The notes under the pieces: generated by a model
Seen by the model: the letters and a program-made list of their open reading frames with translations, nothing else
Databases searched by the model: none
What the model was told of the DNA's origin: nothing
Part shown: piece after piece, positions 1-15,650 of the stretch
How the letters are laid out: each line of letters begins with the position of its first letter
Numbering within the stretch: position 1 is the stretch's first letter
Position numbers and translations under genes: made by a program
Virus record (IMG/VR): IMGVR_UViG_2703718817_000011
From: a virus
Lineage: Duplodnaviria; Heunggongvirae; Uroviricota; Caudoviricetes
Strand: one strand, 5' to 3'
DNA: 15,650 nucleotides

Positions 1-165
1 ATGGCAAAGCCGATCATCACGCTCAATGGCCTAAAAATCGTCATTATGTTGGGAATGCTGGTCATTATTCTCTGCGGTATCCGTTTTGCCGCCGAGATCA
101 TCGTGCCGTTTATTCTCGCATTATTTATTGCTGTTATATATAACTTATCCCGCATAGTGCATTGA
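1..165 (+). pseudogene. tqsA: Truncated 5' fragment of AI-2 exporter gene tqsA (ydgG), interrupted by the inserted element
   Basis: ORF at nt 1 translates [46 protein letters not shown], which matches the TqsA N-terminus from memory; it then diverges (YNLSRIVH) and stops at 163-165 instead of continuing about 340 codons. Confidence 0.55.
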
Positions 166-210
166 TTTAATTAAGCAATTTTCACTGAGAAAGTGCCAAA
201 ATTCGCAAAA

Positions 211-234
211 TGACTACACCAGTGACTACACCGT
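211..234. repeat. Tandem direct repeat, 2 x TGACTACACC on a 12-bp period, about 70 bp inside the left junction
   Basis: tgactacaccag / tgactacaccgt at 211-222 and 223-234, read directly. Confidence 0.5.
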
Positions 235-620
235 TCGGTGCACTGTATGAAACAACGTGGAACAAATAGGCACAAGAAATATAAAGGCGGGTAATTTTAA
301 GGAGGCGTTGCTGTCGATATGGGGATCCCCATAACGGGGCTACCGGATTTTTTTTCCGGTTAACCTTTAATCAGCCAGGTGGGTTTTACATACCCTTGAT
401 CACCGTAATGATGATCCAGATGTGCACCTTTTCCACCAATGGCGGAAAAGCTCCAACCGTAACGATGATCGCTATGGTTGCCTCGATGGTCTGCGTGGTC
501 ATTATGACCATTCAGCCAGTGACCTTAATCAGAATTTTTCGCTAAAAAATGACGTTGGCCACGTCATCCGGAAAGCACAAAATCACGTCGATTTTTAATG
601 AACGGTTAAACCGTCTTTTT

Positions 621-660
621 GTCACGGTGTGTCACTGGTTGTCACTCTCCGTCACGATTG
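621..660. repeat. Four helically phased decamers each beginning GTCAC
   Basis: gtcacggtgt gtcactggtt gtcactctcc gtcacgattg with an exact 10-bp period, read directly. Confidence 0.55.
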
Positions 661-769
661 AGGTGGTGCTCATTCTGCCCGACCGCGCATTTTTGCGCTA
701 TCGGGAATATAAAACAGTTACCGCCGTCAGCTACCCAGCTCAGAATTGAGCCGCCTTTTAATCAACAAG

Positions 770-1051
770 TTACCGCCGTAACCGCTCCGGCTTCTTCCAG
801 TGATACGTGATTTTCTCCTTCTCCCGATACAGTTCAACGCGGCGATTGTAGGCCAGCATTTCCAGAACGCGGATCCGTATGTCGCGCATATCCGCATCAT
901 TAAGCTGGATACCATCACGGCGCATCACCTCAGCAACAACACGCGCATAATTTTCGGCTGTCACGCTGTCCGGCTGCGTGGTCTGTTCGTCAGCCTGCTG
1001 GCTGATTCCAGAGACGCGGCGGATTAATCGCAGTATTTCGGCTTCTGTCAT
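770..1051 (-). CDS. Hypothetical protein (93 aa), last gene of the packaging operon
   Basis: ATG at 1051 preceded by a GAGGT SD; starts 14 nt after the terL stop; no recognisable family. Confidence 0.5.
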   Translation of the reverse strand: MTEAEILRLIRRVSGISQQADEQTTQPDSVTAENYARVVAEVMRRDGIQLNDADMRDIRIRVLEMLAYNRRVELYREKEKITYHWKKPERLRR

Positions 1052-1064
1052 GCTGCTGACCTCA

Positions 1065-2726
1065 TTACACCCCGCTAAATTCTTCCAGTTTCTGGCGGTG
1101 GCTGTCGCTTATATCAAAAGCAAAATCCTCATGCTCTGCCTGGAATGTACCAAACGCCATCAGCGCCGCTACGCTCGGGTCTATCTTGTTCGGTGATTTT
1201 TTCTTGTTCGGCTTGATATTGGCGTTCGCGTCACTCTGCATCACGACGTTACTCATCGACCAGGACAACACCGGATCGCCACGATGCACAATCACCCTGC
1301 GGTTAACAAAAACTTCGAACGATTTCGCCGCCGGACTGAATCTGAGGTAGGTTTGCGGGAACGGCTCCACCTCAAAACCAGCCCCCTGTAATTGCGTCCT
1401 GAGATGCGTGGCGTTCCACGTATCAAAGCCCACCAGCCTGATATTAAATTTCTCCGCATCCTGCATGATGTCATCTCTGATCCGGTCGTAATCAATGCAG
1501 TCACCTGGCGTTGTGCGTATCCAGCCCGCTTTAGCCCACTGGCGATAGACAGCGCGGTTTTTATTGGCGGGGTTCTGTAGCTGGAACTCCGGCAGATAAT
1601 GACGGGAAACCAGCATGATATTTTTACCGACCGGAAAGGCATAGCACACGCTGGAAATATCGCTGGTTGATGATAAGTCCAGCCCCGCGTAACACTCCTG
1701 CCCGTGTAAATCTTCCTCCGTGAACGTTCCGGCACACTCAGCCCATGCGCCGTTACCCATCCACGGGGTAGCCCCCTGGCACCAGATATTAAATCGCTTT
1801 GTCATCATCTCCACCCATTGCGACGGAATACCCCGCGCTTTCTGGATGGTTGAGGCCAGTTTTTCACGATCCACGGAAACATCGATGTTAGGGTTAGCCT
1901 TTATCCACATCGCCGGATCATCAACCTCGTTTTCGTCGTCCAGCTCGTAAATCAGCACAAAAATTGAATCGTTGACCTCTTCGCCGTCCAGGATCTGGCA
2001 GCAATAATCATAGTGCTGTTTACAGGTTGAAACGACGTTACTGCCCGATGTGGTAATGGCAAATAACAGCCCTTCGGGACGTGCGCCCATCCCCAGCTCA
2101 AGCGCGGAATAAACGCCGTTATCGGGGTGTAGGTGGTATTCGTCCACGATGGAAAGGCTGGGGTTTGTTCCCTCGATGGTTGCCGCTTTTGCTGCCAGCG
2201 GCTTTAACAGGCTGTTGCTTTTCGGGTGCATCACCTTGTGGGCCTGAATATTCACCCGCCTGCGTAACGGTCGGGATAAAAGGCACATCTGACGCGCATC
2301 ATCAAAAACGATCCGCGCCTGGTCACGGCTCACCGCTGCGGTGTAAATATCCTGCTGCCCGTTCTCCATAATCAGAAACCAGTTAGCCAGAATCGCGGCG
2401 GTCGTGGATTTCGCATTTTTGCGCGGCACTTCGATAAAGGCGCTCGTGTATTTGCGCCGTCCGGTGGCCTTAACCTTAAAGCCGAGGATGCACGCAAAGG
2501 CGAACTGCTGCCACGGCTCCAGCTCAATGGGTCTGCCACGCATCGGCCCTTTTACGTGCGGGCACACCCTGGAAAAGGCAATAAACCGCTCCACAACCTC
2601 ACGATCGAACGTGTAAAGGGGGCTTTCAAGGTCCGAAAAGTACCGTTTAACGGCCTGTTTCAGCCGTTTACAGGCCGGAATTTTGCCCGTTTTTACGTCT
2701 TCTGCGTACTTATTCCAGGCGGTCAA
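1065..2726 (-). CDS. terL: Terminase large subunit (HK97-type)
   Basis: 553-aa ORF with an N-terminal ATPase Walker A-like segment (VPRKNAKSTTAA) and a C-terminal nuclease-like region; apparent TTG start at 2726 with an AGAGGA SD, overlapping the terS 3' end. Confidence 0.88.
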   Translation of the reverse strand: MTAWNKYAEDVKTGKIPACKRLKQAVKRYFSDLESPLYTFDREVVERFIAFSRVCPHVKGPMRGRPIELEPWQQFAFACILGFKVKATGRRKYTSAFIEVPRKNAKSTTAAILANWFLIMENGQQDIYTAAVSRDQARIVFDDARQMCLLSRPLRRRVNIQAHKVMHPKSNSLLKPLAAKAATIEGTNPSLSIVDEYHLHPDNGVYSALELGMGARPEGLLFAITTSGSNVVSTCKQHYDYCCQILDGEEVNDSIFVLIYELDDENEVDDPAMWIKANPNIDVSVDREKLASTIQKARGIPSQWVEMMTKRFNIWCQGATPWMGNGAWAECAGTFTEEDLHGQECYAGLDLSSTSDISSVCYAFPVGKNIMLVSRHYLPEFQLQNPANKNRAVYRQWAKAGWIRTTPGDCIDYDRIRDDIMQDAEKFNIRLVGFDTWNATHLRTQLQGAGFEVEPFPQTYLRFSPAAKSFEVFVNRRVIVHRGDPVLSWSMSNVVMQSDANANIKPNKKKSPNKIDPSVAALMAFGTFQAEHEDFAFDISDSHRQKLEEFSGV

Positions 2727-3066
2727 GCTCGTCCTCTTCTTCTGTTTCCGGTGGATTTTTACGGCGGCTTATCGGGTCAAAACCGAGCAAAGAGGCCATT
2801 TTTATCATCACTCTTTCAGCGTCGGATTTTGCGCTTAATGCGGGGTTTCTGCTCTCGCCGCCCTGACTGTTAACAATGCTGAACCCGCGCGCCGCAAGGT
2901 CTGCAACGGCTTTCCGGTAAATGGAGTAGTTGACACAATACAGTTCCAGATTGCTCCAGTCGGCGGGGGTCAGGTCTCCCCGTTCCGCAAGCTGCCTAGA
3001 TTTTTCCCGCCACTGCTTCACGGCGATATCATCCAGGTAGGCGGGGGCTTTCGGTGGTCTTGCCAT
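2710..3066 (-). CDS. terS: Terminase small subunit (P27 family-like)
   Basis: 118-aa ORF directly upstream of and overlapping terL; sequence resembles P27-family small terminase subunits (recollection). Confidence 0.75.
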   Translation of the reverse strand: MARPPKAPAYLDDIAVKQWREKSRQLAERGDLTPADWSNLELYCVNYSIYRKAVADLAARGFSIVNSQGGESRNPALSAKSDAERVMIKMASLLGFDPISRRKNPPETEEEDELDRLE

Positions 3067-3188
3067 GCTTATTTTTCGCCAGATTATTTTTCAAAAAATT
3101 CCCGTGCATAAAAATTTGAGGAGGCGTTCGGTGCCCGGCGGGGTCGGGTTGGTCCTGAAAACGCCCCCCACCCCGTCATACAGCCTCA

Positions 3189-3371
3189 TCAGCGATTGCG
3201 GAAACATTCCATAACCTCGCGGTCACGGTCGGTTAATCGCTTCGCTGTGATGCGTTCTGCGCGTCCTGACGCTTTATCTTTATGCCCTGTTTCCTGTGTC
3301 TTCCATGCGTCACGCTGCCTTATAAGTCCACGGATAAGGCGGTTTTGCTCCCGCTCATTCATCAGCGTCAT
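3189..3371 (-). CDS. Hypothetical small basic protein (about 60 aa) between HNH and terS
   Basis: Internal ATG at 3371 (or 3362) of track ORF 3189..3593, overlapping the HNH stop; highly charged sequence; weak SD. Confidence 0.3.
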   Translation of the reverse strand: MTLMNEREQNRLIRGLIRQRDAWKTQETGHKDKASGRAERITAKRLTDRDREVMECFRNR

Positions 3372-3795
3372 ACATCCAGTTATTGCGGTTAGCGGCCCGT
3401 TCTTCCTCTTCACGAAATCCACCTGCGGCACGCTTGCTTTTTGTTGCCGGATCAAGCCATTTCGTTTTCTGGTTATGACACGCCTGGCACAATGGTTGAT
3501 GGTTCCATTCGGGCCAGAAGAGAACATCATCACCGCCATTAATCGGGATAATGTGATCCACCACCACGGCGGGCGTATATATCCCCTTCTCAAGGCATCG
3601 CACGCATAACGGGTTTTTACTCAGATACATGGCGCGGTATTTGTCCCACTGTCTGGAATATCCACGCGCGCGGCGGTGTCCTCGTCTGGCATCCTCTGCA
3701 CGCCATGCCGCCCGCCTGTGCTCCTCACACTTGCCGGATTTAACGCGCCTGTTACAGCCTGGTTCTGTGCATCGTCTTAATGGTTGCCACGGCAT
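3355..3795 (-). CDS. HNH endonuclease (packaging-associated)
   Basis: 146 aa with paired Cys motifs and an HNH core (CxxC ... DHIIP ... N ... H ... CxxCH); located next to terS as in HK97-like cos phages; start overlaps the upstream stop. Confidence 0.85.
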   Translation of the reverse strand: MPWQPLRRCTEPGCNRRVKSGKCEEHRRAAWRAEDARRGHRRARGYSRQWDKYRAMYLSKNPLCVRCLEKGIYTPAVVVDHIIPINGGDDVLFWPEWNHQPLCQACHNQKTKWLDPATKSKRAAGGFREEEERAANRNNWMYDADE

Positions 3796-4091
3796 CAGTA
3801 CACCCCCACATCACGGTAAGCCGTCCAGAGTGCGCCTATCGTCATGGGTACGCGTGTTTTTGCGTTATCCGCGACAATCTGGCGATTTTCATACAGGTGA
3901 GCGATAAACATCATGCAGCCAATCTTTATGGCTGGCGTGAACTCCAGCCCGTCATCAAAGCGCCTGCCTATGTGTATCTGGCACGCCTCAAGCGATGCGG
4001 CAATGTATCCGCTGATTAACTGGTCTTCATCGTCGCCATCGATGCGGCAATGGAGTTTCACTTCTTCCAGGGTGATAAGTTCTTCTGTCAT
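3795..4091 (-). CDS. Head-tail connector protein (gp6-like DNA packaging protein)
   Basis: 98-aa ORF; N-terminal ITLEEVKLHCRIDGDDEDQLI pattern typical of gp6-like connectors (recollection); ATGA overlap with the upstream gene. Confidence 0.65.
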   Translation of the reverse strand: MTEELITLEEVKLHCRIDGDDEDQLISGYIAASLEACQIHIGRRFDDGLEFTPAIKIGCMMFIAHLYENRQIVADNAKTRVPMTIGALWTAYRDVGVY

Positions 4092-4426
4092 TTTTCCGCG
4101 CCCTCACGACAAAGAATTTCAAGGCGTGTCCTGGCGGCATCCGGCAGCGGCTGCCCGATGATATTCAGTACACGCCCCGCCAGCGGCCCCGTACTGACCT
4201 TTATCCGACTGGTGGCGTTGATGTCCTTCCGGTACCGTATCCAGATCCTTACGGTACCAATCGCCAGCTCTGCGCCCGATGAAATGGCCTCCTTGCTGCT
4301 GATCATGTTCACGCTTGCCCAGAGTGTGTGACCGTCCTCCCACGTTTCGAGTATTTCGCCCGTCATGGCTCTGGTCTGTTTCAGGGTCTGAATCGTTATC
4401 CTGTCACGCAGTCGCCCTATGTTCAT
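4088..4426 (-). CDS. Head closure / head-tail joining protein
   Basis: Start taken at the internal ATG 4426, which forms an ATGA overlap with the portal stop; begins MNIGRLRDRITIQ, a hallmark of the phage head-tail joining family. Confidence 0.65.
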   Translation of the reverse strand: MNIGRLRDRITIQTLKQTRAMTGEILETWEDGHTLWASVNMISSKEAISSGAELAIGTVRIWIRYRKDINATSRIKVSTGPLAGRVLNIIGQPLPDAARTRLEILCREGAEK

Positions 4427-5634
4427 TCCGGTTTTTCTCCCTCGCTGATTTTTACTTCCTGTTTCCATGCCTGGCTGAACTCATCACCACCATCACGCGG
4501 TGACAGTCCTTCACGTTCGCGGGCTTCGTTCGGACACATAACGCCGGATTTGATGCCGCGCTCATAGGTGGCAAAGCGTTCGCCAGGTGTGGCCCGTAAC
4601 AGGTCCGCGCTGTCAAACTCCACCTGATACCGGATACCAGGTACAGGCGAGGCCACCAGCAGGGCGTTTTTTATCTGCTGCTCAAAGTTCGCCAGCCACG
4701 GGCGCATCGTCATGGTGAGAAATGCGCGGCTTGCCTCGCTGAAATTGCTGTAGGTGCTGTTGCTGTATTCCTGCAAAAAAATCGGCGAGACGTTGAACAT
4801 TCGGGCGATGTCTTCAATGGTGAAGCGACGGGAGGCCAGCCATTCAGCATCCTGATTACTCATGCCCAGCTGCTGATAGCTCATACCCCCTTCAAGGATG
4901 GGCGTTTTTCCGGCGTTTCTGGCCCCTTTGTAGCGTTCCAGTGCGGCTAATGCCTGTTTGCCCTTCACGCCGTCCAGCCATTCGCCTGACGTGATAACCC
5001 CTGCCGCCATCATGCCATCACGCATCACGCTCGCGCCGTGGCGTTGTTGGGCCAGCCCAAGCCCCAGCGATTCGCGGCAGATGGTTACAGGTGAGCGCCC
5101 CATAAAGCCGTCATCCGTGGAGTAACGAAGGTGAAGTACTTCCCACGGTAAATAGTTGCGGGTGTTTCCGGTGTAGGCGTCAGTGATGCAGTAGCGCCAG
5201 TTGTGTTCGCCTGTCTGCTCCACGTTCACCGACTGCGGCGGGTAAGGATGTAAAGCCGCCGGAAAACCATCACGCCCCCACTGAATCACCGCATAAGCAT
5301 TACCGTTTAACAGGCAGTGGCGGATCATCATTCGCTTAAACTGGTAGGGGGTTTGCCATGCGTTCGGGCGCTCGTTGAGGATGTGATCGACCGGATGAGA
5401 ATCAAGCCACTCGCGGGCCTCCTTCCCCTTCTCATTGCGTACCAGGTACAGGTAACACGGCATGGTAGCCACCGCCTCAGAGATGACCGTGACGGCGTTC
5501 ATGACGGCGGGCAGTGATTCCGCTGTCCCCGATGATACGTACTCACCCGCCCCCGTGTTCGATGTGCCAGCCAGCGCCATAAATTCATCAAGCGTCATGC
5601 TGCGCTGCTCTTTTTTTCTTCTGAAAGGCCACAT
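4423..5634 (-). CDS. Portal protein (HK97 family)
   Basis: 403-aa ORF with portal-family features; GGGGGTG SD upstream of ATG 5634; starts immediately after the protease stop. Confidence 0.88.
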   Translation of the reverse strand: MWPFRRKKEQRSMTLDEFMALAGTSNTGAGEYVSSGTAESLPAVMNAVTVISEAVATMPCYLYLVRNEKGKEAREWLDSHPVDHILNERPNAWQTPYQFKRMMIRHCLLNGNAYAVIQWGRDGFPAALHPYPPQSVNVEQTGEHNWRYCITDAYTGNTRNYLPWEVLHLRYSTDDGFMGRSPVTICRESLGLGLAQQRHGASVMRDGMMAAGVITSGEWLDGVKGKQALAALERYKGARNAGKTPILEGGMSYQQLGMSNQDAEWLASRRFTIEDIARMFNVSPIFLQEYSNSTYSNFSEASRAFLTMTMRPWLANFEQQIKNALLVASPVPGIRYQVEFDSADLLRATPGERFATYERGIKSGVMCPNEAREREGLSPRDGGDEFSQAWKQEVKISEGEKPE

Positions 5635-5635
5635 A

Positions 5636-6208
5636 TCACACCCCCGCTAAATCCACCCACCAGCGGCGATTATCCGCACGCGGCATTTTTTCGGGGTGCT
5701 GCTCATACAGGGAACGGCGGGCCAGCTCCACGCCGGAATCAGGGTAAGCCGGAACGGATGTAACGGTAATTTCGTACAGTTCCGCCACCAGCACGGTGCG
5801 CACGCATGGATCTGTTGTGGTATCCCATACATCCTTACGGGAACGAAAGCCAAAGCTCATGCCGGATATATCACCACGTTTAACCAGTTCGATAACGTCG
5901 CGCCCTGTGCTGGTATCCGGTGGGGTCAGTTCAAAGCGTAACCCTGTTTCGTCCTCTTCCAGTTTCAGCGTGCCGGAACGGGTACGCCCCAGTAACATGC
6001 TGTGGTCATGCTCATACAGGCCGCGAACGTCATTACCCGCTGCAAGCCATTCAGTAAACGCTCCCCGCTGGAATTTTTCGTAAAACTCACCCCATAACAG
6101 TTCTGAAAGCTTATCCCAGCGAACAACGTAGCCCGTCAGCGTACCGGCTCCGCTGGTGGTGATTTCCGATGACCGGATTTCCATACTCTTCATAATTTTT
6201 TCACCCAT
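5636..6208 (-). CDS. Prohead maturation protease (HK97 family, S78)
   Basis: 190 aa with YEHDHSMLLGRT and ISGMSFGF motifs typical of HK97 prohead proteases; alternative starts at 6193 or 6184. Confidence 0.82.
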   Translation of the reverse strand: MGEKIMKSMEIRSSEITTSGAGTLTGYVVRWDKLSELLWGEFYEKFQRGAFTEWLAAGNDVRGLYEHDHSMLLGRTRSGTLKLEEDETGLRFELTPPDTSTGRDVIELVKRGDISGMSFGFRSRKDVWDTTTDPCVRTVLVAELYEITVTSVPAYPDSGVELARRSLYEQHPEKMPRADNRRWWVDLAGV

Positions 6209-6237
6209 AAAACACTAAAGGGGCTTTTAAGCCCCTT
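6204..6237 (-). terminator. Intrinsic terminator-like hairpin after the capsid gene (minus strand)
   Basis: AAGGGGC / GCCCCTT stem at 6218-6237 followed on the minus strand by a U-rich run (UAGUGUUUUAUG). Confidence 0.4.
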
Positions 6238-6247
6238 CTGTATGCTG

Positions 6248-7405
6248 TTAATCGTCGTCCTGTGGCAGTTCCAGAATCTTGATCGCGTTCGAATCCACCA
6301 CGCCACCGCCTAAATATTTCTGCGTGAAAATTTTGATGAAGCCCGGCTCTGTGAGGTTGTCCGGTCTGGTGCGAACACCTGTTTCGTGATCAACAATGTA
6401 GTAACCGCGTTTGAAGTCACCCAGGGCAATAACGTTATCAGGCATAAACTCCAGATATTCGACCGGAAGGCCCAGCAACGTATCAGGATCACCCGCCTGT
6501 AAACGGTCGCGCCAGATGTAATCACCGTTCGCGTTCTTCACCTTCTGAAGTTTTGCCGCCGTCGTGGAGTTAACCACCCAGACCGCGTTTTTGCGGTATT
6601 TTTTACGTAATGCAAATTTCAGGTCGATCAACGGGTCCGCAGATGTCCACGCCAGAGATTCGGAAGGTTTAATTACCTGCAACGTACCAAAATCACGCTC
6701 TTTGTCGTTCTTCTCTGCACGGGGTACGGATAAAAAACCTTTTGCTTTTTTGTCACCGTCGCCCACAACCAGATCGCTTTCTTCGGTTTCCGTGAAGGTG
6801 TCGCCAATCTCACCCGTCAGCCATGAAAGGATGTCCACATCGGAAAAATCCACGATTTCCTGTGTGGTGCGCGGGTACGCATAGACCGGATACAGCTTAA
6901 TGCTCACCTCGTTAATCTGCGGGGTGCTGGTCTGTTCGCGTGTCTTACCCTCTTCACCGTGGTTAACGGTCGCACCGCCAGCGGAAACAAGCTGCTTAAA
7001 CTCGTTGCTGCTGATTTTCTTCACGGTACAGATGCGGCGCATGGTGGACTCATCCGCCAGCATTCGCATGATTTCGGTGTTCAGCTCGGGGATAACGGTA
7101 TAACCACCATCAGCGGGAACGCCTGTACTTAATGCGCGGGTTTCACCCGTCAGAATGTAGTTTCGTAGTTCTGCGGGGTCAGTGGTCTGACTGCTTTTAC
7201 CTGGCTTGCTGCGCTCTTCGTCTGCAATGGCTTCAAGGCGGGAAATGTCTTTATCGAGGGATTCAGCTTTAGCGCGTAATTCGTCAAATTTTGCGCCCTC
7301 AGCATCGTTAAGACTGCGGTTTTCTTTTTCCGCGTTCTCCAGCATGTCACGCATCTGATTTTTAATGGCGGTTTTCTGCTGGCGTAATTCGATTATTCTC
7401 TGCAT
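6248..7405 (-). CDS. Major capsid protein (HK97 fold) with N-terminal coiled-coil delta/scaffold domain
   Basis: ATG at 7405 (the track ORF extends to a TTG at 7450); N-terminal coiled coil about 70 aa long followed by a capsid-family body (GGYTVIPELNTEI...). Confidence 0.88.
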   Translation of the reverse strand: MQRIIELRQQKTAIKNQMRDMLENAEKENRSLNDAEGAKFDELRAKAESLDKDISRLEAIADEERSKPGKSSQTTDPAELRNYILTGETRALSTGVPADGGYTVIPELNTEIMRMLADESTMRRICTVKKISSNEFKQLVSAGGATVNHGEEGKTREQTSTPQINEVSIKLYPVYAYPRTTQEIVDFSDVDILSWLTGEIGDTFTETEESDLVVGDGDKKAKGFLSVPRAEKNDKERDFGTLQVIKPSESLAWTSADPLIDLKFALRKKYRKNAVWVVNSTTAAKLQKVKNANGDYIWRDRLQAGDPDTLLGLPVEYLEFMPDNVIALGDFKRGYYIVDHETGVRTRPDNLTEPGFIKIFTQKYLGGGVVDSNAIKILELPQDDD

Positions 7406-7443
7406 AAAAAAAAGTCCTGGGGTTAAGTAAGGAACTCCAGGAC
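7406..7443 (-). promoter_or_regulatory. Leader hairpin plus U8 tract abutting the capsid start codon (attenuator or SD-sequestering structure)
   Basis: Minus strand reads GUCCUGGAG-loop-CCCCAGGAC then UUUUUUUU then AUG; the only SD-like AGGA lies inside the 3' arm of the stem. Confidence 0.45.
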
Positions 7444-7620
7444 GCGGCAAACACTCAACCGTTTTTCATAAGGAAATCAGCAATCGCACCGATCGTTTTC
7501 CCGCCTGGTAATGAATATTGGCGGGCACATTAACAGGCGGGAAAGTGGCCCCAGCGTCCTGGCACCACGGGCGAGAATAATCATGATTCAGTTCGGGTAA
7601 AATATGCCGATCCGCTCAGT

Positions 7621-7650
7621 GAACAACGTGGAACAACCACGAACAAATAA
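7621..7650 (-). repeat. Three helically phased TTGTTC repeats upstream of the packaging operon
   Basis: Plus strand gaacaacgtg gaacaaccac gaacaaataa; minus strand reads TTGTTC at a 10-bp period; related to the repeats at 251-270 and 14341-14390. Confidence 0.5.
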
Positions 7651-7653
7651 TTT

Positions 7654-7686
7654 ACAAAAAATAACAAAAAGCCGGATTGCTCCGGC
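7654..7686 (-). terminator. Intrinsic terminator after the perC-like gene
   Basis: GCCGGA-ttgc-TCCGGC stem at 7671-7686 followed on the minus strand by UUUUUGUUAUUUUUUG. Confidence 0.55.
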
Positions 7687-7692
7687 TGTTGA

Positions 7693-7965
7693 TTAGCTGT
7701 CTGTGTAATTACGCCATATTTCATCGCTTACACCATCCATACCCATTTCAGCATAAGTGCGATCGACTGCCTTTCTCAGGTCTCCGAAGTTATCCGGCGG
7801 CTCCGGTGGCCTCTGTGCCTTCCTGGAACATTCCAGCCGTCGCATCGTAACCTGATGCCGTTCCTTGTCTGTCTCCACCAGTTGCATGACTTCACCCCAT
7901 CGCGCCGCCGCCCTCCGGTAAAAGCCTTTTGCCTCGAGTTCCTCCGCTATGCGGTCATGTGCCAT
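7693..7965 (-). CDS. PerC-family transcriptional regulator homologue
   Basis: Start at ATG 7965 with a GAGGGGG SD; contains the YRRAAARW motif characteristic of PerC/Pch proteins (recollection). Confidence 0.65.
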   Translation of the reverse strand: MAHDRIAEELEAKGFYRRAAARWGEVMQLVETDKERHQVTMRRLECSRKAQRPPEPPDNFGDLRKAVDRTYAEMGMDGVSDEIWRNYTDS

Positions 7966-7975
7966 CGTCACCCCC

Positions 7976-8386
7976 TCAGAACGGAATATCATCACCGTAA
8001 GGGTCATCGCCTCCCGCTGGTGGCTGATTACCCTGTGTGCCTGTGGCTTTGCGTCTGTTCCCGCCAGGACGTGCCGCGCGGGCACTGATTACGCTGTCCG
8101 CAATAACCTGATACCCCTGCCGTGTTTCCCCGTTCTGTCCGGTCCACTGGCTTACCTGCATCGTGCCGGATACGCTGGCAACATCGCCTTTTTGATGTTT
8201 AGCCAGGAAATCGGCCTGTTTGCCAAATGCGATAACCGATAACCATAACGTCGCCTGTCCGTCATGTGCCTGGCTGCATGGCAACGATACCGCCATACGC
8301 GCCAGAGTCATCGGTGTGCCCTTGCTGCTCTGTTTTACCAGCGGGTCGTCCACCAGCCGCCCGTAAGCTGCAATTTGTGCTGTCAT
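7976..8386 (-). CDS. ssb: Single-stranded DNA-binding protein
   Basis: 136 aa with an OB-fold-like N-terminal region, a Gly/Pro-rich linker and the C-terminal acidic tail DDIPF; GAGGTGG SD. Confidence 0.85.
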   Translation of the reverse strand: MTAQIAAYGRLVDDPLVKQSSKGTPMTLARMAVSLPCSQAHDGQATLWLSVIAFGKQADFLAKHQKGDVASVSGTMQVSQWTGQNGETRQGYQVIADSVISARAARPGGNRRKATGTQGNQPPAGGDDPYGDDIPF

Positions 8387-8395
8387 ATTGCCACC

Positions 8396-8701
8396 TCAGT
8401 GAAGCGATCCGGCGTTGTTCTTTTTCATCTCTTCCATCATTTTTTCAGTGAGCATTACGCACTGAAAACCCATGCTTTTGATGTCTACGGGTTTCATGCC
8501 TTTGTCTGTGGATATCACAGGCAGAATATCCTGATACACATCGCGGTCAGGGTAACTAAGCACACAAAGCGCCCATGATGCCACGGGTGAGGATCCTTCG
8601 TCTGTTTCAACCCACCAGCCTGGTGTAGCTGCGCTTATTTGCAGAATCGTGATCCGTCCGTTGTGCTTGTAAAATTTTTCACCAAATTTTGGTTCGCTCA
8701 T
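8396..8701 (-). CDS. Hypothetical protein (101 aa)
   Basis: ORF with an ATGA overlap to the upstream gene; 10-nt gap to ssb; no recognisable family. Confidence 0.5.
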   Translation of the reverse strand: MSEPKFGEKFYKHNGRITILQISAATPGWWVETDEGSSPVASWALCVLSYPDRDVYQDILPVISTDKGMKPVDIKSMGFQCVMLTEKMMEEMKKNNAGSLH

Positions 8702-8949
8702 GATTCCACCTCTCCGGTTTTAACGTTGATTGTTGTTACCTGTTCCGCTTCGGCAATCTCCCGTTCTGTCAGCGTGGCAAAGTTTGCCGCCGCTGTGGTC
8801 ATGAATGCGCTTATCAGTTCGGGATGCTCCTTCGCGTATCCTTCCCCCGCGTGGCGGTCTATCGTTCTGATTGCCACCTTTAAAGCGTGCTCTGTCATGT
8901 CTAACGCTTTATATTTTGGCTGTGTTCTGTCTCTGCGTTTTTGTGTCAT
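8698..8949 (-). CDS. Hypothetical protein (83 aa)
   Basis: Start taken at the internal ATG 8949 (GGTGGGGAG SD); the upstream part of track ORF 8698..9144 overlaps the iteron region and is probably non-coding. Confidence 0.4.
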   Translation of the reverse strand: MTQKRRDRTQPKYKALDMTEHALKVAIRTIDRHAGEGYAKEHPELISAFMTTAAANFATLTEREIAEAEQVTTINVKTGEVES

Positions 8950-8950
8950 C

Positions 8951-9155
8951 TCCCCACCTATACCCACTTTTACTCCCCACTTTTCACAATTCCCCATCTC
9001 GTTAAAGGCGTGGGATTTGTAATTTTTATCATGCTGTTTCATAAGGATTTTTTTGCTCCCCACTTTTTGGGATGTATACAGGTCAAAAAGTGGGGGATTG
9101 TGTTTAAATTTTGTTAAATTCCCCATACCCACCACTTTTGCCACCCACTTTTTAC
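8951..9155. repeat. Putative replication origin: CCCCACTTTT-type iterons flanking an AT-rich segment
   Basis: At least six copies of CCACTTTT in both orientations (about 8965, 8977, 9060, 9084 inverted, 9133, 9146) around an AT-rich stretch at 9011-9056, immediately 3' of the replication gene. Confidence 0.5.
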
Positions 9156-10561
9156 AGTGGCCCTACATCATCGCCGTCAACATAGATAACGCCGTCTTTT
9201 TCCAGCTTGCCCAGCCAGCGCCGGAAGTGCTTTATTTCGTACCCCAGTTTTTTCATGTCATCACGTAACAGCGGGATCGTGCACTTGTCGCCGTTCTGTG
9301 TGCGTGAACGGATACACCCCCATAGCGCGGTATGGTTTTCCGTCTTGTTGCCTGCCTCTTCGATGCGCTCCAGTTCAACGGGAGGGCGCGGCTTATCCAC
9401 CACCACCAGCGACGTGATTAACTCCCCGTCAGCGTCGGTAAAAAGCTCCACCACCCGCAAATCATAGGCAGCCTCTTTGAGTTCCTCCGCGTCCTTCATT
9501 TTGGTGCATGAGATAACCAGCGCTTCGCTTCCTGCGTCCTCCCTGCGTATCCGGTATTCAGCATCCAGTGATGCACGAAATGCACTGGAACCGCGCGCGC
9601 CTTTCGTCTCATCCTTGCCGGAATGGTGAACCACCAGCACCGTGGCCCCTGTGCGTCGTTTCAGTTCGTCACACCCACGGATAAACGCCCCCATGTCGCG
9701 GGAGTCATTTTCATCATTGCCGCCAAAGCAGCGCGCCAGCGTGTCCAGAATAATCATGCGAACAGGTTTACCCGTTTCCCTCTCCACCTGACTGGCAGCA
9801 ATAACCAGTTCATCAACATCAAGCGGGACAGCCGGAAAGATGGGACGGTTTACCAGATACAGATTTTTCACCTGCTCACCGTGCACAACCTCCCAGGCTT
9901 TTACACGACGCGGAACGCCGATACCGCCTTCACCAACCACATAGAGAACAGCGCCATGCGCCACCCTGCGGCCTCCCCACTGGCGGCCCGTGGAAACGTG
10001 ACACGCCCACGATCCGGCAAGGAATGATTTATAGGAACCGCTCGCCCCGTATATGCTGCAAAGCGACGATGCCGGAATAATCCCCTTTACCACGTAATCA
10101 AGTTGTGTGTCGTATCCGGTAGATCCAACGCTCATCGGTAGCGTGGTTTTTCGCTGGGGGATTTTTTTCATGACCAGGCTTTCCCCGCGTTCCCATGCCT
10201 CCCTAAGCCGTGGAAGCTGGTCGCTCCATTCCTCCAGCAATTCGAAATTTTCAGAAAGTAGCCGCGCCTCCTGGACTCCGGCGATCGCCAGTTTCGTGGC
10301 GATGGTTAACAGCTGCGGCTCTTCAATATTTCCGGCGCGTATCACCGTCGCCCTGTATCGCCCATCATCAACAATCTGGAGGTTATCCAGTTCGCTTAAC
10401 TGATAACGCCCCAGATAAACGGGAGGGACTGGATCGCCTGCTTTTTTGGCCTGTGCAATGATGTAATGCTCTGCGAATGAGTGAGCATCAATACCCGCAA
10501 AAATAATCGCATCGGTGTATTTGTCTTTCGGTAATAGTTTTACGTTCGGTGCCAGTTTCAT
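9152..10561 (-). CDS. Replication initiator/helicase-type ATPase (AAA_25/RepA-like), candidate PICI Pri-Rep
   Basis: 469 aa with Walker A GASGSYKS, Walker B-like MIILDTL and an HHSGK motif typical of AAA_25 RecA-like replication proteins; N-terminal domain about 150 aa of unknown type. Confidence 0.7.
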   Translation of the reverse strand: MKLAPNVKLLPKDKYTDAIIFAGIDAHSFAEHYIIAQAKKAGDPVPPVYLGRYQLSELDNLQIVDDGRYRATVIRAGNIEEPQLLTIATKLAIAGVQEARLLSENFELLEEWSDQLPRLREAWERGESLVMKKIPQRKTTLPMSVGSTGYDTQLDYVVKGIIPASSLCSIYGASGSYKSFLAGSWACHVSTGRQWGGRRVAHGAVLYVVGEGGIGVPRRVKAWEVVHGEQVKNLYLVNRPIFPAVPLDVDELVIAASQVERETGKPVRMIILDTLARCFGGNDENDSRDMGAFIRGCDELKRRTGATVLVVHHSGKDETKGARGSSAFRASLDAEYRIRREDAGSEALVISCTKMKDAEELKEAAYDLRVVELFTDADGELITSLVVVDKPRPPVELERIEEAGNKTENHTALWGCIRSRTQNGDKCTIPLLRDDMKKLGYEIKHFRRWLGKLEKDGVIYVDGDDVGPL

Positions 10562-10857
10562 TTTTTACCCCTGAATCCGTTAATCATGGTTTTCAGCTTC
10601 TGGATGTTTGCCCGTGCCCTGACGTTGCTGGTGGGCACGTTATGCGGCGCGGTCTGTACCAGAGAAAAATCACGCCGGAACTGATAAACAGGCATCACGC
10701 AATCATATTCGTAACCTTCACGGCGGTAAGTTACGCACCGTCCCGCCACGCCCTTAATCATTACCGTGCCGCCGTACTGGTCGCGGTAAATATCACCGCG
10801 CGTAAATTTAGGGTGAGTGTTGCCACTGGCAGTTAAGCCAGAATATTTAAGTTTCAT
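10558..10857 (-). CDS. Hypothetical protein (99 aa)
   Basis: ATG 10857 with a GGAGAA SD; ATGA overlap with the rep start. Confidence 0.5.
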   Translation of the reverse strand: MKLKYSGLTASGNTHPKFTRGDIYRDQYGGTVMIKGVAGRCVTYRREGYEYDCVMPVYQFRRDFSLVQTAPHNVPTSNVRARANIQKLKTMINGFRGKK

Positions 10858-10862
10858 TATTT

Positions 10863-11096
10863 TTATTCTCCGGTGTGCTGTTCGTTATATCTGTCGTGCA
10901 ATGTCTCTATTTCCTGCAACTCATTTATTACAGGCTCAAGAAGCGTTATTAATGCCGTGACAATTCTTGATTTTTGTTTGTCGCGTTCATTGTCGCCAAG
11001 TGTTTCAAGCCATATGCGCAATATTTCCAGCATGTTTTCACTGTGAGAAAGTGCAAGAAATACGCGTTCTGTTGTTTCGTGGTAAATATCACGCAT
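10863..11096 (-). CDS. Hypothetical protein (77 aa)
   Basis: ORF overlapping the upstream gene by 8 nt. Confidence 0.45.
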   Translation of the reverse strand: MRDIYHETTERVFLALSHSENMLEILRIWLETLGDNERDKQKSRIVTALITLLEPVINELQEIETLHDRYNEQHTGE

Positions 11097-11322
11097 GGCT
11101 TACATCCTCAGGAAATTTTCTTCTGTAACGCGCCTCTGCCACATATTCCGCATAATCGGCGGCGATATTCAGTACATCAAGTCCCGTTGATTTATATTCT
11201 TTCGTGGAAAGTAAGAAAAAAGCCGCTCTAATAAGTTCTGGCATTGACGAAAGCGCATCAGCCGCATCATCAGATACGCCGGAAAATTCTTGTTTCAGGG
11301 AATAAAAACGATCATCACGCAT
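11089..11322 (-). CDS. Hypothetical protein (77 aa), possibly the C-terminal part of a gene split at a G9 tract
   Basis: ATG 11322 lies 2 nt after a 9-G homopolymer (minus strand); no properly spaced SD. Confidence 0.4.
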   Translation of the reverse strand: MRDDRFYSLKQEFSGVSDDAADALSSMPELIRAAFFLLSTKEYKSTGLDVLNIAADYAEYVAEARYRRKFPEDVSHA

Positions 11323-11555
11323 AACCCCCCCCCATTTTCACAATCAGCAATCAGGATAGCTTTGGCCTCATTCAGCGCCATATCAGCACTAAGTTGCATA
11401 ACCGCCAGCGAATGAGGAACGAAAGCCCCGGCATATTCTGTTTCGCTGGTGGCGTGCTTATGTGCCCTGTCCGCGATAACAGAAATATCAATCAGCGCGT
11501 GCATCAGCGTTTTGATGGCTTCGGCGGCTGCGTCCGGTGTGGTTTTATTGTGCAT
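11295..11555 (-). CDS. Hypothetical protein (86 aa), possibly the N-terminal part of a gene split at a G9 tract
   Basis: ORF ends in a hydrophobic tail (LCVMIVFIP) right after the homopolymer; a +1 G would fuse it in frame to 11089..11322. Confidence 0.4.
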   Translation of the reverse strand: MHNKTTPDAAAEAIKTLMHALIDISVIADRAHKHATSETEYAGAFVPHSLAVMQLSADMALNEAKAILIADCENGGGLCVMIVFIP

Positions 11556-11757
11556 AAAGCATCCCCTGAATATTCGTGTTAATCATTCCGGCACGTTTTG
11601 TGATTTCCTGTAATGATTCCCTTGTGGCGACAATTGCTTCATCTGGTAAGTGGTAATTACACACCACGCGACCTTTATCCACATTGACCAGTAGCTGCCC
11701 TGTGAATTTCTCACGAAACTGAATGCGGTTAAGGTCAGTAAGTGACAGATTAATCAT
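11545..11757 (-). CDS. Hypothetical protein (70 aa)
   Basis: ATG 11757 preceded by a strong AGGAGGTG SD and overlapping the upstream stop. Confidence 0.5.
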   Translation of the reverse strand: MINLSLTDLNRIQFREKFTGQLLVNVDKGRVVCNYHLPDEAIVATRESLQEITKRAGMINTNIQGMLYAQ

Positions 11758-12307
11758 GGCGCACCTCCTGACGAATACGGGCGGCAAATACAGCAACACA
11801 ACCGGACGGGCAACGGTTACGCGCTTCGCGTTCCGTCCAGGCGGTTACGTGGATGATTTGATGGTCTGACGCGCCAAAGGCAATAAAGCGCCAGATAAAG
11901 GCTGTTTGAGAATGTACGAGGGCAGGGGTAGTAGCCATGTTGGCAGCCTCCTCAGTGTGGTTAAGATAACCGCCACGCAAAAGGCTAATTTCGCTGGTGG
12001 CGGACTGTACAGGGTTAGCCTTACCGGACACTGAAGAAACCGGCGCGGATTGCTCCGCCCCCGTACAGCCCACCATTGATAAGGTGTGACTATGCGGCAC
12101 AAAAAAACACGCGGGACGCGTGCTGTGCGCTTCAGTTGTTTTCAGGAGGCTAATCCCGACACCCGTTTTATGAGGTGCGCGGGAATCATAGCTATTTTCG
12201 ACACTGGCGATCAACTGGTTTTTTTCTCCGATATTCAGGGCCAGAAAACGCCACACAAAGGCAGTTTGTGTGTGTACAAGGTGTGGTATATGATTTACAG
12301 CAACCAT
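11750..12307 (-). CDS. Icd-like (P4 host cell division inhibitor-like) protein with tandem duplicated domain and internal start
   Basis: ATG 12307 with an AGGAG SD; two copies of an LVH(T/S)QTAF(V/I)WRF segment; second in-frame ATG at 11938 has its own GAGGAGG SD; Icd-like call from recollection of P4-like island proteins. Confidence 0.5.
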   Translation of the reverse strand: MVAVNHIPHLVHTQTAFVWRFLALNIGEKNQLIASVENSYDSRAPHKTGVGISLLKTTEAHSTRPACFFVPHSHTLSMVGCTGAEQSAPVSSVSGKANPVQSATSEISLLRGGYLNHTEEAANMATTPALVHSQTAFIWRFIAFGASDHQIIHVTAWTEREARNRCPSGCVAVFAARIRQEVRHD

Positions 12308-12398
12308 AACGGCTCCTAGTTTACGTTGTTGGTTAGAAGCCCTGCGAGTGGTAACGACACTTGCGGGGCTTTGTCTTTTCATCGATTACCTTGATAAA

Positions 12399-12487
12399 GG
12401 TGTCAGCCACTATATTAGTAACGGGTGTCAGCCACGTCAATAGTGTTTTTCCGTTTTCTTGTGTGTATACTGTCAGCCACCTAATAA
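12399..12487. promoter_or_regulatory. Divergent promoter/operator region with three direct repeats of GGTGTCAGCCAC
   Basis: Repeats at 12399-12410, 12424-12435 and 12470-12480; minus-strand TTGACG-17nt-TAATAT (12435-12440 and 12412-12417) with a repeat in the spacer; plus-strand TATACT (12466-12471) or TTGTGT-17nt-TAATAA. Confidence 0.45.
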
Positions 12488-12501
12488 CGAGGAAATCAGA
12501 T

Positions 12502-12681
12502 ATGGCAACAAAAGCAGTTAATGCAAAATCCAAAAAGCTTGAGGCTCGAGTACCACACGCAATAGCTGATGCTGTAGAAAATTTAAAGGAAGATGGCGAA
12601 AGTACAGGGCAATTTATCGTTTCGGCACTTGAAGGCGAGATCAAACGCCGCCAGCGCCGCAAGGCCAAAGAATCAGAATAA
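12502..12681 (+). CDS. Ribbon-helix-helix (CopG/Arc-like) DNA-binding protein, 59 aa
   Basis: ATG 12502 with a GGAA SD; predicted beta-strand/helix/helix layout (KLEARVPHAIADAVENLKEDGESTGQFIVSALEGEIKRR); divergent from the replication operon. Confidence 0.55.
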   Translation: MATKAVNAKSKKLEARVPHAIADAVENLKEDGESTGQFIVSALEGEIKRRQRRKAKESE

Positions 12682-12738
12682 TCACTATCAGCGCCGTGGT
12701 GTGAGGTACTACGGCGCATTGCTTTACAGGGCAGTATC

Positions 12739-12966
12739 ATGACCAACAACACACTATCACCAATACAAGACACGCAAACGCAAGATGATGAATTCATCCG
12801 GCAAAGGCAGTCAGAAGCCTGCGCCAGACTTGAGGAAGAACTAACCAGAACAAAAATACCACCACCAGCGCCGCGCTTAGTGCCACCAGAAAAATTTGCC
12901 CTTGAAGATTTTGTCGATAAATACCCACGGCGGCTTAAATCCGGCAAAAACCGACCGCCAGGATGA
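12739..12966 (+). CDS. Small protein of unknown function (75 aa), partner of the upstream RHH gene
   Basis: ATG 12739 follows the conserved 44-nt hairpin element; paralogous to 13423..13626. Confidence 0.45.
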   Translation: MTNNTLSPIQDTQTQDDEFIRQRQSEACARLEEELTRTKIPPPAPRLVPPEKFALEDFVDKYPRRLKSGKNRPPG

Positions 12967-13084
12967 GTGCACAAAACCGAACTATGAAACGGATTATTCC
13001 GTTTCCGGGGCGTTTGTGTGTGTATAAAGAGTAAGCTATGCTCTTTTATAGCCATAATCGTTCCTCAATTAATGGTTTGGTTAG

Positions 13085-13128
13085 ACGCCCCGTATGTGTT
13101 CCCATCACTGCGGGGCGTTGTTTTTTGT
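13085..13128 (+). terminator. Intrinsic terminator after the first RHH module
   Basis: 8-bp GC-rich stem ACGCCCCG / CGGGGCGT followed by TGTTTTTTG. Confidence 0.5.
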
Positions 13129-13185
13129 GCTAGTTGTGTGTAATGTGTATATACACATAAACACATTATATGGGGTGTAATTGAC

Positions 13186-13365
13186 GTGTCAACACACAAA
13201 AATGAAAGGCGTGGTAATCCTCCTTTCCAGTTCCGTTTAGATCCTGACTTACGGGAAAAGATGGAAAAAGCACAACAACAAGACGGTGATGACTCTTTAG
13301 CTGCTTGGATAAAACGAATAATCCGAAAAGAATTACAGCAACGCGGTATTGAACCCAAAGAATAA
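13186..13365 (+). CDS. Arc-like ribbon-helix-helix protein, about 59 aa (start uncertain, GTG proposed)
   Basis: Not in the ORF track (below 60 aa with a non-ATG start); hand translation gives VSTHKNERRGNPPFQFRLDPDLREKMEKAQQQDGDDSLAAWIKRIIRKELQQRGIEPKE, resembling P22 Arc; GGGGTG SD-like 8 nt upstream. Confidence 0.5.
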   Translation: MSTHKNERRGNPPFQFRLDPDLREKMEKAQQQDGDDSLAAWIKRIIRKELQQRGIEPKE

Positions 13366-13422
13366 AAAACATCAGCGCCGTGGCGTGAGGAACTCCGGCG
13401 CATTGCTTTACAGGTACACACA

Positions 13423-13626
13423 ATGACCAATAAAGAATCAACCAATACACCATCGCAAAAAACGAACAGAGAGCACGAAAATATGGCGCTCGAGCATGAA
13501 TCAGAAAGATTCGCTCCATGCGCTTTTGTCCTTGATGAGTTTCTAAAAAAATATTCACGTTCTGAACGGATGAAAATGGCAGCACAATACGGCCCCAACA
13601 AGCAAGGTAATTGCCCACCAGCCTGA
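13423..13626 (+). CDS. Small protein of unknown function (67 aa), paralogue of 12739..12966
   Basis: ATG 13423 follows the second copy of the 44-nt element; both proteins start MTN and share a C-terminal F(A/V)L(E/D)(D/E)F..KY.R motif. Confidence 0.45.
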   Translation: MTNKESTNTPSQKTNREHENMALEHESERFAPCAFVLDEFLKKYSRSERMKMAAQYGPNKQGNCPPA

Positions 13627-13699
13627 TAGCGGCTATCATTCCCGTGCTTATGTTTGGGATCACATACACATAAGGCGCAGCAGGTTAATTGTTCAGAAA

Positions 13700-13728
13700 G
13701 GCGGCTCCATATCGGGGCCGCTTTTTTT
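13700..13728 (+). terminator. Intrinsic terminator after the second RHH module
   Basis: GCGGC / GCCGC stem followed by seven T. Confidence 0.5.
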
Positions 13729-13869
13729 ATGCCTGAAAAACCCCAATTTTGTTGTTTTTCAGTTTCACCAGGGCGAACGAATCCCCGCCCACGTTCGGGC
13801 GCATATTCAATCTTCATAGTTATATCTCTGTATTAGTGGATGTGTGGCGACTGTGTGCCGCCAGTCTTT

Positions 13870-14058
13870 TTAGTGAACTGCCTTGCAGCTATCCTTCCAG
13901 GCCAAAACCTCAGATAAAGACCAGCCAACAGAACGCCCACCAAGTTTACGACGTGATGGGAATTGTCCGGCCTTTTCCAGGCGGTAGCGGCATGAGCGGC
14001 TAAGGCCTGTTAGCTTTTCGCATTCTTTTTCACGTATAAACCGATCAGTGCTTAACAC
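13870..14058 (-). CDS. alpA: AlpA-family phage regulatory protein (excisionase/transcriptional regulator-like)
   Basis: 62 aa, apparent GTG start with an AAGGGGG SD; winged-helix excisionase-like sequence (LTGLSRSCRYRLEKAGQFP ... GWSLSEVLAW); downstream of and co-directional with int. Confidence 0.78.
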   Translation of the reverse strand: MLSTDRFIREKECEKLTGLSRSCRYRLEKAGQFPSRRKLGGRSVGWSLSEVLAWKDSCKAVH

Positions 14059-14219
14059 TATTGCCCCCTTTCGTTTCTTAAAGAGTTATTTCGTGTTCTA
14101 TTGCGTTGGGATGTGTCTGATTGTGTCAGGATGATTCAGAGTTGGCAAATGTTGGTGTCGCATGGTTTACAGAAAGAGGAATAATCAGGATAAAATCATT
14201 TAAATTCATGTTAATACAA

Positions 14220-14249
14220 AGGCATAAAATCTTGTTTTATGCCTTTTTT
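14220..14249 (+). terminator. Strong stem-loop plus T-tract in the int-alpA intergenic region
   Basis: 10-bp stem AGGCATAAAA / TTTTATGCCT, 5-nt loop, then TTTTT; could act bidirectionally to end int transcription. Confidence 0.45.
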
Positions 14250-14340
14250 CGCACACTTTAACGCGTAATTCACTAATGTATAAAAAACCAGCTGAGCATT
14301 AAAAATCAGCAACTTACAAATCTGTATTCTTTTTGGCCTC

Positions 14341-14390
14341 TTGTTCGTGATTGTGTCACGTTGTTGCACATTGTTTCTCGTTGTATCTGT
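14341..14390. repeat. Five helically phased decamers each beginning TTGT
   Basis: ttgttcgtga ttgtgtcacg ttgttgcaca ttgtttctcg ttgtatctgt with an exact 10-bp period, between int and alpA. Confidence 0.55.
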
Positions 14391-14432
14391 GCACTTATCC
14401 AGTATGCGCATACTGAAAAAACACGAAAAAAA

Positions 14433-15650
14433 TTATTTTATTCTGGTTACTGGTAGCGTGGTTACGTTTTCATGTGTTCCCGCCAGTATCTCCAACCGCT
14501 CCACCCACATATCAAGCGCATTGCGTTTCGCATCAATATAGCGGGAATGGTTGTACACGCGTTGCATTCCTGGCATCTGGTGGCCTGTAAGCTGCTCCAC
14601 GACGTGAGGATCAACGCCTAAATCGTTCAGCATGGTTGTAAAGGTGCGCCGGATGTCATGCAATGACCATTGAGGGTGTTTTAGCCTCCTGTGCGCTAAT
14701 CTGCCGTACTGCGATACGCTAGCCTCCTGTTTCACTTCCCCCAGTAATAAGCCCGTGTGCCTGTTCTGGTCCACCAGCCGCGTGACGAACGGCAGGATCG
14801 CTTCCGGTATGGGCCGGAATATTGCAACCTTCGTTTTGCTGTGCTCCTTCGGAACGGTCCATAGCATTTCGGTAAAATCCCACTCGCTGATCTCCGATAA
14901 CCTCAGTTCTACCGTCCTGGCTCCGAAGACAATCAGGAGGCGGATTAACGCGACGTAGTAAGGAGAAAATATTTTTTTATCCAGCGCCTGCAATAACTCG
15001 CCCAGTTCTTTGGTGCTTAAGACACGTTCGCTTATATCCGGTTTTTTCCCAACGTCCGCCACGTTCAGATCATCGAGAACGTTGCTGATTGCAAAGCGCC
15101 GCCTCCGGCAGAACTTAAGCGCCTGCTTGCATGTCTGTAGCACGAATCCGGCAGTAACAGGTGTTCGCTTTGCCACCTGGTCAAAACAGGCCAGCCAGTG
15201 CCGTAGCTCGCATTTATCCAGCGGCATAGCGCCAATGTACTGTATTACGTGATTATTAAGTCGCCTTTTCAGGGCGATATAATCCACGCGGTTTTCCTTT
15301 ACGTACGACTCAAGCCAGTAGGTGAGCGCATCGCCAACCGTTACCGGCTTTAACGCTTCCTGTACGGCGTAATTCATCTCATGGCGTGGATTTTTCCCCT
15401 CCGCCAGCCATGCGCGACACTGGGCGGCTTTTTCCCTGGCTGCTTTCAGGCTCAGATCAGGATAATTTCCCAGCTTAATACGTTCCGGTCGTGTCTCTCT
15501 TCCCGTTCCTGCCCTGTAAGTGAAATACCAGGTTAATTTCCCTGATGTTAAATATTTCACGCTCAGATTTCCGCCATCGCTATAAAACGTGTTTTTCTCC
15601 GCTGGCTTACCATGAAGTTTCCTTAGCAAGGTATCGCTCAGTTTGTTCAT
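14433..15650 (-). CDS. int: Tyrosine-type site-specific integrase (phage/P4-like family)
   Basis: 405-aa ORF whose start codon is the last three bases of the window; C-terminal catalytic signature HDIRRT ... H ... Y and an N-terminal arm-binding-like domain. Confidence 0.9.
   Translation of the reverse strand: MNKLSDTLLRKLHGKPAEKNTFYSDGGNLSVKYLTSGKLTWYFTYRAGTGRETRPERIKLGNYPDLSLKAAREKAAQCRAWLAEGKNPRHEMNYAVQEALKPVTVGDALTYWLESYVKENRVDYIALKRRLNNHVIQYIGAMPLDKCELRHWLACFDQVAKRTPVTAGFVLQTCKQALKFCRRRRFAISNVLDDLNVADVGKKPDISERVLSTKELGELLQALDKKIFSPYYVALIRLLIVFGARTVELRLSEISEWDFTEMLWTVPKEHSKTKVAIFRPIPEAILPFVTRLVDQNRHTGLLLGEVKQEASVSQYGRLAHRRLKHPQWSLHDIRRTFTTMLNDLGVDPHVVEQLTGHQMPGMQRVYNHSRYIDAKRNALDMWVERLEILAGTHENVTTLPVTRIK

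Follow-up and report, generated by a model that had tools for sequence, protein, structure and literature searches.

The capsid-forming PICIs (cf-PICIs) were described as a family in 2022-2023, and a detection tool is available for them. Their prototype, EcCIEDL933 of E. coli O157:H7 (Alqurainy et al., bioRxiv 10.1101/2022.09.08.507074), is 15.4-15.5 kb in size with a 47.5-nm T=4 capsid, and a cryo-EM structure has been obtained for it. Induction through alpA, small capsids made by the island and dependence on phage tails are known only for EcCIEDL933, KpCIDSM30104, and EcCIGN02175. The window analysed here is the whole 15,650-nt stretch of IMG/VR record IMGVR_UViG_2703718817_000011. With a probability of about 0.93, it is read from its sequence as an integrated cf-PICI of the EcCIEDL933 lineage, ~15.7 kb long and near-identical to the prototype, from which a helper-dependent life cycle is carried over by analogy.

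Integration site, boundaries, and distribution

The features of the window are listed in Table 1. The match to K-12 tqsA places the host/element junction at 137/138, correcting the position of 139 given in an earlier note on this DNA. In E. coli RM10042 (serogroup O43, NZ_CP028122), tqsA resumes at nt 129 past the element, and the 9-bp att core, nt 129-137, is therefore duplicated. Because the window ends at the int start codon (the RefSeq start in relatives is 12 nt past the window end), attR and the far flank are known only from this near-identical relative, where attR lies ~187 bp past the position of the window end. Adding these ~187 bp to the 15,513 bp in the window gives ~15.7 kb, a size that agrees with the ~15 kb of a T=4 head. 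The element inactivates tqsA, and with it a gene of AI-2 export, in the host.

The RM10042 element occupies the same site and has a 100% identical integrase and 99.7-100% identical DNA (100% over window positions 1-724 and 99.8% over 12224-15650); it differs in lacking the 302-bp RNA cassette and in having ~143 extra bp near attL. The element in JNE120442 (NZ_AP027254) has the same backbone at 96.1% over window positions 160-15647, a stretch in which the RepA helicase, the plus-strand genes, and the C4/isrK cassette are all shared; it differs in its roxA site, its integrase type, and its AAAGTGAG iterons. Integrases at the roxA site are 90% identical to the one described here, and elements at that site carry TTAACTACACC in place of the (A/G)TGACTACACC arm repeats (2 matches in the window versus 0.14 expected). 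The same backbone is found at two att sites, and integrase, core, and arm repeats change together. Of 5426 complete E. coli genomes, 413 contain the packaging module (at least 80% covered) and 61 the whole element. The coverage of the element by any one INPHARED phage is 13% at most.

Table 1 Features of the window, by position
Position	Strand	Feature	Evidence or remark
1-137	+	5' fragment of host tqsA (AI-2 exporter), disrupted by the element	identical to K-12 tqsA nt 1-137; same fragment is a RefSeq pseudogene in RM10042
129-137	.	att core TGCTGTTAT, attL copy (attR copy outside the window)	tqsA nt 129-137
210-232	+	tandem (A/G)TGACTACACC repeats, candidate integrase arm-type sites	23-mer also present in RM10042, between int and attR
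252-275	-	three phased TTGT-N6 boxes in attL arm, candidate AlpA/RDF sites	
770-1051	-	orf93, conserved, downstream of terL	phrog_1561, E 1.5e-55; 93.5% identical to O157:H7 counterpart; homologues also in classical PICI hosts, e.g. CFT073
1065-2726	-	large terminase TerL	Pfam TerL_ATPase and TerL_nuclease; phrog_9; 98.2% identical to O157:H7 cf-PICI
2710-3066	-	small terminase TerS, P27 family	Pfam Terminase_4, E 1.3e-23; 100% identical to O157:H7 cf-PICI
3067-3188	-	intergenic region, candidate cos site	HNH-type layout (cos upstream of terS)
3189-3371	-	orf60, conserved protein	phrog_3173, E 7.5e-37; 100% identical to O157:H7 counterpart
3355-3795	-	HNH endonuclease of packaging machinery	Pfam HNH; phrog_144; 99.3% identical to O157:H7 element
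3795-4091	-	gp6-like head-tail adaptor	Pfam Phage_connect_1; phrog_40 adaptor Ad1; 99.0% identical to O157:H7 element
4088-4426	-	head closure / head completion protein	Pfam Phage_HCP; phrog_25 Hc1; 99.1% identical to O157:H7 element
4423-5634	-	portal protein	Pfam Phage_portal, E 2.5e-90; 99.3% identical to O157:H7 element
5636-6208	-	prohead serine protease (S78)	Pfam Peptidase_S78, E 7e-48; phrog_80
6248-7405	-	HK97-fold major capsid protein, N-terminal delta (scaffold) region ~100 aa	Pfam Phage_capsid, residues 115-394 of 400-aa ORF
7623-7646	-	phased TTGT-N6 boxes upstream of capsid operon	after terminator-like hairpin at 7687-7670
7693-7965	-	PerC-family transcriptional activator	Pfam PerC, E 6.8e-44
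7976-8386	-	single-strand DNA-binding protein (SSB)	Pfam SSB, E 6.6e-16
8396-8949	-	two conserved genes (8396-8701, 8698-8949)	phrog_27268, phrog_1231; same ORFs called by RefSeq in RM10042
8963-9151	-	candidate replication origin: AT-rich stretches surrounded by six AAAGTGGK iterons, one of them inverted	directly 3' of helicase gene
9152-10561	-	RepA-family helicase (replication initiator)	Pfam AAA_25, E 2.9e-43; phrog_2850 full length, helicase/primase PHROGs
10558-11757	-	DUF4222 gene and four small overlapping genes without known function	
11750-11938	-	icd-like gene, SD GAGGAGG	NCBIfam phage_ICD_like
11993-12080	-	C4-type antisense RNA	Rfam RF01695, 75.4 bits (gathering score 45)
12102-12178	-	isrK-type RNA ending in hairpin and U-run terminator	Rfam RF01394, 61.6 bits (gathering score 50); terminator also seen separately
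12401-12480	-	divergent control region: three GTGGCTGACA repeats around sigma-70-like promoter (12440-12412)	
12502-13626	+	variable region downstream of alpA, with a gene pair (YlcI/YnfO-like RHH protein and small protein) in two diverged copies	NCBIfam YlcI_YnfO_N; phrog_949, Arc-like phrog_228
13870-14058	-	AlpA regulator	Pfam Phage_AlpA, E 5e-18; 98.4% identical to O157:H7 cf-PICI AlpA
14341-14384	+	five phased TTGT-N6 boxes, int-alpA intergenic region	
14433-15650	-	tyrosine integrase, P4 type	Pfam Arm-DNA-bind_3 and Phage_integrase

Head and packaging module

The earlier note had read the window as a tail-less satellite that forms its own capsid, and the gene content bears this out. All the genes it listed were recovered intact by Pfam and PHROGs searches, encoded by the minus strand in the order given; a PICI-type left module (tyrosine integrase, AlpA, RepA-type replicase) is joined to genes for the element's own head and packaging enzymes (HNH, TerS, TerL). 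From 7405 down to 1065, the gene order is that published for proteobacterial cf-PICIs (capsid-protease-portal-connectors, hnh-terS-terL), and the dense overlapping arrangement is likewise real, with neighbouring genes sharing 1-17 nt (TerS/TerL, HNH/adaptor, adaptor/closure, and closure/portal). The capsid protein matches PDB 9GYI, the EcCIEDL933 cf-PICI capsid according to its authors (bioRxiv 10.1101/2025.02.11.637232), at 384 of 385 residues. The element has all 11 core components of the SatelliteFinder cfPICI model and none of the forbidden ones, namely tail and holin/lysis genes. No scanned ORF on either strand of the window had a Pfam or PHROG match to a tail or lysis family, which upholds the reported lack of such genes, and the unassigned gaps (632, 374, 287, 243, 219, 202, 194, 122, and 39 bp) are too small for undetected ones, the largest being 632 bp. 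Nor do tail or lysis genes follow int in RM10042, where attR and the tqsA 3' part come within ~190 bp, followed by pntB and pntA. An intact temperate tailed prophage was rejected on this gene content and on the att-bounded size of 15.7 kb versus ~35-60 kb for HK97-like phages.

A cos site is probably located in 3067-3188, as suggested by the linear record of vB_KppS-Ant (16.5 kb), which begins at this region directly after the conserved GGGGTGGGGG..GTTTTCAGGAC block; the opening of this one GenBank record may be an assembly convention.

Compared with the O157:H7 86-24 element, the ten proteins of the packaging module (nine head/packaging genes and orf93) show 93.5-100% identity and their ORFs have the same lengths, so the head genes are not inactivated remnants; capsid, protease, portal, adaptor, and closure are full length and 97-99.5% identical. 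Codon differences from this relative comprise 141 synonymous and 29 non-synonymous changes, and no core gene contains a frameshift or premature stop. By these measures, the operon for HK97-type head formation and cos-type packaging is complete and selectively maintained. The element could still be a cf-PICI by descent that is non-functional or immobile in its host through a regulatory defect, the want of a compatible helper, or an RNA cassette locking the early operon. Nothing in the sequence shows activity, the absence of the 302-bp cassette from the closest relative, RM10042, indicates an unstable region, and the prototype itself was induced by none of the 17 resident EDL933 prophages. We nevertheless consider this reading improbable, given the intact core genes, the purifying selection, and the occurrence of the cassette-bearing form at the roxA site as well and in 143 genomes, which indicates that it spreads.

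A decayed HK97-like prophage, from which tail and lysis modules were deleted and whose head module serves no mobile unit, would account for head and terminase proteins of ordinary phage families and for the distant capsid homologues in ~40-kb phages. In bona fide 40-kb phages, however, capsid identity is 40% at most, and the best capsid matches in the phage collection (at least 57%) are to cf-PICI-sized records of 15-16.5 kb, a 3.8-kb fragment record, and one odd 106-kb record. Judged by sequence identities, capsid and TerL appear to belong to the cf-PICI clade, apart from phages. Decay is very hard to reconcile with precise att boundaries between host genes, full-length ORFs with mainly synonymous differences from a relative at another locus, a 15-16 kb architecture recurring in hundreds of genomes at two att sites, the low DNA coverage by any phage genome, and an int-alpA-rep half that is PICI-type rather than lambdoid. 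The element has int, alpA, the icd-like gene, the C4-type RNA, and orf93 in common with classical Gram-negative PICIs and P4-like elements, but a satellite of that kind, remodelling helper capsids, has practically no chance of being the correct class here, given the element's own capsid, protease, portal, adaptor, head closure, HNH, TerS, and TerL, the presence of portal, adaptor, and connector genes that the SatelliteFinder PICI model forbids, and the lack of Sid/Psu/delta or Cpm/Rpp homologues among the hits.

Replication and regulatory regions

At the level of sequence, the origin claimed for the element in the earlier note is real. The window contains six AAAGTGGK motifs, all of them within 8963-9151, versus 1.08 expected in the whole window, and none of 200 shuffles reached six. 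Iterons next to the rep gene match the layout described for Gram-negative PICI origins (PMC6092414), and several rep alleles are known in the cf-PICI family. In JNE120442, whose helicase differs mainly in the C-terminal 69 residues, the iterons read AAAGTGAG (6/6); iteron sequence thus co-varies with the helicase C-terminus. On the evidence of the iterons, a RepA-type helicase without a primase domain may act as a PICI replicon.

The 302-bp C4/isrK cassette, bordered by 58-bp repeats, has been gained or lost between elements that are otherwise 99.7-100% identical. The loop of the C4-type RNA pairs with the SD of the icd-like gene at -15 kcal/mol, an energy reached by none of 500 shuffles; the upstream (seqA-like) pairing was no better than chance. 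The three exact copies of GTGGCTGACA have weak statistics, as 8 of 200 shuffles reached three. The variable region contains a 75-nt repeat with a spacing of 684 nt, and a PADLOC defence search of it returned no match above noise. Phased TTGT-N6 triplets occur at just three places in the window (0.003 expected) and in the attR arm of RM10042, and the same four places are kept in the O157:H7 element. Besides the two att arms, these boxes are found ahead of alpA and of the capsid operon.

Between alpA and the replication genes lie plus-strand genes in convergent orientation and an RNA cassette that contains a terminator, and regulation may therefore differ from that of EcCIEDL933. We suggest only tentatively, considering it on balance doubtful, that the cassette may be a portable RNA immunity switch on the early/replication operon, masking the RBS of the icd-like gene and terminating transcription early, and that the TTGT boxes may form an AlpA regulon that links excision with the activation of late genes. 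Should both ideas hold, induction would depend on two inputs, AlpA and release of the RNA block, and the range of inducing phages could change.

Proposed life cycle and comparison with known systems

The placement of this copy beside the best-studied member of the family allows function to be transferred with good confidence. From the prototype experiments, a helper phage would switch on alpA, and AlpA would activate the island, leading to excision and replication from its own origin. Capsid protein, protease, and portal would build small T=4 heads, HNH, TerS, and TerL would cut and package unit-length island DNA at cos, and adaptor and head closure would finish the tail-less heads. These would be infectious only after joining siphovirus tails from a co-resident or external phage, and cell lysis would be left to a phage. 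Published mutational and EM work on EcCIEDL933 found every one of these genes to be required for transfer, with only tails supplied by the helper. As adaptor and closure are 99% identical to those of EcCIEDL933, HK106-type tails are predicted. Specific to this member, the C4-type antisense RNA probably masks the RBS of the icd-like gene heading the early operon, which would add a layer of repression absent from the prototype.

In P1/P7 immI (c4-icd-ant) and P4 CI RNA immunity, a C4-family RNA likewise lies immediately upstream of an icd-like gene with its loop complementary to the RBS, and Gram-negative PICIs are reported to contain relatives of P4 CI and seqA that the Rfam C4 and isrK models pick up (PMC10111431). 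Unlike in P1/P7 immI, no ant gene follows here; satellite early and replication genes lie downstream instead, and the RNA function is putative. Classical Gram-negative PICIs (EcCICFT073, EcCIED1a; Fillol-Salom et al. 2018, PMC6092414) share the integrase, the AlpA-dependent activation logic, the iteron origin after the rep gene, PerC-type genes, and unidirectional transcription, but use helper capsids and lack the portal, adaptor, closure protein, TerL, and full capsid gene set.

With EcCIEDL933, the element shares the gene order int-alpA-early genes-rep-ssb-perC-capsid-protease-portal-closure-adaptor-hnh-terS-terL-orf93 and the phased TTGT boxes at four places. Compared with the O157:H7 86-24 copy, packaging DNA is 97.3% identical, and AlpA, SSB, and PerC are 98%, 96%, and 94% identical. 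The two elements are similar in size (~15.7 kb versus 15.4-15.5 kb). The one described here is integrated at the tqsA core TGCTGTTAT and EcCIEDL933 at the phoQ/roxA intergenic core AATATGTCC; their integrases are 90% identical, and their arm repeats differ. Its initiator is a 469-aa RepA-type helicase with AAAGTGGG iterons, whereas EcCIEDL933 has a 710-aa DUF927 protein (primase) with TAACCCGCA iterons. The 302-bp C4/isrK cassette is absent from EcCIEDL933, the gene content downstream of alpA differs, and in the O157:H7 copy the interval from perC to the capsid gene is ~330 bp longer, with one additional small gene and a pseudogene fragment in it. The differences in site, replicon, and RNA cassette are module swaps of kinds already reported for the family. 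The element provides natural comparison pairs for integrase retargeting (90% identical integrases at tqsA versus roxA), Rep-iteron specificity (GTGGG versus GTGAG iterons with changes in the helicase C-terminus), and the role of the C4/isrK cassette (with versus without it). The result confirms that a reader can recognise a cf-PICI from raw sequence; the element itself has little significance beyond annotation. Judged by the comparisons made here, it is an ordinary member of its family and, as a mosaic, closely related to EcCIEDL933, which had already been characterised.

Gene content and packaging module

Genes were assigned from Pfam, PHROGs and NCBIfam using the ORFs of both strands (table below, listed as transcribed). 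Every substantial gene of the window lies on the minus strand, the unassigned gaps are at most 632 bp, and no ORF on either strand matched a tail or lysis family, so that both the gene list and the absence of tail and lysis genes set out in the earlier note were borne out by the three databases. A tRNA search of the window found none. Minus-strand ORFs 12333-13055 (240 aa) and 13065-13817 (250 aa) overlap RefSeq-annotated plus-strand genes and have no family match, and were therefore taken as spurious. ORF 14211-14411 gave no matches and is not AlpA. A search for a defence system among the genes of no assigned function using PADLOC gave only a match to Cas8g of 17.6 bits, at noise level.

Genes and gene groups assigned in the window
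Feature	Position	Strand
Integrase	14433-15650	-
AlpA	13870-14058	-
Variable region, four small genes	12502-13626	+
Early operon: icd-like, four small genes of no assigned function, DUF4222 gene	10558-11938	-
RepA-family helicase	9152-10561	-
Two genes of no assigned function	8396-8949	-
SSB	7976-8386	-
PerC-family activator	7693-7965	-
Major capsid protein	6248-7405	-
S78 prohead protease	5636-6208	-
Portal	4423-5634	-
Head closure	4088-4426	-
gp6-like adaptor	3795-4091	-
HNH	3355-3795	-
60-aa gene of no assigned function	3189-3371	-
TerS	2710-3066	-
TerL	1065-2726	-
orf93, conserved	770-1051	-

By the published definition, a capsid-forming phage-inducible chromosomal island (cf-PICI) combines a PICI-type int/alpA/rep half with its own capsid, protease, portal, adaptor, connector, HNH, TerS and TerL genes, capsid first and terminase last, and lacks tail and holin genes. 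All of these sequence-level features were found in the element. Together with a capsid protein identical at 384 of 385 residues to PDB 9GYI chain B, the T=4 capsid of cf-PICI EcCIEDL933 according to the depositing paper (bioRxiv 10.1101/2025.02.11.637232), they support the cf-PICI reading that the earlier note had proposed.

The prototype EcCIEDL933 was represented by the 9GYI sequence and by the counterpart element of E. coli O157:H7 strain 86-24, which sits between phoQ and roxA. Relative to 86-24, the packaging module shows 97.3% DNA identity, and the encoded proteins match in length and share 93.5-100% identity. The codon changes comprise 141 synonymous and 29 non-synonymous, a pattern that indicates maintained function, not decay. 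Of 5426 complete E. coli genomes, 413 contained the module and 61 the whole element at a coverage of at least 80%. Coverage of the element by any phage genome in INPHARED was at most 13%. In the protein search, matches of at least 57% identity came from cf-PICI-sized records (15-16.5 kb), a record of a 3.8-kb fragment or a single odd, large record, and real 40-kb phages reached at most 40%, a split in line with published work that separates the cf-PICI and phage clades. The 54 matching IMG/VR loci, mostly prophage calls from isolate genomes, were set aside as uninformative for the question.

The last gene past terL, orf93 (phrog_1561), has matches at 79-95% DNA identity in some 1300 E. coli genomes, CFT073 among them. 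Since its carriers far outnumber those of the capsid module, it appears to be common to classical PICIs and cf-PICIs. It may be the prototype's 'gene 1792', whose loss lowered transfer.

Integration site and replicon

The window matches the start of K-12 tqsA (nt 1-137) exactly over positions 1-137 and diverges from there on, which places the junction two bases before the position 139 named in the earlier note. The near-identical element of E. coli O43 RM10042 (NZ_CP028122), also in tqsA, matches the window at 100% (1-724), 99.7% (685-11921) and 99.8% (12224-15650) DNA identity. In RM10042, about 187 bp beyond the window end, tqsA continues from its nt 129, so that the 9-bp core TGCTGTTAT is duplicated on both sides of the element, and the genes that follow are the ordinary host genes pntB and pntA. 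The window end cuts the element at the integrase start. The 632-bp left end of the element gave no gene matches. At the 40-bp overlap of the alignment blocks in this non-coding end (685-724), RM10042 carries about 143 additional bp (8725-8867 of its locus), probably a local duplication.

The insertion cuts off tqsA, which encodes the AI-2 exporter, after nt 137, and the gene is not restored by the element (window 1-165). The tqsA::element junction was found in 246 of the 5426 complete genomes; tqsA is thus a common insertion site, and a sizeable minority of strains have it split by an element of similar type. A literature search returned no publication linking tqsA, integrase and PICI.

The integrase shares 100% identity with its RM10042 counterpart and only about 90% with roxA-site integrases, with the substitutions clustered in the arm-binding and core-binding parts. 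The att core (TGCTGTTAT at tqsA, AATATGTCC at the roxA site) and the arm repeats (GTGACTACACC in tqsA elements, TTAACTACACC in roxA-site elements) differ along with it. The backbone is shared: the element of JNE120442 (NZ_AP027254), at the roxA site, is 96.1% identical over window 160-15647. Near-identical elements thus occur either in tqsA or between phoQ and roxA, a natural integrase retargeting visible at 129-232 and 14433-15650 of the window and at the ends of the JNE120442 locus.

The replication initiator is a RepA-type helicase, whereas the prototype-type O157:H7 element has a DUF927 protein. All six AAAGTGGK motifs of the window (AAAGTGGG x6) lie within 190 bp directly 3' of the helicase gene (8963-9151), around AT-rich stretches; a matching layout has been described for the origins of Gram-negative PICIs (PMC6092414). 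In JNE120442, all six iterons instead read AAAGTGAG (12811-13030 of its locus), and 8 of the 11 helicase substitutions relative to the window are within the C-terminal 69 residues. Adjoining its own initiator, the O157:H7 element carries iterons of unrelated sequence, TAACCCGCA (20221-20590 of its locus). Because iterons and initiator co-vary across the three elements, the proposal that the element has its own origin gains support.

RNA cassette and other cis elements

Two minus-strand RNAs were identified with Rfam, a C4 antisense RNA at 11993-12080 and, ending in a terminator, an isrK-type RNA at 12102-12178. Both lie within a 302-bp segment (11922-12223) that splits the icd-like gene and is bracketed by 58-bp repeats (11864-11921 and 12224-12281). 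This cassette is carried by 143 genomes; it is present in JNE120442 and absent from the O157:H7 element and from RM10042, which is otherwise 99.7-100% identical. Pairing of the C4 loop with the icd-like Shine-Dalgarno was calculated at -15 kcal/mol, which none of 500 shuffles reached, and the arrangement resembles P1 immI. A P4-style seqA target upstream of the C4-like RNA is unsupported since its -8.8 kcal/mol was matched by 160 of 500 shuffles, leaving only the downstream Shine-Dalgarno site. C4/isrK-type RNAs in Gram-negative PICIs have been noted before (PMC10111431). On the minus strand (11908-12190), the two RNA genes are covered exactly by a Pfam Phage_ASH match, spanning residues 40-133 of a 185-aa ORF, and by 'ash family protein' calls in RefSeq. 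Part of this protein family may consist of translated conserved RNA genes, or a real ORF may contain the RNAs, which has been reported for P4 cI.

TTGT triplets at 10-bp spacing were found only in the attL arm (252-275), upstream of the capsid operon (7623-7646), between int and alpA (14341-14384) and in the RM10042 attR arm (23542-23575 of its locus), with 3-5 TTGT-N6 copies per site and an expected number of triplets of 0.003. The O157:H7 element has them at all four equivalent places. They are good candidates for AlpA sites, which would link excision and late transcription.

In the variable region downstream of alpA (12401-13730), a plus-strand gene pair is present in two diverged copies; each encodes a YlcI/YnfO-like RHH protein and a small protein, has a conserved hairpin between its genes and is convergent with alpA. 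The minus strand carries a perfect sigma-70 consensus, TTGACA-16-TATAAT, at 13192-13165. Three exact GTGGCTGACA repeats surround the early promoter (12401-12480) and are only suggestive as operators, since 8 of 200 shuffles reach three at one mismatch.

Packaging functions and comparison with known cf-PICIs

The cos site is predicted by analogy within 3067-3188, near GTTTTCAGGAC. The 16.5-kb linear record of vB_KppS-Ant, in which a cf-PICI-like element is circularly permuted, opens at the equivalent position after a conserved block. Two GenBank 'phage' records are of cf-PICI size, vB_KppS-Ant (LR881103.1, 16.5 kb) and Pasteurella phage Pmp8 (OR544139.1, 15.3 kb). The former has cf-PICI-like gene content (int, primase, capsid to terL) without a real tail module, and its 766-aa gene annotated as 'tape measure' stands past terL, in an accessory-gene position.

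In EcCIEDL933, the packaging genes were mutated one by one and each was required, and only tail genes were needed from helper HK106. Later work showed that cf-PICIs release tail-less heads and that adaptor and connector determine the fitting tails. By analogy with the prototype, the element would be induced by a helper, form small capsids and hijack tails. As its adaptor and closure proteins share 99% identity with those of the O157:H7 prototype copy, HK106-type tails are predicted.

The element adds a new, uncharacterised member to a well-described family, for which there are already genetic studies of the prototype, a structure by cryo-EM, a tool for detection and a catalogue of about 970 elements. 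The Rep-iteron co-variation, the integrase retargeting, the RNA cassette and the TTGT boxes count as modest leads rather than surprises, and the differences from the prototype are module exchanges of a kind known for the cf-PICI family.

Follow-up and report, generated by a model that had tools for sequence, protein, structure and literature searches.

Capsid-forming PICIs (cf-PICIs) are a described family, of which EcCIEDL933 is the prototype (Alqurainy et al.; bioRxiv 10.1101/2022.09.08.507074). Members are induced by helper phages and are packaged in small capsids of their own, to which tails of the helper are joined. The DNA analyzed here, the whole 15,650-nucleotide stretch of IMG/VR virus record IMGVR_UViG_2703718817_000011 (hereafter the window), resembles EcCIEDL933 in its genes and their order (int, alpA, a replication module, PerC, the major capsid protein, protease, portal, connectors, HNH, TerS, and TerL) and in its size (~15–16 kb, without tail or lysis genes). 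The two differ in their target. The EcCIEDL933-type element of O157:H7 lies between phoQ and roxA (phoQ|roxA) and has the core AAATATGTCC, whereas the core of the window is TGCTGTTAT and lies inside tqsA; the integrases are ~90% identical. The O157-type element at phoQ|roxA, 94% identical over 82% of the window, is presumably EcCIEDL933 itself, for which the paper gives no coordinates.

The target gene has also been described. tqsA is among the core genes disrupted by prophage-like integration and is a prophage hotspot (Bobay et al. 2013, PMC3603311), and it is listed as a new candidate for "regulated gene integrity" (RGI) by Mageeney et al. (2020, PMC7192596), whose TIGER survey supplement contains Eco282.16.tqsA, Eco33.11.tqsA, and Eco557.15.tqsA as islands that disrupt UPF0118, the AI-2E family. 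In the parts of these two papers that concern tqsA, the islands are, like the window, 11–16 kb long, integrase-bearing, and found in E. coli, and they leave AI-2E/UPF0118 disrupted and unrestored. They almost certainly share the site and the integrase clade of the window, a match made by description rather than by sequence. Unlike the present analysis, those same parts do not describe the elements as cf-PICIs and give no core, arm sites, or secondary site. Since earlier publications cover the tqsA site, its disruption, and the element family, there is little new in the finding as such.

By architecture, rather than by P4 sequence, the integrase resembles those of the P4/CP4-57 type, combining PF13356 (formerly DUF4102) with PF00589 and having an AlpA-type regulator beside int; the next tier of homologues, at ~55% identity, includes proteins named "Prophage CP4-57 integrase". 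This type usually targets tRNA or tmRNA genes at their 3′ ends, a tendency rather than a strict criterion, whereas the integrase of the window targets a coding sequence, codons 43–46 of tqsA. The Int proteins of Lambda and HK022 are closely related arm-binding tyrosine integrases that use different cores within a conserved att architecture. Compared with them, the tqsA- and phoQ-type integrases form a pair that is 90% identical and is carried on satellites otherwise 96–99% identical.

Attachment sites and the fate of tqsA

The window opens with the genuine 5′ end of tqsA. In a megablast of window 1–600 against 5,426 complete E. coli genomes, positions 1–137 match intact alleles at 99–100% identity, the annotation over the match reads "tqsA: AI-2 transporter TqsA" in nearly every genome, and base 137 is the constant end of the match across thousands of element-free genomes. 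Identity, synteny, and translation place codons 1–45 and the first two bases of codon 46 in this host segment (1–137, plus strand). The frame starts with ATG and follows TqsA residues 1–46 (...LFIAVI), then continues into element-derived sequence (138–165, plus strand) as YNLSRIVH and a stop, giving a 54-aa ORF. The first base foreign to tqsA is 138, the premature TGA occupies 163–165, and codon 46 is silently changed from ATT to ATA. The sequence-only reading had seen the frame leave TqsA at about codon 46, which is where identity stops (inside that codon, at base 137), and the span it pointed to, 130–170, takes in the core, the junction, and the premature stop.

The far junction, attR, lies ~189 bp past base 15650 and hence outside the view of the window. 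We took it from near-identical elements rather than from the window's own genome, namely those in RM10042, E686, ESDR8, one draft assembly, and four Logan contigs whose integrase is exactly that of the window, and attR is the same in every copy read. RM10042 (E. coli O43; locus L001) carries an element 99.9% identical to that of the window, with an integrase identical in 405/405 residues. There, a tqsA fragment follows mdtI-mdtJ-ydgV, and ~15.5 kb further on a tqsA fragment annotated as "missing N-terminus" is followed by pntB-pntA; the intact locus of SE11 (L002), mdtJI-ydgV-tqsA-pntBA, has the same neighbors. The remaining 907 bp of tqsA (129–1035 by blastn) pick up exactly at the core on the far side of the element.

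Alignment of the window with uninterrupted tqsA from SE11 and with sequence past the junction from RM10042, the check that the sequence-only reading had proposed for finding the core, shows that attL, attR, and attB share one 9-bp block, TGCTGTTAT (window 129–137; L001 35661–35669; L002 2629–2637), which also belongs to the inferred attP. The left junction reads tqsA...TTATTTAT-TGCTGTTAT-ATATAACTTATCC...element, the right junction reads element...CACTAATTGATAAAA-TGCTGTTAT-TCTTAAC...tqsA in RM10042, and the empty site reads ...TTATTTAT-TGCTGTTAT-TCTTAAC...; intact alleles match an attR query from the T of the TGCTGTTAT block onward. With attB at codons 43–46 and no tRNA or tmRNA gene anywhere in the window, integration took place in the tqsA coding sequence and not at a tRNA, as had been read from the letters alone. 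A Thr/Pro49 difference beside the core was considered as element-derived and rejected, as the same CCG occurs in intact alleles. In the source genome of the window, we predict that the sequence past 15650 contains a P arm with two copies of AGTGACTACACC, then ...TTGATAAAA-TGCTGTTAT-TCTTAAC..., tqsA codons 44–344, and pntB.

The P′ arm of attL (window 138–300) is delimited by alignment to sister elements, by repeats, and by ~80 bp of similarity to the P arm beside int. Its first part, 138–155, is specific to tqsA-type elements, and from ~156 the sequence is common to sisters at the phoQ site. Tandem copies of TGACTACACC lie at 211–220 and 223–232. The P arm is the 197 bp between the integrase start and the core, and in RM10042 it contains two tandem AGTGACTACACC repeats, the same pair as in the P′ arm at 211–232; the ~80 bp around the repeats are similar between the arms in direct orientation. 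These tandem TGACTACACC repeats on both arms are likely candidates for arm-type integrase binding sites. PGAP calls a 60-aa "hypothetical protein" that spans the whole P arm from integrase start to core (L001 35473–35655, plus strand) and recurs in ESDR8 (L009), strain 2313 (L027), and locus L005. This ORF, which overlaps the arm-site repeats, is unlikely to be a genuine gene.

In the proposed mechanism, the tyrosine integrase would recombine a reconstructed attP, ...CACTAATTGATAAAA-TGCTGTTAT-ATATAACTTATCC..., with ...TTATTTAT-TGCTGTTAT-TCTTAAC... in tqsA. Strand exchange would occur inside the 9-bp identity block, with an overlap that is probably the 7-bp TGCTGTT (129–135), directly 3′ of a conserved element-side core site, GATAAAA; the exact cleavage positions suggested here are read from natural variants only. 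A 27-mer of the reconstructed tqsA-type attP, GATAAAATGCTGTTATATATAACTTAT, has no match in IMG/VR and JGI metagenome contigs, a phoQ-type attP used as a control in IMG/VR has none either, and four IMG/VR contigs contain the integrated attR only. A 16.4-kb Logan contig with a 97% identical integrase was considered as a circular element and rejected, being an ordinary chromosomal contig that ends within the element.

The gene is not rebuilt at either junction. At attL the tqsA frame stops after eight foreign codons, and at attR it reads ...N T N stop stop N A V I L N P..., with TGA and TAA in frame just 5′ of the core. What is left is a 54-aa stub (TqsA 1–46 and eight foreign residues) and a 3′ fragment behind two in-frame stops, and RefSeq (PGAP) flags both halves as pseudogene or incomplete. 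The sequence-only reading expected inactivation unless the element rebuilt the 3′ portion. There is indeed no rebuilding, and inactivation very probably follows, but since the window holds the 5′ part and the last 301 codons come after 15650, the part for the far junction to rebuild would be the 5′ one, which is absent there. The longest leftover tqsA ORF, which gene finders call, starts at Met54 and has 291 aa; it could in principle be expressed. A promoter and terminator scan of window 1–1100 gave counts at or below shuffle expectation and no sign of read-out into either tqsA fragment, and the 3′ fragment is without a promoter of its own.

Structure points to loss of function. The AI-2E_transport domain covers TqsA residues 14–328, and the break falls within it. 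In the cryo-EM study of TqsA, which treats YdiK alongside it, H1 comprises Thr7–Phe29 and H2 Ala31–Trp57, with H1 forming the main cytoplasmic contact of the pentamer (PMC9475539); the Met54 ORF is without H1 and most of H2. With H1 lost and H2 cut inside the domain, loss of TqsA function is very likely, and on this structural ground the AI-2 exporter would very likely be inactive while the element is resident. At the SE11 locus, tqsA is monocistronic, convergent with pntB, and divergent from ydgV, so that no polar effect on the neighbors is expected. In 4/4 loci checked the 3′ fragment is open over all of its 301 codons, and both halves are otherwise undamaged, so that precise excision would restore the gene if the element is, as we infer, competent for excision. 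A different lesion occurs in CFSAN004176 (NZ_CP014583.1; 7972–8368 of locus L006), where an internal deletion of tqsA from ~nt 120 to ~nt 757 has removed the attachment site and no element is present. Either an unrelated deletion or imprecise loss of the element, with a scar left behind, could account for it.

A 207-bp probe centered on the empty site finds the attB region unbroken in 5,170 of 5,423 genomes (95% empty) and broken in 253, and a 246-bp probe for the attR junction (P arm and tqsA) is matched whole in 247 of 5,426 complete E. coli genomes. With the same attR in 247 of the 253 broken sites, tqsA is a dedicated, repeatedly used primary site and no accident. The attachment sites of cf-PICIs are not used by prophages, and at tqsA at least 247 of the 253 broken sites carry the satellite P arm. 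The elements at tqsA vary in their replication module: the cf-PICI of RM10042 has a RepA helicase and that of E686 a primase-type protein, and the PICI of a draft genome, which is non-capsid, combines a D5-type primase with a 93% identical integrase and an identical attR. These three kinds of element are independent insertions. In the assembly collection, the exact window integrase occurs in 949 blocks.

Gene content of the element

From core to core, the element measures 15,532 bp in RM10042 and a projected ~15.7 kb in the version of the window, att-bounded lengths within the 10–18 kb of cf-PICIs. On Pfam, PHROGs, and the RefSeq annotation of the RM10042 element, the packaging and capsid module occupies 770–7450 on the minus strand. 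It begins with a small conserved ORF (phrog_1561 by PHROGs) and contains, by Pfam, TerL (1065–2726), TerS (2710–3066), HNH (3355–3795), a portal (4423–5634), an HK97-type protease (5636–6208), and the major capsid protein (6248–7450), together with head-tail connector and head closure genes named in the RefSeq annotation of the RM10042 element. A PerC-family regulator, SSB, and a RepA-type (AAA_25) replicative helicase lie at 7693–10561 (minus strand; Pfam and annotation), after which the minus-strand order is DUF4222, small ORFs, an Icd-like protein, an ash-family gene, AlpA, and the integrase. The AlpA-family regulator or excisionase-like gene (13870–14058, minus strand) matches PF05930 with E = 5e-18.

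The tyrosine integrase (14433–15650, minus strand) is recognized by Pfam, alignment, motifs, and annotation. It has Arm-DNA-bind_3 and Phage_integrase domains (PF13356, E = 9e-19; PF00589, E = 2e-16) and is intact, with motif residues R245, H331, R334, H357, and Y366 (R..HxxR..H..Y). The window ends at an internal ATG of this gene. The RefSeq start is a GTG four codons further out (VSRAM...; L001 35473–35485), where phoQ-type integrases have an ATG, and the gene therefore probably starts beyond the window. No tail or lysis gene is present among the ~30 annotated CDS of near-identical elements, and no further large ORF has a family match. The element combines an integrase, AlpA, and its own replication module with a complete head and packaging set, and on this gene content its architecture is that of a capsid-forming PICI with EcCIEDL933 as prototype. 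We conclude that window 129–165 is, very probably, the attL of an EcCIEDL933-like capsid-forming PICI of ~15.7 kb that has inserted site-specifically into tqsA codons 43–46 and split the gene without rebuilding it, with tqsA as the regular primary site of this integrase type.

Several smaller features of the element were also observed. Two Rfam families score above the gathering threshold, C4 antisense RNA (75 bits; 11993–12080, minus strand) and the Hfq-binding RNA isrK (62 bits; 12102–12178, minus strand). They lie inside or upstream of the ash-family ORF (11750–12382), near the Icd-like gene, an arrangement reminiscent of the P1/P7 immI-type region. Relative to RM10042, the closest complete genome, the window has 362 extra bases (11862–12223) that comprise the C4 and isrK RNAs and the 5′ part of ash, deleted in RM10042, and it lacks a 183-bp unit that in RM10042 is bounded by a 40-bp direct repeat (window 685–724). 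Long minus-strand ORFs at 12333–13055 (240 aa) and 13065–13817 (250 aa) were rejected as genes; they have no Pfam or PHROG match and are probably antisense artefacts. Opposite them are four small plus-strand ORFs, all called by PGAP, and 3/4 have PHROG matches (phrog_949, the Arc-like repressor family, and phrog_21027). The region of the 12333–13817 ORFs resembles a diverged tandem duplication of ~700 bp.

Sister elements and a secondary site

Many whole-window matches start only at base 156–161 and end at 15647, and those elements sit between phoQ and roxA. The shared block of this phoQ type, AAATATGTCC, begins within the phoQ stop codon, so that phoQ is left intact, and in its attP, GATAAAA-TATGTCC-TTTTATC, perfect inverted repeats flank a 7-bp center. 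Elements occupy phoQ|roxA in 600 genomes, compared with 247 for tqsA. The element of JNE120442 at phoQ|roxA is collinear with the window at 96% identity and reaches ~99% in most packaging and capsid genes, while identity is 63–93% over the 5′ half of the integrase (14751–15650) and 65–86% over the first 500 bases; further variable patches lie at ~8750–9250 and 12250–13000. As 14751–15650 and 1–500 are adjacent in the circular form, this pattern indicates that an integrase–attP module has been exchanged between near-identical elements. The integrases of the two types are ~90% identical, and in seven sequences 25 positions separate them, 17 in residues 1–57 (the arm-binding domain), six in 129–200, and two in the catalytic domain.

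More distant relatives use other sites. An 83% identical integrase adjoins a LysR gene, a 75% identical one adjoins cspD/macB, and a 67% identical one adjoins rcnR, and all three keep ...CACTAA-T-A-AAA as element-side sequence directly before their own cores. A tRNA site is found in 0/5 relatives examined (integrases 67–93% identical), so the notable feature is the position inside a gene and not the missing tRNA. The remark in the sequence-only reading that P4-like and PICI integrases more often use tRNA genes or other conserved 3′ ends describes a tendency of the family, but within this clade targets such as phoQ|roxA and sites next to cspD, a LysR gene, and rcnR are normal. Among phage records there is no integrase more than 50% identical; the best phage-borne integrase reaches 50%, and one of the two such records is only 16.5 kb long and may itself be a satellite. 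A survey of genome contigs across genera with an exact-peptide pattern returned one locus, a phoQ-type element of Shigella flexneri.

One strain combines the two sites. In ESDR8 (NZ_CM169472.1; 1–21018 of locus L009), phoP-phoQ is followed by a cf-PICI and then by the tqsA 3′ fragment and pntB, with a phoQ-type attL (ATATGTCC-TTTTATC) on the left and a tqsA-type attR on the right; this copy of the cf-PICI carries IS21-family and IS110-family insertions. The best reading of this hybrid is homologous recombination between two oppositely oriented resident cf-PICIs, which would invert the phoQ–tqsA segment.

The exact window integrase also occurs away from tqsA, beside type III secretion genes in one metagenome scaffold, and an integrase identical in 391/409 residues has the same location in strain 2313 (NZ_AP027159.1; 3264–18026 of locus L027). 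The insertion lies in eprI, the needle-protein gene of ETT2. The empty site reads AAATTGAT-TGCTGATAT-CCATAAT (locus L028, ~600–625) and has one mismatch to the core, at position 6, where intact ETT2 alleles appear, from this single mismatch in the matches and in L028, to carry A. Strain 2313 has the element's T at attL and the host's A at attR, and the metagenome scaffold has T at attR. Such different inheritance of the mismatched base in two insertions is expected of an overlap heteroduplex and, together with the geometry of the phoQ type, these two natural events would place the overlap at TGCTGTT (129–135). The ETT2 junction is present in only 1 of 5,426 complete genomes. The P-arm probe matches three places in strain 2313, whose primary sites may already have been occupied.

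Alternative readings and consequences

E. coli has several AI-2E family paralogues, and the sequence-only reading had named an unrelated paralogue as what would undo it: the N-terminal 46 codons would then stem from such a gene, or from a duplicated fragment, and the true junction would lie elsewhere. The 137/137 identity to tqsA itself, the right flanking genes on both sides, and the tqsA remainder that resumes exactly at the core beyond the element rule out the unrelated paralogue, and a break point that recurs in 253 genomes is neither chance resemblance nor a paralogue; we give this explanation practically no weight. It is scarcely conceivable, too, that the element repairs the gene, with a junction supplying the missing part of a functional TqsA. 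Repair is the usual rule stated for integrative elements in coding sequences (PMC7192596), and an ATG does stand immediately 5′ of the core at attR, but that ATG, being out of frame, was discarded as a new tqsA start, the tqsA frame there is preceded by TGA and TAA, the foreign codons at attL have no similarity to TqsA 47–344, and PGAP marks both parts as incomplete. It is very improbable that tqsA is no dedicated attachment site and was hit off target by accident, or that the junction is an artefact of rearrangement. Off-target use by this type of integrase does occur, at TGCTGATAT in the needle gene of ETT2, in a single complete genome and a metagenome scaffold, and recombination between resident copies can make hybrid junctions, as in ESDR8. 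The tqsA junction, however, occurs in 247 genomes against one for the secondary site, tqsA and the attP core are identical over 9 bp, and the integrase and att segment form a distinct module with 25 type-specific residues. Nor is the attL of the window a hybrid, as its P′ side and the integrase are both of the tqsA type. The preferred reading remains site-specific insertion at a regular primary site, so that the observation made from the sequence is confirmed and its interpretation supported, with two corrections, to the end of the gene that would need rebuilding and to the targets normal for the clade.

Site-specific insertion leaves room for a further proposal, that the disruption is regulated gene integrity or active lysogeny, in which AI-2 export is off upon integration and on again after helper-phage-triggered excision, to the benefit of host or element. 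The insertion disrupts a domain and leaves it unrestored, at the same position and in multiple independent events within one integrase clade that involve several element types, all features of RGI, and tqsA is among the RGI candidates named in the survey of Mageeney et al. (PMC7192596). Neither half has acquired further mutations at any locus checked, so that excision would restore the gene, and with tqsA monocistronic and convergent with pntB one function alone would be affected. Nothing beyond recurrence and intact halves was found in its favor, however, and recent insertions predict intact halves equally well. The site is empty in 95% of genomes, and the use of an intergenic site by the sister integrase, which does no harm there, is more frequent (in 600 genomes, against 247 for tqsA), so that gene disruption is not needed for the success of the element. 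We consider a regulated switch of this kind unlikely. A broader version is also doubtful, in which the tqsA- and phoQ-type satellites would be a natural specificity-switch pair, a swapped module of ~1.5–2 kb (the N-terminal half of the integrase and attP, with 25 residues) would have retargeted a cf-PICI from a harmless intergenic site into tqsA, and the insertion would reversibly switch AI-2 export when triggered by helper phage, with effects on quorum sensing and biofilm behavior.

The 9-bp core, the natural secondary site, and the pair of 90% identical integrases offer a compact system for the retargeting of tyrosine integrases. For E. coli, ~4.6% of complete genomes, many STEC lineages among them, carry a cf-PICI in tqsA and would be without a functional AI-2 exporter. 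Work on AI-2 signaling or biofilm in carrier strains should take the occupation of tqsA into account.

Follow-up and report, generated by a model that had tools for sequence, protein, structure and literature searches.

The window analyzed here, a stretch of 15,650 nucleotides, begins with the 5' end of tqsA and continues as a capsid-forming PICI (cf-PICI) of ~15.5 kb, and its positions 138 to ~280 are the integrase-distal attachment-site arm of that element in tqsA. Judged from the sequence, it is very probable that this region is a functional att arm. The best overall explanation for its repeats, to which we assign a probability of roughly 0.7, is that a tandem pair of TGACTACACC would provide integrase (Int) sites and a phased set of AACAA decamers would provide sites of the AlpA/Vis type. 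For the parts of this reading, binding of the TGACTACACC pair by Int is likely, and binding of the decamers by AlpA stands at about even odds; the two families, one with a 12-bp and one with a 10-bp unit, probably serve different proteins. An earlier note on this DNA had expected integrase arm-type or excisionase sites at this location, and a second arm, a circular attP, the conservation of the repeats, the domain content of Int, and a layout like that of P4 all support such predicted sites, the evidence being that of position, conservation, and analogy. The coordinates of the features are listed in Table 1.

Table 1. Features of the window and of its predicted attachment-site arm
Feature	Position	Strand	Remarks
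tqsA 5' fragment (AI-2 exporter)	1..137	+	Identical to K-12 tqsA through 137
Core identity TGCTGTTAT, 9 bp	129-137	.	Three-way alignment of left junction, right junction, and intact K-12 tqsA
Core-adjacent cassette ATATAACTTATCCCGCATAGTG	138..159	.	In tqsA-targeting elements only; other sequence in sister elements elsewhere (16 distinct distal arms aligned)
IHF-like site AATCAATGCACTA	155..167	-	One mismatch to WATCAANNNNTTR; consensus match
Tandem 12-bp units AATGACTACACC (209-220) and AGTGACTACACC (221-232)	209..232	+	Putative arm-type sites for the Int N-domain, integrase-distal arm
Three head-to-tail decamers, AAACAAcgtg GAACAAatag GCACAA	250..275	+	Putative array for an AlpA/Vis-type factor
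Terminase large subunit (terL)	1065-2726	-	
Terminase small subunit	2710-3066	-	
HNH endonuclease, portal, prohead protease, major capsid		-	
PerC, SSB, RepA/AAA_25 helicase, Ash-family protein		-	
Internal array GAACAAcgtgGAACAAccacGAACAA	7621..7646	+	Directly follows the perC terminator (7670-7687) and precedes the capsid operon by about 170 bp
alpA-like gene, 62 aa	13870..14058	-	Candidate decamer binder; Pfam Phage_AlpA, E 5e-18; P4 Vis 47% identical, E 4e-17
Internal array, five phased ACAA decamers	14341..14386	-	Between int and alpA, 283-328 bp ahead of the alpA start
P4-family tyrosine integrase	14433..15650	-	Window ends at codon 5; promoter region and second arm lie beyond the window

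Interrupted gene, element, and left arm

tqsA is broken at about codon 46, and the reading frame continues into element DNA, where it closes at a TGA (163 to 165), leaving a TqsA cut after about 45 residues (window 1 to 165). The partial tqsA of E. coli strain 00-3076 carries the annotation "pheromone autoinducer 2 transporter." Since TqsA is truncated and in-frame stops precede the downstream part of tqsA at the right junction, carriers have an inactivated AI-2 exporter. The right junction is absent from the window and was read from the 00-3076 element (L001; 99.7 to 99.9% identical), where TGCTGTTAT occurs at L001:33668-33676, preceded by GATAAAA. Comparison with an uninterrupted tqsA and with the right junction, as proposed in the earlier note, located the core att at TGCTGTTAT, with the element boundary where it had been assumed to be, and the strand-exchange region falls within these nine positions. 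The label "attL" used there holds only as a position in the window; the junction is integrase distal and hence attR-like. Prophage convention puts int at the left, as in lambda and KplE1.

Next to the core, positions 138 to 159 are a site-specific cassette, given that, for sister elements at other loci, the match to the window begins only at positions 156 to 160. The IHF-like site (155 to 167) sits inside the conserved block CATTGATTTAATTAA (160 to 174), and the IHF consensus is perfect in the phoQ-type (AATCAATGGCTTG) and L007-type (AATCAATGCGTTA) arms, as read from the sequences; these are likewise consensus matches. An Rfam search of positions 1 to 800 gave no RNA family, and a promoter and terminator scan of positions 100 to 800 gave nothing persuasive.

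The TGACTACACC sequence occurs exactly twice in the window, at 211 to 220 and 223 to 232, with a start-to-start distance of 12 bp; the pair reported earlier at 211 to 234 is therefore real and consists of two exact copies, but it ends at 232. When both strands were searched, the octamer ACTACACC was found in two copies in the window against 0.23 expected, a number that was reached in 4 of 200 shuffles. By itself the pair is weak evidence, as some exact 10-mer was repeated at an offset of 10 to 24 in 21% of 1,000 Markov-simulated windows. Measured from the core, the pair starts ~71 to 74 bp into the element and the last decamer finishes at 138 bp, in agreement with the range of 70 to 130 bp inside the tqsA junction given before (pair at 74 bp and decamer end at 138 bp).

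The AACAA decamers are also real and phased, and their number is three (AAACAA, 250 to 255; GAACAA, 260 to 265; GCACAA, 270 to 275; exact 10-bp period) rather than the two that had been placed at 251 to 270. The statement that they belong to the same family as the internal arrays was borne out: the window has exactly three chains of at least three phased copies, namely, that in the arm and the two internal arrays of Table 1, whereas shuffles give 0.005. A two-unit decamer pattern had eight matches against 0.55 expected, and none of 200 shuffles reached eight. No 8-mer other than ACAACGTG is shared by the two arms and the two internal regions. In relatives, the array upstream of alpA has four to seven copies, with the phasing retained and the spacers variable. 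The layout of head-to-tail repeats ~1 helical turn apart in an att arm, present in both arms, is that of directionality-factor sites. No sigma-70-like promoter was detected at the 7621-to-7646 array. The orientation of the decamers relative to the downstream gene is opposite at alpA and at the capsid operon, a point against the best explanation.

Other sequence elements were seen beyond the decamers. A near-perfect palindrome at 315 to 336 (CGATATGGGGATCCCCATAACG; 10 of 11 arm positions pair), followed by ACCGGATTTTTTTTCCGGT, is kept by the tqsA and phoQ lineages in their distal arms, and in part by the clpS lineage. The pentamer GTCAC is present in four copies with an exact 10-bp period at 621 to 655 (TTGTCACGGTGTGTCACTGGTTGTCACTCTCCGTCAC), in noncoding DNA that separates the att arm from the first gene; it belongs to a different motif family. 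At 711/712, a segment of 183 bp found in all near-identical relatives is missing from the window, and this gap looks like a repeat-mediated deletion, as it is located between two direct repeats of ~40 bp (GCGCATTTTTGCGCTATCGGGAATATAAAACAGTTACCGC).

The genes of the island are on the minus strand. Its assignment to the cf-PICIs is based on the ORF map, the annotation of the near-identical L001, and the description in 10.1101/2022.09.08.507074: (i) an int-alpA-rep set is accompanied by the element's own terminase, portal, protease, and capsid genes; (ii) there are no tail or lysis genes; and (iii) the size is about 15 kb. The terminase subunits, HNH, portal, protease, and capsid are the gene set shared with the EcCIEDL933 family, and Pfam matches include Terminase_4, HNH, and AAA_25. 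The region from 12333 to 13817 (minus strand) holds two ORFs of 240 and 250 aa with no Pfam or PADLOC match; it may be a variable cargo slot, as L001 has small plus-strand genes there instead. The region of the Ash-family gene (11993 to 12178, minus strand) contains two Rfam hits above the gathering score, C4 antisense RNA (11993 to 12080, 75 bits) and isrK (12102 to 12178, 62 bits). Within terL, TCTTGTTCGG (window 1184 to 1211) is repeated 18 bp apart and includes the reverse complement of CGAACAA, probably by chance.

Second arm, excised forms, and conservation

The full int gene and its upstream arm were read in L001. This integrase-proximal arm carries the same TGACTACACC pair in the same orientation, 23 bp upstream of the int ATG. 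Its sequence runs from CAT (the int start) through 23 bp to AGTGACTACACCAGTGACTACACCGATCGTTGCAC...TACAACGTGAAACAAGCTGGAACAAG..., looser AACA repeats, and GATAAAA-TGCTGTTAT; the order of elements on the proximal side of attP is thus the int ATG, 23 bp, the ACTACACC pair, 13 bp, three AACAA-type decamers (L001:33559-33585), and the looser AACA set. On the distal side, the core (TGATAAAA/TGCTGTT...) is followed by the 22-bp cassette, the IHF-like block, the ACTACACC pair, 17 bp, and three AACAA decamers. The module TGACTACACCAGTGACTACACCG-(A/T)TCG(T/G)TGCAC...GAAACAA..GGAACAA is present in direct orientation at window 211 to 265 and at L001:33518-33585. Integration divides attP at the core, and the left junction of the window retains the second pair and its decamers. 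The pairs are located 128 bp before and 71 to 73 bp after the core, and ACTACACC is unlike the core-type TGATAAAA/TGCTGTT, the arrangement of arm-type sites. A weak candidate int promoter (-35 TTCATA, -10 TATATT; consensus match) was noted at L001:33641-33612; with this promoter, the proximal pair and decamers would lie in the int leader, which would fit autorepression of the P4 and KplE1 kind (PMC7286903, PMC2951348).

Excised forms were also found. The IMG/VR metagenomic contig L007 reads through from the proximal arm via TGCTGTTAT to the distal arm, with a variant of the cassette. Its 119-bp terminal overlap makes it a circular assembly of about 10,979 bp, and as it carries both pairs around an intact core, the predicted attP exists as an excised molecule. 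L007 came from a search with the integrase; the exact attP junction of the window type was not found in IMG/VR. A read-through attP was seen for a second lineage in L070 (IMG/VR 3300019373_000108). This contig starts with a host-element junction and ends with an attP read-through, from which we infer that integrated and excised (or tandem) forms were assembled together.

Nearly all copies of ACTACACC in 81 fetched loci form pairs with a 12-bp spacing, which are located at the two ends of the elements and, in every case, on the strand opposite to int. The same octamer pairs surround different cores, those at tqsA, phoQ/roxA, clpS/cspD, and abgR, and also that of L040 (site unassigned). ACTACACC is near-invariant over Int lineages down to ~75% identity and over at least four named insertion sites, while its flanks diverge; the repeats stay with the integrase lineage while the core and target site change, as arm-type sites do. 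With respect to the most distant lineage, that at clpS/cspD (Int ~75% identical), identities are 20/23 and 21/23 for the pair blocks and 18/28 and 18/23 for the decamer blocks, whereas the adjacent arm segments give 35/81, 22/73, 12/27, and 13/25; for the pair of the window, the value is 20/23, and for its flanks 35/81 and 22/73. The phasing of the decamers is kept in that lineage, though their distance to the pair differs. This phylogenetic footprint, which is read from sequence comparison, covers exactly both repeat families that the earlier note had marked.

In all 77 IMG/VR loci, int and alpA are coupled to the arms, physically and evolutionarily, and no other gene is so. The integrase-proximal arm alone is present in 892 of 5,426 complete genomes, and a scan of reference genomes with Int gave a single locus. 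Among the matches listed for a collection-wide search with ACTACACC-N4-ACTACACC, 21 of 177 were in an att-arm context, most of the matches being unrelated coding repeats. Noncoding TTTACTACACCATTTACTACACC pairs were also seen on unrelated viral contigs (L095:2250-2269; also L088, L091, L092, and L098). The pair in L095 lies beyond an unrelated tyrosine integrase gene, 180 bp from its 3' end; this integrase has a weak match to a Tn916-type N-domain. The same octamer may be used as an arm site elsewhere, or these pairs may be a coincidence.

Within the clade, attP has conserved arms and a swapped core cassette (L003:17960-18000 and 33520-33545; L001:33655-33680; L082:18140-18170). In the phoQ type, the core forms a perfect inverted repeat, TGATAAAA-TATGTCC-TTTTATCA, and a third copy of ACTACACC is found within the phoQ cassette (L003:17984).

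Candidate binding proteins and alternative assignments

Int contains the Pfam domain Arm-DNA-bind_3 (residues 8 to 95; E 9.6e-19; 67.7 bits with a cut-off of 27) in addition to Phage_integrase, and thus has the arm-binding N-domain of a cognate integrase. The island also encodes a cognate small factor, a 62-aa protein of the Phage_AlpA family. The ORF at 14211 to 14411, presumed earlier to be AlpA, has no family match, and the alpA-like gene is the one at 13870 to 14058. As int and alpA are passed on together with both arms as a single block, comparison alone does not tell which protein binds which repeat. The confinement of ACTACACC to att points to Int as the partner of the pair, and since only the decamers recur at internal regulatory regions, they are most likely AlpA/Vis-type sites.

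The octamer is invariant within the clade and leaves nothing to covary with the Int N-domain across lineages; the distant P4 has a different repeat at the corresponding positions. The bases flanking the octamer do vary (AGTG in the tqsA type, ATTA or ATTG elsewhere), and they had the look of covarying between the two arms. In the natural hybrid L026/L182, however, a tqsA-type N-domain and proximal pair are combined with a phoQ-type distal pair. As this hybrid mixes the types, the flank variants reflect linkage and not specificity, and they lend no added support to coadaptation with the Int N-domain.

The hybrid integrase (L026:10001-11227) is of the tqsA type in residues 1 to 55 and of the phoQ type in the rest, and the element is inserted at phoQ/roxA. 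No copies of it were found in complete E. coli genomes. The idea that target choice tracks the whole core-binding segment of Int (121 to 210) was weakened by EcCICFT073, which has the phoQ site and a largely tqsA-like segment; by comparison with EcCICFT073, a handful of Int residues (about 129 to 248) track the target site.

EcCICFT073, the prototype Gram-negative PICI, resides at phoQ/roxA and differs from the window element in its core cassette (AAATATGTCC) and replication gene. It carries the same two arms with ACTACACC pairs and AACAA decamers, and its Int and AlpA are 91% and 95% identical, respectively, to those of the window. Transfer of EcCICFT073 depends on int as well as alpA, and its induction on AlpA; overexpression of AlpA leads to int-dependent excision, and AlpA activates PalpA but not Pint (PMC6092414). 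Such AlpA-driven excision with no induction of int would be expected of an excisionase that acts directly through sites on the att arms, and the arms of EcCICFT073 together with these AlpA phenotypes suggest a direct role of AlpA at att. Counting against this, AlpA was inert on the EcCICFT073 Pint fusion (PMC6092414) despite the decamers in that arm. In P4, Vis regulates late promoters and binds attP DNA (PMC2603039, with reference to Cali 2004 and Polo 1996). In general, the sites of directionality factors are repeated directly with a spacing of one helix turn, and those of phage 186 occur at att as well as at promoters (PMC7498355). An AlpA homologue of the PICMI satellites was proposed to be part of the excision complex (PMC10803314), and the papers on PICMI and EcCIMP1 leave the role as regulator or excisionase undecided (PMC10803314, PMC11773190).

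On this basis, the Arm-DNA-bind_3 N-domain of Int would bind the ACTACACC units while the C-terminal domains hold the core, bridging arm and core, with IHF bending the DNA in the complex as in the lambda and P4 intasomes. The AlpA/Vis-family protein would polymerize head to tail on the 10-bp-phased decamers and bend the arms, and bending of this kind would permit formation of the attL x attR excision complex. From the decamers that precede alpA and the capsid operon, the same AlpA protein would also be able to drive transcription. Int probably represses its own gene, as the integrase-proximal pair is in the int leader/promoter region.

Alternatively, the pair may be an Int site with a different partner for the decamers, a regulator of the PerC or Ash family or a host protein, in which case the decamers would have no role in directionality. 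This assignment we regard as unlikely. One array is directly downstream of perC, the lineages that keep the arrays also have PerC, Ash, Icd-like, and DUF4222 genes in common, and the activity of Pint in EcCICFT073 is unchanged by AlpA (PMC6092414). However, in the 77 IMG/VR loci only int and alpA follow the arms, AlpA belongs to the Vis/TorI family of excisionases, it activates its own promoter region, which holds arrays (PMC6092414), and its PICMI homologue has the proposed place in excision mentioned above (PMC10803314). Exchanging the two partners, so that the decamers are the Int arm-type sites and the ACTACACC pair binds AlpA or another factor, for example as an int operator, is quite improbable. 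The recurrence of the decamers upstream of alpA and the capsid operon, where a role for an integrase is not known, speaks against the exchange, as do the head-to-tail 10-bp arrays, which are a signature of directionality factors (PMC7498355), the restriction of ACTACACC to att arms, and the match in position between the 12-bp tandem pairs and the annotated arm repeats of P4. What it could account for is that the decamers are on both arms and more numerous, like the five arm sites of lambda, and that the proximal ACTACACC pair is just upstream of the int ATG, a possible operator position.

There is very little to be said for the decamers as replication iterons of the P4 crr kind, bound by the replication initiator of the island. 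The P4 crr (alpha-protein iterons GGTGAACAG with a period of about 10 bp) does start about 120 bp past the distal arm repeats, and the decamer motif includes GAACA, but arrays are also located inside the integrase-proximal arm, between int and the core. An iteron role was rejected on the ground that the arrays are kept with three unrelated replication proteins, RepA/AAA_25 in the window, DUF927 in L082 and L083, and a primase-family protein in EcCICFT073; the arrays did not covary with the Rep type. Hardly credible at all is the idea that the repeats have no function, being a chance pair or the passive relic of a duplication of the region upstream of int. About a fifth of windows are expected to contain one exact 10-mer in tandem, and the two modules resemble paralogous copies; still, the octamers are near-invariant where the surrounding arm DNA drops to 30 to 50% identity, and the repeats are present on both arms in every lineage examined as well as in an experimentally mobile relative. 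Int sites in the pair and AlpA/Vis-type sites in the decamers thus remain the preferred reading.

Comparison with known systems and implications

P4 and the window element have integrases of the same domain family (Arm-DNA-bind_3), with int transcribed away from att. The P4 GenBank record lists 12-bp "attP arm sequence repeats," with one tandem pair located 15 bp ahead of the int ATG, the core 112 bp beyond this pair, and the other tandem pair 53 bp after the core; the corresponding distances in the window element are 23, 128, and 71 bp. All of the paired 12-bp arm repeats are in one orientation in both elements. The P4 repeat is (A/G)TGCCCCC and that of the window element ACTACACC, a difference expected for integrases that are 23% identical. 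P4 has extra inverted and internal repeat copies, which are absent from the window element, and its neighboring repeats are replication iterons (crr). Its target is a tRNA-Leu gene (PMC7286903) with an annotated core of 20 bp, whereas the window element has a 9-bp identity in a protein-coding gene. The P4 Int represses its own promoter (PMC7286903).

In KplE1 (CPS-53), as in the window element, the int-side att arm overlaps the int promoter/leader, the sites for IntS and TorI overlapping PintS; the factor gene is transcribed apart from int; and short motifs form tight blocks, the three TorI sites being 2 nt apart, like the decamers here (PMC2951348). The motifs themselves differ, KplE1 having arm sites that contain TAAA and TorI sites of the GTTCG type. 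The latter are on the int-proximal attL (PMC2951348), whereas the arrays of the window element are on both arms and at internal promoters. For 186 Apl and P2 Cox, direct repeats spaced 10 to 11 bp apart are located at att and at promoters, and one small protein both excises and regulates (PMC7498355); this is the logic that we propose for the AACAA arrays. Apl and Cox belong to a different protein family and are repressors at the lysis-lysogeny switch, whereas the PICI AlpA is an activator (PMC6092414).

An att arm of this kind belongs to a well-known class and would be no surprise to specialists in site-specific recombination. In the literature searched, the att sites of PICIs and cf-PICIs appear solely as attachment sites or short core repeats; for EcCICFT073, att is given solely as an attachment site, with no arm-type or AlpA sites described in PMC6092414 or 10.1101/2022.09.08.507074. 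A broader proposal, tentative and somewhat short of even odds, is that the AACAA/ACAACGTG decamers are the missing cis-sites of AlpA, as excisionase on both arms and as activator of alpA and the capsid operon, and that the attP of this widespread integrase clade is a modular scaffold with invariant arms and a swappable core cassette of ~22 to 35 bp, which has retargeted it to at least five chromosomal sites. If true, AlpA sites of this kind would explain int-dependent excision without raised int transcription.

PICIs and cf-PICIs are common in E. coli, and insertion at the site described here destroys the AI-2 exporter gene tqsA. The most useful by-product of the analysis is a testable map of candidate AlpA sites. 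The predicted attP (arm pair, decamers, core, IHF-like site, arm pair, and decamers) yields defined fragments and point mutations, and it bears on the role of AlpA, as transcription factor, excisionase, or both (PMC6092414, PMC10803314, PMC11773190), and on how AlpA and Int may cooperate in excision.

Follow-up and report, generated by a model that had tools for sequence, protein, structure and literature searches.

The origin iterons of phages are direct repeats, four to five in number, that share a conserved core, have variable spacers and recur once per helical turn; those of lambda ori lie inside the gene for the O initiator. Iteron control loci such as P1 incA titrate or handcuff initiators, and the SGI1 island reportedly interferes with the replicon of its IncC plasmid helper. 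Phased repeats are also typical of TerS recognition sites, and the lambda integrase arm-type sites P'1–P'3 (arm consensus C/AAGTCACTAT) are tandem decamers. The GTCAC array described here shares unit number, conserved core, variable spacers and helical period with the phage origin iterons. It differs from them in lying neither inside nor beside an initiator gene, its neighbours being TerL and a gene for a 93-aa protein. Moreover, the satellites that carry it encode no such initiator, their A/T-rich stretch is on the opposite side, and the similarity ends at the pentamers.

The array and the element that carries it

The stretch of DNA analysed (the window) comprises 15,650 nucleotides. Positions 621–660 read GTCACGGTGT GTCACTGGTT GTCACTCTCC GTCACGATTG, with pentamers starting at 621, 631, 641 and 651, in agreement with the original prediction of four GTCAC decamers at exact 10-bp spacing in non-coding DNA. 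The inverted repeat ATGACGT-N5-ACGTCAT (549–567) and the 12-bp direct repeat AGTTACCGCCGT (716–727 and 768–779), which had been described alongside it, are likewise present. The location assigned to the array, downstream of the packaging operon, was also correct: the minus-strand genes for HNH, TerS, TerL and the 93-aa protein precede it, and it begins 110 bp past the stop codon of the last. For most relatives, no gene is annotated in this region in RefSeq. The features at this end of the element are the following.

543–570, minus strand: predicted intrinsic terminator of the packaging operon (inverted repeat 549–567, then a U-run)
602–620, plus strand: conserved left border ACCGTC-T(4–7), directly adjoining the array in every variant
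621–660, plus strand: GTCAC array, four pentamers at exactly 10-bp spacing (four to five units in relatives)
678–779, plus strand: two 'hairpin modules' that separate the array from the stop codon of the 93-aa gene, found by sequence inspection
770–1051, minus strand: hypothetical gene for the 93-aa protein (PHROG 1561), last in the operon and the usual, non-obligatory neighbour of the array

The number of GTCAC sites in the whole window is unremarkable (27; 25 ± 5 expected). The array is the sole 5-mer repeated four times at a period of 9–11 within the window, 5-mer arrays of this kind appeared in none of 3000 first-order Markov shuffles of the window, and the analytic chance expectation is about 4e-5 by our own arithmetic. 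The array is a non-chance feature.

Window positions 1–144 are the 5' end of tqsA, broken by the integrated element. The element carries minus-strand genes for a P4-type integrase, an AAA_25 Rep protein, SSB and PerC, followed by an HK97-type capsid, prohead protease, portal, head completion and connector proteins, HNH, P27-family TerS, TerL and the 93-aa protein. Gene content identifies it as a capsid-forming PICI (cf-PICI), an E. coli phage satellite, inserted in tqsA, and the gene order is that published for the cf-PICIs of Proteobacteria. With the prototype EcCIEDL933 the HNH-TerS-TerL block shares 96% identity; 534 of 5426 complete E. coli genomes contain it.

Candidate Rep iterons, TTTT(A/G)C(T/C)(C/A)CCCACTTTT, occur three times at 83–85 bp spacing at 8968–9152, directly 3' of rep. 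Since the origins of PICIs consist of iterons flanking an A/T-rich region immediately 3' of rep (PMC6092414), these repeats are likely to be the replication origin of the satellite. There is no GTCAC array at this rep-side position, and the array at 621–660 was accordingly rejected as the satellite's own origin.

Between tqsA and the array, positions 361–545 are identical across five aligned relatives at the tqsA and phoQ sites and about 82% identical in O157 satellites. This segment contains two small hydrophobic ORFs, of 41 aa (minus strand, 386–511) and 49 aa (plus strand, 396–545), and a palindrome, GGTCATTATGACC, at 499–511; it could be a small membrane peptide, a toxin-like gene or a regulatory site.

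Conservation, distribution and surroundings of the array

Among 13 haplotypes of the array, none of the 20 pentamer positions varies, as against 8–9 of the 20 spacer positions (Fisher p ≈ 0.003, own arithmetic). Copy number ranges from four to five and changes by whole 10-bp units, of which at least four are always kept (e.g. L138, L315); the single exception to whole-unit changes is a one-base spacer deletion in L008. The core ACCGTC-T(4–7)-[GTCAC-N5]4–5 persists while both flanks are exchanged. We read the conservation of the pentamers together with the whole-unit indels as the signature of selection on phased, short protein-contact sites.

The array was found in 232 of 5426 E. coli genomes and in three types of satellite, namely cf-PICIs, PICIs with a ClpP-capsid fusion and a DUF1441 protein, and satellites with capsid and decoration genes. 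It occupies nine or more insertion sites (tqsA, phoQ, clpS, yifB, yejO, rclA, yrbL and thiM, and also a position beside a truncated lambdoid terminase gene). Between tqsA- and phoQ-inserted elements the region 330–790 is about 99% identical, and the 200 bp next to att are much more divergent.

We consider it quite unlikely that the array is functionless, that is, a fossil piece of a phage origin, or a repeat made by strand slippage, carried along in a region prone to recombination. Its optional presence in a highly mosaic region, where recombination has swapped the flanks, is what such a fossil would show. Perfectly conserved pentamers amid varying spacers, and in-phase unit indels that never leave fewer than four units, are difficult to reconcile with it. 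The same holds for retention through many flank exchanges and spread over 232 genomes, and no remnant of an initiator gene was seen around the array.

Absence from related elements, which the original prediction had named as evidence against itself, was indeed found. Of the 54 IMG/VR satellites with the 93-aa gene and sequence downstream of it, the array is present in 19 and missing from 35. EcCIEDL933 has no array in the 860 bp between the 93-aa gene and phoQ, and this element has been induced, packaged and transferred experimentally, as published. Hence, the array is dispensable for excision, replication and packaging in this family. From these comparisons it is best described as a non-coding cassette, conserved but optional, of the variable accessory region at the 3' end of the satellites. 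When the array and its flanking sequence were compared by BLAST with 50,697 phage records, there was nothing meaningful as a donor phage and no similarity beyond the pentamers.

In one array-bearing satellite with capsid and decoration genes (L008 1707–3050; NZ_CP123335.1) the element directly adjoins a lambdoid terminase gpA gene that lacks its 5' end; W and the portal gene come next. This satellite appears to have entered a prophage terminase gene by insertion, or to have recombined with one.

The left border is, in the window, the 3' half of a hairpin, ACGGT-TAA-ACCGT followed by T5, that was detected in a terminator scan (fold −4.4 kcal/mol). This suggests a terminator-like element on the plus strand, and the A-run and T-run would also suit a bidirectional terminator. 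L283 and L295 lack the array, with a clean break immediately after the ACCGTC-Tn border. On the minus strand, the stem-loop at 543–570 (−10.1 kcal/mol; z = −2.0) is followed by UUUUUU; its inverted repeat lies 54 bp further along that strand. With the operon terminator in this position, the array would form the extreme 3' end of the operon transcript, between convergent terminators. The RNA of the array folds no better than shuffled sequences (z −1.2 and −0.8), so that an RNA structure is unsupported for this region, and an Rfam search of window positions 1–3300 gave no family at E ≤ 1.

The 110 bp between the 93-aa gene and the array are made up of the two hairpin modules. Each consists of a palindrome (GCGCATTTTTGCGC at 685–698; GCTCAGAATTGAGC at 738–751), about 17 A/T-rich nucleotides and then GTTACCGCCG (717–726; 769–778), so that the 12-bp direct repeat mentioned above is the conserved right end of the modules. 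Relatives have two to eight modules, each with a different palindrome, and the module ends across the window, L405 1455–1925 and the downstream regions of L244–L323 read GTTACCGC(G/C)C or GGTTAGGC. Modules are lacking in L007 and L008, where the array directly adjoins the gene. Relative to window position 713/714, L001 and L002 carry a 183-bp insertion of extra modules bounded by the duplicated sequence GCGCA(A/T)TTTTGCG(C/T)TATCGGGAATAT(A/C)AAACAGTTACCGC, which indicates that this part of the satellite can grow and shrink.

Two of the EcCIEDL933 modules match two divergent alleles of phage genes for roi/Rha-type DNA-binding proteins (31/35 identity with HK620 roi; 41/49 with a gene of an Stx1 phage). 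Both matches fall at one codon position (nt 123–171) of these genes, with alignment scores of 27 and 29 against 11 ± 1.4 for shuffled sequences. The window's own two modules scored 9–10 against both alleles, no better than shuffled. The sense strand of the modules is antisense to the satellite operon, and the modules could be decoy sites, antisense RNA or silent cassettes. Judged by these alignments, the 3' ends of relatives gather short segments whose phage counterparts belong to DNA-binding-protein genes.

Satellite proteins, integrase and terminase as candidate binders

A protein of the satellite itself (the 93-aa product, AlpA, PerC or the Ash-like regulator) might bind the array at the operon end and act as a roadblock, terminator aid or DNA organiser. 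In nearly every case the array follows the 3' end of the 93-aa gene at 9–300 bp, immediately before a terminator, and the satellites encode several uncharacterised small proteins and regulators. We nevertheless regard a satellite-encoded binder as unlikely. The 93-aa gene occurs without the array at 35 of the 54 loci, and in L134 perC and another gene stand between the two. Furthermore, none of the protein clusters within 10 kb is distributed like the array (18 array-positive against 32 array-negative elements), which points to a factor supplied in trans; the top covariation match in this association test was discarded as an overlapping-frame artefact.

The 93-aa family is narrow (37 representative clusters), and a scan of genome contigs with the protein gave two loci. 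It has no sequence match in Pfam, NCBIfam or PDB. The AlphaFold model consists of three helices at moderate confidence (pLDDT 71), and Foldseek returned nothing for it at E ≤ 0.001 and no match to a DNA-binding fold. With no domain or structural match, and with a gene that is often present where the array is not, the 93-aa protein was rejected as the binder. MatP was also rejected: its site matS is GTGACNNNGTCAC, of which a half-site is identical to the pentamer sequence, but the array has no palindromic arrangement.

GTCAC had originally been interpreted as the core of lambda-type integrase arm sites. The resident Int has a P4-type arm-binding domain, and TGACTACACC is present twice on both att arms (window 211–232; 1203–1226 of L324, upstream of int, the same element in strain 00-3076). 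These repeats lie 70–130 bp from the tqsA junction, with the core at about 130–145 of the window (GCTGTTAT). Their consensus across relatives is TRACTACACC, with ACTACACC as the conserved part, and they are likely to be the arm-type sites of the P4-type integrase. In the array, ACTACACC is absent. Since the resident Int has its own repeats on both arms, and the array stands about 480–700 bp from the att core on one side only, the arm-site claim is disfavoured.

It is very unlikely that the array provides arm-type or RDF sites for a tyrosine recombinase, be it the satellite's own integrase or the lambda-type Int/Xis system of a helper phage. With P'1–P'3 of lambda the array shares tandem decamers, a GTCA(C) core, the 10-bp spacing and a place near the end of the integrated element, and we take its GTCAC(T) core to match the lambda arm sites. 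Arrays adjoin integrase genes in L099, L100 and L101, and the int-distal location resembles that of Xis sites in attR. However, unlike the lambda sites the array is far from the core, one-sided and independent of the att site, with a P4-type Int that already has two TRACTACACC repeats on both arms. The distance to the core is variable, and in some relatives genes intervene. The array accompanies many att sites, including that of L008, where the stretch 2600–3100 has no TRACTACACC repeats, and it is missing from the phoQ-site elements L404 and L405, which have the same arm repeats (L405 with the same att and int).

The second protein originally proposed was TerS. The array would then be a pac- or cosB-like recognition site for the element's own P27-type terminase or that of a helper. 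The phasing of the repeats and their place at the end of the packaging operon would suit TerS, and L016 has a GTCAC array upstream of HNH-TerS, as L107 has at its terS-terL junction. Lambda cosB (R1–R3) and PICI cos1/cos2 resemble the array in being short repeats for an oligomeric DNA-binding protein, the latter in the same satellite family. We find this role very doubtful, and the claim did not hold up for this element. The array occurs with three different packaging modules, and EcCIEDL933, with its 96% identical HNH-TerS-TerL, is packaged without it, so that the array is dispensable there. Published PICI cos1/cos2 sites (EcCICFT073), which are read by Rpp-TerS, contain the lambda cosN sequence GGGCGGCGACCT and no GTCAC array (PMC6739421, PMC6092414), whereas the vicinity of the array has no match to GGGCGGCGACCT within 3 mismatches.

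The array is also 2.4 kb from the start of terS. The HNH-terS intergenic region (3067–3190, minus strand) contains a G-run, GACGGGGTGGGGGGCG, and CCCGCCGGGC, about 60–120 bp upstream of terS. The HK97 genome ends have a G9 run and CCGCCGCCAAA 50 bp before terS, with a CCGCC motif. By analogy with HK97, the cos of the cf-PICI is most likely situated at 3067–3190. A lambda-like cosN at 665–715, considered because of the resemblance of CGACCGCGCATTTTTGCGCTAT, was rejected, as GGGCGGCGACCT is not found there within 3 mismatches and the published cos1/cos2 differ; the resemblance is due to one of the hairpin modules.

Of the original prediction of a protein-recognition array, the helical phasing in non-coding DNA therefore stands, and both candidate proteins, integrase and TerS, though reasonable in view of the GTCAC arrays beside integrases and terminases in other phages, are disfavoured for this element. 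A helically phased recognition array is upheld by pentamers that are invariant, spacers that are variable and indels that comprise whole units.

GTCAC arrays in other viruses and a proposed ligand supplied in trans

IMG/VR was scanned for the exact pattern GTCAC-N5 ×4, with the pentamers GACTC and CCTGA, of the same composition, as controls. The pattern was found at no fewer than 120 loci (62 families among the matches listed), as compared with 45 loci for GACTC and 61 for CCTGA. Families with variable spacers numbered at least 33 for GTCAC among the matches listed, against 5 and 4 for the controls; such arrays are at least 7-fold commoner in viral contigs than those of the control pentamers.

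In 43 of the 62 families among the matches listed, the array is sense-oriented inside an ORF of at least 140 aa, usually 35–55% along it. For the array-bearing ORFs 25 PHROG families were listed, seven of them unnamed. The named ones are nearly all replication functions, mostly replication initiation (O-like) but also DnaD-like and DnaC-like helicase loaders and primosomal proteins. By analogy, GTCAC arrays inside initiator ORFs represent the lambda arrangement, in which the origin is embedded in the initiator gene. Coliphage Tritos, which encodes CI, Cro, Rha and a replication protein, has two GTCAC arrays within its replication gene, the first of four units and the second of five (L406). They are located at 1635–1670, in the part for the N-terminal domain, and at 1895–1940, mid-gene and beside an A-rich repeat. 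The first Tritos array is of a type, 'F1', that is very common in enterobacterial prophages (31 IMG/VR loci among the matches listed).

A minority of GTCAC arrays adjoin integrases (L099, L100, L101) or terminases (L016, L107, L014), and the pentamer alone therefore does not name a protein class. A group of high-GC phages (L014, L048, L082 and related) has a GTCAC(CGTTT/TGAAT) array of 4 to >8 copies upstream of the portal gene and downstream of an ORF without identified product. A literature search on GTCAC together with iterons or excisionase found nothing relevant.

In view of these parallels, we tentatively interpret the array as a set of iteron-type docking sites whose ligand, a protein supplied in trans, may be the O-like initiator of a helper phage. 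The four to five pentamers, on one face of the helix, would be read cooperatively by several copies of a DNA-binding protein, with the replication initiator of a lambdoid phage, co-resident or helper, as the candidate ligand. Once bound, the initiator would be either titrated, and the phage thereby interfered with, or recruited to the satellite. A helper initiator is the likeliest ligand because no partner is identifiable in the satellite and because the architecture is like that of phage origin iterons, and within this class an O-like initiator is favoured by base rate and host range. With the GTCAC-class origin iterons of Tritos and more than 40 IMG/VR families among the matches listed, the array has the pentamer, the unit number and the host in common. 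In a phmmer comparison at E ≤ 1, no ORF of the window matched any of the 43 initiator ORFs that bear an array. A point against an O-like initiator is the base after GTCAC, which is T in 4 of the 13 distinct units here (31%) as compared with 7% of initiator iterons.

The T-rich stretch of the window (596–620) lies 5' of the GTCAC strand, whereas the A-rich stretch of Tritos lies 3'. This opposite-side flank makes a working origin doubtful and favours simple binding, by titration or recruitment. Such a docking array would share with the P1 incA and SGI1-IncC type of locus initiator-binding repeats away from the origin and a role in binding rather than initiation. It would differ from P1 incA, which binds the initiator of its own element, in that the presumed ligand comes from another element.

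A broader possibility, which we regard as rather improbable, is that the variable 3' end as a whole is a 'landing pad', in which decoy cis-sites copied from the genes of helper phages are assembled (the GTCAC array and the roi/Rha-like modules). It would titrate, sense or recruit helper proteins, or the modules would act as antisense RNA in the 3'UTR of the operon. The roi/Rha-like modules in relatives make it more plausible that the GTCAC array belongs to a collection of helper cis-sites.

The non-coding 3' ends of cf-PICIs and other E. coli PICIs were previously undescribed, although these elements have been studied intensively. Without their context, phased GTCAC arrays cannot be taken for cos, pac or att sites; the one described here is an iteron-type array in a new setting. 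As a conserved yet optional docking array, it would represent a new kind of accessory 'cargo', consisting of binding sites and not of genes. If it binds a helper protein, it would offer a directly testable mechanism of helper specificity or interference. If the landing-pad reading is true, the 3' ends would add a DNA- or RNA-based, protein-free layer to the interference between satellites and their helpers.

What the first reader, a model, noticed from the sequence alone, without database searches (positions are those of the whole stretch)
3112..3160. Candidate cos site upstream of terS, with a partial paralogue near the left end
The 122-bp non-coding gap in the canonical position for cos in HNH-terminase phages contains a GC-rich block GGTGCCCGGCGGGGTCGGGTTGGTCC resembling cohesive-end sequences of lambda- and HK97-like phages. 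The adjacent AAATTTGAGGAGGCGTT is repeated as AATTTTAAGGAGGCGTT at 293-309, followed there by a 14-bp perfect palindrome ATGGGGATCCCCAT (319-332).
Basis: inference. Interest (0 to 1): 0.45.

Follow-up and report, generated by a model that had tools for sequence, protein, structure and literature searches.

The report
Packaging (cos) site of a phage satellite

Summary
The window is a complete capsid-forming PICI (cf-PICI) inserted in tqsA, with all its genes on the minus strand: int, replication genes, capsid, protease, portal, connectors, HNH, [122-bp gap], terS, terL.

The gap is conserved as DNA across about 20 genera of Enterobacterales plus Aeromonas. It has three parts:
- a G-run block (3177-3149);
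- a 13-nt spacer of variable sequence but fixed length (3148-3136);
- a highly conserved core (3135-3084).

The core aligns significantly, across the cut, with the experimentally mapped cos of Burkholderia phage phiE125, whose TerS, TerL and HNH are homologous to the window's. A profile of the cf-PICI gaps also matches the HK97 and D3 end junctions collinearly.

By transfer from those phages, the predicted nicks are 3121|3120 on the minus strand and 3130|3131 on the plus strand. That leaves a 10-nt 3' overhang, 5'-CGAACGCCTC-3'.

A lysate-derived assembly of the Klebsiella cf-PICI (vB_KppS-Ant) breaks exactly here and lacks 69 bp around this position.

The left-end 17-mer is within chance. It is degraded in an island with the same cos, and it sits in an att-proximal module shared with satellites that carry another packaging system.

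Overall this is an ordinary, useful annotation, not a new kind of element.

The parts
3355..3795 (-). HNH endonuclease gene, the partner of the terminase for cos cleavage
   Evidence: Pfam HNH, E=1.8e-8. PHROG 144. 40% identical to phiE125 HNH, E=4e-21.
3189..3362 (-). Small conserved ORF (57 aa from the ATG at 3362) overlapping the end of HNH and ending directly upstream of the cos region; function unknown
   Evidence: Translation. Full-length match to phrog_3173, E=6e-37. Annotated as a hypothetical protein in RefSeq copies. Its C-terminus is conserved across genera.
3149..3177 (-). Upstream conserved block of cos: GACGGGGTGGGGGGCGTTTTCAGGACCAA. Its G-run (3174-3165) lies -54 to -45 from the predicted cut. 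Proposed upstream cos subsite, analogous in position to lambda cosQ; this role is inferred.
   Evidence: Near-invariant in 167 distinct sequences and in 30 loci found through the protein alone. A G-run sits at about the same distance from the mapped ends of phiE125, D3 and HK97.
3136..3148 (-).
   Evidence: Under 1 bit of information in 12 of its 13 columns (1.01 bit at 3138), with no indels in the 30 unbiased loci and at most one gapped sequence per column among the 167.
3131..3135 (-). GGCAC, the start of the conserved core. The predicted bottom-strand (plus-strand) nick lies between 3130 and 3131.
   Evidence: ACC at 3132-3130 is invariant. It aligns to GGGAC|C of phiE125 and TGAC|C of HK97 immediately before their 10-nt overhangs.
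3121..3130 (-). Predicted 10-nt 3' cohesive end: minus strand 5'-CGAACGCCTC-3', plus strand 5'-GAGGCGTTCG-3'. Predicted top-strand nick between 3121 and 3120.
   Evidence: Homology transfer from the phiE125 cos (right extension 5'-CGCCCGCTTC-3'; PMC2920897) and from the HK97 cut (PMC11331095), using the alignments. Consistent with the 69 bp missing from the lysate-derived Ant assembly.
3084..3120 (-). Conserved core downstream of the cut: CTCAAATTTTTATGCACGGGAATTTTTTGAAAAATAA. Proposed TerS recognition and bending site (cosB-like): ACGCACGG-type element plus T/A tracts at +12 to +37.
   Evidence: The most conserved stretch of the gap. In HK97 the TerS site is +15 to +29 and needs an A-tract (PMC11331095). 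The assignment here is by position only.
3067..3083 (-). Variable leader with the terS ribosome-binding site
   Evidence: Low conservation except a GG at 3080-3079.
2710..3066 (-). terS, small terminase of the P27 family
   Evidence: Pfam Terminase_4, E=1.3e-23. TIGR01558 above its cut-off. Homologous to phiE125 gp1, E=5e-13.
1065..2726 (-). terL, large terminase (ATPase plus nuclease)
   Evidence: Pfam TerL_ATPase and TerL_nuclease. 31% identical over 544 aa to phiE125 TerL, E=4e-84.
293..333 (.). NOT part of cos: the left-end 17-mer (293-309) and the 16-bp palindrome (318-333), inside a conserved att-proximal non-coding module
   Evidence: see the full report.

Best explanation
The window is a capsid-forming phage-inducible chromosomal island (cf-PICI). 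The 122-bp gap between its HNH gene and terS is its cos site, of the HNH-dependent, 3'-overhang type known from phiE125 and HK97.

Proposed mechanism:
1. After induction and replication, the island's own TerS (P27 family) recognises the conserved, A/T-tract-containing core just downstream of the cut (about 3109-3084).
2. TerS positions TerL, which together with the HNH protein makes two nicks 10 nt apart: minus strand 3121|3120 and plus strand 3130|3131.
3. This leaves 10-nt 3' cohesive ends, 5'-CGAACGCCTC-3'.
4. DNA is then packaged starting with terS-terL, across the joined att site, through int, the replication genes and the capsid genes to HNH. Packaging ends at the next cos in the concatemer.
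5. A G-run block about 50 bp upstream of the cut, held at a fixed distance by a spacer of free sequence, is part of the site. It may act at termination or in HNH/TerL docking.

Shown here: gene identities; DNA conservation; significant homology to a mapped cos; the break in a lysate-derived assembly at this spot.

Inferred: the exact nick positions (+-2 nt); the 10-nt overhang; the TerS-site assignment; the role of the G-run.

The left-end 17-mer and palindrome have nothing to do with cos.
For: (1) Context. The order capsid-protease-portal-connectors-HNH-gap-terS-terL, with int, a RepA-like helicase and SSB and no tail genes, matches proteobacterial cf-PICIs (bioRxiv 10.1101/2022.09.08.507074).

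(2) cf-PICIs have cohesive ends. He et al. report them for KpCIDSM30104 (10.1101/2025.02.11.637232).

(3) Conservation. In 30 loci from about 20 genera found through the TerS protein alone, the gap keeps two near-invariant blocks separated by a spacer without indels. A profile of those loci, built without the window, hits the window only at 3179-3084(-), with 77 bits and E=9e-24.

(4) Homology to a mapped cos. phiE125 has homologous TerS (E=5e-13), TerL (E=4e-84) and HNH (E=4e-21). Its end junction aligns across the cut with the cf-PICI core. Pairwise scores were reached by at most 2 of 1000 shuffles in 8 of 9 loci. The profile scores 25.0 bits with 0 of 1000 shuffles reaching it. The phiE125 ends are 10-nt 3' extensions, CGCCCGCTTC (PMC2920897).

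(5) Other junctions. The same profile matches the HK97 junction (9.8 bits, 0/1000) and the D3 junction (7.6 bits, 1/1000), collinearly from the G-run to the cut. The phiE125 and HK97 ends fall on the same profile column and the D3 record end within 2 nt of it (HK97 cut from PMC11331095).

(6) Physical evidence. vB_KppS-Ant is a Nextera/SPAdes assembly of lysate DNA (PMC8006926). It is 100% identical to the integrated K. pneumoniae ATCC 13883 island on both sides, but its two ends flank this gap and 69 bp are missing. The predicted cut lies 31 and 38 nt from the two contig ends.

(7) No competing signal. There is no Rfam family, no terminator, no minus-strand promoter match, and no unusual RNA folding in the gap.
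Against: - No ends were mapped for this element or any cf-PICI at nucleotide resolution. Nick positions rest on alignment to phages whose proteins are only 29-40% identical.
- Pairwise HK97-versus-gap alignment alone is not significant, and HK97 TerS is not detectably homologous to this TerS. The TerS-site assignment is therefore by analogy of position.
- The window's own overhang sequence (CGAACGCCTC) departs from the family consensus (CGCCCGCCCC) at three positions (3128, 3127 and 3122).
- The Ant contig break could in principle be an assembly artefact. The paper does not say how the ends were set.
- The conserved blocks could additionally serve in transcription.
Confidence: 0.8

Rival explanations
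1. The gap is cos, but the staggered cut and cohesive end lie inside the GC-rich block (variable spacer, about 3136-3155). The sequence there would be free to vary because the nuclease cuts at a measured distance from flanking recognition blocks.
For: The spacer is GC-rich and of strictly fixed length but free sequence, which a cut-at-a-distance mechanism could produce. The 3' part of the spacer lies within the 69 bp missing from the Ant assembly.
Against: In all three phages with defined ends, the spacer-equivalent lies upstream of the cut. The mapped overhangs of phiE125 and HK97 align to 3121-3130. The Ant contig reaches to 3152, immediately next to the spacer. A tagmentation library is not expected to cover DNA that close to a physical end (my inference about Nextera chemistry).
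Confidence: 0.1
2. The conserved gap is primarily a transcriptional or translational control region for terS-terL (promoter, antiterminator or leader), and the packaging site lies elsewhere.
For: It is a conserved non-coding block inside an operon directly upstream of terS. One weak sigma-70-like match exists, on the plus strand only.
Against: There is no minus-strand promoter or terminator match, no Rfam hit, and RNA folding no better than shuffles. The conserved core is homologous to a mapped cos across the cut. The lysate-derived assembly breaks here.
Confidence: 0.05
3. The left-end 17-mer (293-309), with the nearby 10-mer CGTTCGGTGC (233-242), is a functional second or pseudo-cos, for example for termination or for packaging of flanking DNA.
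For: A 15-of-17 match with 0.04 expected for that specific 17-mer. A second exact 10-mer from the cos core lies about 50 nt away (seen).
Against: The best gap-versus-window match is typical of shuffles, 52 of 60. The two pieces are in the wrong order. The cos profile gives no hit there at E<=1000. There is no G-run, no ACC and no ACGCACGG/T-tract around it. L001 has a 99.7% identical cos region but reads AATTCATGAGGGGCGTT, with 24 extra nt. The module is shared with PICIs that carry a different capsid/terS set.
Confidence: 0.03

Closest known systems
cos site of Burkholderia phages phiE125 / phi644-2 / phi1026b
   Same: It lies between an HNH gene and a P27-family terS. TerS, TerL and HNH are homologous to the window's. 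The DNA core ACCGCCCGC...|.TC.AATTTT.ACGC aligns significantly across the cut. There is a G-run about 50 bp upstream.
   Different: The proteins are only 29-40% identical. The overhang sequence differs (CGCCCGCTTC versus CGAACGCCTC). The downstream A/T tracts differ. phiE125 is a full temperate siphovirus, not a satellite. Its ends are mapped (PMC2920897); these are not.
HK97 cos (cut site, 10-nt 3' overhang, TerS site at +15 to +29; gp74 HNH)
   Same: The same layout: G-run, ACC, 10-nt overhang, cut, ACGC..., T-tract, terS. A collinear profile match of 9.8 bits is reached by 0 of 1000 shuffles. TerL has the same Pfam domains and there is an HNH partner. HK97-like phages (HK106, HK446) are helpers of the prototype cf-PICI.
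   Different: HK97 TerS has no detectable sequence similarity to this TerS. Pairwise DNA similarity alone is not significant. The proposed TerS-site sequences differ, which would fit the reported mutually exclusive packaging of phage and satellite.
cf-PICIs EcCIEDL933 and KpCIDSM30104
   Same: The same gene set and order. The KpCIDSM30104-type island (L088/Ant) carries the same conserved gap. Cohesive ends are reported for it.
   Different: This island sits in tqsA and has its own sequence variant of the core (GAACGCCTC, ATGCACGGGAA). I found no nucleotide-level description of the cos site in the cf-PICI papers I could read.
Lambda cos (cosQ-cosN-cosB)
   Same: A tripartite logic: an upstream element, the nick site, and a downstream small-terminase site next to the small-terminase gene.
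   Different: From textbook knowledge, lambda has a 12-nt 5' overhang, Nu1/gpA terminase, R sites and IHF. Here the TerS is P27-type with an HNH partner and a predicted 3' overhang, with no sequence relation tested or seen.
cos SaPIs (SaPIbov5) and P4
   Same: Satellites packaged by a cos mechanism.
   Different: They copy the helper's cos and use the helper's terminase. This island brings its own terminase, HNH and cos.

Membership tests
cos site of HNH-dependent (HK97/phiE125-type) terminases | Lies in the non-coding interval between the hnh gene and terS | tested here: met
   The gap 3067-3188 is flanked by HNH plus a small ORF on one side and terS on the other.
cos site of HNH-dependent (HK97/phiE125-type) terminases | Cognate TerS, TerL (ATPase plus nuclease) and HNH are encoded next to it and are homologous to those of phages with mapped cos | tested here: met
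   Against phiE125: TerS E=5e-13, TerL E=4e-84, HNH E=4e-21. HK97 TerL and HNH share the Pfam families, but HK97 TerS does not.
cos site of HNH-dependent (HK97/phiE125-type) terminases | DNA sequence homologous to an experimentally mapped cos, spanning the cut | tested here: met
   phiE125 junction: 25 bits against the cf-PICI profile, 0 of 1000 shuffles reaching it. Pairwise scores reached by at most 2 of 1000 shuffles in 8 of 9 loci. HK97 0/1000 and D3 1/1000.
cos site of HNH-dependent (HK97/phiE125-type) terminases | Physical ends of packaged DNA map to the site | tested here: inconclusive
   The lysate-derived Ant assembly ends on both sides of the gap, with 69 bp missing relative to the identical integrated copy. 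This is not this island and not nucleotide-resolved, and the way the ends were set is not stated.
cos site of HNH-dependent (HK97/phiE125-type) terminases | Fixed single-stranded 3' cohesive ends of about 10 nt | not testable with these tools
   Predicted as 3121-3130 by homology only. Cohesive ends are reported for a related cf-PICI without sequence.
capsid-forming PICI (cf-PICI, proteobacterial group) | Integrase plus replication module plus own capsid, protease, portal and connectors, followed by hnh-terS-terL, in about 15 kb | tested here: met
   Pfam and annotation results. The order is as described. The island spans about 140 to 15650.
capsid-forming PICI (cf-PICI, proteobacterial group) | No tail genes; depends on helper-phage tails | tested here: inconclusive
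   No tail family was found among the ORFs scanned, but several ORFs have no family. Helper dependence is not testable here.
Lambda-type cos | Nu1/gpA-type terminase with cosB R sites and a 5' overhang | tested here: not met
   TerS is Terminase_4/P27. An HNH partner is present. The homologous mapped sites have 3' overhangs.
pac site (headful packaging) | Imprecise series cuts and terminally redundant, permuted DNA; the pac site usually lies inside terS | not testable with these tools
   Indirectly disfavoured by the HNH plus HK97/phiE125-type TerL, by the cohesive ends reported for the family, and by a single assembly break in Ant.

The most novel reading that the evidence does not exclude
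The G-run block about 45-54 bp upstream of the cut, kept at a fixed distance by a spacer whose sequence is free, may be a functional cos subsite that none of the papers I read describes. It would be common to HNH-dependent terminases from cf-PICIs, HK97, D3 and phiE125, for example as the docking site for the HNH protein or as the termination signal. Differences confined to the downstream TerS site would then explain why helper phage and satellite package independently despite a shared cut geometry.
Probability: 0.3. Interest if true: 0.45.

Novelty: new member of a known kind. Interest (0 to 1): 0.3.

Why it matters
It gives a nucleotide-level, testable prediction for the packaging site of a widespread satellite family. 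About 500 of 5426 complete E. coli genomes carry this gap, and it occurs in many other Enterobacterales.

A defined 100-bp cos would be useful in three ways:
- It would allow engineering of cf-PICI-based transducing particles.
- It would help annotate cf-PICIs and their ends.
- It could explain how satellite and HK97-like helper keep their packaging separate.

It also corrects two tempting misreadings: GC-rich does not mean cohesive end, and a short repeat does not mean a second cos.

Tried and rejected
- Pairwise HK97-versus-gap alignment looked convincing by eye but was not better than shuffles. I kept only the profile result.
- HK97 TerS as a homologue of this TerS: rejected.
- PDB sequence search with TerS: no hit.
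- Contig ends in IMG/VR as evidence for termini: uninformative. Most records are prophage cut-outs, and every hit had to contain a search pattern that itself straddles the predicted cut.
- Acinetobacter phage AbIPP1 as an end-defined relative: its record was re-oriented to start at the terS ATG.
- MF417951, a virome clone close to Ant, is not held.
- The Kropinski D3 paper is not held. The D3 overhang length is therefore from my memory only.
- Rfam, terminator and promoter scans and RNA folding of the gap were all negative.
- By eye, dyad symmetry or hairpins in the variable spacer do not keep a consistent register between loci. No formal covariation test was run.
- I did not use the metagenome scan, because contig ends cannot be selected for.

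Full report
WHAT THE WINDOW IS

All substantial genes lie on the minus strand. Read in the direction of transcription, from right to left, they are:
- tyrosine integrase, 14433-15650
- Ash-family protein, DUF4222 protein, RepA-like AAA_25 helicase (9152-10561) and SSB
- major capsid protein, 6248-7450
- prohead protease, 5636-6208
- portal, 4423-5634
- head completion and connector proteins
- HNH endonuclease, 3355-3795
- a small ORF ending at 3189
- a 122-bp gap
- P27-family terS, 2710-3066
- terL, 1065-2726
- a 93-aa ORF
- about 600 bp of non-coding DNA
.

Bases 1-137 are the 5' end of tqsA, which is intact in most E. coli genomes. The element is therefore an island inserted in tqsA.

The gene set, the order capsid-protease-portal-connectors then hnh-terS-terL, the size of about 15.5 kb, and the absence of any tail family among the ORFs scanned are those of proteobacterial capsid-forming PICIs, as described for EcCIEDL933 (bioRxiv 10.1101/2022.09.08.507074). 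The HNH-terS region occurs in 500 of 5426 complete E. coli genomes. A RefSeq copy is annotated the same way.

CHECK OF THE OBSERVATION

Every quoted string is at the stated coordinates, and the gap is 3067-3188, 122 bp. The palindrome is in fact 16 bp, at 318-333.

G+C richness alone is not special. The window is 50.7% G+C, and 26-nt stretches with at least 81% G+C occur at about a dozen places.

ANATOMY OF THE GAP

I collected 33 loci from one genome per species through the TerS protein alone: Klebsiella, Citrobacter, Enterobacter, Serratia, Rahnella, Erwinia, Pantoea, Xenorhabdus, Pectobacterium, Aeromonas and others. Although TerS is only 68-84% identical in those 30 loci, the DNA upstream of terS aligns almost without gaps in 30 of them.

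On the minus strand of the window the gap has these parts:
- Block 1, GACGGGGTGGGGGGCGTTTTCAGGACCAA (3177-3149). The G-run at 3174-3165 is nearly invariant.
- A 13-nt spacer (3148-3136). Its sequence is essentially free but its length is constant (no indels in the 30 unbiased loci).
- Block 2 (3135-3084), GGGCACCGAACGCCTCCTCAAATTTTTATGCACGGGAATTTTTTGAAAAATAA. Here ACC, CCTCAAATTTTTA, GCACGG and the T-run are nearly invariant.
- A variable leader carrying the terS ribosome-binding site.

A further 120 IMG/VR stretches gave the same picture over 167 distinct sequences. Those were selected with a pattern inside block 2, so I rely on the unbiased set for conservation.

EVIDENCE THAT THIS IS COS, AND WHERE THE CUT IS

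(a) Published statements. cf-PICIs are reported to package with their own HNH, TerS and TerL. For KpCIDSM30104 the packaged DNA re-anneals through cohesive ends.

(b) A GenBank record from packaged DNA.
- vB_KppS-Ant is 16,548 bp. It came from lysate DNA on K. pneumoniae DSM 30104, prepared with a Nextera XT library and assembled with SPAdes. No re-orientation is mentioned (PMC8006926).
- It is a cf-PICI whose linear record ends at ...GGGGTGGGGGAGGTTTTCAGGAC, the end of block 1, and starts 22 nt before the terS ATG.
- The integrated copy in K. pneumoniae ATCC 13883 is 100% identical over 1409 and 1876 bp on the two sides, but carries 69 additional bp between them. From my own knowledge, ATCC 13883 is the same type strain as DSM 30104.
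- A tagmentation library cannot cover the last tens of bases of a linear molecule (my inference from the chemistry). The simplest reading is that the physical ends lie inside those 69 bp, equivalent to window 3151 to about 3083.

(c) Homology to mapped cos sites.
- Burkholderia phage phiE125 has a P27-family TerS homologous to the window's (E=5e-13), a homologous TerL (31% identity over 544 aa, E=4e-84) and a homologous HNH (40% identity, E=4e-21).
- Its cos is mapped: ten-base 3' extensions, right end 5'-CGCCCGCTTC-3' (PMC2920897). These are the last ten bases of the record.
- Joining its two ends gives ...GGGGAGGGGGGAGAAAAAGTCTGGAAGGTGCTGCCTTCGGGACCGCCCGCTTC|GTCGAATTTTCACGCCCGCGAAATT.... This aligns across the cut with cf-PICI block 2. 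The family consensus is GGCACCGCCCGCCCC|CTCAAATTTTTACGCACGG.
- Local alignment scores were reached by at most 2 of 1000 dinucleotide shuffles in 8 of 9 cf-PICI loci, including the window (28 against a null of 16.8 +- 2.5).
- A profile HMM of the 30 unbiased gaps, built without the window, scores the phiE125 junction at 25.0 bits (null maximum 6.7), the HK97 junction at 9.8 bits (0/1000) and the D3 junction at 7.6 bits (1/1000).
- Each of these is a single collinear alignment that starts in the G-run. Those for phiE125 and HK97 run on past the cut; the D3 alignment stops 1 nt short of the record end.
- The HK97 cut is between the last and first bases of its record. I checked this against the published T16, G:C21 and A-tract 24-29 of the TerS site (PMC11331095; sequence).
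- The phiE125 and HK97 ends fall on the same profile column, and the D3 record end within 2 nt of it. All three phages have a G-run that starts about 53-55 nt upstream of the cut.

Transferred to the window, this gives:
- a nick in the minus strand between 3121 and 3120;
- a nick in the plus strand between 3130 and 3131;
- a 10-nt 3' overhang, 5'-CGAACGCCTC-3' (minus strand, 3130 to 3121).

In the Klebsiella element the same position lies 31 and 38 nt from the two Ant contig ends. That is consistent with (b).

The profile hits the window only once with any strength: 3179-3084, minus strand, 77 bits, E=9e-24.

MECHANISM

By analogy with HK97, the small terminase binds +15 to +29 downstream of the cut. 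It needs an A-tract and arrests the motor so that TerL, helped by the HNH protein, cuts (PMC9410871 and PMC11331095). On that basis I assign the conserved ACGCACGG-plus-T/A-tract segment (about 3109-3084) as the TerS site.

This assignment is by position only. HK97 TerS is not detectably related to this TerS.

The G-run block at a fixed distance is conserved in all four systems, and the HK97 and Burkholderia papers I read do not mention it. A role in termination or in HNH/TerL docking is a guess.

Packaging should start at 3120 and proceed through terS and terL, over the recombined att site, to finish at 3121 of the next copy.

RIVALS FOR THE GAP

- There is no Rfam family at E<=1.
- There is no terminator-like site, and the only promoter-like match is a weak one on the plus strand.
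- RNA folding of either strand is no better than shuffles (z=+0.6 and +0.1).
- A cut inside the variable spacer cannot be excluded outright. It conflicts with the alignment to mapped ends and with how close the Ant contig comes to the spacer.

THE LEFT-END 'PARALOGUE'

- For the pre-chosen 17-mer a second hit with up to 3 mismatches is rare (0.04 expected). The 17-mer was chosen after the fact. Comparing the whole gap with the rest of the window on both strands, the observed best ungapped score (11) is reached in 52 of 60 shuffles.
- The cos profile finds nothing there, even at E<=1000.
- Window 160-515 is a conserved att-proximal module found in three other islands. One is a cf-PICI at the phoQ/roxA site whose cos region is 99.7% identical over 601 bp (L001). 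Two are PICIs with a different capsid, decoration protein and terS (L122, L123).
- In all three the 17-mer reads AATTCATGAGGGGCGTT and is preceded by 24 nt that the window lacks. The palindrome, the adjacent ACCGGAT(7-8)CCGGT hairpin (altered at a few positions in L123) and the repeated TGACTACACC (211-220, 223-232) are conserved.
- The match is therefore specific to this copy, and the module is not tied to this packaging system.
- A second exact 10-mer shared with the cos core (CGTTCGGTGC, 233-242 versus 3125-3134) is in the wrong order relative to the 17-mer. It depends on a window-specific variant of the cos core, so I also regard it as coincidence.
- The two hairpins fold better than shuffles on the minus strand (z=-3.6). 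They may mark the 3' end of the packaging operon transcript or be protein-binding sites. I did not resolve this.

COMPARISON AND NOVELTY

- The site works like, and by sequence belongs with, the cos sites of HNH-dependent terminases (phiE125, D3, HK97). It is unrelated to lambda cos except in general logic.
- The element is a member of a described satellite family.
- In the papers I could search, I found no nucleotide-level description of a cf-PICI cos site.
- The prediction is therefore a modest addition, not a surprise.

SCORES

- Interest: 0.3.
- Confidence that cos lies in the gap: about 0.9.
- Confidence that the nicks are within +-2 nt of the stated positions: about 0.6.
- Confidence that the left-end copy is non-functional for packaging: about 0.95.

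Noticed in passing
window 386-511 (minus strand): An unannotated 41-aa, strongly hydrophobic ORF (MVIMTTQTIEATIAIIVTVGAFPPLVEKVHIWIIITVIKGM) in the conserved att-proximal non-coding region. The DNA is identical in L001 and partly conserved in L122 and L123. It might be a small membrane peptide or toxin. No PHROG or NCBIfam hit.
   Followed up: partly
window 160-515 and 770-1051; L122, L123: The left-end module (93-aa ORF of phrog_1561 plus non-coding DNA down to att) is shared at about 80% identity with PICIs at the phoQ site that carry a different major capsid, a head-decoration protein and an unrelated terS. This suggests modular exchange between satellite families.
   Followed up: partly
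window 318-333, 13143-13158, 14400-14415; also 133-144: There are three perfect 16-bp palindromes, against about 0.24 expected from length/4^8. Two lie in the regulatory/integrase end of the island. A 12-bp palindrome, GTTATATATAAC, sits exactly at the tqsA/island junction and could be the att core.
   Followed up: no
window 211-220 and 223-232: A tandem TGACTACACC repeat next to the att junction, almost invariant in four islands (the first T of the second copy varies). Plausibly integrase arm-type binding sites.
   Followed up: no
window 3189-3362 (minus strand): A small conserved ORF (phrog_3173, unknown function) that overlaps the HNH stop and ends directly upstream of cos in many genera. 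Its conserved C-terminus is ...RE(V/L)MECFRNR. It is a candidate packaging accessory protein.
   Followed up: partly
L087 (Shigella flexneri SFBU1023), equivalent to window 3047-3136: This copy has a 90-bp deletion between two CCCCGCC microhomologies. It removes the whole predicted cos core and the first 7 codons of terS, so the island is presumably immobilised.
   Followed up: yes
window 10788-10828 (minus strand, inside the DUF4222 gene): A weak second match to the cos profile (9.7 bits, E=0.008), carried by TTTACGCGCGGTGAT. This resembles the family consensus of the proposed TerS site more than the window's own cos does. Probably chance.
   Followed up: no
L002 (LR881103.1, vB_KppS-Ant): The record is deposited as an 'Escherichia phage' and is described in its paper as a filamentous ssDNA prophage. 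It is in fact the cf-PICI of K. pneumoniae ATCC 13883 packaged in particles, 100% identical to the integrated copy.
   Followed up: yes

Follow-up and report, generated by a model that had tools for sequence, protein, structure and literature searches.

A probable clade-wide, capsid-first gene order in the packaging operon of an Escherichia coli satellite island

The head genes at 3355-7405 very probably (we put the probability at roughly 0.92) belong to the packaging (late) operon of a Proteobacterial cf-PICI of the EcCIEDL933 clade, in which their unusual order is an ancestral, fixed character and not a local rearrangement. The original prediction, made from the sequence alone, held that the genes run, in transcription order, capsid, protease, portal, head closure, connector, HNH, TerS and TerL. 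Profile searches against Pfam and PHROGs upheld this series and left all eight family calls unchanged. The order is real, was read correctly and is already published, and is therefore not new. Alqurainy et al. (bioRxiv 10.1101/2022.09.08.507074) state the same arrangement for Proteobacterial cf-PICIs (capsid-protease-portal-connectors, then hnh-terS-terL), the cf-PICI family criteria name the same gene series (He et al., bioRxiv 10.1101/2025.02.11.637232, Methods), and SatelliteFinder describes the organisation as very conserved. The result is mainly of value as a sanity check: a sequence-only reading correctly identified a satellite that forms its own capsids, together with the gene order diagnostic of it.

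The island and its packaging operon

The island is 15.3 kb long and sits in E. coli tqsA, interrupting the gene. Direct repeats 15,300 bp apart bound it in a 99.9% identical E. coli record (L001), and the window, i.e., the whole 15,650-nt stretch of DNA analysed, takes in the island between the att core at 207-233 and the start of the integrase at 15650. Outside the packaging operon, the following features define the element:

207..233, plus strand: att core AAAATGACTACACCAGTGACTACACCG, a direct repeat in L001 with its second copy just past the integrase, outside the window
7976-8386: SSB
9152-10561, minus strand: RepA-type helicase (AAA_25, E=3e-43; PHROG helicase-primase families also match)
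13870-14058, minus strand: AlpA-like regulator (phrog_2790 'excisionase and transcriptional regulator', E=1.7e-17)
14433..15650, minus strand: tyrosine integrase at the opposite island end (PF00589; PF13356, Arm-DNA-bind_3), which marks the element as an integrated satellite

This anatomy is that of a cf-PICI. The size lies within the range given for the family (~10-18 kb; 10.1101/2025.02.11.637232, Methods), a recombinase occupies one end (integrase, 14433-15650), regulation is represented by the AlpA-like gene together with an Ash-family/repressor-like ORF, replication by the RepA-type helicase, and all eight packaging families score above the curated Pfam cut-offs. No tail or lysis families were detected among the profile-scanned ORFs (individual small ORFs at ~12100-13300 excepted), and none are annotated in the 99.9% identical RefSeq record; within the scanned ORFs, the island carries neither lysis genes nor a complete tail module. 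It does not have the full virion module with tails, the lysis genes and the canonical order of an HK97-like phage or prophage. Nor is it a classical PICI, defined by the absence of portal, connector and TerL, since it encodes portal, Hc1, Ad1 and TerL.

The operon is read from the minus strand in the order major capsid, S78 protease, portal, Hc1, Ad1, HNH, 60-aa ORF, TerS and TerL, followed by a last small gene:

6248..7405, minus strand: major capsid protein (HK97 fold family), operon gene 1 (PF05065 Phage_capsid, E=2e-61; phrog_10 major head protein, E=5e-88)
5636..6208, minus strand: prohead serine protease S78 (PF04586 Peptidase_S78, E=7e-48; phrog_80)
4423..5634, minus strand: portal (PF04860 Phage_portal, E=2.5e-90; phrog_12, E=4e-116)
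4088..4426, minus strand: head closure Hc1, HK97 gp7-like (PF05521 head completion, E=9e-23; phrog_25)
3795..4091, minus strand: gp6-like head-tail adaptor Ad1 (PF05135, E=6e-12; phrog_40, E=8e-36)
3355..3795, minus strand: HNH endonuclease (PF01844; phrog_144, E=8e-45)
3189..3371, minus strand: 60-aa conserved ORF, function unassigned (phrog_3173, E=7.5e-37; annotated in RefSeq)
2710..3066, minus strand: small terminase TerS, P27 family (PF05119, E=1e-23; phrog_83)
1065..2726, minus strand: large terminase TerL (PF03354 and PF20441, ATPase and nuclease domains; phrog_9, E=6e-179)
770..1051, minus strand: 93-aa conserved hypothetical protein, final operon gene (phrog_1561, E=1.5e-55; co-linear in E. 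coli relatives)

The limits 3355-7405 agree with RefSeq CDS boundaries in the 99.9% identical E. coli record; they span capsid to HNH, with TerS and TerL just beyond, at 1065-3066. All module ORFs are intact and closely packed: the portal gene begins 1 nt past the protease stop, the portal/Hc1 and Hc1/Ad1 overlaps are 4 nt each, and the 60-aa ORF overlaps the HNH end, and TerL overlaps TerS, by 17 nt. HNH proteins are packaging accessories in HK97-type cos systems. The capsid protein is 99% identical to its copy in an O157:H7 island (L002). Hc1, termed 'adaptor' in cf-PICI papers (where Ad1 is the 'connector'), shares 48% identity with HK97 gp7 over its full length, compared with just 26-27% for TerL and portal and their HK97 counterparts, and varies more among relatives than any other gene of the module. 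The 60-aa ORF is conserved at 37-100% identity in most Enterobacterales relatives; none was detected in the Pasteurellales loci.

Gene order among related loci and phages

Few features of tailed phages are as well conserved as the synteny of their head modules. HK97 and the nearest true phages share the layout (HNH)-TerS-TerL-portal-protease-capsid-Ad1-Hc1-tail, which bears out the canonical order assumed at the outset (TerS-TerL-portal-protease-MCP-Ad1-Hc1 in HK97 itself; HNH directly upstream of TerS in phage D14E). Against this layout, the island has capsid-protease-portal in place of portal-protease-capsid and Hc1-Ad1 in place of Ad1-Hc1. The module is thus rearranged relative to HK97-type phages, as proposed, although the term "inverted" does not hold: all genes lie on one strand, and the change is a gene-by-gene permutation.

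We surveyed 146 loci recruited by capsid similarity, among which the canonical set is small and biased to near relatives. The capsid gene precedes the portal gene in 98 loci, all with at least 41% capsid identity and hosted by Enterobacterales, Orbales, Pasteurellales and Alteromonadales; another 23, none above 40% identity, are canonical, and 25 could not be scored for order. Between the two groups, capsid identity falls from at least 56% (41-42% for two Alteromonadaceae islands) to at most 40%. This boundary to phages was located by a genome scan with alignment; a large protein search with the capsid did not reach it, its best 120 matches all being relatives with at least 66% identity. In neighbor-joining trees, capsid-first and canonical loci are separated by one split (support 100/100 for capsid, 85/100 for portal, 100/100 for TerL), so that capsid and TerL group with cf-PICIs and apart from phages, in a sampling biased to near relatives. 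The order itself is that of the EcCIEDL933 clade, with capsid-protease-portal-connectors followed by hnh-terS-terL, and has been retained across four or more bacterial orders, even where capsid identity drops to 41% and in islands reduced to 9-10 kb. It is not a quirk of one strain or assembly: of 5426 complete E. coli genomes, 538 carry the packaging module, and the same order recurs in 98 loci of four gammaproteobacterial orders. The tail-encoding phages examined (VW-6S, D14E, HK97, YeP1-3, SfIV and two vB_EcoM phages) are all canonical. The suggestion that the order might be a hallmark of a satellite lineage is supported by this single tree split, by the phages examined and by the published description.

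Some loci required individual inspection. Three with 46-52% capsid identity (L121, L123, L124) were rejected as evolutionary intermediates, being frameshifted, decaying copies from one Pasteurellaceae assembly, and an apparent capsid-protease duplication in L070 proved to be a scaffold gap. L044 carries a tandem duplication of 3'-capsid-protease-portal that could be an assembly artefact. Neck genes are still more scattered in Pasteurella Pmp8, where the tail terminator gene precedes the capsid gene and TerL is followed by a Neck1-like gene.

Proteobacterial cf-PICIs often carry the annotation 'phage' or 'cryptic prophage'. The capsid-protease-portal order provides a cheap marker, perfectly discriminating in this sample, that tells them from true HK97-like prophages; it exposed the mislabelled or chimeric records LR881103, OR544139 and PQ569648. 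A lineage that reversed and then froze an otherwise conserved head synteny also offers a natural test system for whether operon order sets virion stoichiometry, the answer to which would be an incremental advance and not a new kind of system.

Non-coding elements and readings of the order

Four non-coding elements accompany the operon:

7670..7687, minus strand: terminator-like hairpin and T-run directly after the PerC-family gene (7 pairs, 5 GC, tail TTTTGTTATT)
7621..7646, minus strand: three phased TTGTTC repeats with a 10-bp period, ~220-240 nt upstream of the capsid ATG
6217..6238, minus strand: GC-rich hairpin GAAGGGGCT-loop-AGCCCCTTT with U-rich tail, in the 39-nt capsid-protease spacer
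3080..3176, minus strand: conserved non-coding block, putative cos, just upstream of TerS (GGGGTGGGGGG ... ACCRCCCGCCCCCTCAAATTTTTAYGCACGG..ATTTTTTTGAAAATA)

The first hairpin, a putative terminator, would part the upstream genes from the capsid operon, which may form a separate transcription unit starting in the 287-bp spacer after the PerC-family gene terminator. We consider the TTGTTC repeats a putative operator of this late (packaging) operon. The pattern TTGTTC-N4-TTGTTC, allowing at most one mismatch, has 5 matches versus 0.14 expected, and a degenerate TTGTTC triple adjoins the att core at 250-275; repeats recurring beside att could be sites for the AlpA-like excisionase/activator. Most E. 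coli relatives carry them at this same position, where several Pasteurellaceae islands have other phased motifs. In many loci, a search upstream of the capsid gene for phased repeats in three exact copies gave none, under a stringent criterion that does not imply absence. A sigma-70 scan of the minus strand returned nothing promoter-like upstream of the capsid gene, with overall counts below shuffle expectation, and the capsid-operon promoter may depend on an activator; the word 'promoter' does not occur in the cf-PICI preprint.

The hairpin behind the capsid gene is a putative leaky terminator or mRNA-stabilising element. Its folding energy is -17.3 kcal/mol (z=-3.9; 0 of 200 shuffles equally stable), and a hairpin of the GGGGC/GCCCC type recurs in 60 of the 63 distinct spacers that relatives provide, as far out as Pasteurellales and Alteromonadales. 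HK97 has an annotated putative terminator immediately after its capsid gene, which argues for an inherited element and not a satellite innovation. RNAalifold gave no consensus structure for 20 capsid-protease spacers, as variable loop lengths misaligned the arms, and the hairpin was assessed by single-sequence folds; because the stem hardly varies, covariation cannot prove a structural role. With capsid first, this lineage-wide conserved hairpin with U-tract next and tightly spaced or overlapping genes behind it, successive genes would encode virion components of roughly decreasing abundance, with enzymes last.

In HK97-type phages, cos is flanked by HNH and TerS. An alignment of 17 diverse islands shows that the pre-TerS block is conserved from Enterobacterales to Pasteurellales while its flanks diverge, and two virion-derived records break within or beside this spacer. 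The linear record LR881103 has its right end inside the conserved G-rich motif and lacks ~70 nt of the conserved block at its left end, and PQ569648 breaks inside the 60-aa ORF. The LR881103 ends were rejected as an exact marker of the cos cut; the records support only that ends lie near here. We propose that cos lies between the 60-aa ORF and TerS and that the HNH|cos|TerS-TerL junction of HK97-type phages was left intact, in which case only morphogenetic genes would have been permuted (portal-protease-capsid to capsid-protease-portal, Ad1-Hc1 to Hc1-Ad1).

A simple inversion was rejected as the origin of this permutation, as inversions preserve transcription order within the block, and so was deletion from a concatemer, as deletions in a dimer yield cyclic permutations only; the order needs at least three transpositions or two rounds of duplication and loss. 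It could be a frozen accident, a reading to which we give somewhat less than an even chance: one ancestral shuffle, e.g., tandem duplication or concatemer formation with differential loss, kept only because a packed operon cannot be rearranged and still function, and without regulatory meaning. The single origin in three gene trees fits this account, as do the post-capsid hairpin shared with HK97, the still more scattered Pmp8 neck genes, and Firmicutes cf-PICIs that work with portal-protease-capsid, so that a capsid-forming satellite does not require capsid first. The L044 duplication would show that duplications in the module may occur, unless it is artefactual. Strict conservation across at least four orders, to 41% identity, fits selection, though also constraint. 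The agreement between gene order and virion stoichiometry, together with the conserved hairpin behind the first gene, counts against an accident.

More tentatively, and with odds clearly on the side of doubt, the order might be a functional redesign in which a single activator-dependent late promoter, perhaps under AlpA control through phased repeats that also flank att, a leading capsid gene, a leaky terminator and translational coupling set the capsid >> protease > portal/connector > terminase ratios required by a minimal operon of 6.6 kb. If true, such a redesign would explain why the order froze across four bacterial orders.

It is very improbable that capsid-protease-portal is a common, and hence uninformative, layout of ordinary HK97-like phages, a chance that lies with distant groups outside the sample. 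Only four records of the phage collection, labelled 'phage', reach at least 57% capsid identity, and they do have the capsid before the portal gene (4 of 4). However, two of them, at 15.3 and 16.5 kb, have the size of satellites and carry integrase and primase, the third is a fragment of 3.8 kb, and the fourth, the 106-kb PQ569648 (Klebsiella phage P12620-1), is likely a chimeric assembly with a whole satellite as its last 16 kb, at the record end; every tail-encoding phage checked is canonical, as are the 23 loci at or below 40% capsid identity. Decay of a cryptic prophage, the label that such islands were given in the past (e.g., CP-933C), with the order as a by-product of deletions and rearrangements, is effectively refuted. 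One source names a homologous protein 'capsid protein of prophage CP-933C', tail and lysis genes are absent, and frameshifts affect some of the copies in one Pasteurellaceae genome, but the ORFs here are intact and packed, their conservation extends over many genera and the 538 E. coli genomes, gene order on a single strand cannot be reversed by deletions, a near-identical EcCIEDL933 module is functional in experiments, and virion-derived records of relatives exist. Swapped capsid and portal labels, plausible a priori for two proteins of ~400 aa flanking a 190-aa protease and sufficient to make the order a simple cyclic permutation, have a negligible chance, given that 6248-7405 matches Phage_capsid and 4423-5634 Phage_portal with no cross-hits and RefSeq agrees.

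Comparison with known satellites and phages

HK97 and the Pseudomonas phages VW-6S and D14E use the same protein families as the island for all eight functions. HK97-like phages also share the HNH-dependent, cos-type layout in which HNH and TerS lie on either side of the genome ends, and HK97 the hairpin directly after the capsid gene. They differ in carrying tail and lysis genes after Ad1-Hc1, which the island lacks, and in the reversed relative order of the morphogenetic genes on the same strand. The nearest phages have at most 40% capsid identity, and portal and TerL are 26-32% identical to those of VW-6S, D14E and HK97. The published EcCIEDL933 capsid is T=4 and not T=7.

Classical Gram-negative PICIs such as EcCICFT073 and EcCIED1a have the int-alpA-replication backbone and helper-phage dependence in common with the island, but they encode no capsid, portal, connector or TerL of their own, and it is the capsids of the helper that they remodel or redirect; in SatelliteFinder, portal and connector genes are forbidden components for PICIs. 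The Firmicutes cf-PICIs (Bacillus/Clostridium/Staphylococcus and Lactococcus/Enterococcus groups), compared by description, share lifestyle and a similar minimal gene set, yet are of independent origin and retain portal-protease-capsid, with the block before or after HNH-TerS-TerL (10.1101/2022.09.08.507074).

The closest known system is EcCIEDL933. Over 6386 bp, the packaging module shares 97.4% identity with that of an O157:H7 island of ~15.4 kb between phoQ and roxA, which we take to be EcCIEDL933, the prototype cf-PICI, although the strain compared is not EDL933 itself. In experiments, EcCIEDL933 is induced by a helper prophage, packages nothing but island DNA in the small T=4 capsids that it forms, and uses helper tails; for its transfer, all packaging-module genes but one are essential, and losing the hypothetical gene 1792 cuts transfer severely (10.1101/2022.09.08.507074). 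With a module this similar, the present island would probably behave alike: after helper-prophage induction it would excise and replicate, its capsid, protease and portal would build small T=4 capsids, HNH-TerS-TerL would package island DNA only, and Hc1 and Ad1 would dock tails stolen from the helper, each step having been shown for EcCIEDL933. Gene series and order are shared, proteins of the O157:H7 island are 94-100% identical to those here, the sizes are similar (15.3 kb here), and AlpA-like regulator, SSB and PerC-family genes are common to both. The two differ in integration site (tqsA here, the phoQ-roxA interval there), integrase (only 90% identical), replication protein (RepA-type AAA_25 helicase here, a DUF927 primase-type protein there) and accessory genes. 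The island is a mosaic sibling of EcCIEDL933, not the same element.

Gene content of the packaging module

Nearly all long open reading frames (ORFs) of the window lie on the minus strand, and profile searches against Pfam and PHROGs gave unambiguous assignments.

Features of the window
14433-15650, tyrosine integrase, upstream of the packaging genes
13870-14058, AlpA-like excisionase/regulator, upstream of the packaging genes
SSB, RepA-type helicase and small ORFs, also upstream of the packaging genes
7693-7965, minus, transcriptional activator of the PerC family (PF06069, E=7e-44)
6248-7405, minus, major capsid protein (PF05065, E=2e-61)
5636-6208, minus, S78 prohead protease (E=7e-48)
4423-5634, minus, portal (PF04860, E=2.5e-90)
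4088-4426, minus, head closure protein Hc1 (PF05521; phrog_25)
3795-4091, minus, gp6-like adaptor Ad1 (PF05135; phrog_40)
3355-3795, minus, HNH endonuclease (Pfam/PHROGs)
3189-3371, minus, conserved 60-aa ORF (phrog_3173)
2710-3066, minus, TerS, P27 family (Pfam/PHROGs)
1065-2726, minus, TerL (Pfam/PHROGs)
770-1051, minus, conserved hypothetical protein, 93 aa

The assignments match the gene calls and coordinates of the original prediction and rule out a swap between capsid and portal, both of about 400 aa. In an otherwise minus-strand island, two similar plus-strand cassettes of small genes (YlcI/YnfO family plus a hypothetical gene) occupy ~12300-13260 (16498-17256 in L001, a 99.9% identical E. 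coli record); the pair is framed by the two copies of a 75-nt direct repeat, which are 80% identical and lie 684 bp from each other, and AT skew changes sign in this segment. Directly 3′ of the RepA-type helicase gene, the 17-mer TTTTRCYMCCCACTTTT occurs three times with 83-85 bp spacing (~8968-9152; 13152-13336 in L001), likely representing replication-origin iterons.

Head-gene order in phages and satellites

The genes of HK97 run TerS, TerL, portal, protease, capsid, Ad1, Hc1, gp10-family protein, tail terminator and tail genes. Pseudomonas phages VW-6S and D14E, the closest tail-encoding phages by capsid (37-40% identity), are organized as (HNH)-TerS-TerL-portal-protease-capsid-connector-tail, and all three phages thus share the canonical portal-protease-capsid order, relative to which the window is rearranged as predicted. 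Compared with HK97, its capsid/protease/portal core stands in reverse relative order and the Hc1/Ad1 pair is reversed too, whereas HNH-TerS-TerL keeps the internal order seen in phages. Inversion leaves transcription order inside a block unchanged, and deletion from a concatemer yields only cyclic permutations. Since every head and packaging gene of the window lies on one strand, the arrangement is a true gene-by-gene permutation. The cyclic-permutation argument of the original prediction is therefore sound; calling the module "inverted" captured a real difference in order but was loose wording for genes that share a strand.

Just 5′ of TerS, some 100 nt (~3080-3176) are kept from Enterobacterales to Pasteurellales while their flanks diverge, and two virion-derived records break within or beside the spacer upstream of TerS. 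This block is likely a cos site, in which case the HK97-type HNH-cos-TerS-TerL junction would be preserved and only the morphogenetic genes permuted.

Gene order was scored per locus by tblastn with the window proteins as queries; 58 loci were sampled from IMG/VR and 80 from bacterial assemblies (one genome per species), with 146 counted overall. Capsid preceded portal ("capsid-first") at 98 loci, 23 were canonical, 25 were too short to score, and none of the 146 had another arrangement. Capsid identity separates the two orders, at 41% or above for all capsid-first and 40% or below for all canonical loci. Among the hosts of capsid-first loci are Enterobacterales (Providencia, Proteus, Xenorhabdus, Photorhabdus, Erwinia, Kluyvera, Rahnella, Kosakonia, Pantoea, Serratia, Enterobacter and Phytobacter), Orbales (Frischella, Gilliamella), many genera of Pasteurellales and two of Alteromonadales. 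In trees made by neighbor joining only, from HSP-level sequences and a sample skewed to near relatives, capsid-first and canonical loci form a single split for capsid (100/100), portal (85/100) and TerL (100/100). Synteny and phylogeny together support the suggestion that the order is a hallmark of a satellite lineage. Apparent intermediates with 46-52% identity (L121, L123 and L124) were rejected as frameshifted copies; all three come from one genome, Pasteurellaceae bacterium Macca, which holds several module copies with multiple frameshifts in capsid, portal, HNH and TerL; either these are decaying satellites or the assembly is poor.

Only four records in the phage collection have a capsid of at least 57% identity, and capsid precedes portal in all four. 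LR881103 (16.5 kb; integrase and primase) and OR544139 (15.3 kb; integrase-like region and primase) are satellites deposited under phage names, and OR850982 is a 3.8-kb fragment. The fourth, PQ569648 ("Klebsiella phage P12620-1"), is 106 kb long with sparse annotation, and its final 16 kb are a whole satellite reaching the record end. This satellite is in a TerS-to-HNH permutation, cut 4 nt short of the stop of the 60-aa ORF, and the DNA 5′ of TerS is unrelated; phage and satellite appear to have been assembled into one chimeric record. Every other phage with both positions seen is canonical (YeP1-3, SfIV together with VIT_AJPSC, which is nearly identical to it, and two vB_EcoM phages). The capsid-first order was thus not found in ordinary phages: all tail-encoding phages examined are canonical.

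[quoted passage not shown] (10.1101/2022.09.08.507074); De Sousa et al. likewise describe cf-PICI organization as "very conserved" (PMC10085698). According to Alqurainy et al., Firmicutes cf-PICI clades retain portal-protease-capsid, and capsid and TerL phylogenies keep three cf-PICI clades apart. What remains of value is the question of why capsid comes first, together with the side observations.

Putative expression signals and tail-docking genes

The PerC-family gene lies directly 5′ of the capsid operon and has its own terminator, a terminator-like hairpin at 7687-7670 (minus strand), after which a 287-bp spacer precedes the capsid gene. PerC/Pch homologues regulate the LEE island of pathogenic E. 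coli. From the sequence, the capsid gene and those after it would form a separate late operon starting past this terminator. Within the spacer, TTGTTC occurs three times at a 10-bp phase (7621-7646, minus strand); the same phased motif recurs on the minus strand beside the att core (250-275, a degenerate triple) and at 12838-12853, and TTGTTC-N4-TTGTTC has five matches in the window against 0.14 expected. This suggests that one DNA-binding protein may act at both the capsid-upstream and att repeats, plausibly the AlpA-like excisionase/activator. Several Pasteurellaceae islands carry different phased repeats at the same position, -210 to -250 from the capsid gene.

A stable hairpin follows the capsid gene (6238-6217; -17.3 kcal/mol, z=-3.9), and of 63 distinct spacers from relatives, reaching Alteromonadales, 60 show a hairpin of the GGGGC/GCCCC type, mostly accompanied by a U-tract. 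A putative terminator is annotated at the corresponding position behind the HK97 capsid gene, so the capsid-plus-hairpin unit is ancestral; in the satellite, unlike in HK97, it now heads the operon. Partial termination there would reduce all downstream genes, which are separated by 1-nt gaps or overlap by 1-17 nt, a packing consistent with translational coupling. That the order merely reflects accident or constraint falls just short of even odds; an adaptive order, creating a stoichiometric gradient, is a doubtful reading (probability roughly 0.3).

Hc1 is 48% identical to HK97 gp7 over its full length, while TerL and portal reach only 26-27% with their HK97 counterparts. In the relatives L044 and L051, portal and protease are 95-100% identical, yet Hc1 is 51-54% and Ad1 68-73% identical, a pattern that points to these tail-docking genes as a recombination hot spot and is consistent with their published role in tail specificity (10.1101/2025.02.11.637232). 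L044, an E. coli-type island, also contains a 3′-capsid fragment, protease and portal in tandem duplicate (11131-14564; ~2.2 kb, without N-runs). This duplication could be genuine or could stem from the assembly; in the former case it would show that the head module undergoes tandem duplication.

Several other relatives are unusual. The most divergent capsid-first islands, in Paraglaciecola chathamensis (L118, 4540-14508) and Aliiglaciecola sp. (L119, 5333-14435), have capsids of 41-42% identity and span only ~9-10 kb, running from integrase to capsid-protease-portal-(HNH)-TerS-like and then directly into chromosomal genes. Neither tblastn nor Pfam detected TerL, Hc1 or Ad1 in them; they may represent a reduced capsid-forming satellite type that takes TerL and connectors from its helper, of which we found no description in the cf-PICI papers cited here. 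In two IMG/VR contigs of 58-62 kb (L045, L049), a complete cf-PICI lies between prophage-like HNH-TerS (34-37%) and TerL-portal (30-32%), apparently inserted within a resident prophage's packaging module and resembling published "helper-embedded" satellites. LR881103 ("Escherichia phage vB_KppS-Ant"; L003) encodes, right after TerL, a 765-aa protein (2036-4333) with an end-to-end tape-measure match (phrog_2854, E=2e-176); the annotation of this otherwise tail-less satellite lists no further tail genes. OR544139 ("Pasteurella phage Pmp8"; L004) has two extra neck/tail homologues (14914-15321 and 8244-8702), a tail-terminator homologue (phrog_37) upstream of capsid and a Neck1/tail-completion homologue (phrog_5) after TerL; its neck genes are therefore still more scattered relative to HK97.

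Relation to EcCIEDL933

Several E. coli strains carry chromosomal islands that match the window at 99.7-99.9% identity. In strain RM10042, the island splits tqsA between 27-nt direct repeats 15,300 bp apart, and its annotation includes no tail or lysis genes. The window island shows all sequence-testable cf-PICI features of a 2025 preprint (10.1101/2025.02.11.637232). Of the 5426 complete E. coli genomes, 538 carry its packaging module (1065-7450); this ~10% is in line with the 13% of Enterobacteriaceae genomes reported to hold cf-PICIs (De Sousa et al., PMC10085698). O157:H7 strains carry the module at 97.4% identity across all 6386 bp, within a ~15.4-kb island in the phoQ-roxA interval that matches the published EcCIEDL933 by size and gene content; a database names one homologous capsid after "prophage CP-933C". 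The O157:H7 island compared here comes from strain TT12B and is taken to be EcCIEDL933.

For EcCIEDL933 transfer, all packaging-module genes but one are essential, and loss of the hypothetical gene 1792 severely reduces transfer (Alqurainy et al., 10.1101/2022.09.08.507074); replication needs none of them. EcCIEDL933 is reported to make its own T=4 capsid, to package only its own DNA through HNH-TerS-TerL and to take only tails from its helper, with tail specificity set by the two connector genes (10.1101/2025.02.11.637232). The window island most likely works as the near-identical EcCIEDL933 does. It differs from the O157:H7 island in its integration site, in an integrase only 90% identical and in its replication protein, a RepA helicase versus a DUF927 protein, and is thus a mosaic sibling of EcCIEDL933.

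Follow-up and report, generated by a model that had tools for sequence, protein, structure and literature searches.

The window, by which we mean the whole 15,650-nucleotide stretch of viral DNA analyzed here, carries on its minus strand what its gene content identifies as a capsid-forming PICI (cf-PICI) of the EcCIEDL933 type. The element's genes run in the order int, alpA (PF05930), a C4/isrK RNA module, an icd-like gene, rgdR/DUF4222, a RepA helicase gene, ssb and a perC-family gene; after the last of these come, on the minus strand, the genes for capsid, protease, portal, connectors, HNH, TerS and TerL. Within ~15 kb there are int, alpA, replication genes and the element's own capsid and packaging genes, the combination by which members of the cf-PICI family (10.1101/2022.09.08.507074) are recognized. 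The capsid gene copy in O157:H7 EDL933 is 98.7% identical, and a 501-nt query around the hairpin described below matches E. coli O43 RM10042 at 100% identity, the element there lying inside tqsA; matches to the leader-region query (501 nt) were obtained in 440 of 5,426 complete E. coli genomes. The capsid start at 7405 is also the start given by the PGAP annotation of a near-identical region in a closely related genome, and the N-terminus of the protein is conserved from M1. Table 1 lists the features of the leader and its surroundings.

Table 1. Features in and around the capsid leader, with positions in the window, in the order in which a capsid-sense transcript would meet them
Feature	Position	Strand	Basis or remark
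perC-family gene	7965-7693	-	Upstream neighbor of the leader
perC terminator-like hairpin AGCCGGAGCAAUCCGGCU with U-run	7670..7687	-	Terminator scan; -12.0 kcal/mol
Conserved box TTTGTAAAT, ~90 nt upstream of H1	7650..7658	-	In nearly all cf-PICI lineages examined
Three direct TTGTTC repeats, 10-bp phasing, upstream of the -35	7621..7646	-	Conserved in type A and type B leaders
Predicted -35 hexamer TTTACC, late (capsid/packaging) promoter	7596..7601	-	Register across leaders
Predicted -10 hexamer TATTCT, 5 nt before H1	7574..7579	-	Register across leaders
Hairpin H1 GUGGUGCCAGGACGCUGGGGCCAC, 5' end of the leader	7545..7568	-	Covariation; RNAalifold
Hairpin H2 UUUCCCGCCUG...CAGGCGGGAAA, adjoining H1	7497..7544	-	Base conserved; apical part varies between lineages
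Small hairpin H3 GAUCGGUGCGAUUGCUGAUU, lineage-specific	7475..7494	-	Fold prediction
Region 3, GCGUCCUGG: the terminal hairpin's 5' arm plus 2 nt	7437..7445	-	Two alternative partners: H1 apex (9 bp), 3' arm (7 bp)
Terminal hairpin (helix 3:4), terminator-like and SD-sequestering	7414..7443	-	RNAfold; conservation
SD-like AGGA within the 3' arm (distance to the AUG, 9 nt)	7415..7418	-	Sequence
U8 tract abutting the start codon	7406..7413	-	Sequence; AUG at 7405-7403
HK97-family major capsid gene, first in the packaging operon	6248..7405	-	Annotation; conserved N-terminus
Second terminator-like hairpin GAAGGGGCUUAAAAGCCCCUUU with U-rich tail, between the capsid and protease genes	6217..6238	-	-13.8 kcal/mol

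From the end of the perC-family gene at 7693 to the capsid AUG (264 nt) there is no conserved ORF. The terminator-like hairpin behind perC would, as modeled, insulate this leader against transcription arriving from upstream. In O157:H7 the perC terminator is present in a second copy, which flanks an inserted 74-aa gene.

At its downstream end, the leader closes with a hairpin that stands directly against the capsid gene. Minus-strand positions 7443-7403 read GUCCUGGAGUUCCUUACUUAACCCCAGGAC-UUUUUUUU-AUG and parse as GUCCUGG-A-GUU-CCUUACUU-AAC-C-CCAGGAC-UUUUUUUU-AUG: RNAfold gives the 30-nt terminal hairpin a 7-bp stem (five G-C pairs), an A·C mismatch, three more pairs and an 8-nt loop, at -12.7 kcal/mol. 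Both the sequence and the fold agree with the original prediction of a stem followed by eight U and then the capsid AUG, the coordinates and description of which were correct; it was equally right in placing the only SD-like AGGA (7418-7415) inside the 3' arm, there being no other SD-like motif within 30 nt of the AUG. A simple terminator scan, which permits no internal mismatch and no loop >8 nt, overlooked this hairpin because of the mismatch and the loop rule. The energy is comparable to those of the element's other terminator-like hairpins (perC, -12.0; post-capsid, -13.8; isrK, -9.8 kcal/mol). Counting both strands of the window, strong hairpins (-12 kcal/mol or lower) directly precede 4 of the 34 runs of at least six T, the capsid one included; taken alone, the 66-nt local fold is unexceptional (z = -1.35).

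With an adequate GC-rich stem-loop and a U-tract of ~7-8 nt immediately 3' of the stem, the hairpin and U8 read, as a sequence signal, as an ordinary intrinsic terminator, one which the 8-nt loop and internal mismatch may render only moderately efficient. On the plus strand no T-run lies 3' of the hairpin, so termination would be possible for capsid-sense transcripts only. Every capsid-sense transcript, on the other hand, has to cross the hairpin and U8, because the step from U8 to the AUG leaves no room for a promoter. We consider it fairly probable, on this model, that termination at the U-tract is measurable.

Our comparison took in 88 leaders, drawn from E. coli genomes and from IMG/VR and comprising 42 distinct leaders and 29 distinct promoter variants. 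A genome-contig scan with a capsid alignment gave 5 loci, its peptide patterns being over-specific, and the diversity came from the IMG/VR scans; the related loci are mostly from Enterobacteriaceae and phylogenetically clustered, the IMG/VR loci being used here without taxonomy. The 88 leaders were anchored on the pattern TAxxxT exactly 5 nt before H1, with neither the -35 nor the 16-nt spacer being required. In register across all of them, and across the 29 promoter variants, we observe a -35 of TTTAC(A/C/T), or a weaker variant of it, and then exactly 16 nt; the TTTGTAAAT box and a repeat array belong to the same common frame. From this sigma70-like promoter we infer a transcription start near 7568. 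The equivalent TTTACA-16-TATGTT of a type B element (L004) was detected by a generic promoter scan. A promoter placed further upstream, TTGTTC-16-TATTTT (-10 at 7605-7600), was rejected: it fits this lineage only, whereas the downstream frame fits all 88 leaders.

Upstream of the -35, the TTGTTC repeats make a candidate activator-binding array: matches with up to two mismatches number 10 in the window, as against 2.0 expected. Besides the array at 7646-7621, TTGTTC arrays lie at 275-250 and 14382-14341. The repeats at the late promoter of a type C element are different (TTACCC-like), and inspection by eye found no match to them in its att-proximal or alpA-upstream sequences. Also by eye, the first stretch to be transcribed in the window shows no pause element of the -10-like kind, and H1 has no likeness to boxB.

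Counted from this predicted start, the leader is ~160 nt long and is predicted to form H1, H2, H3 and the terminal hairpin; as with all of our statements on structure, this is a thermodynamic prediction. The whole 205-nt leader folds better than its shuffled counterparts (z = -4.0; 0 of 200 shuffles). In H1, 99.4% of cells are paired, versus 28-58% in slid controls; four of its pairs show changes in both partners, and an independent RNAalifold prediction also contains the hairpin. A search of Rfam 15 with 321 nt returned no covariance-model match in 7396-7620 even at E<=10. Conserved, covarying and absent from Rfam, the leader appears to be a previously undescribed structured RNA.

Two further possibilities for this RNA were considered and set aside. 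Attenuation by a leader peptide would have to use an ATG that overlaps the -10, lacks an SD, lies upstream of the inferred transcription start and is unconserved (it is GTG in a diverged relative, L073, and is absent in L075, L080 and L087); the short ORF that runs from this ATG into H1 has 10 codons in types B and C and 35 in the present lineage. Pairing of the leader with the element's own C4 and isrK RNAs gave energies no better than those of shuffled controls (70 of 300 and 139 of 300).

The terminal hairpin has been kept with its U-tract throughout the EcCIEDL933-type lineage: in the window and in 45 loci with capsids >=97% identical, the hairpin is always present and is followed by U7 or U8. 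The two are retained in all 46 related loci and the window, 47 in total; the tract is U7 in 34 and U8 in 12 of the 46 related loci. Most of these loci are near-identical in sequence, and identity alone proves little. Several natural variants do touch the stem. A change of CCCC to CUUC (4 loci) turns one G-C into G·U and repairs the A·C mismatch (-14.6 kcal/mol), and three variants of the 3' arm, each seen at a single locus, leave the stem stable: AAUCCC with a G·U pair (-11.0), CUGC (-13.2) and a bulged form (-8.7 kcal/mol). Marked weakening was found in one locus only (G>U, -6.1 kcal/mol). The best evidence that hairpin and U-tract are selected as a unit is L073, the capsid of which is 69% identical: here the loop, 12 nt long, is unrelated and the inner stem, GUCCUGGUG/CAUCAGGAC, is new, yet the hairpin (-14.0 kcal/mol) still has a 9-bp stem and a U8 directly before the AUG.

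A different picture of what is conserved emerges from more distant relatives. Some 40 type B and 75 type C-like leaders (~40 and ~75; capsids 63-75% identical) share the promoter, H1 and H2, and their last hairpin has the form GGUUUC(A/C)CGU...ACG(G/A)GAAACC, with the SD (GGA/GAG, -12 to -10) in the 3' arm and no U-run after it. Their 5' arm and that of the window's hairpin are homologous, CGUC being invariant in all leaders, and the window's AGGA is positionally homologous to their GGA/GAG. Since the U-tract is missing from most other lineages, termination cannot be the conserved core of the control and is dispensable for the family; the core is SD sequestration. The U-tract, and with it the terminator, looks from these alignments like an addition specific to the present lineage. 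For the original prediction this means that termination as a means of control loses ground: most other cf-PICI lineages with the same promoter and leader have no U-tract.

The prediction that the hairpin gates capsid translation fares better. In the window, the SD is predicted to be accessible almost never (P(unpaired) <1e-4), and opening the ribosome-binding window (-18..+13) is predicted to cost 13.6 kcal/mol. Across seven of seven lineages, P(SD unpaired) is predicted to be <=0.002, with a cost of 3.8-10.2 kcal/mol for opening the SD; the three representatives of the present lineage are among the costliest, since freeing the SD is predicted to take 6.9-10.2 kcal/mol there and freeing the ribosome-binding window 13-14 kcal/mol. 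On these calculations, SD sequestration is likely to limit capsid translation. A buried SD is odd for a protein that is needed in hundreds of copies.

One could go further and propose that the element is purely translational, in that the hairpin gates ribosomes, the U-tract serves as an S1 or standby enhancer and termination is negligible. A precedent is the 5' UTR of E. coli rnd, in which Zhang and Deutscher (1992) reportedly found a terminator-like hairpin and U8 to be required for translation. The likeness is a terminator-looking GC hairpin and eight U's just upstream of a start codon; the difference is that in rnd the U-tract precedes the SD and enhances translation, whereas here the SD is in the stem and the U-tract is the spacer between SD and AUG. 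That SD sequestration, and not the U-tract, is what all lineages share favors such an element, and U-rich tracts near structured ribosome-binding sites are known as enhancers or standby sites (PMC5934652 and PMC7769764, which both cite Zhang and Deutscher 1992). However, a GC-based hairpin of -12.7 kcal/mol with a perfect U7-8 is physically a signal for intrinsic termination, and no ribosome translates the leader, so that nothing blocks formation of the hairpin. Moreover, the U-run is at least seven long in 47 of 47 loci, although other lineages manage with A/C-rich spacers. We judge a purely translational element to be improbable.

How, then, might a default-closed hairpin be opened? Between the H1 apex CCAGGACGC (7562-7554) and GCGUCCUGG (7445-7437), the extended 5' arm of the terminal hairpin, we observe exact complementarity. 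In seven of seven lineages the H1 apex is the best upstream partner of the 5' arm (-15.5 to -23.2 kcal/mol, versus -7 to -14 kcal/mol elsewhere), and a shuffled H1 equals the real duplex in <=1% of trials. Pairing of the five core pairs is complete (100%) throughout the alignment, and one of them is found in three states, C-G, U-A and G-C, each change among these being matched by a change in H1's own stem. In ~70 further loci, the state of H1 (UGAG/GGAG) and that of the arm (CACGUC/CCCGUC) are perfectly associated. The covariation as a whole reflects few independent evolutionary events, in essence three states of the sequence, and a DNA operator with inverted repeats could give rise to such a pattern; the G·U pairs in H1 argue for action as RNA rather than DNA, because such pairs fit an RNA.

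We model this topology as a 1-2-3-4 attenuator, with H1 as helix 1:2, the long-range helix as 2:3 and the terminal hairpin as 3:4. It resembles the trp, pyrBI and his attenuators in that a 3:4 terminator is exclusive of a 2:3 helix and region 2 is held in 1:2, these pairings here being covarying; it differs from them in having no leader peptide and in the distance of ~110 nt, with two hairpins between, that separates regions 2 and 3. In L073, the long-range 2:3 helix belongs to the predicted minimum-energy fold. Within the present lineage, the refolded state is predicted to be ~10-12 kcal/mol less stable than the default (~10 in the window); the default is therefore OFF, and a trigger would be needed. 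That helix 2:3 is the physiological release is possible, if somewhat doubtful, on these energies. A replacement of the H1 apex CCAGGACGC by CCUCCACGC is designed to break helix 2:3 only, and UUCACAUU is a designed substitute for U8. The attenuation or antitermination that the original prediction took the structure to imply is consistent with this covarying, antiterminator-type helix and with the retention of hairpin and U-tract in the lineage; no antiterminator was recognized in the window with Pfam or PHROGs.

It is also conceivable that nothing is switched at all. The structure would then be a constitutive attenuator that lowers and buffers transcription of the late operon, an insulator against read-through from the early genes, or the 3' end of an sRNA, a stable ~160-nt leader RNA with its own function, like the short transcripts of the lambdoid PR'-tR'. 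The perC terminator and the capsid-leader terminator would together make a tandem barrier, the default fold is strongly favored, and an end made of a hairpin and a U-tail is typical of Hfq- or ProQ-bound sRNAs, a ProQ/FinO protein being encoded just upstream in some type B relatives. Such a role leaves unexplained both the covarying complementarity of H1 apex and 5' arm and the burial of the SD in lineages without a terminator, and the searchable literature reports no sRNA at the locus, nor did we find there any published transcript, transcription start or 3'-end data for the capsid leader. We hold it to be rather unlikely.

The remaining question is whether polymerase is modified so as to pass the terminator. 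In lambdoid phages, late control is exerted at PR', from which a 6S leader runs to tR', with Q as the antiterminator; in Stx phages PR'-tR' yields a short transcript. The window is similar in having a promoter, an intrinsic terminator within ~160-200 nt that all late transcripts cross, terminators inside the operon and a small regulatory gene immediately upstream. It differs in having no Q, in a terminator that abuts the start codon and holds the SD, and in sister lineages that are terminator-less. A cis-acting precedent is the put RNA of HK022, which brings about antitermination independently of any protein. Here the likeness is one of layout, two adjacent stem-loops of the nascent transcript (H1 and H2) lying upstream of terminators, and the leader has no match to any Rfam family; a put-like H1-H2 would explain read-through without an encoded antiterminator.

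Terminators within the operon bear directly on this question. A GC-rich hairpin with a U-run follows the capsid gene in 10 of 11 representative loci, with differing sequences and in every E. coli lineage, the exception being a Symbiopectobacterium locus (L007). Given this hairpin and U-run after the capsid stop, the downstream genes also depend on read-through, which could be partial, so as to set stoichiometry, or could be performed by a modified polymerase. The claim that the whole packaging operon is gated therefore gains on two counts, namely that all capsid-sense RNA crosses the hairpin and U8 and that another conserved hairpin of terminator type stands just behind the capsid gene; antitermination control of the operon as a whole is an interpretation placed upon this arrangement.

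The window's proteins, compared with Pfam and PHROGs, include no Q, N or other antiterminator family (no PF06530). In contrast, the Symbiopectobacterium L007 element (capsid 66% identical) has an unrelated leader, and the gene that immediately precedes it codes for a Q antiterminator (PF06530, E = 2e-36); within this leader a 10-bp hairpin and T6 lie ~50 nt before the capsid AUG; by analogy, it offers a positional precedent for terminator-based control of such operons. The gene in this 'Q position' is not constant: it is perC in the window, and perC together with a 74-aa phrog_1957 protein in O157:H7; L004, L005 and L013 have the 82-aa homologue there and lack perC, and L011 has both. PerC was rejected as a relative of a known factor, having no significant sequence match to any solved structure; perC is, besides, absent from several relatives with the same promoter. 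The main text and supplement of the regulon paper on PchE, a perC homologue of O157, mention no capsid or phage gene in the portions available to us, a weak piece of evidence, and the cf-PICI papers accessible to us are silent on the packaging operon's promoters, terminators and transcripts and on how the operon is turned on.

A further candidate by name, the PICI AlpA, was likewise rejected as an argument from homology. Among solved structures, the sole match of the window's 62-aa AlpA (PF05930) is 8c3t, described as an 'AlpA family phage regulatory protein'. The AlpA of P. aeruginosa (PMC7969949, PMC9371919) is 21Q-like and larger: the paper on its structure counts eight helices, with residue numbers that reach at least 142. 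Since it is not among the structures matched by the PF05930 AlpA, the shared name is no evidence of shared function. The AlpA/tB system does resemble ours in placing an intrinsic terminator immediately upstream of the first gene of a lysis or phage-like operon, and differs in that the AlpA binding element lies between -35 and -10, where none is seen in the window.

Processive antitermination of the lambda Q, phage 21 Q or P. aeruginosa AlpA type would make the hairpin tR'-like, with a factor from the element or the helper loaded on RNA polymerase and carrying it past both terminators. A terminator ~160 nt 3' of the promoter, a second one within the operon, a regulatory gene (perC family or phrog_1957) in the 'Q position', a repeat array at the promoter, and the Q gene and leader terminator at the same position in L007 all speak for it. 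Against it stand the lack of a Q or N family in the window, a PICI AlpA that did not match the 21Q-like protein, the inconstancy of the 'Q position' gene, the absence of a leader terminator from types B and C and, weakly, the PchE regulon paper as far as we could consult it. On balance we regard this, too, as a poor prospect, bearing in mind that these rival readings partly overlap.

The reading that we put forward is a dual gate: the hairpin would act both as an attenuator of the late transcript and as a sequestor of the capsid SD, and would be opened by the helix between H1 apex and 5' arm. We see the case for and against this model as evenly poised. The late transcript would begin near 7568 at the sigma70-like promoter and would contain, in order, H1, H2, H3 and the SD-holding hairpin; by default, both H1 and the terminal hairpin would be formed. 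On meeting the GC hairpin and U7-8, RNA polymerase would end a fraction of transcripts at ~7406-7410 by intrinsic attenuation, and in those that read through, the SD would be locked in the stem and capsid translation would be low. Refolding, in which the H1 apex CCAGGACGC pairs with GCGUCCUGG, would dissolve the helix that serves as terminator and sequestor and so permit expression; the candidate triggers are a protein or RNA of the element or of a helper phage, processing of the 5' end, and folding kinetics. That chance or neutral drift produced a functionless structure is very improbable, for the unexceptional local 66-nt fold (z = -1.35) and the near-identity of most related loci are outweighed by natural variants that keep the structure, by L073, with a diverged loop and inner stem yet the same hairpin and U8, by a homopolymer of 7-8 in 47 loci and by the whole-leader z of -4.0.

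A known counterpart of the dual gate is the leader of the E. coli S10 (rpsJ) operon, where L4 controls both termination and translation initiation through a hairpin region near the first start codon. What the two have in common is a single hairpin region by the first start codon and, in our case as a proposal, dual control of transcription and translation; in sequence and structure we found no similarity (no Rfam match). A more ambitious version of the dual gate holds that the cf-PICI capsid leader is a new class of cis-regulatory RNA switch with a trigger that the helper supplies or induces, and without a Q-like protein. The first and last hairpins would compete for one strand, so that one refolding would license both read-through and translation; both levels would be gated in the EcCIEDL933 lineage, and translation alone in other lineages. 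We regard this class assignment as unlikely on the present evidence, if worth stating.

What appears to be new here is the setting and the combination: a leader RNA in a satellite, the last helix of which is an SD sequestor everywhere and, in one lineage, also a terminator that abuts the start codon. Dual control would not be surprising in principle, and its interest lies in its bearing on the timing of capsid production in cf-PICIs. These are recently recognized, widespread satellites that assemble capsids of their own and rely on helper phages for tails only (10.1101/2022.09.08.507074). The parts supplied by the present analysis are a promoter and its repeat array, a covarying leader that has no Rfam match, and a hairpin that combines terminator and SD. 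If the dual gate is real, it would provide a compact control of transcription and translation for engineered PICI 'drones', and in the element itself it would hold an expensive structural operon off while the element is a prophage and release it at two levels simultaneously. If the leader should be a switch class of the kind outlined above, the satellite's capsid production would be tied to the late phase of its helper without a Q-like protein.

In elements of the O157:H7 type, a gene for a 74-aa phrog_1957 protein separates perC from the structured leader of the capsid gene, with one copy of the perC terminator on either side of it (L002, 1608-2000). At this place the window has a single terminator copy and no phrog_1957 gene (7692-7660), as if the gene had been lost (or gained) through recombination between the two terminator copies. 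In most other capsid-forming PICI (cf-PICI) lineages, the late promoter is immediately preceded by a gene for a homologue of the phrog_1957 protein. Some type B cf-PICIs also encode a ProQ/FinO-domain RNA-binding protein (L004, 3201-3731; L005, 3178-3720), two genes ahead of the structured capsid leader, with which this protein may act as an RNA partner.

A cf-PICI-like element is present in two copies in Symbiopectobacterium sp. RP (L007/L008, 1853-2500). Here, the capsid leader is directly preceded by a Phage_antitermQ gene, and ~50 nt ahead of the capsid AUG there is a terminator made up of a hairpin and T6. At the other end of the capsid gene, 11 representative loci were examined, and in 10 of them (the window, L004, L012, L055 and L072-L075 included) a GC-rich hairpin with a U-run directly follows the stop codon, in diverged sequences; the Symbiopectobacterium locus L007 is the one of the 11 from which it is absent.

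Features of the window, with coordinates and orientation
Feature	Position	Strand
GC-rich hairpin and U-run 3' of capsid stop codon	6238-6217	minus
TTGTTC-type direct repeats, 10-bp phasing	7646-7621	minus
	275-250	minus
	14382-14341	reverse orientation
	12853-12838	
	12984-12969	
C4 antisense RNA and isrK tandem	11993-12178	minus
Four GTGAC repeats	655-621	minus
BSnc120 match	14204-14282	minus

Arrays of TTGTTC-type repeats (10 matches in the window against 2.0 expected) recur ahead of the late promoter, close to the att-proximal right end and again between int and alpA. They may represent the regulon of a single DNA-binding protein, for which an Xis-like AlpA is the obvious candidate. In one type C element, the late-promoter repeats differ from the TTGTTC type. 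The int-alpA intergenic region also contains a weak, sub-threshold Rfam match to BSnc120 (E = 0.007) that covers a hairpin (GGCAUAAAACAAGAUUUUAUGCC); this could be a terminator working in both directions, or else a structured leader of alpA. A further set of repeats, four copies of GTGAC at an exact 10-bp spacing, lies 3' of the last ORF and may consist of iterons or mark a site for packaging or binding. Compared with the closest genome, this region shows an indel of ~143 nt with a 40-nt repeat at its flanks.

Two Rfam matches above the gathering score, C4 antisense RNA (RF01695, 75.4 bits) and isrK (RF01394, 61.6 bits), stand in tandem, and an icd-like ORF follows just downstream. In the copy of the element in E. 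coli O43 strain RM10042, otherwise 99.7% identical to the window, ~300 nt of the window at this module (11922-12223) have no aligned counterpart. The pair is a P1/P4-type RNA immunity module within a cf-PICI.

Follow-up and report, generated by a model that had tools for sequence, protein, structure and literature searches.

Excisionase-type proteins (recombination directionality factors) bind head-to-tail on helically phased direct repeats. Cox of phage P2, a small protein of this type, has phased direct-repeat arrays at the attachment site as well as at promoters (P2 attP and Pc), and a 1989 study by Saha et al. is said to have shown that it activates the late promoter P_LL of P4 through an array immediately preceding the -35 element. 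Lambda Xis on its X1-X1.5-X2 sites and the filaments of RdfS and BldC are winged-helix counterparts that assemble head-to-tail on phased sites and bend DNA. In Gram-negative PICIs, the protein described as the master switch is AlpA, and the capsid-forming members (cf-PICIs) spread between species by borrowing phage tails. Regulators of the excisionase type acting on phased direct repeats are already well known; what is new here is a candidate AlpA operator for PICIs.

Several of these proteins have been studied experimentally. RdfS occupies attP as well as promoters and is an activator of PintS (PMC11963761). Prophage KplE1 encodes the excisionase TorI, which recognizes sites with GTTCG, GATCG and GTCCG cores; in one block, three sites are spaced 2 nt apart. 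The sites adjoin Int arm-type sites in attL, and TorI represses intS (PMC2951348). In EcCICFT073, AlpA activates a PalpA fusion, leaves Pint unaffected and is needed for induction, and overexpression of alpA alone leads to excision and replication (PMC6092414). The cf-PICI prototype is EcCIEDL933 (bioRxiv 10.1101/2022.09.08.507074). Its reproduction for capsid purification is driven by alpA overexpression, and no helper phage is needed for tail-less capsids to form (bioRxiv 2025.02.11.637232). In the PICI literature that we searched, no AlpA operator is defined, and the capsid-operon promoter and the way it is switched on are not addressed.

The DNA analyzed here, referred to as the window, is the 15,650-nt virus record IMGVR_UViG_2703718817_000011. 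Pfam matches and RefSeq annotation identified it as an E. coli cf-PICI that has integrated into tqsA. The tqsA ATG opens the window, and the island begins at about position 156–160. E. coli O43 RM10042 has a near-identical copy, and in its RefSeq annotation the island interrupts tqsA. The island is typical of cf-PICIs: it is about 15 kb long and combines int, alpA and rep with its own capsid, protease, portal, connector, HNH, terS and terL genes, and tail and lysis genes are absent according to both Pfam and RefSeq annotation. All window genes are on the minus strand, in the order int, alpA, RepA-type helicase, SSB, PerC-family, capsid, prohead protease, portal, two connectors, HNH, terS and terL (Table 1). 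The last gene of the island belongs to the phrog_1561 family, which has no known function. A 321-nt query taken from upstream of the capsid gene matched O157:H7 strains, hosts of an EcCIEDL933-type island, at about 98% identity across 90% of its length. For comparison, we collected relatives by a capsid-alignment scan with one genome per species, yielding 39 loci that include Shigella, Enterobacter, Klebsiella, Kosakonia, Pantoea, Erwinia, Rahnella and others.

Table 1. Features of the island discussed in the text (window coordinates unless a related locus is named).
Feature	Position	Strand	Remarks
int	14433-15650	-	P4-type integrase; arm-binding domain PF13356
alpA	13870-14058	-	62 aa; PF05930, E 5e-18; candidate binder of the arrays
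RepA-type helicase gene (rep)	9152-10561	-	
PerC gene	7693-7965	-	PF06069, E 7e-44
PerC-gene terminator, hairpin + T-run	hairpin 7687-7670	-	
Major capsid gene	6248-7405	-	PF05065; heads the packaging operon
Box TTTGTAAATTAT	7647-7658	-	includes TTGTAA 11 bp before U1; most conserved element of the region
Array A1	U1 7646-7641, U2 7636-7631, U3 7626-7621	-	three exact TTGTTC units, 10-bp period
Probable -35, TTTACC	7596-7601	-	TTTAC invariant in 12 class-1 elements
Probable -10, TATTCT	7574-7579	-	16-nt spacer from the -35
5'-terminal leader hairpin GTGGTGCCAGGACGCTGGGGCCAC	7545-7568	-	loop GACG; conserved as GTGGCACTCAGACGTGAGCCGCCAC in relatives
Hairpin + U8	7406-7443 (hairpin 7443-7414, U8 7413-7406)	-	abuts capsid ATG at 7405; looks like an intrinsic terminator
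Array A2, int-alpA spacer	14341-14386	+	five phased units: TTGTTC, TTGTGT, TTGTTG, TTGTTT, TTGTAT
Array A3, left att arm	250-275	-	TTGTGC, TTGTTC, TTGTTT; about 95 bp inside the island end
GGTGTAGTCA x2	211-232	-	12-bp period; adjoins A3; probable integrase arm-type sites
Right-arm array	L001 17957-18002		related locus L001; just past the window end, upstream of int

The original prediction placed three TTGTTC repeats with a 10-bp period, in minus-strand sense, between the perC terminator and the capsid gene. Array A1 is exactly that. It also sits, as proposed, ahead of the packaging operon, of which the capsid gene is the first. The TTGTTC hexamer alone is not enriched in the window (13 copies found versus 10.6 expected). 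The phased triple is another matter: A1 matches at 18 of 18 positions, the best score among 300 shuffles was 16 of 18, and none of the 300 reached A1. In related loci, 5–6 array matches were found at three or fewer mismatches, compared with 0.01–0.06 expected. Moreover, A1 coincides with a 39-bp island of 97% identity among cf-PICIs whose flanks have diverged, and at least 358 E. coli genomes contain it. An exact-pattern scan of IMG/VR returned 80 loci, 12 of them in PICI contexts and the remainder unrelated. Ten of the 12 preceded a capsid gene in the same orientation; the other two were in int-alpA spacers and inverted.

The sequence next to A1 is conserved even more strongly. TTTGTAAAT is invariant there in all 11 aligned relatives, and the TTTGTAAATTAT box occurs in 22 of 23 relatives across many genera. 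With TTGTAA 11 bp before U1, the box probably works as unit 0 of A1. By eye, it is a poor match to the IHF consensus WATCAANNNNTTR.

A1 does not stand alone. Its likeness to an array in the int-alpA spacer had been pointed out before, and the likeness holds, with 22 of 25 bases identical (88%) between 7622-7646 and 14341-14365; what had gone unstated is that the two are inverted. A2 reads TTGTTC on the plus strand and is thus in inverted orientation relative to both alpA and A1. In an unbiased repeat search, these two segments formed the second longest inverted-repeat pair in the window, and together with the pair 248-277 and 14339-14368 they make up its two longest. The same search recovered a 38-nt direct pair, 231-268 and 7612-7649. 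There are in fact four arrays in the island: one per att arm, one between int and alpA, and A1. Two of them were absent from the original prediction: the one in the left att arm (275-250) and the one beyond the right end of the window, upstream of int. At least three direct repeats at 10–11 bp, the spacing expected for helical phasing, were found in A1 taken together with TTGTAA, in A2 (five units) and in A3 (three units). The decamer TTGTTCCACG recurs among the capsid, arm and int-alpA arrays both in the window and in the EcCIEDL933-type island, and 25 bases of A1 are identical in the int-alpA array of locus L004. The EcCIEDL933-type island (L047) has the same four-array layout as the window, and EcCICFT073 has arrays in both arms and in the int-alpA spacer. 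The repeats are therefore genuine, have been conserved selectively and belong to a family of four sites; their positions and kinship, like the conserved promoter elements described below, are directly observed.

The arrangement of the att arms bears on the identity of the binding protein. In each arm, two copies of GGTGTAGTCA stand in tandem after a TTGTnn array (232-211 in the window; 17950-17925, before int, in L001), and there are no other exact copies of this repeat in the window. In 16 relatives, the tandem repeat near the start of int varies with the Int clade (GGTGTATCA, GTGYAGTC, TGTATAAAC, GTGGGGTAA or GGTGTAC), and in most of them GTTC-type phased units are present 5' of it. Since the tandem repeats track the Int clade and are confined to the arms, we read them as integrase arm-type sites. 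It could be argued that the TTGTTC arrays themselves are the arm-type sites, with the capsid-upstream copy being stray or architectural: Int has an arm-binding domain, two of the arrays are in att arms, and arm-type sites are often three phased direct repeats. However, it is the GGTGTAGTCA-type repeats that behave as arm-type sites, whereas TTGTTC arrays are retained when the Int clade changes and also occur at distances of 1.3 kb and 8 kb from att. We therefore consider an integrase role for the arrays highly improbable. With the tandem repeats assigned to Int, the TGTTC arrays would fall to the other recombination protein, the excisionase-type AlpA. The inverted int-alpA array and the two att-arm arrays likewise suggest an excisionase-type binder, and copies beside integrase arm-type sites, as expected for excisionase arrays, were found in A3, in the right arm in L001 and generally in relatives.

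Replication provides another context in which phased repeats occur. The arrays might represent iterons or a cis replication region comparable to P4 ori/crr, in which the type I iteron is bound by the alpha protein. The P4 type I iteron, which we take to be TGTTCACC, is matched at 7 of 8 bases by U3 with its flank (TGTTCAC). Against this, the same arrays accompany three unrelated types of Rep, namely the RepA helicase in the window, DUF927 in O157 and a primase-type Rep in CFT073, L003 and L005. Moreover, the window has a separate iteron-like family, three copies of TTTTRCYCCCCACTTTT at 8968-9152, right after rep. An iteron function of the TTGTTC arrays thus seems to us extremely improbable.

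The island encodes a protein suited to the proposed excisionase-type role. AlpA, a PF05930 member annotated in PHROG as 'excisionase and transcriptional regulator', models as an excisionase-type winged helix. The model (pLDDT 87) superimposes on the GIsul2 excisionase (PDB 8c3t) with a TM-score of 0.79 and an rmsd of 1.2 Å, and also matches RdfS, Pukovnik Xis and TorI (TM-score 0.63 for TorI). A search of PDB sequences with AlpA at E ≤ 1 returned the GIsul2 excisionase as the only credible hit, with no antiterminator chain. Thus, the island appears to encode a cognate winged-helix protein of the excisionase type, as judged by both the Pfam match and the model. The AlpA proteins of EcCICFT073 and EcCIEDL933, known as PICI master activators, are the same protein as that of the window, and their published properties fit the proposed role. 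The window AlpA is identical to the EcCICFT073 protein at 59 of 62 positions (95%); L047 and L004 share AlpA WP_000953272.1, and the L004 protein is 98% identical to that of the window. The closest known proteins grouped with PICI AlpA include P4 Vis.

Comparison with the characterized systems reveals both precedents and differences. P2 Cox resembles the present case in having phased arrays at att and at promoters, including the late promoter of a satellite. However, Cox is a helper-phage protein of another family with a different box sequence, whereas here the protein would be satellite-encoded and its binding is something we infer. TorI offers a close precedent for the type of box, with GTTCG-type cores and a period of about 10 bp. 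On the other hand, TorI sites are known only in attL and TorI acts by repression, whereas the island has four arrays and activation of a structural operon is proposed; in the PDB sequence search, no similarity between TorI and the window AlpA was detectable. RdfS lacks a clear consensus motif, in contrast to the sharp TTGTTC found here, which is present in both att arms.

The distribution of the arrays also points to AlpA. Under a strict definition (at least three units at 10–11 bp), 16 alpA-positive loci contain 20 arrays, compared with about 1.2 in shuffled sequences, and 19 of the 20 are at the arms or precede either alpA or the capsid gene. The four alpA-negative relatives, which have an HTH_17 Xis instead, have no strict arrays, and no TACTC arrays were found at their arms or regulator promoters. 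In EcCICFT073 (L046, from CFT073), the int-alpA spacer contains a perfect TTGTTC triple at 5716-5741, inverted and embedded in about six phased units. Primers in the supplement of PMC6092414 place the PalpA-lacZ insert (pJP2038) at 5628-6083 of this locus, so that it includes the 5716-5741 array. The fragment known to be activated by AlpA thus contains the same array as the capsid-upstream region, and for the activator-dependent promoter originally suggested for the head genes, dependence on AlpA is the best available reading. The Pint-lacZ primers of the same study did not map to the CFT073 locus at one mismatch or fewer.

A protein other than AlpA might nevertheless bind A1, either a host response regulator (of the TorR, PhoP, ArcA or OmpR type) or some further protein of the island, the likeness between arrays then reflecting shared DNA ancestry only. 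In favor of this, elements with a long-type AlpA show no coupling between array class and AlpA clade (see below), and the TTTGTAAATTAT box stays the same irrespective of the regulator. Tor boxes presumably have the sequence CTGTTCATAT, and the TGTTCATC units in L028 and L034 resemble them. However, in the window and in the EcCIEDL933-type island the capsid array repeats the arm and int-alpA arrays almost base for base, the placement of arrays in both arms beside Int sites suits an excisionase rather than a host response regulator, and the arrays are missing from alpA-negative relatives. We thus regard a different binder as unlikely. Three specific candidates were considered and set aside. PerC is not a good one, as the array is present without PerC in L002, L003 and L005, and EcCICFT073 has perC but no array separating it from the packaging module. 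The small gene of the phrog_1957 family found just upstream of the box is not universal, PerC taking its place in the window. A late activator encoded by the helper also appears improbable, because capsids form without the helper (bioRxiv 2025.02.11.637232), which makes such an activator unnecessary.

If AlpA acts at A1, there should be a promoter at a suitable distance. The original prediction had the last repeat, U3 (7626-7621), as a weak -35 and TATTTT (7604-7599) as the -10, so that an activator would overlap the -35 (a class II arrangement) and transcription would start at about 7592. The 16-nt spacing is correct in the window, TATTTT has the T at -12, the A at -11 and the T at -7, and this form is kept in E. 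coli islands of the window's type. However, TATTTT is not conserved beyond them: 11 relatives have TGTTTA, CGTTTA, GGTTTA or TATTTA at the aligned hexamer, with the A at -11 lost in 6 of the 11 and the T at -7 in all 11, which makes these hexamers implausible as -10 elements. Moreover, TATTTT overlaps the TTTAC block, which is itself conserved and reads as a -35 with TAnnnT 16 nt downstream. The spacing therefore stands and the promoter assignment does not; we hold the U3-based geometry to be distinctly unlikely.

The probable promoter, of the sigma-70 type, lies further downstream (Table 1). TTTAC[ACGT], 16 nt and TAnnnT are found in all 12 class-1 elements, that is, those with a TTGTTC-like capsid-upstream array, and TAnnnT is located exactly 5 nt before the leader hairpin in each of the 23 relatives in which the hairpin could serve as an anchor. 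The resulting layout in Enterobacterales is, in order, TTTGTAAATTAT, three phased units, about 17 nt, TTTAC[ACGT], 16 nt, TAnnnT, 5 nt and the hairpin. An independent promoter scan found TTTACA-16-TATGTT to be the only promoter-like site in L002; it did not list the window TTTACC/TATTCT promoter, as this scores only 8 of 12 against the consensus. Transcription is predicted to start near 7567. With TTTAC-16-TAnnnT as the conserved promoter, the boxes would be at about -54 to -91, as upstream activator-type sites and not as a -35 substitute. Thus, recognizable -35 and -10 elements occur at a fixed distance downstream of the sites and are conserved in relatives, as in class I-type activation. The window itself deviates slightly, with 19 nt between U3 and the -35 versus 17 nt in relatives. 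This changes the helical face and counts against the arrays being AlpA boxes.

Not all relatives have the TTGTTC type of array. Eleven have a phased triple of another class at the homologous position (TCGTACTCAT GTTTACCCGT GATTACCCCT and variants). In these class-2 relatives, a strong hairpin with a T-run follows the array and precedes the -10, replacing TTTAC. The capsid-upstream array is TTGTTC-like (class 1) in all six elements with a short-type AlpA, and TAC(C/T)C-like (class 2) in all four HTH_17-type elements. The long-type AlpA elements split 5:5 between the classes even though their recognition helices are almost identical, and their arrays upstream of alpA are TGTTCATC-like. The split and the TGTTCATC-like arrays point to tolerant recognition (T-R-Y-Y-C), recent shuffling of modules or recognition of the capsid-upstream units by another factor. 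Lineages also differ in how the alpA-proximal array is oriented.

The leader RNA of the capsid operon turned out to have conserved features of its own. The 5' hairpin is nearly invariant across genera, with three compensatory pairs in the window and two in L015. The predicted 5' UTR (7568-7406) is strongly structured (z-score -4.8), and its minimum-free-energy fold includes the hairpin followed by U8. We saw no Shine-Dalgarno sequence ahead of the window capsid ATG. Hairpin and U8 are missing from most class-1 relatives; in relatives, a hairpin covers the ribosome-binding site. A segment of the 5' hairpin is complementary to the 5' arm of the downstream hairpin in all three sequence versions, and compensatory changes in two lineages keep both pairings, which suggests that the long-range pairing may act as a switch. 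The energies of the long-range duplexes are only modestly better than those of shuffled sequences. RNAalifold detected almost no covariation, because most leader sequences are invariant. An Rfam scan of 7350-7720 at a permissive threshold gave nothing near any gathering score.

These features raise the question of whether AlpA might act on elongation. AlpA of Pseudomonas aeruginosa shares with the PICI protein its name and a predicted winged helix, and works by antitermination at terminators immediately upstream of its target genes (PMC7969949). By analogy with that protein or with lambda Q, the boxes might load AlpA as an antiterminator that lets RNA polymerase read through terminators in the leader. 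The hairpin with U8 (7443-7406) abutting the capsid ATG could be a target, as could the strong hairpin and T-run between array and -10 in class-2 relatives; moreover, several relatives have a hairpin and T-run with two GTTC units right before the alpA ATG. However, the P. aeruginosa site has a different sequence, GGGACG-N5-GGTA, positioned between -35 and -10 and with no upstream array (PMC7969949), whereas the boxes described here are upstream of a conserved -35. No sequence similarity between the two AlpA proteins was detected, the PDB sequence search at E ≤ 1 gave no antiterminator chain, and in the model the 62-residue AlpA is almost entirely winged helix, without a long N-terminal segment. 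Antitermination by AlpA therefore appears very unlikely. A related possibility is that there are two layers of control, in which the boxes load AlpA or some other factor reading TTTGTAAATTAT, and the leader RNA acts as the switch. The 5' hairpin would pair alternatively with the 5' arm of the downstream hairpin, which either ends in U8 or hides the ribosome-binding site, and AlpA would be a site-loaded antiterminator or anti-sequestration factor. We would give such a two-layer scheme little chance of being correct as a whole. Neither of the two proposed layers of capsid-operon control has been described before.

We therefore return to the simpler proposal, in which the TTGTTC units are AlpA binding boxes upstream of the capsid promoter, comparable to the sites of Cox, Apl, TorI or Xis, putting the capsid operon in the AlpA regulon. 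In this model, AlpA would be the binder and activation the effect. The arm arrays beside the integrase arm-type repeats would serve excision, the int-alpA array the published positive autoregulation of AlpA, and the capsid array with the upstream TTGTAA box, at about -54 to -91, the capsid operon. Once the helper phage turns on alpA, AlpA would fill the boxes and transcription of the capsid and packaging genes would rise, either through contact with RNA polymerase or through bending of the upstream DNA, as may be envisaged for P2 Cox at the P4 late promoter.

Several observations count against this model. The int-alpA array is more than 120 bp from any promoter-like site and is inverted relative to alpA; PalpA itself could not be placed. 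EcCICFT073 has no array before its packaging module, and an array lies upstream of its int gene despite the published lack of an AlpA effect on Pint. Furthermore, in the marine satellite PICMI, AlpA left satellite transcription unchanged (PMC10803314). In view of the class split, the varying orientation of the alpA-proximal array and the 19-nt spacing in the window, we keep our confidence in AlpA binding and capsid-operon control at a moderate level, the proposal being about evenly poised between right and wrong.

The proposed boxes would supply the AlpA operator that is missing from the literature we searched. For the PICI field, the phased TTGTTC box and the four-site map represent a concrete candidate for this operator, and phased TTGTTC may serve as a signature by which islands of this kind and their regulons can be annotated. 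If the binder is not AlpA, the invariant box and the two array classes would point to a so far unrecognized regulator of cf-PICI packaging. If it is AlpA, one small protein would couple excision of the island, its own amplification and the production of capsids.

Beside the TTGTTC array upstream of the capsid gene lies a box, TTTGTAAATTAT, whose conservation across genera exceeds that of the TTGTTC repeats themselves. In the window a similar sequence, TTTGTAAGTT, follows the int-alpA array, 20 nt further downstream. The same box and spacing are also present in a second class of control region in phage-inducible chromosomal islands that form capsids (cf-PICIs), upstream of the capsid gene at a distance of about 130-230 bp (related loci L007, L009, L011-L015, L020, L028, L034-L036, L039 and L041). 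The repeat units of this class, however, resemble TAC(C/T)C, and its TTTAC -35 element is replaced by a strong hairpin followed by a T-run. Membership in this class does not track the clade of AlpA, the excisionase-type protein of the island.

Terminator-like hairpins also occur between the arrays and alpA, both in the window and in L003, L010, L017, L019 and L032. In these five relatives, a hairpin and T-run with two GTTC units directly precede the alpA start codon. Enterobacter and Klebsiella cf-PICIs (L028 and L034) carry a series of three repeat families upstream of alpA.

Features identified in the window and related islands (L-numbers)
Feature	Location	Strand	Basis or remark
Box TTTGTAAATTAT	window 7647-7658	minus	conservation across genera
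TTTGTAAGTT	window 14311-14320	minus	sequence
Capsid-operon leader	window 7406-7568	minus	strong predicted structure, z-score -4.8
Terminator-like hairpin between arrays and alpA	window 14213-14243	minus	sequence
12-bp ACATTCAACAGC x4-6, 10-bp GACACGTAAC x4, then five or six TGTTCATC	L028 about 3465-3700; L034 about 4845-5045
Tandem GGTGTAGTCA x2, 12-bp period	window 211-232	minus	adjoins att-arm TTGTnn array
Tandem GGTGTAGTCA x2	L001 17925-17950		adjoins att-arm TTGTnn array
TTTT(A/G)C(T/C)(C/A)CCCACTTTT x3, 83-85 bp apart	window 8968-9152		sequence
75-nt direct repeat, 80% identity	window 12675-12749 and 13359-13433		sequence

In each att arm (window and L001), the tandem pair, with its 12-bp period, lies directly 3' of the TTGTnn array. 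Among the relatives compared, its sequence varies by integrase clade, which fits integrase arm-type sites. The three spaced copies immediately 3' of the RepA helicase gene likely represent a replication origin having its own iteron family. The 75-nt direct repeat points to duplication of a module on the plus strand, made up of a YlcI/YnfO-type gene and a small ORF. The island copy in E. coli strain RM10042 is about 360 bp shorter here than the window.

The capsid leader had no match in Rfam. One cf-PICI variant, L002, was seen to encode a ProQ/FinO-family RNA-binding protein (8320-8862, minus strand) two genes upstream of its structured leader. The 5' hairpin of the leader, with a GACG loop, is conserved and shows compensatory changes (window and L015). 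In the window, a hairpin and U8 abut the capsid ATG, at which no Shine-Dalgarno sequence is visible. Complementarity between the 5' hairpin and the 5' arm of the downstream one makes the leader a possible attenuator or riboregulator.

Follow-up and report, generated by a model that had tools for sequence, protein, structure and literature searches.

A pchE allele on a capsid-forming phage satellite of Escherichia coli

The IMG/VR record IMGVR_UViG_2703718817_000011 carries a short gene that an initial annotation described as a PerC-like regulator carried on a satellite. This raises the question of which PerC-family gene it is, and whether its product serves a virulence regulon, other host functions or the satellite itself. 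We addressed it in the whole 15,650-nucleotide stretch (hereafter the window), in related islands of complete E. coli genomes and in the published work on relatives of the gene.

The gene (7693..7965, minus strand) is an intact ORF running from an ATG at 7965-7963 to a TAA at 7695-7693 and encodes 90 aa. In the mechanical ORF list, the same frame reaches upstream to a GTG at 8085 and gives 130 aa. This extension runs into ssb, and the Pfam match begins exactly at residue 41, which is the ATG at 7965. In the 10-nt spacer between ssb and the gene (7966..7975, minus strand) we read a Shine-Dalgarno-like GAGGGGG 5-9 nt upstream of the ATG, with the ssb stop 10 nt upstream. The presence of this motif favours translation from the ATG at 7965.

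The initial annotation would have been withdrawn if profile searches had returned no PerC-family hit. They did return one: PF06069 matches the 90-aa product end to end (profile positions 1-90 of 90, E 2.3e-44), with 150 bits against a gathering cut-off of 22.6 bits, so the family call is borne out. The product is also matched by phrog_994 (E 1.3e-45). EPEC PerC (pMAR2, WP_000405638.1) has the same length and is 41% identical along the whole protein (36/87, E 3e-25). Unlike the island-borne window gene, EPEC PerC is plasmid-borne in the perABC operon; the PchA/B/C genes are located on lambdoid prophages. An alignment of 49 family members showed that LE..G.YRRAA.RW, C46, RPP and MG are kept as a core, that this core is conserved among relatives at 33-87% identity, and that the window protein has all of it. 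A full-length profile match, homology to EPEC PerC and the core residues in a protein of about 90 aa were thus all found, and the product is a member of the PerC family. When EPEC PerC was used as the query of a protein search, there were 3 close matches. In the phage collection, the sole match was a truncated 1.5-kb fragment.

Within this family, the window protein is identical at 85 of 90 positions (94%; five residues differ) to PchE of E. coli O157:H7 Sakai (ECs_1588), which likewise has 90 aa. The Sakai gene lies on Sp7, that is EcCIEDL933 or OI-51/CP-933C, and PchE was noted on OI-51 in 2011 (PMC3378721). We found both near-identity to PchE and the position after ssb and before the morphogenesis genes of an OI-51-type island. 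Judged by this identity and by its place between ssb and the capsid gene, the window gene is an allele of pchE, a "group 3" PerC homologue in the grouping of PMC6265319. With 8 substitutions in all, dN/dS for the window and Sp7 carries little weight. As a pchE allele on an E. coli phage satellite of an already described type, the gene is ordinary and already known. Standard annotation already names it correctly, the identical 273-nt CDS of E. coli O43 RM10042 being labelled "PerC family transcriptional regulator" in RefSeq (WP_000929753.1), and the pchE orthologue has been studied since 2004. Since PerC homologues on E. coli PICIs were reported in 2018 (PMC6092414), the idea of such a gene on a satellite is not new.

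The satellite context held up as well. The window has the gene set of an EcCIEDL933-like capsid-forming PICI (cf-PICI), for which EcCIEDL933 is the prototype architecture (bioRxiv 10.1101/2022.09.08.507074). We found an integrase, alpA, a replication gene next to a putative origin with iterons and a capsid-to-TerL set of its own within the 10-16 kb range, and no tail or lysis genes in the window. As judged from gene content and junctions, the element is an EcCIEDL933-like cf-PICI integrated in tqsA. In E. coli O43 RM10042 the island measures about 15.5 kb and lies between the two tqsA halves, and a window-like island, covering at least 80% of the window length, is present in 61 complete E. coli genomes. 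The tqsA gene is split after codon ~46, between FIAVI and LNPLV, and the core shared by the two junctions is short (GCTGTTAT). These junctions lie at 4100-4200 and 19600-19700 of the RM10042 locus (L001), and the start of the window (1-165) falls in the 5' part of tqsA. A need of helper phage and alpA for induction and transfer has been shown for EcCIEDL933 only (bioRxiv 10.1101/2022.09.08.507074).

All the core genes of the island are on the minus strand. The tyrosine integrase (14433-15650; PF00589, PF13356) is at the right end of the island and is followed by alpA (13870-14058; PF05930). Replication genes comprise a RepA-family helicase (9152-10561; PF13481) and, downstream of it, an iteron-rich putative replication origin (8950..9151, minus strand), where we counted about six iterons of the AAAAGTGGG type, including an inverted one. 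This region is probably the satellite origin. The capsid/packaging module opens with an HK97-type major capsid gene (6248..7405; TIGR01554, E 1.1e-87) and continues with the protease, portal, head closure, connector, HNH, TerS and TerL genes (1065..6208).

Comparison with Sp7 shows which parts are shared. Both islands have the order orf83, ssb, pchE, terminator, leader and HK97 capsid module, and the packaging proteins of the window are 97-100% identical to those of the Sp7 module. The integrases are 90% identical, but the window island is in tqsA whereas Sp7 lies between roxA and phoQ. Replication differs too: the window has a RepA-family helicase with AAAAGTGGG iterons, and Sp7 a primase with TAACCCGCA iterons. 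Since the Sp7 iterons are unrelated, the replication module has been swapped between otherwise near-identical islands. Finally, orf101 is present in the window and absent from Sp7, and Sp7 has an ECs_1589 cassette after pchE that the window lacks. In Sp7 (locus L002, 8546-8950; compare window 7669-7692), this cassette of about 400 bp with the 74-aa ECs_1589 comes right after pchE, and the terminator hairpin of pchE (ACAGCCGGAG.AATCCGGCTTTTT) is present on either side of it. Its position between duplicated terminators marks the pchE terminator as a hotspot of insertion and recombination.

The pchE allele of the window is the last gene of a minus-strand string that stands at the joint of the replication and capsid/packaging modules. 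This string comprises orf83 (8698..8949; phrog_1231), an ECs1586 homologue 92% identical to that of Sp7, orf101 (8396..8701; phrog_27268), and ssb (7976..8386; PF00436 SSB, E 6.6e-16; phrog_44), the latter immediately upstream of pchE. An intrinsic terminator (7670..7687, minus strand), with a 7-bp stem including 5 GC pairs, a 4-nt loop and a T-run, is directly after pchE. In the ssb-pchE blocks of other E. coli islands, similarity ends at this terminator. In Sakai, 5' RACE identified a single ECs1586-ECs1587(ssb)-pchE polycistronic mRNA with ECs1586 as first gene (PMC7369912), and ssb and pchE of the window are likely co-transcribed. The operon promoter should be located in 8950..9151. However, the two islands have different replication modules and iterons, so the window does not share the sequence in which the transcription start of Sakai was mapped, and a search for the sigma-70 consensus in 8950-9151 found none. 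Steady expression from the resident island is thus not assured.

The pchE terminator and the start of the capsid gene are separated by a 264-nt structured leader (7406..7669, minus strand), with a minimum free energy of -104.6 kcal/mol and a z-score of -4.6. It contains three TTGTTC units with an exact 10-nt spacing (7621-7646) and a terminator-like hairpin (7414-7443) followed by T8 (7406-7413), which together extend over the ribosome-binding site of the capsid gene up to its ATG at 7405. Such an arrangement suggests control by attenuation or antitermination. All E. coli copies of the leader are more than 95% identical. We considered whether pchE is tied to this leader and rejected it, as in O157:H7 SS17 another leader, with a capsid module of lambda type, comes after ssb-pchE; the leader moves with the capsid module and not with pchE. 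H-NS counter-silencing of the capsid module was likewise unsupported: the packaging module has 49-58% GC, and base composition limits the AT-rich stretch to the alpA-int intergenic region.

What does the gene do? That it could alter host gene expression had been proposed in the initial annotation, and published work on the 94%-identical orthologue agrees (PMC6265319, PMC7369912). When over-expressed, PchE acts as a repressor of csgD/curli, eae and lpfA1, while flhDC/fliC expression rises, the csgD/curli repression and the flagellar rise having been shown for PchE of O157:H7 PA20 only (PMC6265319, PMC7369912). Over-expressed pchE also increases motility, lowers stpA and raises ler more than 2-fold (about 2-fold), and pchE lowers eae expression and HEp-2 adhesion (PMC7369912). 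Most PchE phenotypes derive from plasmid over-expression; the pchE deletion has a small phenotype, with slightly raised Congo-red binding (PMC6265319).

We consider it probable, by analogy with this orthologue, that the window gene is a functional pchE allele which acts in trans on host regulators in the manner published for PchE and does not activate the LEE. As published for the orthologue, transcription of pchE from the resident island would be low and steady, on a polycistronic mRNA with ssb, and the protein would act in trans on host master regulators. The expected outcome would be lower csgD/curli, eae, lpfA1 and stpA, higher flhDC, fliC and motility, and a modest increase of ler. What our own analysis shows is that the protein belongs to the PerC family and is orthologous to PchE, that the genes lie in the order described, that a terminator closes the string and that the element is a satellite.

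A different function was implied by the initial annotation, which stated that PerC/Pch-family proteins activate virulence regulons in pathogenic E. coli. The statement stands for PerC and for group 1 PchA/B/C, which activate LEE1/ler, but not for group 3 PchE. It is very unlikely that the window gene is a LEE or virulence activator like EPEC PerC or PchA/B/C, even though it shares the Pfam family and 41% full-length identity with PerC, ler rises upon pchE over-expression (PMC7369912), and EHEC strains such as O145:H28 are among the hosts of the island. According to PMC6265319, Iyoda and Watanabe (2004) found group 3 pch dispensable for ler/espA expression and for adherence. As quoted in PMC11773190, Porter (2005) observed no effect of the PerC-like genes of EcCIEDL933 and EcCICFT073 on LEE1-lacZ fusions. 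The lowered eae expression and HEp-2 adhesion cited above also argue against activation. Moreover, EcCIMP1_025, which also belongs to the PerC family and whose E. coli PICI has int, alpA and primase genes, represses LEE1-lux in Citrobacter rodentium; it is about 40% identical to the EcCIEDL933 homologue and lies on a classical PICI without capsid module (PMC11773190). Finally, a similar gene is carried by 936 of 5,426 complete E. coli genomes, ExPEC and commensal strains among them. The name PerC should not imply a LEE activator in the group 3 subgroup.

We find it scarcely credible that the gene is a decaying passenger without current function. Short truncated or partial copies do occur in databases. 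However, the ORF of the window is intact and has both a good ribosome-binding site and a terminator, the core motif is conserved among relatives as divergent as 33-87% identity, the gene is retained in hundreds of E. coli genomes, and its orthologue has measurable phenotypes (PMC6265319, PMC7369912).

We then asked how a PchE-type protein might act. An AlphaFold2 model built with the 49 family members (mean pLDDT 84) has five helices, and no helix-turn-helix or other DNA-binding fold is evident in it. Fold searches of the PDB and BFVD gave no significant match (best E 0.13), and a profile search of PDB sequences gave no homologue. The ANR profile NF033650 aligns residues 6-52 of the window protein with profile positions 8-54 at 18 bits (E 0.0019), below the NCBI curated cut-off of 32 bits, so the protein is not an ANR member by that profile. 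Nevertheless, 36 of the 49 PerC-family members match NF033650 at E <= 0.01 (best 5e-07), which suggests that PerC-family proteins are probably distant ANR relatives with an added C-terminal half. ANR proteins such as Aar and the PerC family are alike small helical proteins, and a phage ANR model could be laid over about 44 residues of the N-terminal part, although not significantly. Unlike ANR, the PerC family has an extra conserved C-terminal half with the RPP ... MG motif and two more helices.

ANR proteins bind other regulators and H-NS, according to literature cited in PMC11773190, and an ANR-like nature was suggested for the EcCIMP1 PerC-like protein by its authors (PMC11773190). The all-helical model, in which no DNA-binding fold is recognisable, and the ANR-related N-terminal ~50 residues make it most likely that the window protein would act by binding another regulator or nucleoid protein, in an ANR-like manner, and not as a classical DNA-binding activator.

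Another explanation is that the primary job of the protein lies within the satellite life cycle and that the host effects are side-effects of over-expression. It could, for example, set the expression of capsid and packaging genes, or modulate a helper phage or the maintenance of the island. We regard this explanation as unlikely, though clearly more plausible than a LEE activator. We scanned one genome per species with a 13-sequence alignment as query. The scan gave 28 loci, six of which look like chance matches and were left out (L022, L025, L027-L030). The 22 convincing loci are from Escherichia albertii, E. ruysiae, Atlantibacter, Enterobacter, Kluyvera, Shimwellia, Pantoea and Lonsdalea, as well as Chimaeribacter, Erwinia, Trabulsiella, Raoultella, Citrobacter, Lelliottia and Scandinavium. 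The perC-like gene nearly always has the integrase and alpA 6-9 kb upstream and follows a P4-alpha-type primase-helicase or a DUF927 helicase, and ssb is its immediate neighbour in about 12 of about 20 genuine loci. Variable accessory genes lie downstream.

Satellites of the type int-alpA-(RgdR)-primase-ssb-perC in at least 12 Enterobacterales genera, with the perC-like gene in a conserved place beside ssb, speak for a role intrinsic to the satellite. The genera concerned include Pantoea, Erwinia, Lonsdalea, Kluyvera and Shimwellia, which are not known to carry the LEE. In E. coli, the gene is always at the replication/packaging boundary, and ssb-pchE lies directly upstream of this capsid module in 352 of the 358 complete genomes that carry the module. 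SS17 has the same ssb-pchE block before a lambda-type capsid E/decoration/Nu1 module. One pchE-ssb block is common to satellites that differ in integration site, replication module and packaging module. It would also fit such a role that, in front of the capsid operon, there are a terminator and a structured leader but no consensus promoter.

Several observations argue against it. The leader moves with the capsid module, the joint is exactly at the pchE terminator, and pchE recombines independently. In other genera it is variable accessory genes, and not a packaging module, that follow perC. In Enterobacter cloacae, PerC is listed for one PICI but not for cf-PICIs (PMC13612085). Under SOS-inducing conditions pchE mRNA decreases more than 6-fold, the opposite of what a late activator would show (PMC6265319), and mutation of alpA alone abolishes induction and transfer of EcCIEDL933 (bioRxiv 10.1101/2022.09.08.507074). 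We therefore retain the action in trans on host regulators as the preferred reading.

A broader version of the satellite role would make ssb-perC a backbone module of enterobacterial PICIs, with PchE-type proteins as ANR-like modulators that serve the satellite first; we give this version a low probability. If true, PchE-type proteins might tune host nucleoid proteins or regulators and so keep the resident island poised, a host shifted to motility and away from biofilm would favour encounters with helpers and the spread of the satellite, and the effects on LEE, curli and flagella in E. coli would be consequences of this role.

Further observations concern the layout of related islands. In O157:H7 SS17 (L032, 9001-13615), the island is at the same roxA-phoQ site as Sp7, and its repA is frameshifted. 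Islands of this type, found in some O157:H7 strains, have the same left half int-alpA-RgdR-RepA-ssb-pchE and a right half with lambda-type capsid E, head decoration and Nu1-type TerS, which replaces the HK97 module. At some scan loci a ProQ/FinO-like gene adjoins the perC-like gene. A ProQ/FinO-family gene directly precedes the perC-like gene in satellites of E. albertii and E. ruysiae (L003, 9462-9998; L004, 9462-10004): in L003 it lies between ssb and perC (PF04352, E 1e-24) and in L004 it takes the place of ssb.

Besides pchE, the window carries an RgdR-like DUF4222 gene (10558-10857, minus strand; PF13973; 99 aa), which forms the replication module (9152..10857) together with the RepA-family helicase gene. 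Its product has an RGD motif (FTRGDIY) and is 78% identical to ECs1581, which is RgdR, a regulator of OI-51 reported to activate type III secretion and affect motility (PMC3378721). By this resemblance, the island carries two published host regulators, RgdR and PchE. Upstream, several small ORFs come between the DUF4222 gene and an Icd-like ORF (~11750-11947, minus strand), which is directly downstream of two minus-strand RNA genes, a C4 antisense RNA (11993-12080; Rfam, 75 bits) and an isrK RNA (12102-12178; Rfam, 62 bits). C4/isrK and an Icd-like gene in a satellite early region resemble the immI (c4-icd) layout of phage P1. Between these RNA genes and alpA are two tandem cassettes on the plus strand (12361-12966 and 13186-13626), for whose ORFs no Pfam match was found. 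Long minus-strand ORFs listed over them (12333-13055 and 13065-13817) look spurious, and each cassette has two small ORFs, of which the first is YlcI/YnfO-like.

Follow-up and report, generated by a model that had tools for sequence, protein, structure and literature searches.

The intergenic gap at positions 8950-9154 of the window, the whole 15,650-bp stretch of DNA analyzed here, very likely serves as vegetative replication origin for a capsid-forming PICI whose adjacent Rep would act as initiator-helicase; the probability of this reading is put at roughly 0.85. It rests on repeats that exceed chance expectation and are confined to the gap, on the same gene order in EcCICFT073, from which a rep-ori fragment replicates experimentally, on iteron positions that are kept across alleles and genera together with covariation of Rep residue 445 with iteron base 6, and on a 17-kb Klebsiella island that carries the same module and was assembled as a separate circular replicon. 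The iteron-type origin proposed in the initial annotation is thus supported by position, repeat architecture, element type, the slot shared with EcCICFT073 and Rep-iteron covariation.

The Repeat Array Downstream of rep

The genes around the gap are all encoded on the minus strand. The rep gene (9152-10561), which encodes a RepA-family helicase of 469 aa, ends with TAA at 9152-9154, and the next gene downstream (8698-8949, minus strand), phrog_1231, starts with ATG at 8949 and encodes an 83-aa protein of unknown function. The position of the phrog_1231 gene next to the origin is conserved in this island type. A 148-aa open reading frame with a GTG start at 8698-9144 was discarded as a spurious upstream extension of the 83-aa gene across the origin. 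The gap left between the two genes measures 202 bp (8950-9151). The initial annotation had placed an origin at 8951-9155, an interval that agrees with this gap plus the rep stop codon, and its placement 3′ of the replication gene is correct because rep is a minus-strand gene.

A word search of the whole 15,650-bp window finds five exact copies of CCCACTTTT, and all five fall inside 8950-9152, that is, within 1.3% of the window. Four of these are on the plus strand (8963, 8976, 9059 and 9144) and one, at 9086, is inverted on the minus strand; a copy with one mismatch begins at 9131. In gene-strand orientation the repeat unit is A[AG][AG]TGGGG, mostly preceded by A's, and degenerate copies of this core are found on the rep strand at 8952-8959, 8992-8999 and 9121-9128. 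Once degenerate copies are counted (about five, in addition to the five exact ones) the gap holds about ten repeat sites. The earlier claim of repeats in both orientations together with an AT-rich segment is confirmed by these five exact copies, one of them inverted, and by two AT-rich stretches between the repeat groups.

Such an array could have arisen by chance, as an accumulation of one short C/T-rich word in intergenic DNA that is rich in AT. A relaxed search lends this idea a little weight: with one mismatch allowed the window holds 9 copies against a mean of 4.7, and 8 of 200 shuffles attain 9. The concentration of the exact copies argues otherwise. The most frequent 7-, 8- and 9-mers of the 203-bp region occur 6, 6 and 5 times, compared with shuffle maxima of 5, 3 and 4, and none of 2000 dinucleotide-preserving shuffles of this region attained the observed 7-, 8- or 9-mer count. 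In the other 203-bp tiles of the window the top k-mer count does not exceed 3-4. Site positions are moreover conserved across genera, and the copies change in concert at base 6. The shuffles, the cross-genus positions and this concerted change together exclude a chance cluster, the probability of which is close to nil.

Layout of the Putative Origin

The putative origin (8950-9154, minus strand) extends from the rep stop codon to the base preceding the ATG of the next gene. It begins with a rep-proximal set of three direct iterons, S1-S3 (9121-9152, minus strand), which read on the rep strand AAAAGTGGGT at 9143-9152, AAAAGTGGTG at 9130-9139 and GTATGGGG at 9121-9128 and are spaced by about 12-13 bp. 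A short AT-rich spacer (9097-9120, 87.5% AT) leads from this set to a central inverted iteron pair, S4/S5 (9058-9096), formed by CCCCACTTTTT at 9058-9068 and AAAAAGTGGGGG at 9085-9096 around the dyad TGTATACA at 9073-9080. This pair is a near-palindrome with 19-nt arms that are 84% complementary; as single-stranded DNA the central hairpin has a folding energy of -11.7 kcal/mol (z = -4.6). Next comes the main AT-rich stretch (9016-9055, 77.5% AT), a candidate DNA unwinding element, and the 30-mer at 9015-9045 lies at the 99.5th percentile of least stable duplex within the window. An uncertain, weak inverted iteron-like site, GCGTGGGA, follows at 9008-9015 on the plus strand. The rep-distal set, S7-S10 (8952-8999, minus strand), is again all direct and reads on the rep strand AGATGGGG at 8992-8999, AAAAGTGGGG at 8975-8984, AAAAGTGGGT at 8962-8971 and AGGTGGGG at 8952-8959. 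Sets S1-S5 and S7-S10 therefore stand on either side of the AT-rich stretch at 9016-9055. Across this stretch the strong iterons share one direction; inverted copies are limited to the central pair and the weak site at 9008-9015.

A classical iteron-plasmid origin with a Rep_3/RepA-type initiator was considered and rejected: the gap contains neither an exact DnaA box, one-mismatch DnaA-box-like words occurring at chance level only, nor an IHF consensus, and the protein linked to the iterons is a helicase.

The position of the outermost sites bears on a different explanation, in which the repeats are Rep-binding transcription operators, serving autoregulation of rep or control of phrog_1231, SSB, PerC or the packaging genes, while the island is copied from a site elsewhere or relies on the helper phage for replication. 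The first iteron shares sequence with the rep stop codon, and the last one (8952-8959) reaches into the ribosome-binding region and the beginning of the next gene. A scan of 8600-9500 yields a single terminator-like site, which is inside rep on the opposite strand; as the gene strand has none, transcription must pass through the gap. Initiators also frequently double as repressors. However, the same scan of 8600-9500 detects no sigma-70-like promoter, and the gap is laid out like an origin, with iterons in two sets, a TATA dyad inside an inverted pair and an AT-rich stretch of low duplex stability. The putative reader of the repeats is a helicase of the hexameric type, and in EcCICFT073 the same slot is a functional origin. 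The two roles are compatible: an operator function is possible in addition to that of the origin, but unlikely as the only one.

The Host Island Is a Capsid-Forming PICI

Positions 8600-10600 of the window are 100% identical to the chromosome of E. coli O43 RM10042, where the RefSeq annotation describes an island of about 15.5 kb that splits tqsA. The island opens with an integrase, a small HTH regulator, an Icd-like gene, several small genes and a DUF4222 gene. These are followed by the "helicase RepA family protein", the gap, two small genes, SSB and PerC, and then by an HK97-type capsid, a protease, portal, head closure and connector proteins, an HNH protein, TerS and TerL. The RefSeq annotation of the island lists no tail or lysis genes and no ParA or ParB genes. 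By the published criteria (10.1101/2025.02.11.637232; 10.1101/2022.09.08.507074), this annotation makes the island a capsid-forming PICI. That the element is a satellite, as first supposed from the sequence, is upheld by this gene content and by the insertion in tqsA.

Several further features of the island were recorded. The att core ATAACAGCA, listed for tqsA-inserted PICIs in Table S1 of Fillol-Salom 2018, is present in one copy at 129-137 and probably marks one island boundary; a second copy would be past the right end of the window. Two Rfam matches above the gathering score lie on the minus strand directly upstream of the Icd-like gene, namely a C4 antisense RNA (RF01695, 75 bits) at 11993-12080 and the Hfq-binding sRNA isrK (RF01394, 62 bits) at 12102-12178. 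The segment 11993-12178 looks like a c4-icd module resembling the immI of P1/P7 in the regulatory region of the satellite, and the long open reading frames listed around it, for instance 11750-12382, are probably spurious. A 75-nt direct repeat (12675-12749 and 13359-13433, 80% identical, 684-bp spacing) coincides with two successive plus-strand pairs of small genes in the RM10042 record, each a YlcI/YnfO family gene and a hypothetical gene, which suggests a tandem duplication of this small-gene module. Another direct repeat is 33 nt long, begins AACAACGTGGAACAA and is 79% identical between its two copies. One copy, at 251-283, lies past the final gene close to the left island end, and the other, at 7622-7654, separates perC from the capsid gene; the repeat could serve regulation or be related to packaging.

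Domain Organization of Rep

The only Pfam match in Rep is AAA_25 (residues 151-318, E = 3e-43); the same scan gives no primase match and no D5 match. Among solved structures the best sequence match is RSF1010 RepA (1g8y), at a marginal level. A Foldseek search with the full-length AlphaFold2 model, which was built with 22 homologs, returns weak RecA-fold matches to Rad51/RadA, T7 gp4 and KaiC, their weakness being due to the poor quality of the model in the helicase core (pLDDT 67).

The C-terminal domain (residues 405-469; 9155-9349, minus strand) is predicted by AlphaFold2 to be a winged helix-turn-helix. Its model has helices at 408-422, 429-438 and 446-455 and strands at 459-462 and 465-468, with pLDDT 80-90. 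Residue 445 (His, codon at 9227-9229, minus strand) is placed at the N-terminal end of helix 3 in the helix-turn-helix, which carries a beta-hairpin wing. Profile searches with this domain yield Crp/MarR-type matches, all of them sub-threshold, that align helix 3 and the wing. Phage homologs of the helicase align only to residues up to about 420 and thus stop short of the C-terminal domain, which fits a domain added for initiator function.

The N-terminal domain (residues 1-125; 10187-10561, minus strand) has a Toprim-like fold without the Toprim glutamate and is probably what is left of a primase domain that is no longer active. In at least one long homolog (P0118, 680 aa), Zn_Ribbon_Prim and Toprim_3 precede the helicase, and many other Rep relatives are about 700 aa in length. 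BLASTP of the Rep N-terminal domain against the Toprim region of a long homolog detects no significant similarity, and the tie to Toprim is one of fold comparison alone. The N-terminal part is modular. Residues 1-140 (10142-10561) are about 45% diverged between E. coli alleles with near-identical helicase domains, and the N-terminal domain is also fused, at 47-57% identity, to DUF927 or P4-family primase proteins in replicons of Klebsiella, Arsenophonus and E. coli.

The gene had been labeled pri-rep. In the strict sense of a primase-helicase fusion this label does not hold, the protein being a RecA-fold AAA_25 helicase without a Pfam primase and with a degenerate Toprim-like N-terminus. A strict pri-rep with an intact primase domain is ruled out by the missing Pfam primase match and the absent Toprim glutamate. 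Instead of a working pri-rep, the gene probably encodes a helicase-initiator with a primase remnant. Membership in the AAA+ families of SaPI Rep or EcCICFT073 Pri-Rep was likewise rejected, since Rep matches the RecA-fold AAA_25 and not D5.

Comparison with Known Replicons

PICI origins have been described as two iteron sets around an AT-rich stretch directly 3′ of the initiator gene (PMC6092414, PMC9371898), and iterons in both orientations with an AT-rich stretch 3′ of rep are reported for several E. coli PICIs (PMC6092414). The SaPI/PICI arrangement claimed for the window at the outset holds in its position 3′ of rep and in the iteron sets around an AT-rich stretch, and fails in the strict sense of "pri-rep".

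The origin of EcCICFT073 is the only enterobacterial PICI origin shown experimentally: its rep-ori fragment keeps a temperature-sensitive plasmid only when rep and ori are both intact (PMC6092414). The slot has the same order in both elements (DUF4222, rep, gap, phrog_1231-type gene, SSB, PerC), and in both of them iterons in the two orientations and an AT-rich stretch lie directly 3′ of rep. The components themselves differ. The EcCICFT073 initiator is a 584-aa D5_N/DUF5906/Pox_D5 primase-helicase (SF3, AAA+), to which the RecA-fold AAA_25 Rep of the window is unrelated; its iteron is GGTAGAYA in a gap of 288 bp, whereas the window has AAGTGGGG in 202 bp.

Closer relatives are EcCI042 and EcCIEDL933 (O157), which encode a RepA-family Rep about 80% identical to that of the window in the same slot and with the same origin layout; EcCI042 also shares the tqsA attachment site. 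Its Rep is one of four "Pri-Rep" variants in Fig. S10 of the 2018 paper (PMC6092414). The RepA-type replicon had thus been noticed before, while replication was demonstrated only for the unrelated CFT073 type. The O157 allele (L002) has Asn445 and GTGAGG iterons in place of His445 and GTGGGG in the window, and the annotated region of EcCI042 lacks the terminase, portal and HNH genes found in the window island.

According to PMC9371898, SaPI origins (SaPIbov1, SaPI1 and SaPI5; Ubeda 2007, 2012) have 6-12 iterons directly after rep and an AT-rich center, and the SaPI Rep is a helicase that loads itself and recognizes the iterons, with allelic specificity, by a winged helix at its C-terminus. The window resembles these systems in an origin directly after rep, in short iterons with an AT-rich stretch near the middle and in the predicted winged-helix reader of its Rep. 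However, SaPI Reps are AAA+ proteins (SF3 or MCM-like) of 3′-5′ polarity, whereas the window Rep is RecA-fold and SF4-like, and by analogy with its family a 5′-3′ polarity would be expected. SaPI iterons measure 5-6 bp, compared with 8-10 bp in the window. The central inverted pair with a TATA dyad is a conserved and prominent feature of the window type that sets it apart from SaPIs, and the SaPI iterons, according to PMC9371898, are opposed across the AT-rich stretch, while the strong sites of the window mostly point in the same direction.

Further afield, T7 gp4/Twinkle-type primase-helicases and RSF1010 RepA resemble the window Rep in a Toprim-type N-terminal fold joined to a RecA-fold hexameric helicase core, and in human Twinkle the primase-like part looks degenerate, as it does in the window Rep. 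These proteins have no origin-binding winged helix, unlike the window Rep, for which one is predicted; RSF1010 uses a separate initiator, RepC, for its iterons. In the alpha protein of phage P4, a primase, a helicase and a C-terminal winged-helix origin binder that reads short repeats are united in one polypeptide. The likeness to the window is that of a satellite replicon in which one multidomain protein recognizes short repeats, a recognition that for the window Rep is predicted (cf. PMC6092414). The alpha protein is, however, of the D5/SF3 type, its iteron sequence differs, and its two sites, ori and crr, are separated, whereas the window has one compact cluster adjacent to the gene.

Conservation of the Layout among Relatives

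Loci of Rep relatives, 244 in number, were gathered from species genomes, IMG/VR and metagenomes; they include Xenorhabdus, Pectobacterium, Serratia, Morganella, Pantoea, Erwinia, Kosakonia, Klebsiella, Gilliamella and others. The order of sites directly after the Rep stop codon is kept in nearly all of them, the non-redundant ones numbering about 180 and coming from many Enterobacterales. Direct sites stand at offsets of about 1-2 and 10-14 from the stop codon, the inverted pair at about 54-58 and 82-86, and further direct sites at about 142, 168 and 180. The dyad is followed by an AT-rich stretch of about 40 bp (71-74% AT at +20 to +60, as a mean of 58 non-redundant loci). Of the 74 loci examined for the inverted pair, 53 have it, with a TATA-type center and a spacer of 20-22 nt; the spacer measures 20 nt in the relatives and 22 nt in the E. 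coli alleles, and the center is TATATA or TGTATACA. A reverse-oriented site at an offset of about 137, which corresponds to the weak inverted site of the window (9008-9015), is clear in the Xenorhabdus relatives but not in the E. coli alleles.

In three aligned E. coli alleles the iteron positions are kept while the spacers have diverged. Compared with the window, the O157 allele has CTCAC in place of CCCAC at five of six repeat positions, that is, at every scorable one.

The same Rep-origin module is found in Klebsiella pneumoniae pKp_Goe_795-4 (CP018459.1; L247), a capsid-forming PICI of 16,971 bp that was deposited as a circular plasmid. It has Ser at the position of residue 445, GTGCGG iterons (C-class) and the same layout, and so agrees, as an independent case, with the pairing of residue and base described below. 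Between its integrase and terminase genes is a 3.4-kb gene with the annotation "phage tail tape measure protein".

Reduced arrays also exist in nature. Two natural variants, L024 and L073, have lost the entire array. In an IMG/VR contig (L146) a deletion has removed all of the origin after the first three iterons, which directly adjoin the downstream gene; this may be a replication-defective island. Part of a 2-kb query is matched in 1554 of 5426 complete E. coli genomes, at a median of 2 and up to 8 places per genome. An incompatibility signature, in which islands of the same genome avoid a shared iteron class, was not seen: two or three islands with one and the same class coexist in many genomes of Xenorhabdus and E. 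coli.

Rep Residue 445 and Iteron Base 6

The repeat core is AAGTG-N-GG, and N, base 6 of the iteron, varies by lineage. In 179 non-redundant pairs of C-terminal domain and origin, the residue aligned to His445 of the window within the motif K-X-[FLMY]-x-R-W-L predicts this base with zero exceptions. His (67 loci) and Lys (28 loci) go with G, Asn (61 loci) with A, and Ser (15 loci) and Gly (8 loci) with C. Among 270 variable columns, drawn from the last 335 residues of Rep, column 445 alone has full mutual information with the iteron class (1.00), the next best reaching 0.60; within the E. coli-like clade only, the values are 1.00 and 0.39. Minimal pairs display the same association, since MKHFRRWLYKL occurs with G and MKNFRRWLYKL with A, as do MKHFSRWLRKL and MKNFSRWLRKL, respectively. 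Two alleles combine a changed residue after 445 with changed next bases (KNM with GTGAGT and KHL with GTGGGC), and the neighbors of 445 may therefore tune the bases that follow, Phe to Met going with GTGAGT and Phe to Leu with GTGGGC.

The class switches at least 31 times on the helicase-domain tree, and identical helicase domains bear different classes. One Rep (L087) differs from that of the window by only seven residues, all of them between 411 and 461, yet is accompanied by A-class iterons at practically all sites, with just the first degenerate distal one unclear. This allele, along with the identical helicases of different class, indicates that C-terminal domain and origin form a cassette that is exchanged as a unit. 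Allele-specific pairing of the predicted C-terminal winged helix with the iterons is thus found computationally, both in the 179 loci and in the cassette swaps.

With less than 150 bp between the winged helix and the origin, which move as one cassette, linkage could account for part of the association between residue 445 and base 6. Linkage alone is insufficient, however, because residues nearer the origin (460, 461 and 467) associate with the class much less well and because all copies across 200 bp change together. Comparison of the sequences thus favors, with somewhat more than even confidence, a near one-residue-to-one-base code in which His or Lys at 445 would specify G, Asn would specify A and Ser or Gly would specify C, spread by at least 31 cassette exchanges. 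This rule has not been reported in the literature searched, and the family-wide conservation of the RepA type likewise goes beyond it.

The same covariation weighs against a role of the repeats that does not involve Rep. Repeat arrays are present at some pac and par sites, and the island has its own TerS, TerL and HNH proteins; the array could accordingly be a packaging or recombination site (cos/pac) for the terminase of the island, or a centromere-like partition site, bound in either case by a protein other than Rep. The residue that covaries with the repeats is nevertheless one of Rep, and the repeats travel with the Rep C-terminal domain rather than with the packaging module. EcCI042 has the same Rep-iteron module in an annotated region without terminase, portal or HNH, and the island has no ParA or ParB genes. 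Such a site is very improbable, more so than the exclusive operator considered above, which is itself unlikely.

Proposed Mechanism of Initiation

For the preferred reading, that of a replication origin served by Rep, the following sequence of events can be proposed. After induction and excision, the adjacent 469-aa Rep would be made, a RecA-fold, SF4-like helicase that would serve as initiator and helicase both. Its winged helix would bind the roughly ten AAGTGGGG-type iterons, with His445 reading base 6. The iteron spacing within a set is about one helical turn and would bring several Rep subunits onto the same face of the DNA. Duplex opening and self-loading of the helicase would then take place at the inverted pair, with its flexible TATA dyad, and at the adjoining AT-rich stretch of about 40 bp. 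Against this scheme stand the shortness of the AT-rich stretch and the absence of a DnaA box or IHF consensus from the gap. Priming would probably be carried out by the host DnaG, as Rep has no Pfam primase match and a Toprim-like fold without the key glutamate. For this type of Rep we infer binding, melting, self-loading and autonomous replication alike. The initiator logic would be that of SaPI Rep and P4 alpha and can be likened to that of the SV40 and papillomavirus initiators, with a RecA-fold motor in this case.

Implications for PICI Replication

The most probable starting point for the copying of this capsid-forming satellite is now placed. The general picture of PICI replication is unchanged by this; what is added is that enterobacterial PICIs use at least two unrelated initiator-helicases, of the D5/SF3 and the RepA/RecA-fold type, in one slot and with origins that are built alike. 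The covariation between residue and base provides a cheap and precise prediction, in which an H445N substitution is matched to iterons changed from G to A. If the code is true, enterobacterial satellites would fall into discrete classes of replicon specificity, and this specificity would be re-programmable by one substitution. Possible uses are the sorting of satellite replicons by specificity class and the building of orthogonal small replicons.

Follow-up and report, generated by a model that had tools for sequence, protein, structure and literature searches.

A length-variable G run at the junction of two small genes in the early operon of a putative capsid-forming PICI of Escherichia coli

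Results

The element and its early operon

The window (the whole stretch of 15,650 bases that was analyzed) is 99.0–99.9% identical to a ~15-kb island in tqsA of E. coli O22:H8 RM10809-3. Based on the RefSeq annotation, the early part of the RM10809-3 island encodes an integrase, an HTH regulator, an Icd-like protein, small hypothetical proteins, DUF4222, and a RepA-family helicase, and the rest comprises SSB, PerC, major capsid, prohead protease, portal, head closure, head-tail connector, HNH, TerS, and TerL genes, with no tail genes in the annotation. A Pfam search of the window itself returned the integrase, DUF4222, and the helicase (AAA_25). The combination of ~15 kb, head genes of its own, and no tail genes, here taken from the RM10809-3 annotation, is that of the capsid-forming PICI (cf-PICI) family, defined with EcCIEDL933 as the prototype (Alqurainy et al., bioRxiv 10.1101/2022.09.08.507074), and the gene content indicates that the window is an EcCIEDL933-type cf-PICI in tqsA. 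The gene order of EcCIEDL933 is the same (int, regulatory/early genes, RepA-type replication, SSB, PerC, and the capsid-to-TerL genes in ~15 kb). Induction of EcCIEDL933 depends on a helper phage and its transfer occurs in small capsids (10.1101/2022.09.08.507074). The small ORFs and the G run described here are not discussed in that paper.

The first 724 bases of the window are chromosomal flank (a tqsA fragment beside ydgV/mdtJ), and tqsA is split by the element in RM10809-3. Two differences from the RM10809-3 element were found outside the genes of interest. A region of ~360 nt (11862–12223) that contains the C4 and isrK RNA genes is missing from RM10809-3, showing that close relatives differ in the antisense-RNA control region. 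In addition, the helicase ORF is intact in the window (469 aa) and 'frameshifted' in RM10809-3, with two gaps over 11.2 kb.

The early operon runs in the order isrK/C4 RNA, icd-like ORF, a chain of small overlapping ORFs, DUF4222, and RepA helicase (Table 1). Two of the small ORFs, hereafter gene A and gene B, lie in a 'payload' position, after C4/icd and before the replication genes. The same layout (C4 RNA, icd-like ORF, downstream payload) is found in the immI operon of phage P1 (c4-icd-ant1/2), the order of which is summarized as c4-icd-ant in PMC8198154; with C4 and isrK directly upstream of the Icd-like ORF, the run therefore sits in a P1 immI-like operon. Another paper considered as a source for phage icd (PMC10111431) was set aside, since it concerns the isocitrate dehydrogenase gene icd. 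Between positions 10558 and 11950, the small ORFs are chained by start/stop overlaps of 4–11 nt, among which ATGCGTGA occurs twice, and in such a chain the gain or loss of one base near a junction easily fuses neighbors. An ORF of 210 aa (11750..12382) with a Pfam Phage_ASH match overlaps both RNA genes, and its N-terminal part may for that reason be non-coding.

Table 1 Features of the gene A/gene B junction and of the early operon in the window
Feature	Position	Strand	Description
RepA-family helicase	9152..10561	-	replication module, downstream in the same operon
DUF4222 gene	10558..10857	-	replication module, downstream in the same operon
Next small gene	10863..11096	-	77 aa, phrog_2196; overlaps gene B through ATGCGTGA
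Gene B (C-half)	11089..11322	-	77 aa, MRDDRF...EDVSHA; phrog_24341 (C-only) and second half of phrog_2512
Near-zero-substitution island	11280..11378	-	about 45 nt to either side of the run, third codon positions included
Gene A (N-half)	11295..11555	-	86 aa in the G9 allele; phrog_5146 (N-only) and first half of phrog_2512
ATGCGTGA motif	11315..11322	-	gene B ATG 11320–11322, TGA 11315–11317
G9 homopolymer	11325..11333	-	C9 on the + strand; Gly codons of the gene A 3' end; predicted gene B Shine-Dalgarno; length-polymorphic
Upstream small gene	11545..11757	-	70 aa, phrog_340; chain of overlapping ORFs
Icd-like ORF, 3' part	11750 to about 11950	-	just downstream of C4/isrK
C4 antisense RNA	11993..12080	-	Rfam, 75.4 bits, above gathering score
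isrK RNA	12102..12178	-	Rfam, 61.6 bits, above gathering score

The junction of gene A and gene B

A preliminary description of this DNA had noted a nine-G run in minus-strand sense between two out-of-frame ORFs, and the sequence confirms the run as well as both ORFs with their boundaries (86 and 77 aa). Read in this sense, the junction consists of GATTGTGAAAAT, the run itself (GGGGGGGGG), TT, and ATGCGTGATGATCG, such that the gene B start codon follows the run after 2 nt and the run lies inside coding sequence, at the 3' end of gene A. It is the only homopolymer of at least nine bases in the window. By chance, a window would contain 0.12 G9 or C9 runs on average, and one or more such runs appeared in 19 of 200 shuffled sequences; G9 alone is thus only mildly unusual, and its position at a gene junction together with its length polymorphism is the part that chance does not explain.

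Run length determines where gene A ends. In the G9 allele, the conserved body of gene A (...AILIADCENGGG) is followed by a 9-aa out-of-frame tail, LCVMIVFIP, which is the short hydrophobic tail that had been described, and translation stops at TGA 11295–11297, 25 nt past the gene B ATG; the TGA within ATGCGTGA is out of frame. In G8 alleles, this same TGA is the gene A stop (gene A ends GGT TAT GCG TGA and gene B starts within ATGCGTGA), which yields a canonical 8-nt stop/start overlap, and G7 and G10 alleles have no stop between A and B. The prediction that one additional G would fuse the ORFs into a protein of about 155 aa is borne out by a natural G10 allele, that of E. coli 042, which encodes a single 155-aa CDS (WP_000551671.1). 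The motif ATGCGTGA is also present at the next junction (11089–11096), where again a start codon overlaps the preceding stop. The G8 state thus recreates the canonical junction of the operon, which favors a two-gene organization.

No family or function could be assigned to A or B from sequence searches of Pfam, NCBIfam, PADLOC, and PDB, and the PHROGs matches were confined to families without an assigned function. An AlphaFold2 model of the fused protein, of low confidence (pLDDT 52), is all helical, with two hairpins and a disordered linker across the Gly run. Neither the 1.1-kb region (megablast) nor the fused protein (tblastn) had a match in the phage collection, and the A/B family was seen solely in integrated elements. 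In a search with one genome per species, the sole hit was a copy in Shigella flexneri, a G8 allele with a truncated B.

Run length in natural homologues

The run spans G4 to G11 across homologues, and annotated complete genomes illustrate both gene configurations: two CDSs in RM10809-3 (G9; 86 + 77 aa) and 95NR1 (G8; 79 + 77 aa), one CDS in O157:H7 PV15-279 (G7; 154 aa) and E. coli 042 (G10; 155 aa). Among 268 complete genomes with identical flanks (exact 40 + 20 nt), 232 had G7, 22 had G8, nine had G9, and one had G10. The G7 set belongs mostly to the O157:H7 lineage, in which every listed genome had G7, and a single G6 was found (UTAK-1); all seven listed O55:H7 genomes had G8. Using a 43-nt junction query in sensitive mode, the junction was detected in 737 of 5426 complete E. 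coli genomes, with exactly G8 in 207 of them. A sample of 60 evenly spaced records contained about 26 G7, 17 G8, 15 G9, 1 G10, and 1 G4-like alleles. Taken together with the mostly O157:H7 composition of the G7 set, this sample provides the estimate that the split G8 and G9 forms appear to be the majority beyond the O157:H7 clone.

A larger comparison, in which the IMG/VR loci were combined with the above complete-genome loci (79 loci), gave 24 G7, 24 G8, 18 G9, five G10, two G11, three G4, and three GGGGGTGG. This distribution is smooth and unimodal without a three-base periodicity, and the run comprises at least seven uninterrupted G's in 73 of the 79 loci. The comparison of tract lengths that had been proposed for homologous elements therefore reveals a range from G4 to G11 with many independent changes.

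The possibility that G9 is a sequencing or assembly error, which had been raised for this homopolymer, is contradicted by these data. The exact 86-aa G9 product is present on 701 public contigs (79-aa G8 product: 912 contigs; 77-aa gene B product: at least 1000 contigs), G9 occurs in nine complete genomes with identical flanks, and lengths are consistent within lineages across sequencing platforms. Strains that were sequenced twice agree: ATCC 25922 and 'FDA strain Seattle 1946' both have G8, and RM9872 and RM9872-C1 both have G7. The G9 of the window is a genuine, common two-gene allele.

Two candidate examples of fused alleles were rejected. The G4 alleles (GAATATGGGGTTATG; L094 [NZ_CP182371.1] and P0181), considered as clean 'locked fused' cases, lie inside long ORFs annotated as a 410-aa 'Icd-like protein' with a junk-like N-terminus. 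This N-terminal part looks like out-of-frame read-through, so these ORFs probably contain a disrupted N-half and do not encode a true multidomain protein. The other candidate was a second fused/split pair from a distant clade (P0224 vs. P0207), in which the 'fused' sequence comes from an error-prone JGI contig: the metagenome contig L091 has five single-base homopolymer indels in 559 nt relative to the near-identical Logan contig L092, and the apparent 144-aa fused homologue P0224 is a sequencing artefact.

Pace of length change and the conserved island

Run length differs among otherwise almost identical sequences. Loci with identical 800-nt flanks (0 differences) were found with G7 and G8, and one flank substitution in 800 nt separates pairs of G7/G10, G9/G10, G7/G9, and G8/G9 alleles; over 1062 nt, RM10042 differs from the window solely by G8 instead of G9. 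On a neighbor-joining tree of 74 loci, which is distorted by recombination between modules, the run state needs at least 35 changes (Fitch parsimony), a count that may be inflated because some IMG/VR loci are old drafts with possible homopolymer miscalls. Shuffled labels on this tree needed 40.4 changes on average (minimum 34), and the flanking alignment columns needed 4.4 (maximum 22). Run length is thus independent of phylogeny, nearly as random labels would be. Within clones the length is stable, which suggests a pace nearer to ordinary homopolymer instability than to classical high-frequency phase variation.

The nucleotides around the run show the opposite behavior. Third codon positions have a mean of 7.0 Fitch changes in the N-half and 4.6 in the C-half, but none where the genes meet, over the final four codons of A and the initial seven of B. 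Outside this island (Table 1) both genes are divergent and mosaic, and the sequence types of the N-half and the C-half assort in all combinations. An island combined with free assortment indicates that the junction behaves at once like a translation-initiation region under constraint and like a conserved joint for module exchange; the cause of the island may be translation-initiation constraint, a recombination joint, or a cis element.

Two independently conserved genes

Homologues in which each half stands without the other were found at several loci. In distant relatives (L005–L007), the N-half is free-standing (77–84 aa) and followed by unrelated genes, without a long run and with a GGGGG Shine-Dalgarno (SD) sequence 6–8 nt ahead of the next ATG. 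A near-identical N-half in L067–L072 ends ...CENGGGDYAK*, with the codons GGC GGG GGC, and precedes a different downstream gene. In L092, a 77-aa N-half and a 70-aa B-like gene are separate and overlap by ATGAATAA. The C-half module also forms the C-terminal domain of a protein of 167 aa (L095:1501-2004), with CTG at the position of the ATG and without a G run; the N-terminal part of this protein resembles the upstream 70-aa gene of the window. Accordingly, PHROGs holds N-only (phrog_5146), C-only (phrog_24341), and fused (phrog_2512) families. The view that a frameshift broke a single gene fails on this evidence, as A and B are independently conserved at junctions without a homopolymer, which is the finding that the preliminary description had itself named as contradicting it.

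Selection on the two halves differs little between configurations. The dN/dS of gene B is 0.24–0.28 in split alleles and 0.30–0.34 in fused alleles, that of gene A has a median of about 0.27 in split and fused alleles alike, and dS elsewhere is about 0.7. In-frame stops in either half were found in only three of 77 loci examined (L010, L033, and L035), gene B is intact in nearly all alleles regardless of frame, and the interrupted split alleles (GGGGGTGG) keep both ORFs intact. These values point to purifying selection on both halves in split as well as fused configurations. The fused protein would likewise be a real natural product; its form is fixed in the whole O157:H7 lineage, and a fusion fixed across that lineage may have a distinct function. 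RefSeq is inconsistent for this locus, with two CDSs, one CDS, or, for the G9 allele of E. coli O111 RM9322, a 'frameshifted' pseudogene called by PGAP.

Ribosome binding and recoding

Gene B had been described as lacking a properly spaced SD. This does not hold for the predicted pairing of the G run with the 16S anti-SD, which amounts to −11.1 kcal/mol, second in the operon to an AGGAGGT site (−11.6), and such strong pairing provides gene B with a predicted ribosome-binding site. With 7–11 G's, the 5-nt core can sit 2–6 nt or more from the AUG. This predicted SD lies inside gene A; the run probably serves as the SD, and gene B is probably translated in split alleles.

A programmed frameshift, also suggested earlier, would be formally possible in G9, where G GGG GGG forms an X XXY YYZ zero-frame heptamer and a −1 shift would give the exact G10 product (...NGGGVMRDD...). 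However, the relation between the frames varies (no shift in G7/G10, +1 needed in G8, −1 in G9) with all three states common, run length is not conserved, and folding of the 116 nt around and after the run revealed no RNA structure beyond chance (z = 0.15; in 106 of 200 shuffles the fold was equally good or better). Without a conserved frame or a fold signal, and with in-frame genomic alleles being common, programmed frameshifting is unsupported. Low-level, unprogrammed slippage of the ribosome or the RNA polymerase on the run is possible.

Discussion

The explanation that we consider probable is that a slippage-prone run, used both as Gly codons and as a ribosome-binding site, toggles two coupled genes between fused and split states at little apparent cost. 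Under this explanation, A (about 75 aa) and B (77 aa) would be small helical proteins from adjacent genes, and the run would do double duty by encoding the Gly-Gly(-Gly) end of A and binding the ribosome for B. Being a G:C homopolymer of 7–11 nt, it would be subject to replication slippage and hence change length far faster than bases are substituted. G7 and G10 would produce an A–B fusion of 154 or 155 aa that retains the internal start of B, G8 would produce an A of 79 aa and B with the tight ATGCGTGA overlap, and the G9 of the window would produce an A of 86 aa with the 9-aa tail, and B. In any frame, ribosomes would either read into B or terminate within 27 nt of the B start, beside a strong predicted SD, so that both modules would still be made and the change tolerated. 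Slippage with tolerated frames would explain why the lengths are distributed smoothly and why the selective constraint is unchanged, and the toggle is likely to be near-neutral.

One rival reading, an artefact or decay (a G9 miscall, or a dead, frameshifted pseudogene of one 155-aa gene), can draw on the PGAP label of RM9322 and on the abundance of fused forms. It is extremely improbable given the 701 contigs with the 86-aa product, the presence of G9 in nine complete genomes of unrelated strains, the rarity of in-frame stops, the intact ORFs of GGGGGTGG alleles, and a dN/dS of about 0.25 in split alleles, which shows no relaxed selection. Recoding in G9, by which a −1 ribosomal slip or RNA-polymerase slippage would add the 155-aa fusion to the 86-aa product in a programmed ratio, has in its favor the formally perfect heptamer, the G10 product that a −1 shift yields, and the SD-like nature of the run, as internal SD-like sequences can stimulate frameshifting (e.g., dnaX and prfB). 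We regard it as very unlikely, because the frame relation is not conserved and no stable downstream structure was detected; the documented cases of programmed transcriptional slippage are, to our knowledge, on A/T runs and not on G runs. Established −1 frameshift sites (dnaX A AAA AAG, lambda G/GT G GGA AAG, and IS3-family transposases) likewise have two out-of-frame, overlapping ORFs at a slippery homopolymer, and in both cases fusion would roughly double the upstream product in size. The A/B pair differs from them in having no conserved frame, stimulatory structure, or run length, and in its common in-frame genomic alleles.

A true contingency locus, at which mutability itself is useful and fused/split or B-level switching alters the satellite phenotype (helper sensing, interference, or replication control) as bet-hedging, is the main rival, even though we consider it unlikely. 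Poly-G/C contingency loci that split and fuse ORFs are known from Campylobacter jejuni NCTC 11168 (Cj0031/32 and Cj1325/26), and from phase-variable genes of Neisseria and Haemophilus. These share with the A/B junction a G:C homopolymer in coding sequence, polymorphism among close relatives, frame shifts by one base, and annotation as fused or split genes. In the same direction point the uninterrupted run of at least seven G's in nearly all loci despite a dS of about 0.7 elsewhere, the near absence of phylogenetic signal in its length, the three frames that are all common in nature, the location of the run in a nucleotide-conserved island, and the fact that L067–L072 encode Gly-Gly-Gly without a homopolymer. 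A run kept uninterrupted within the island could mean selection for mutability rather than for SD or Gly functions. However, SD function alone could account for the retained G's, and length is stable within clones (232 complete genomes with G7, mostly of the O157:H7 lineage, and one G6; G8 in all seven listed O55:H7 genomes; and resequenced strains in agreement). Moreover, no frame is clearly OFF, since B keeps its own start and predicted SD and stays under selection. The earlier suggestion of a slipped-strand phase-variable gene therefore stands with respect to a length-variable slippage tract, but not with respect to ON/OFF switching of one broken gene, given the independent genes in distant relatives and the selection on both halves. 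Compared to the Campylobacter, Neisseria, and Haemophilus loci, this run is located on a phage satellite, is stable within clones, precedes an autonomous gene with its own start and predicted SD, and resides in mismatch-repair-proficient E. coli, where such loci are uncommon. A stronger version of the same idea, in which the run is a selected three-state satellite switch (fused, tightly coupled, or loosely coupled pair) that alters helper-phage response or interference, within a conserved 90-nt cassette that also serves module-exchange recombination, is a speculation that we consider distinctly unlikely.

Returning to the proposed toggle of coupled genes, its components have parallels in phage early operons. 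Coupled, overlapping early genes (ATGA/ATGnnTGA) share with the A/B pair a predicted downstream SD inside the upstream gene and, in G8, the 8-nt ATGCGTGA overlap; the difference here is a predicted SD that has grown into a long, unstable homopolymer. In P1, Ant1 and Ant2 share one ORF through an internal start, and by analogy a fused allele with an internal ATG could behave in a similar manner. Ant1 and Ant2 are related anti-repressors and function as a dimer (PMC8198154), whereas the A and B proteins have no similarity to Ant. With respect to the EcCIEDL933 lineage, the window carries the G9 split allele, whereas the EDL933 lineage (O157:H7) has the same gene at 97% DNA identity but with G7.

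No relevant paper on this run, or on homopolymers in PICIs, came up in literature searches. Poly-G runs whose length splits or fuses ORFs have been described before, and what is unusual is the setting: E. coli, the early operon of a cf-PICI, a run that coincides with a predicted SD, and a layout that appears to tolerate every frame. The locus is a natural case of one homopolymer that is at once coding sequence, predicted ribosome-binding site, and mutational hotspot, in a layout that would tolerate all three frames. Should the states differ in function, the run would give cf-PICIs a switch in their regulatory/early region that is both heritable and reversible; this satellite family occurs in about 14% of complete E. 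coli genomes, O157:H7 among them. For annotation, a single G decides whether the RefSeq entry is a pair of CDSs, one CDS, or a 'frameshifted' pseudogene. Since the split alleles are genuine and conserved and probably have a function, they should not be classed as errors or pseudogenes.

Some genomes hold up to four copies of the junction, and copies can differ in the run within one genome. In E. coli OkiPb01698 (NZ_AP042585.1), the copy at about 1,298,750 has G8, and the second copy, near 1,335,000, has G7 as deduced from its match length of 1060 nt.
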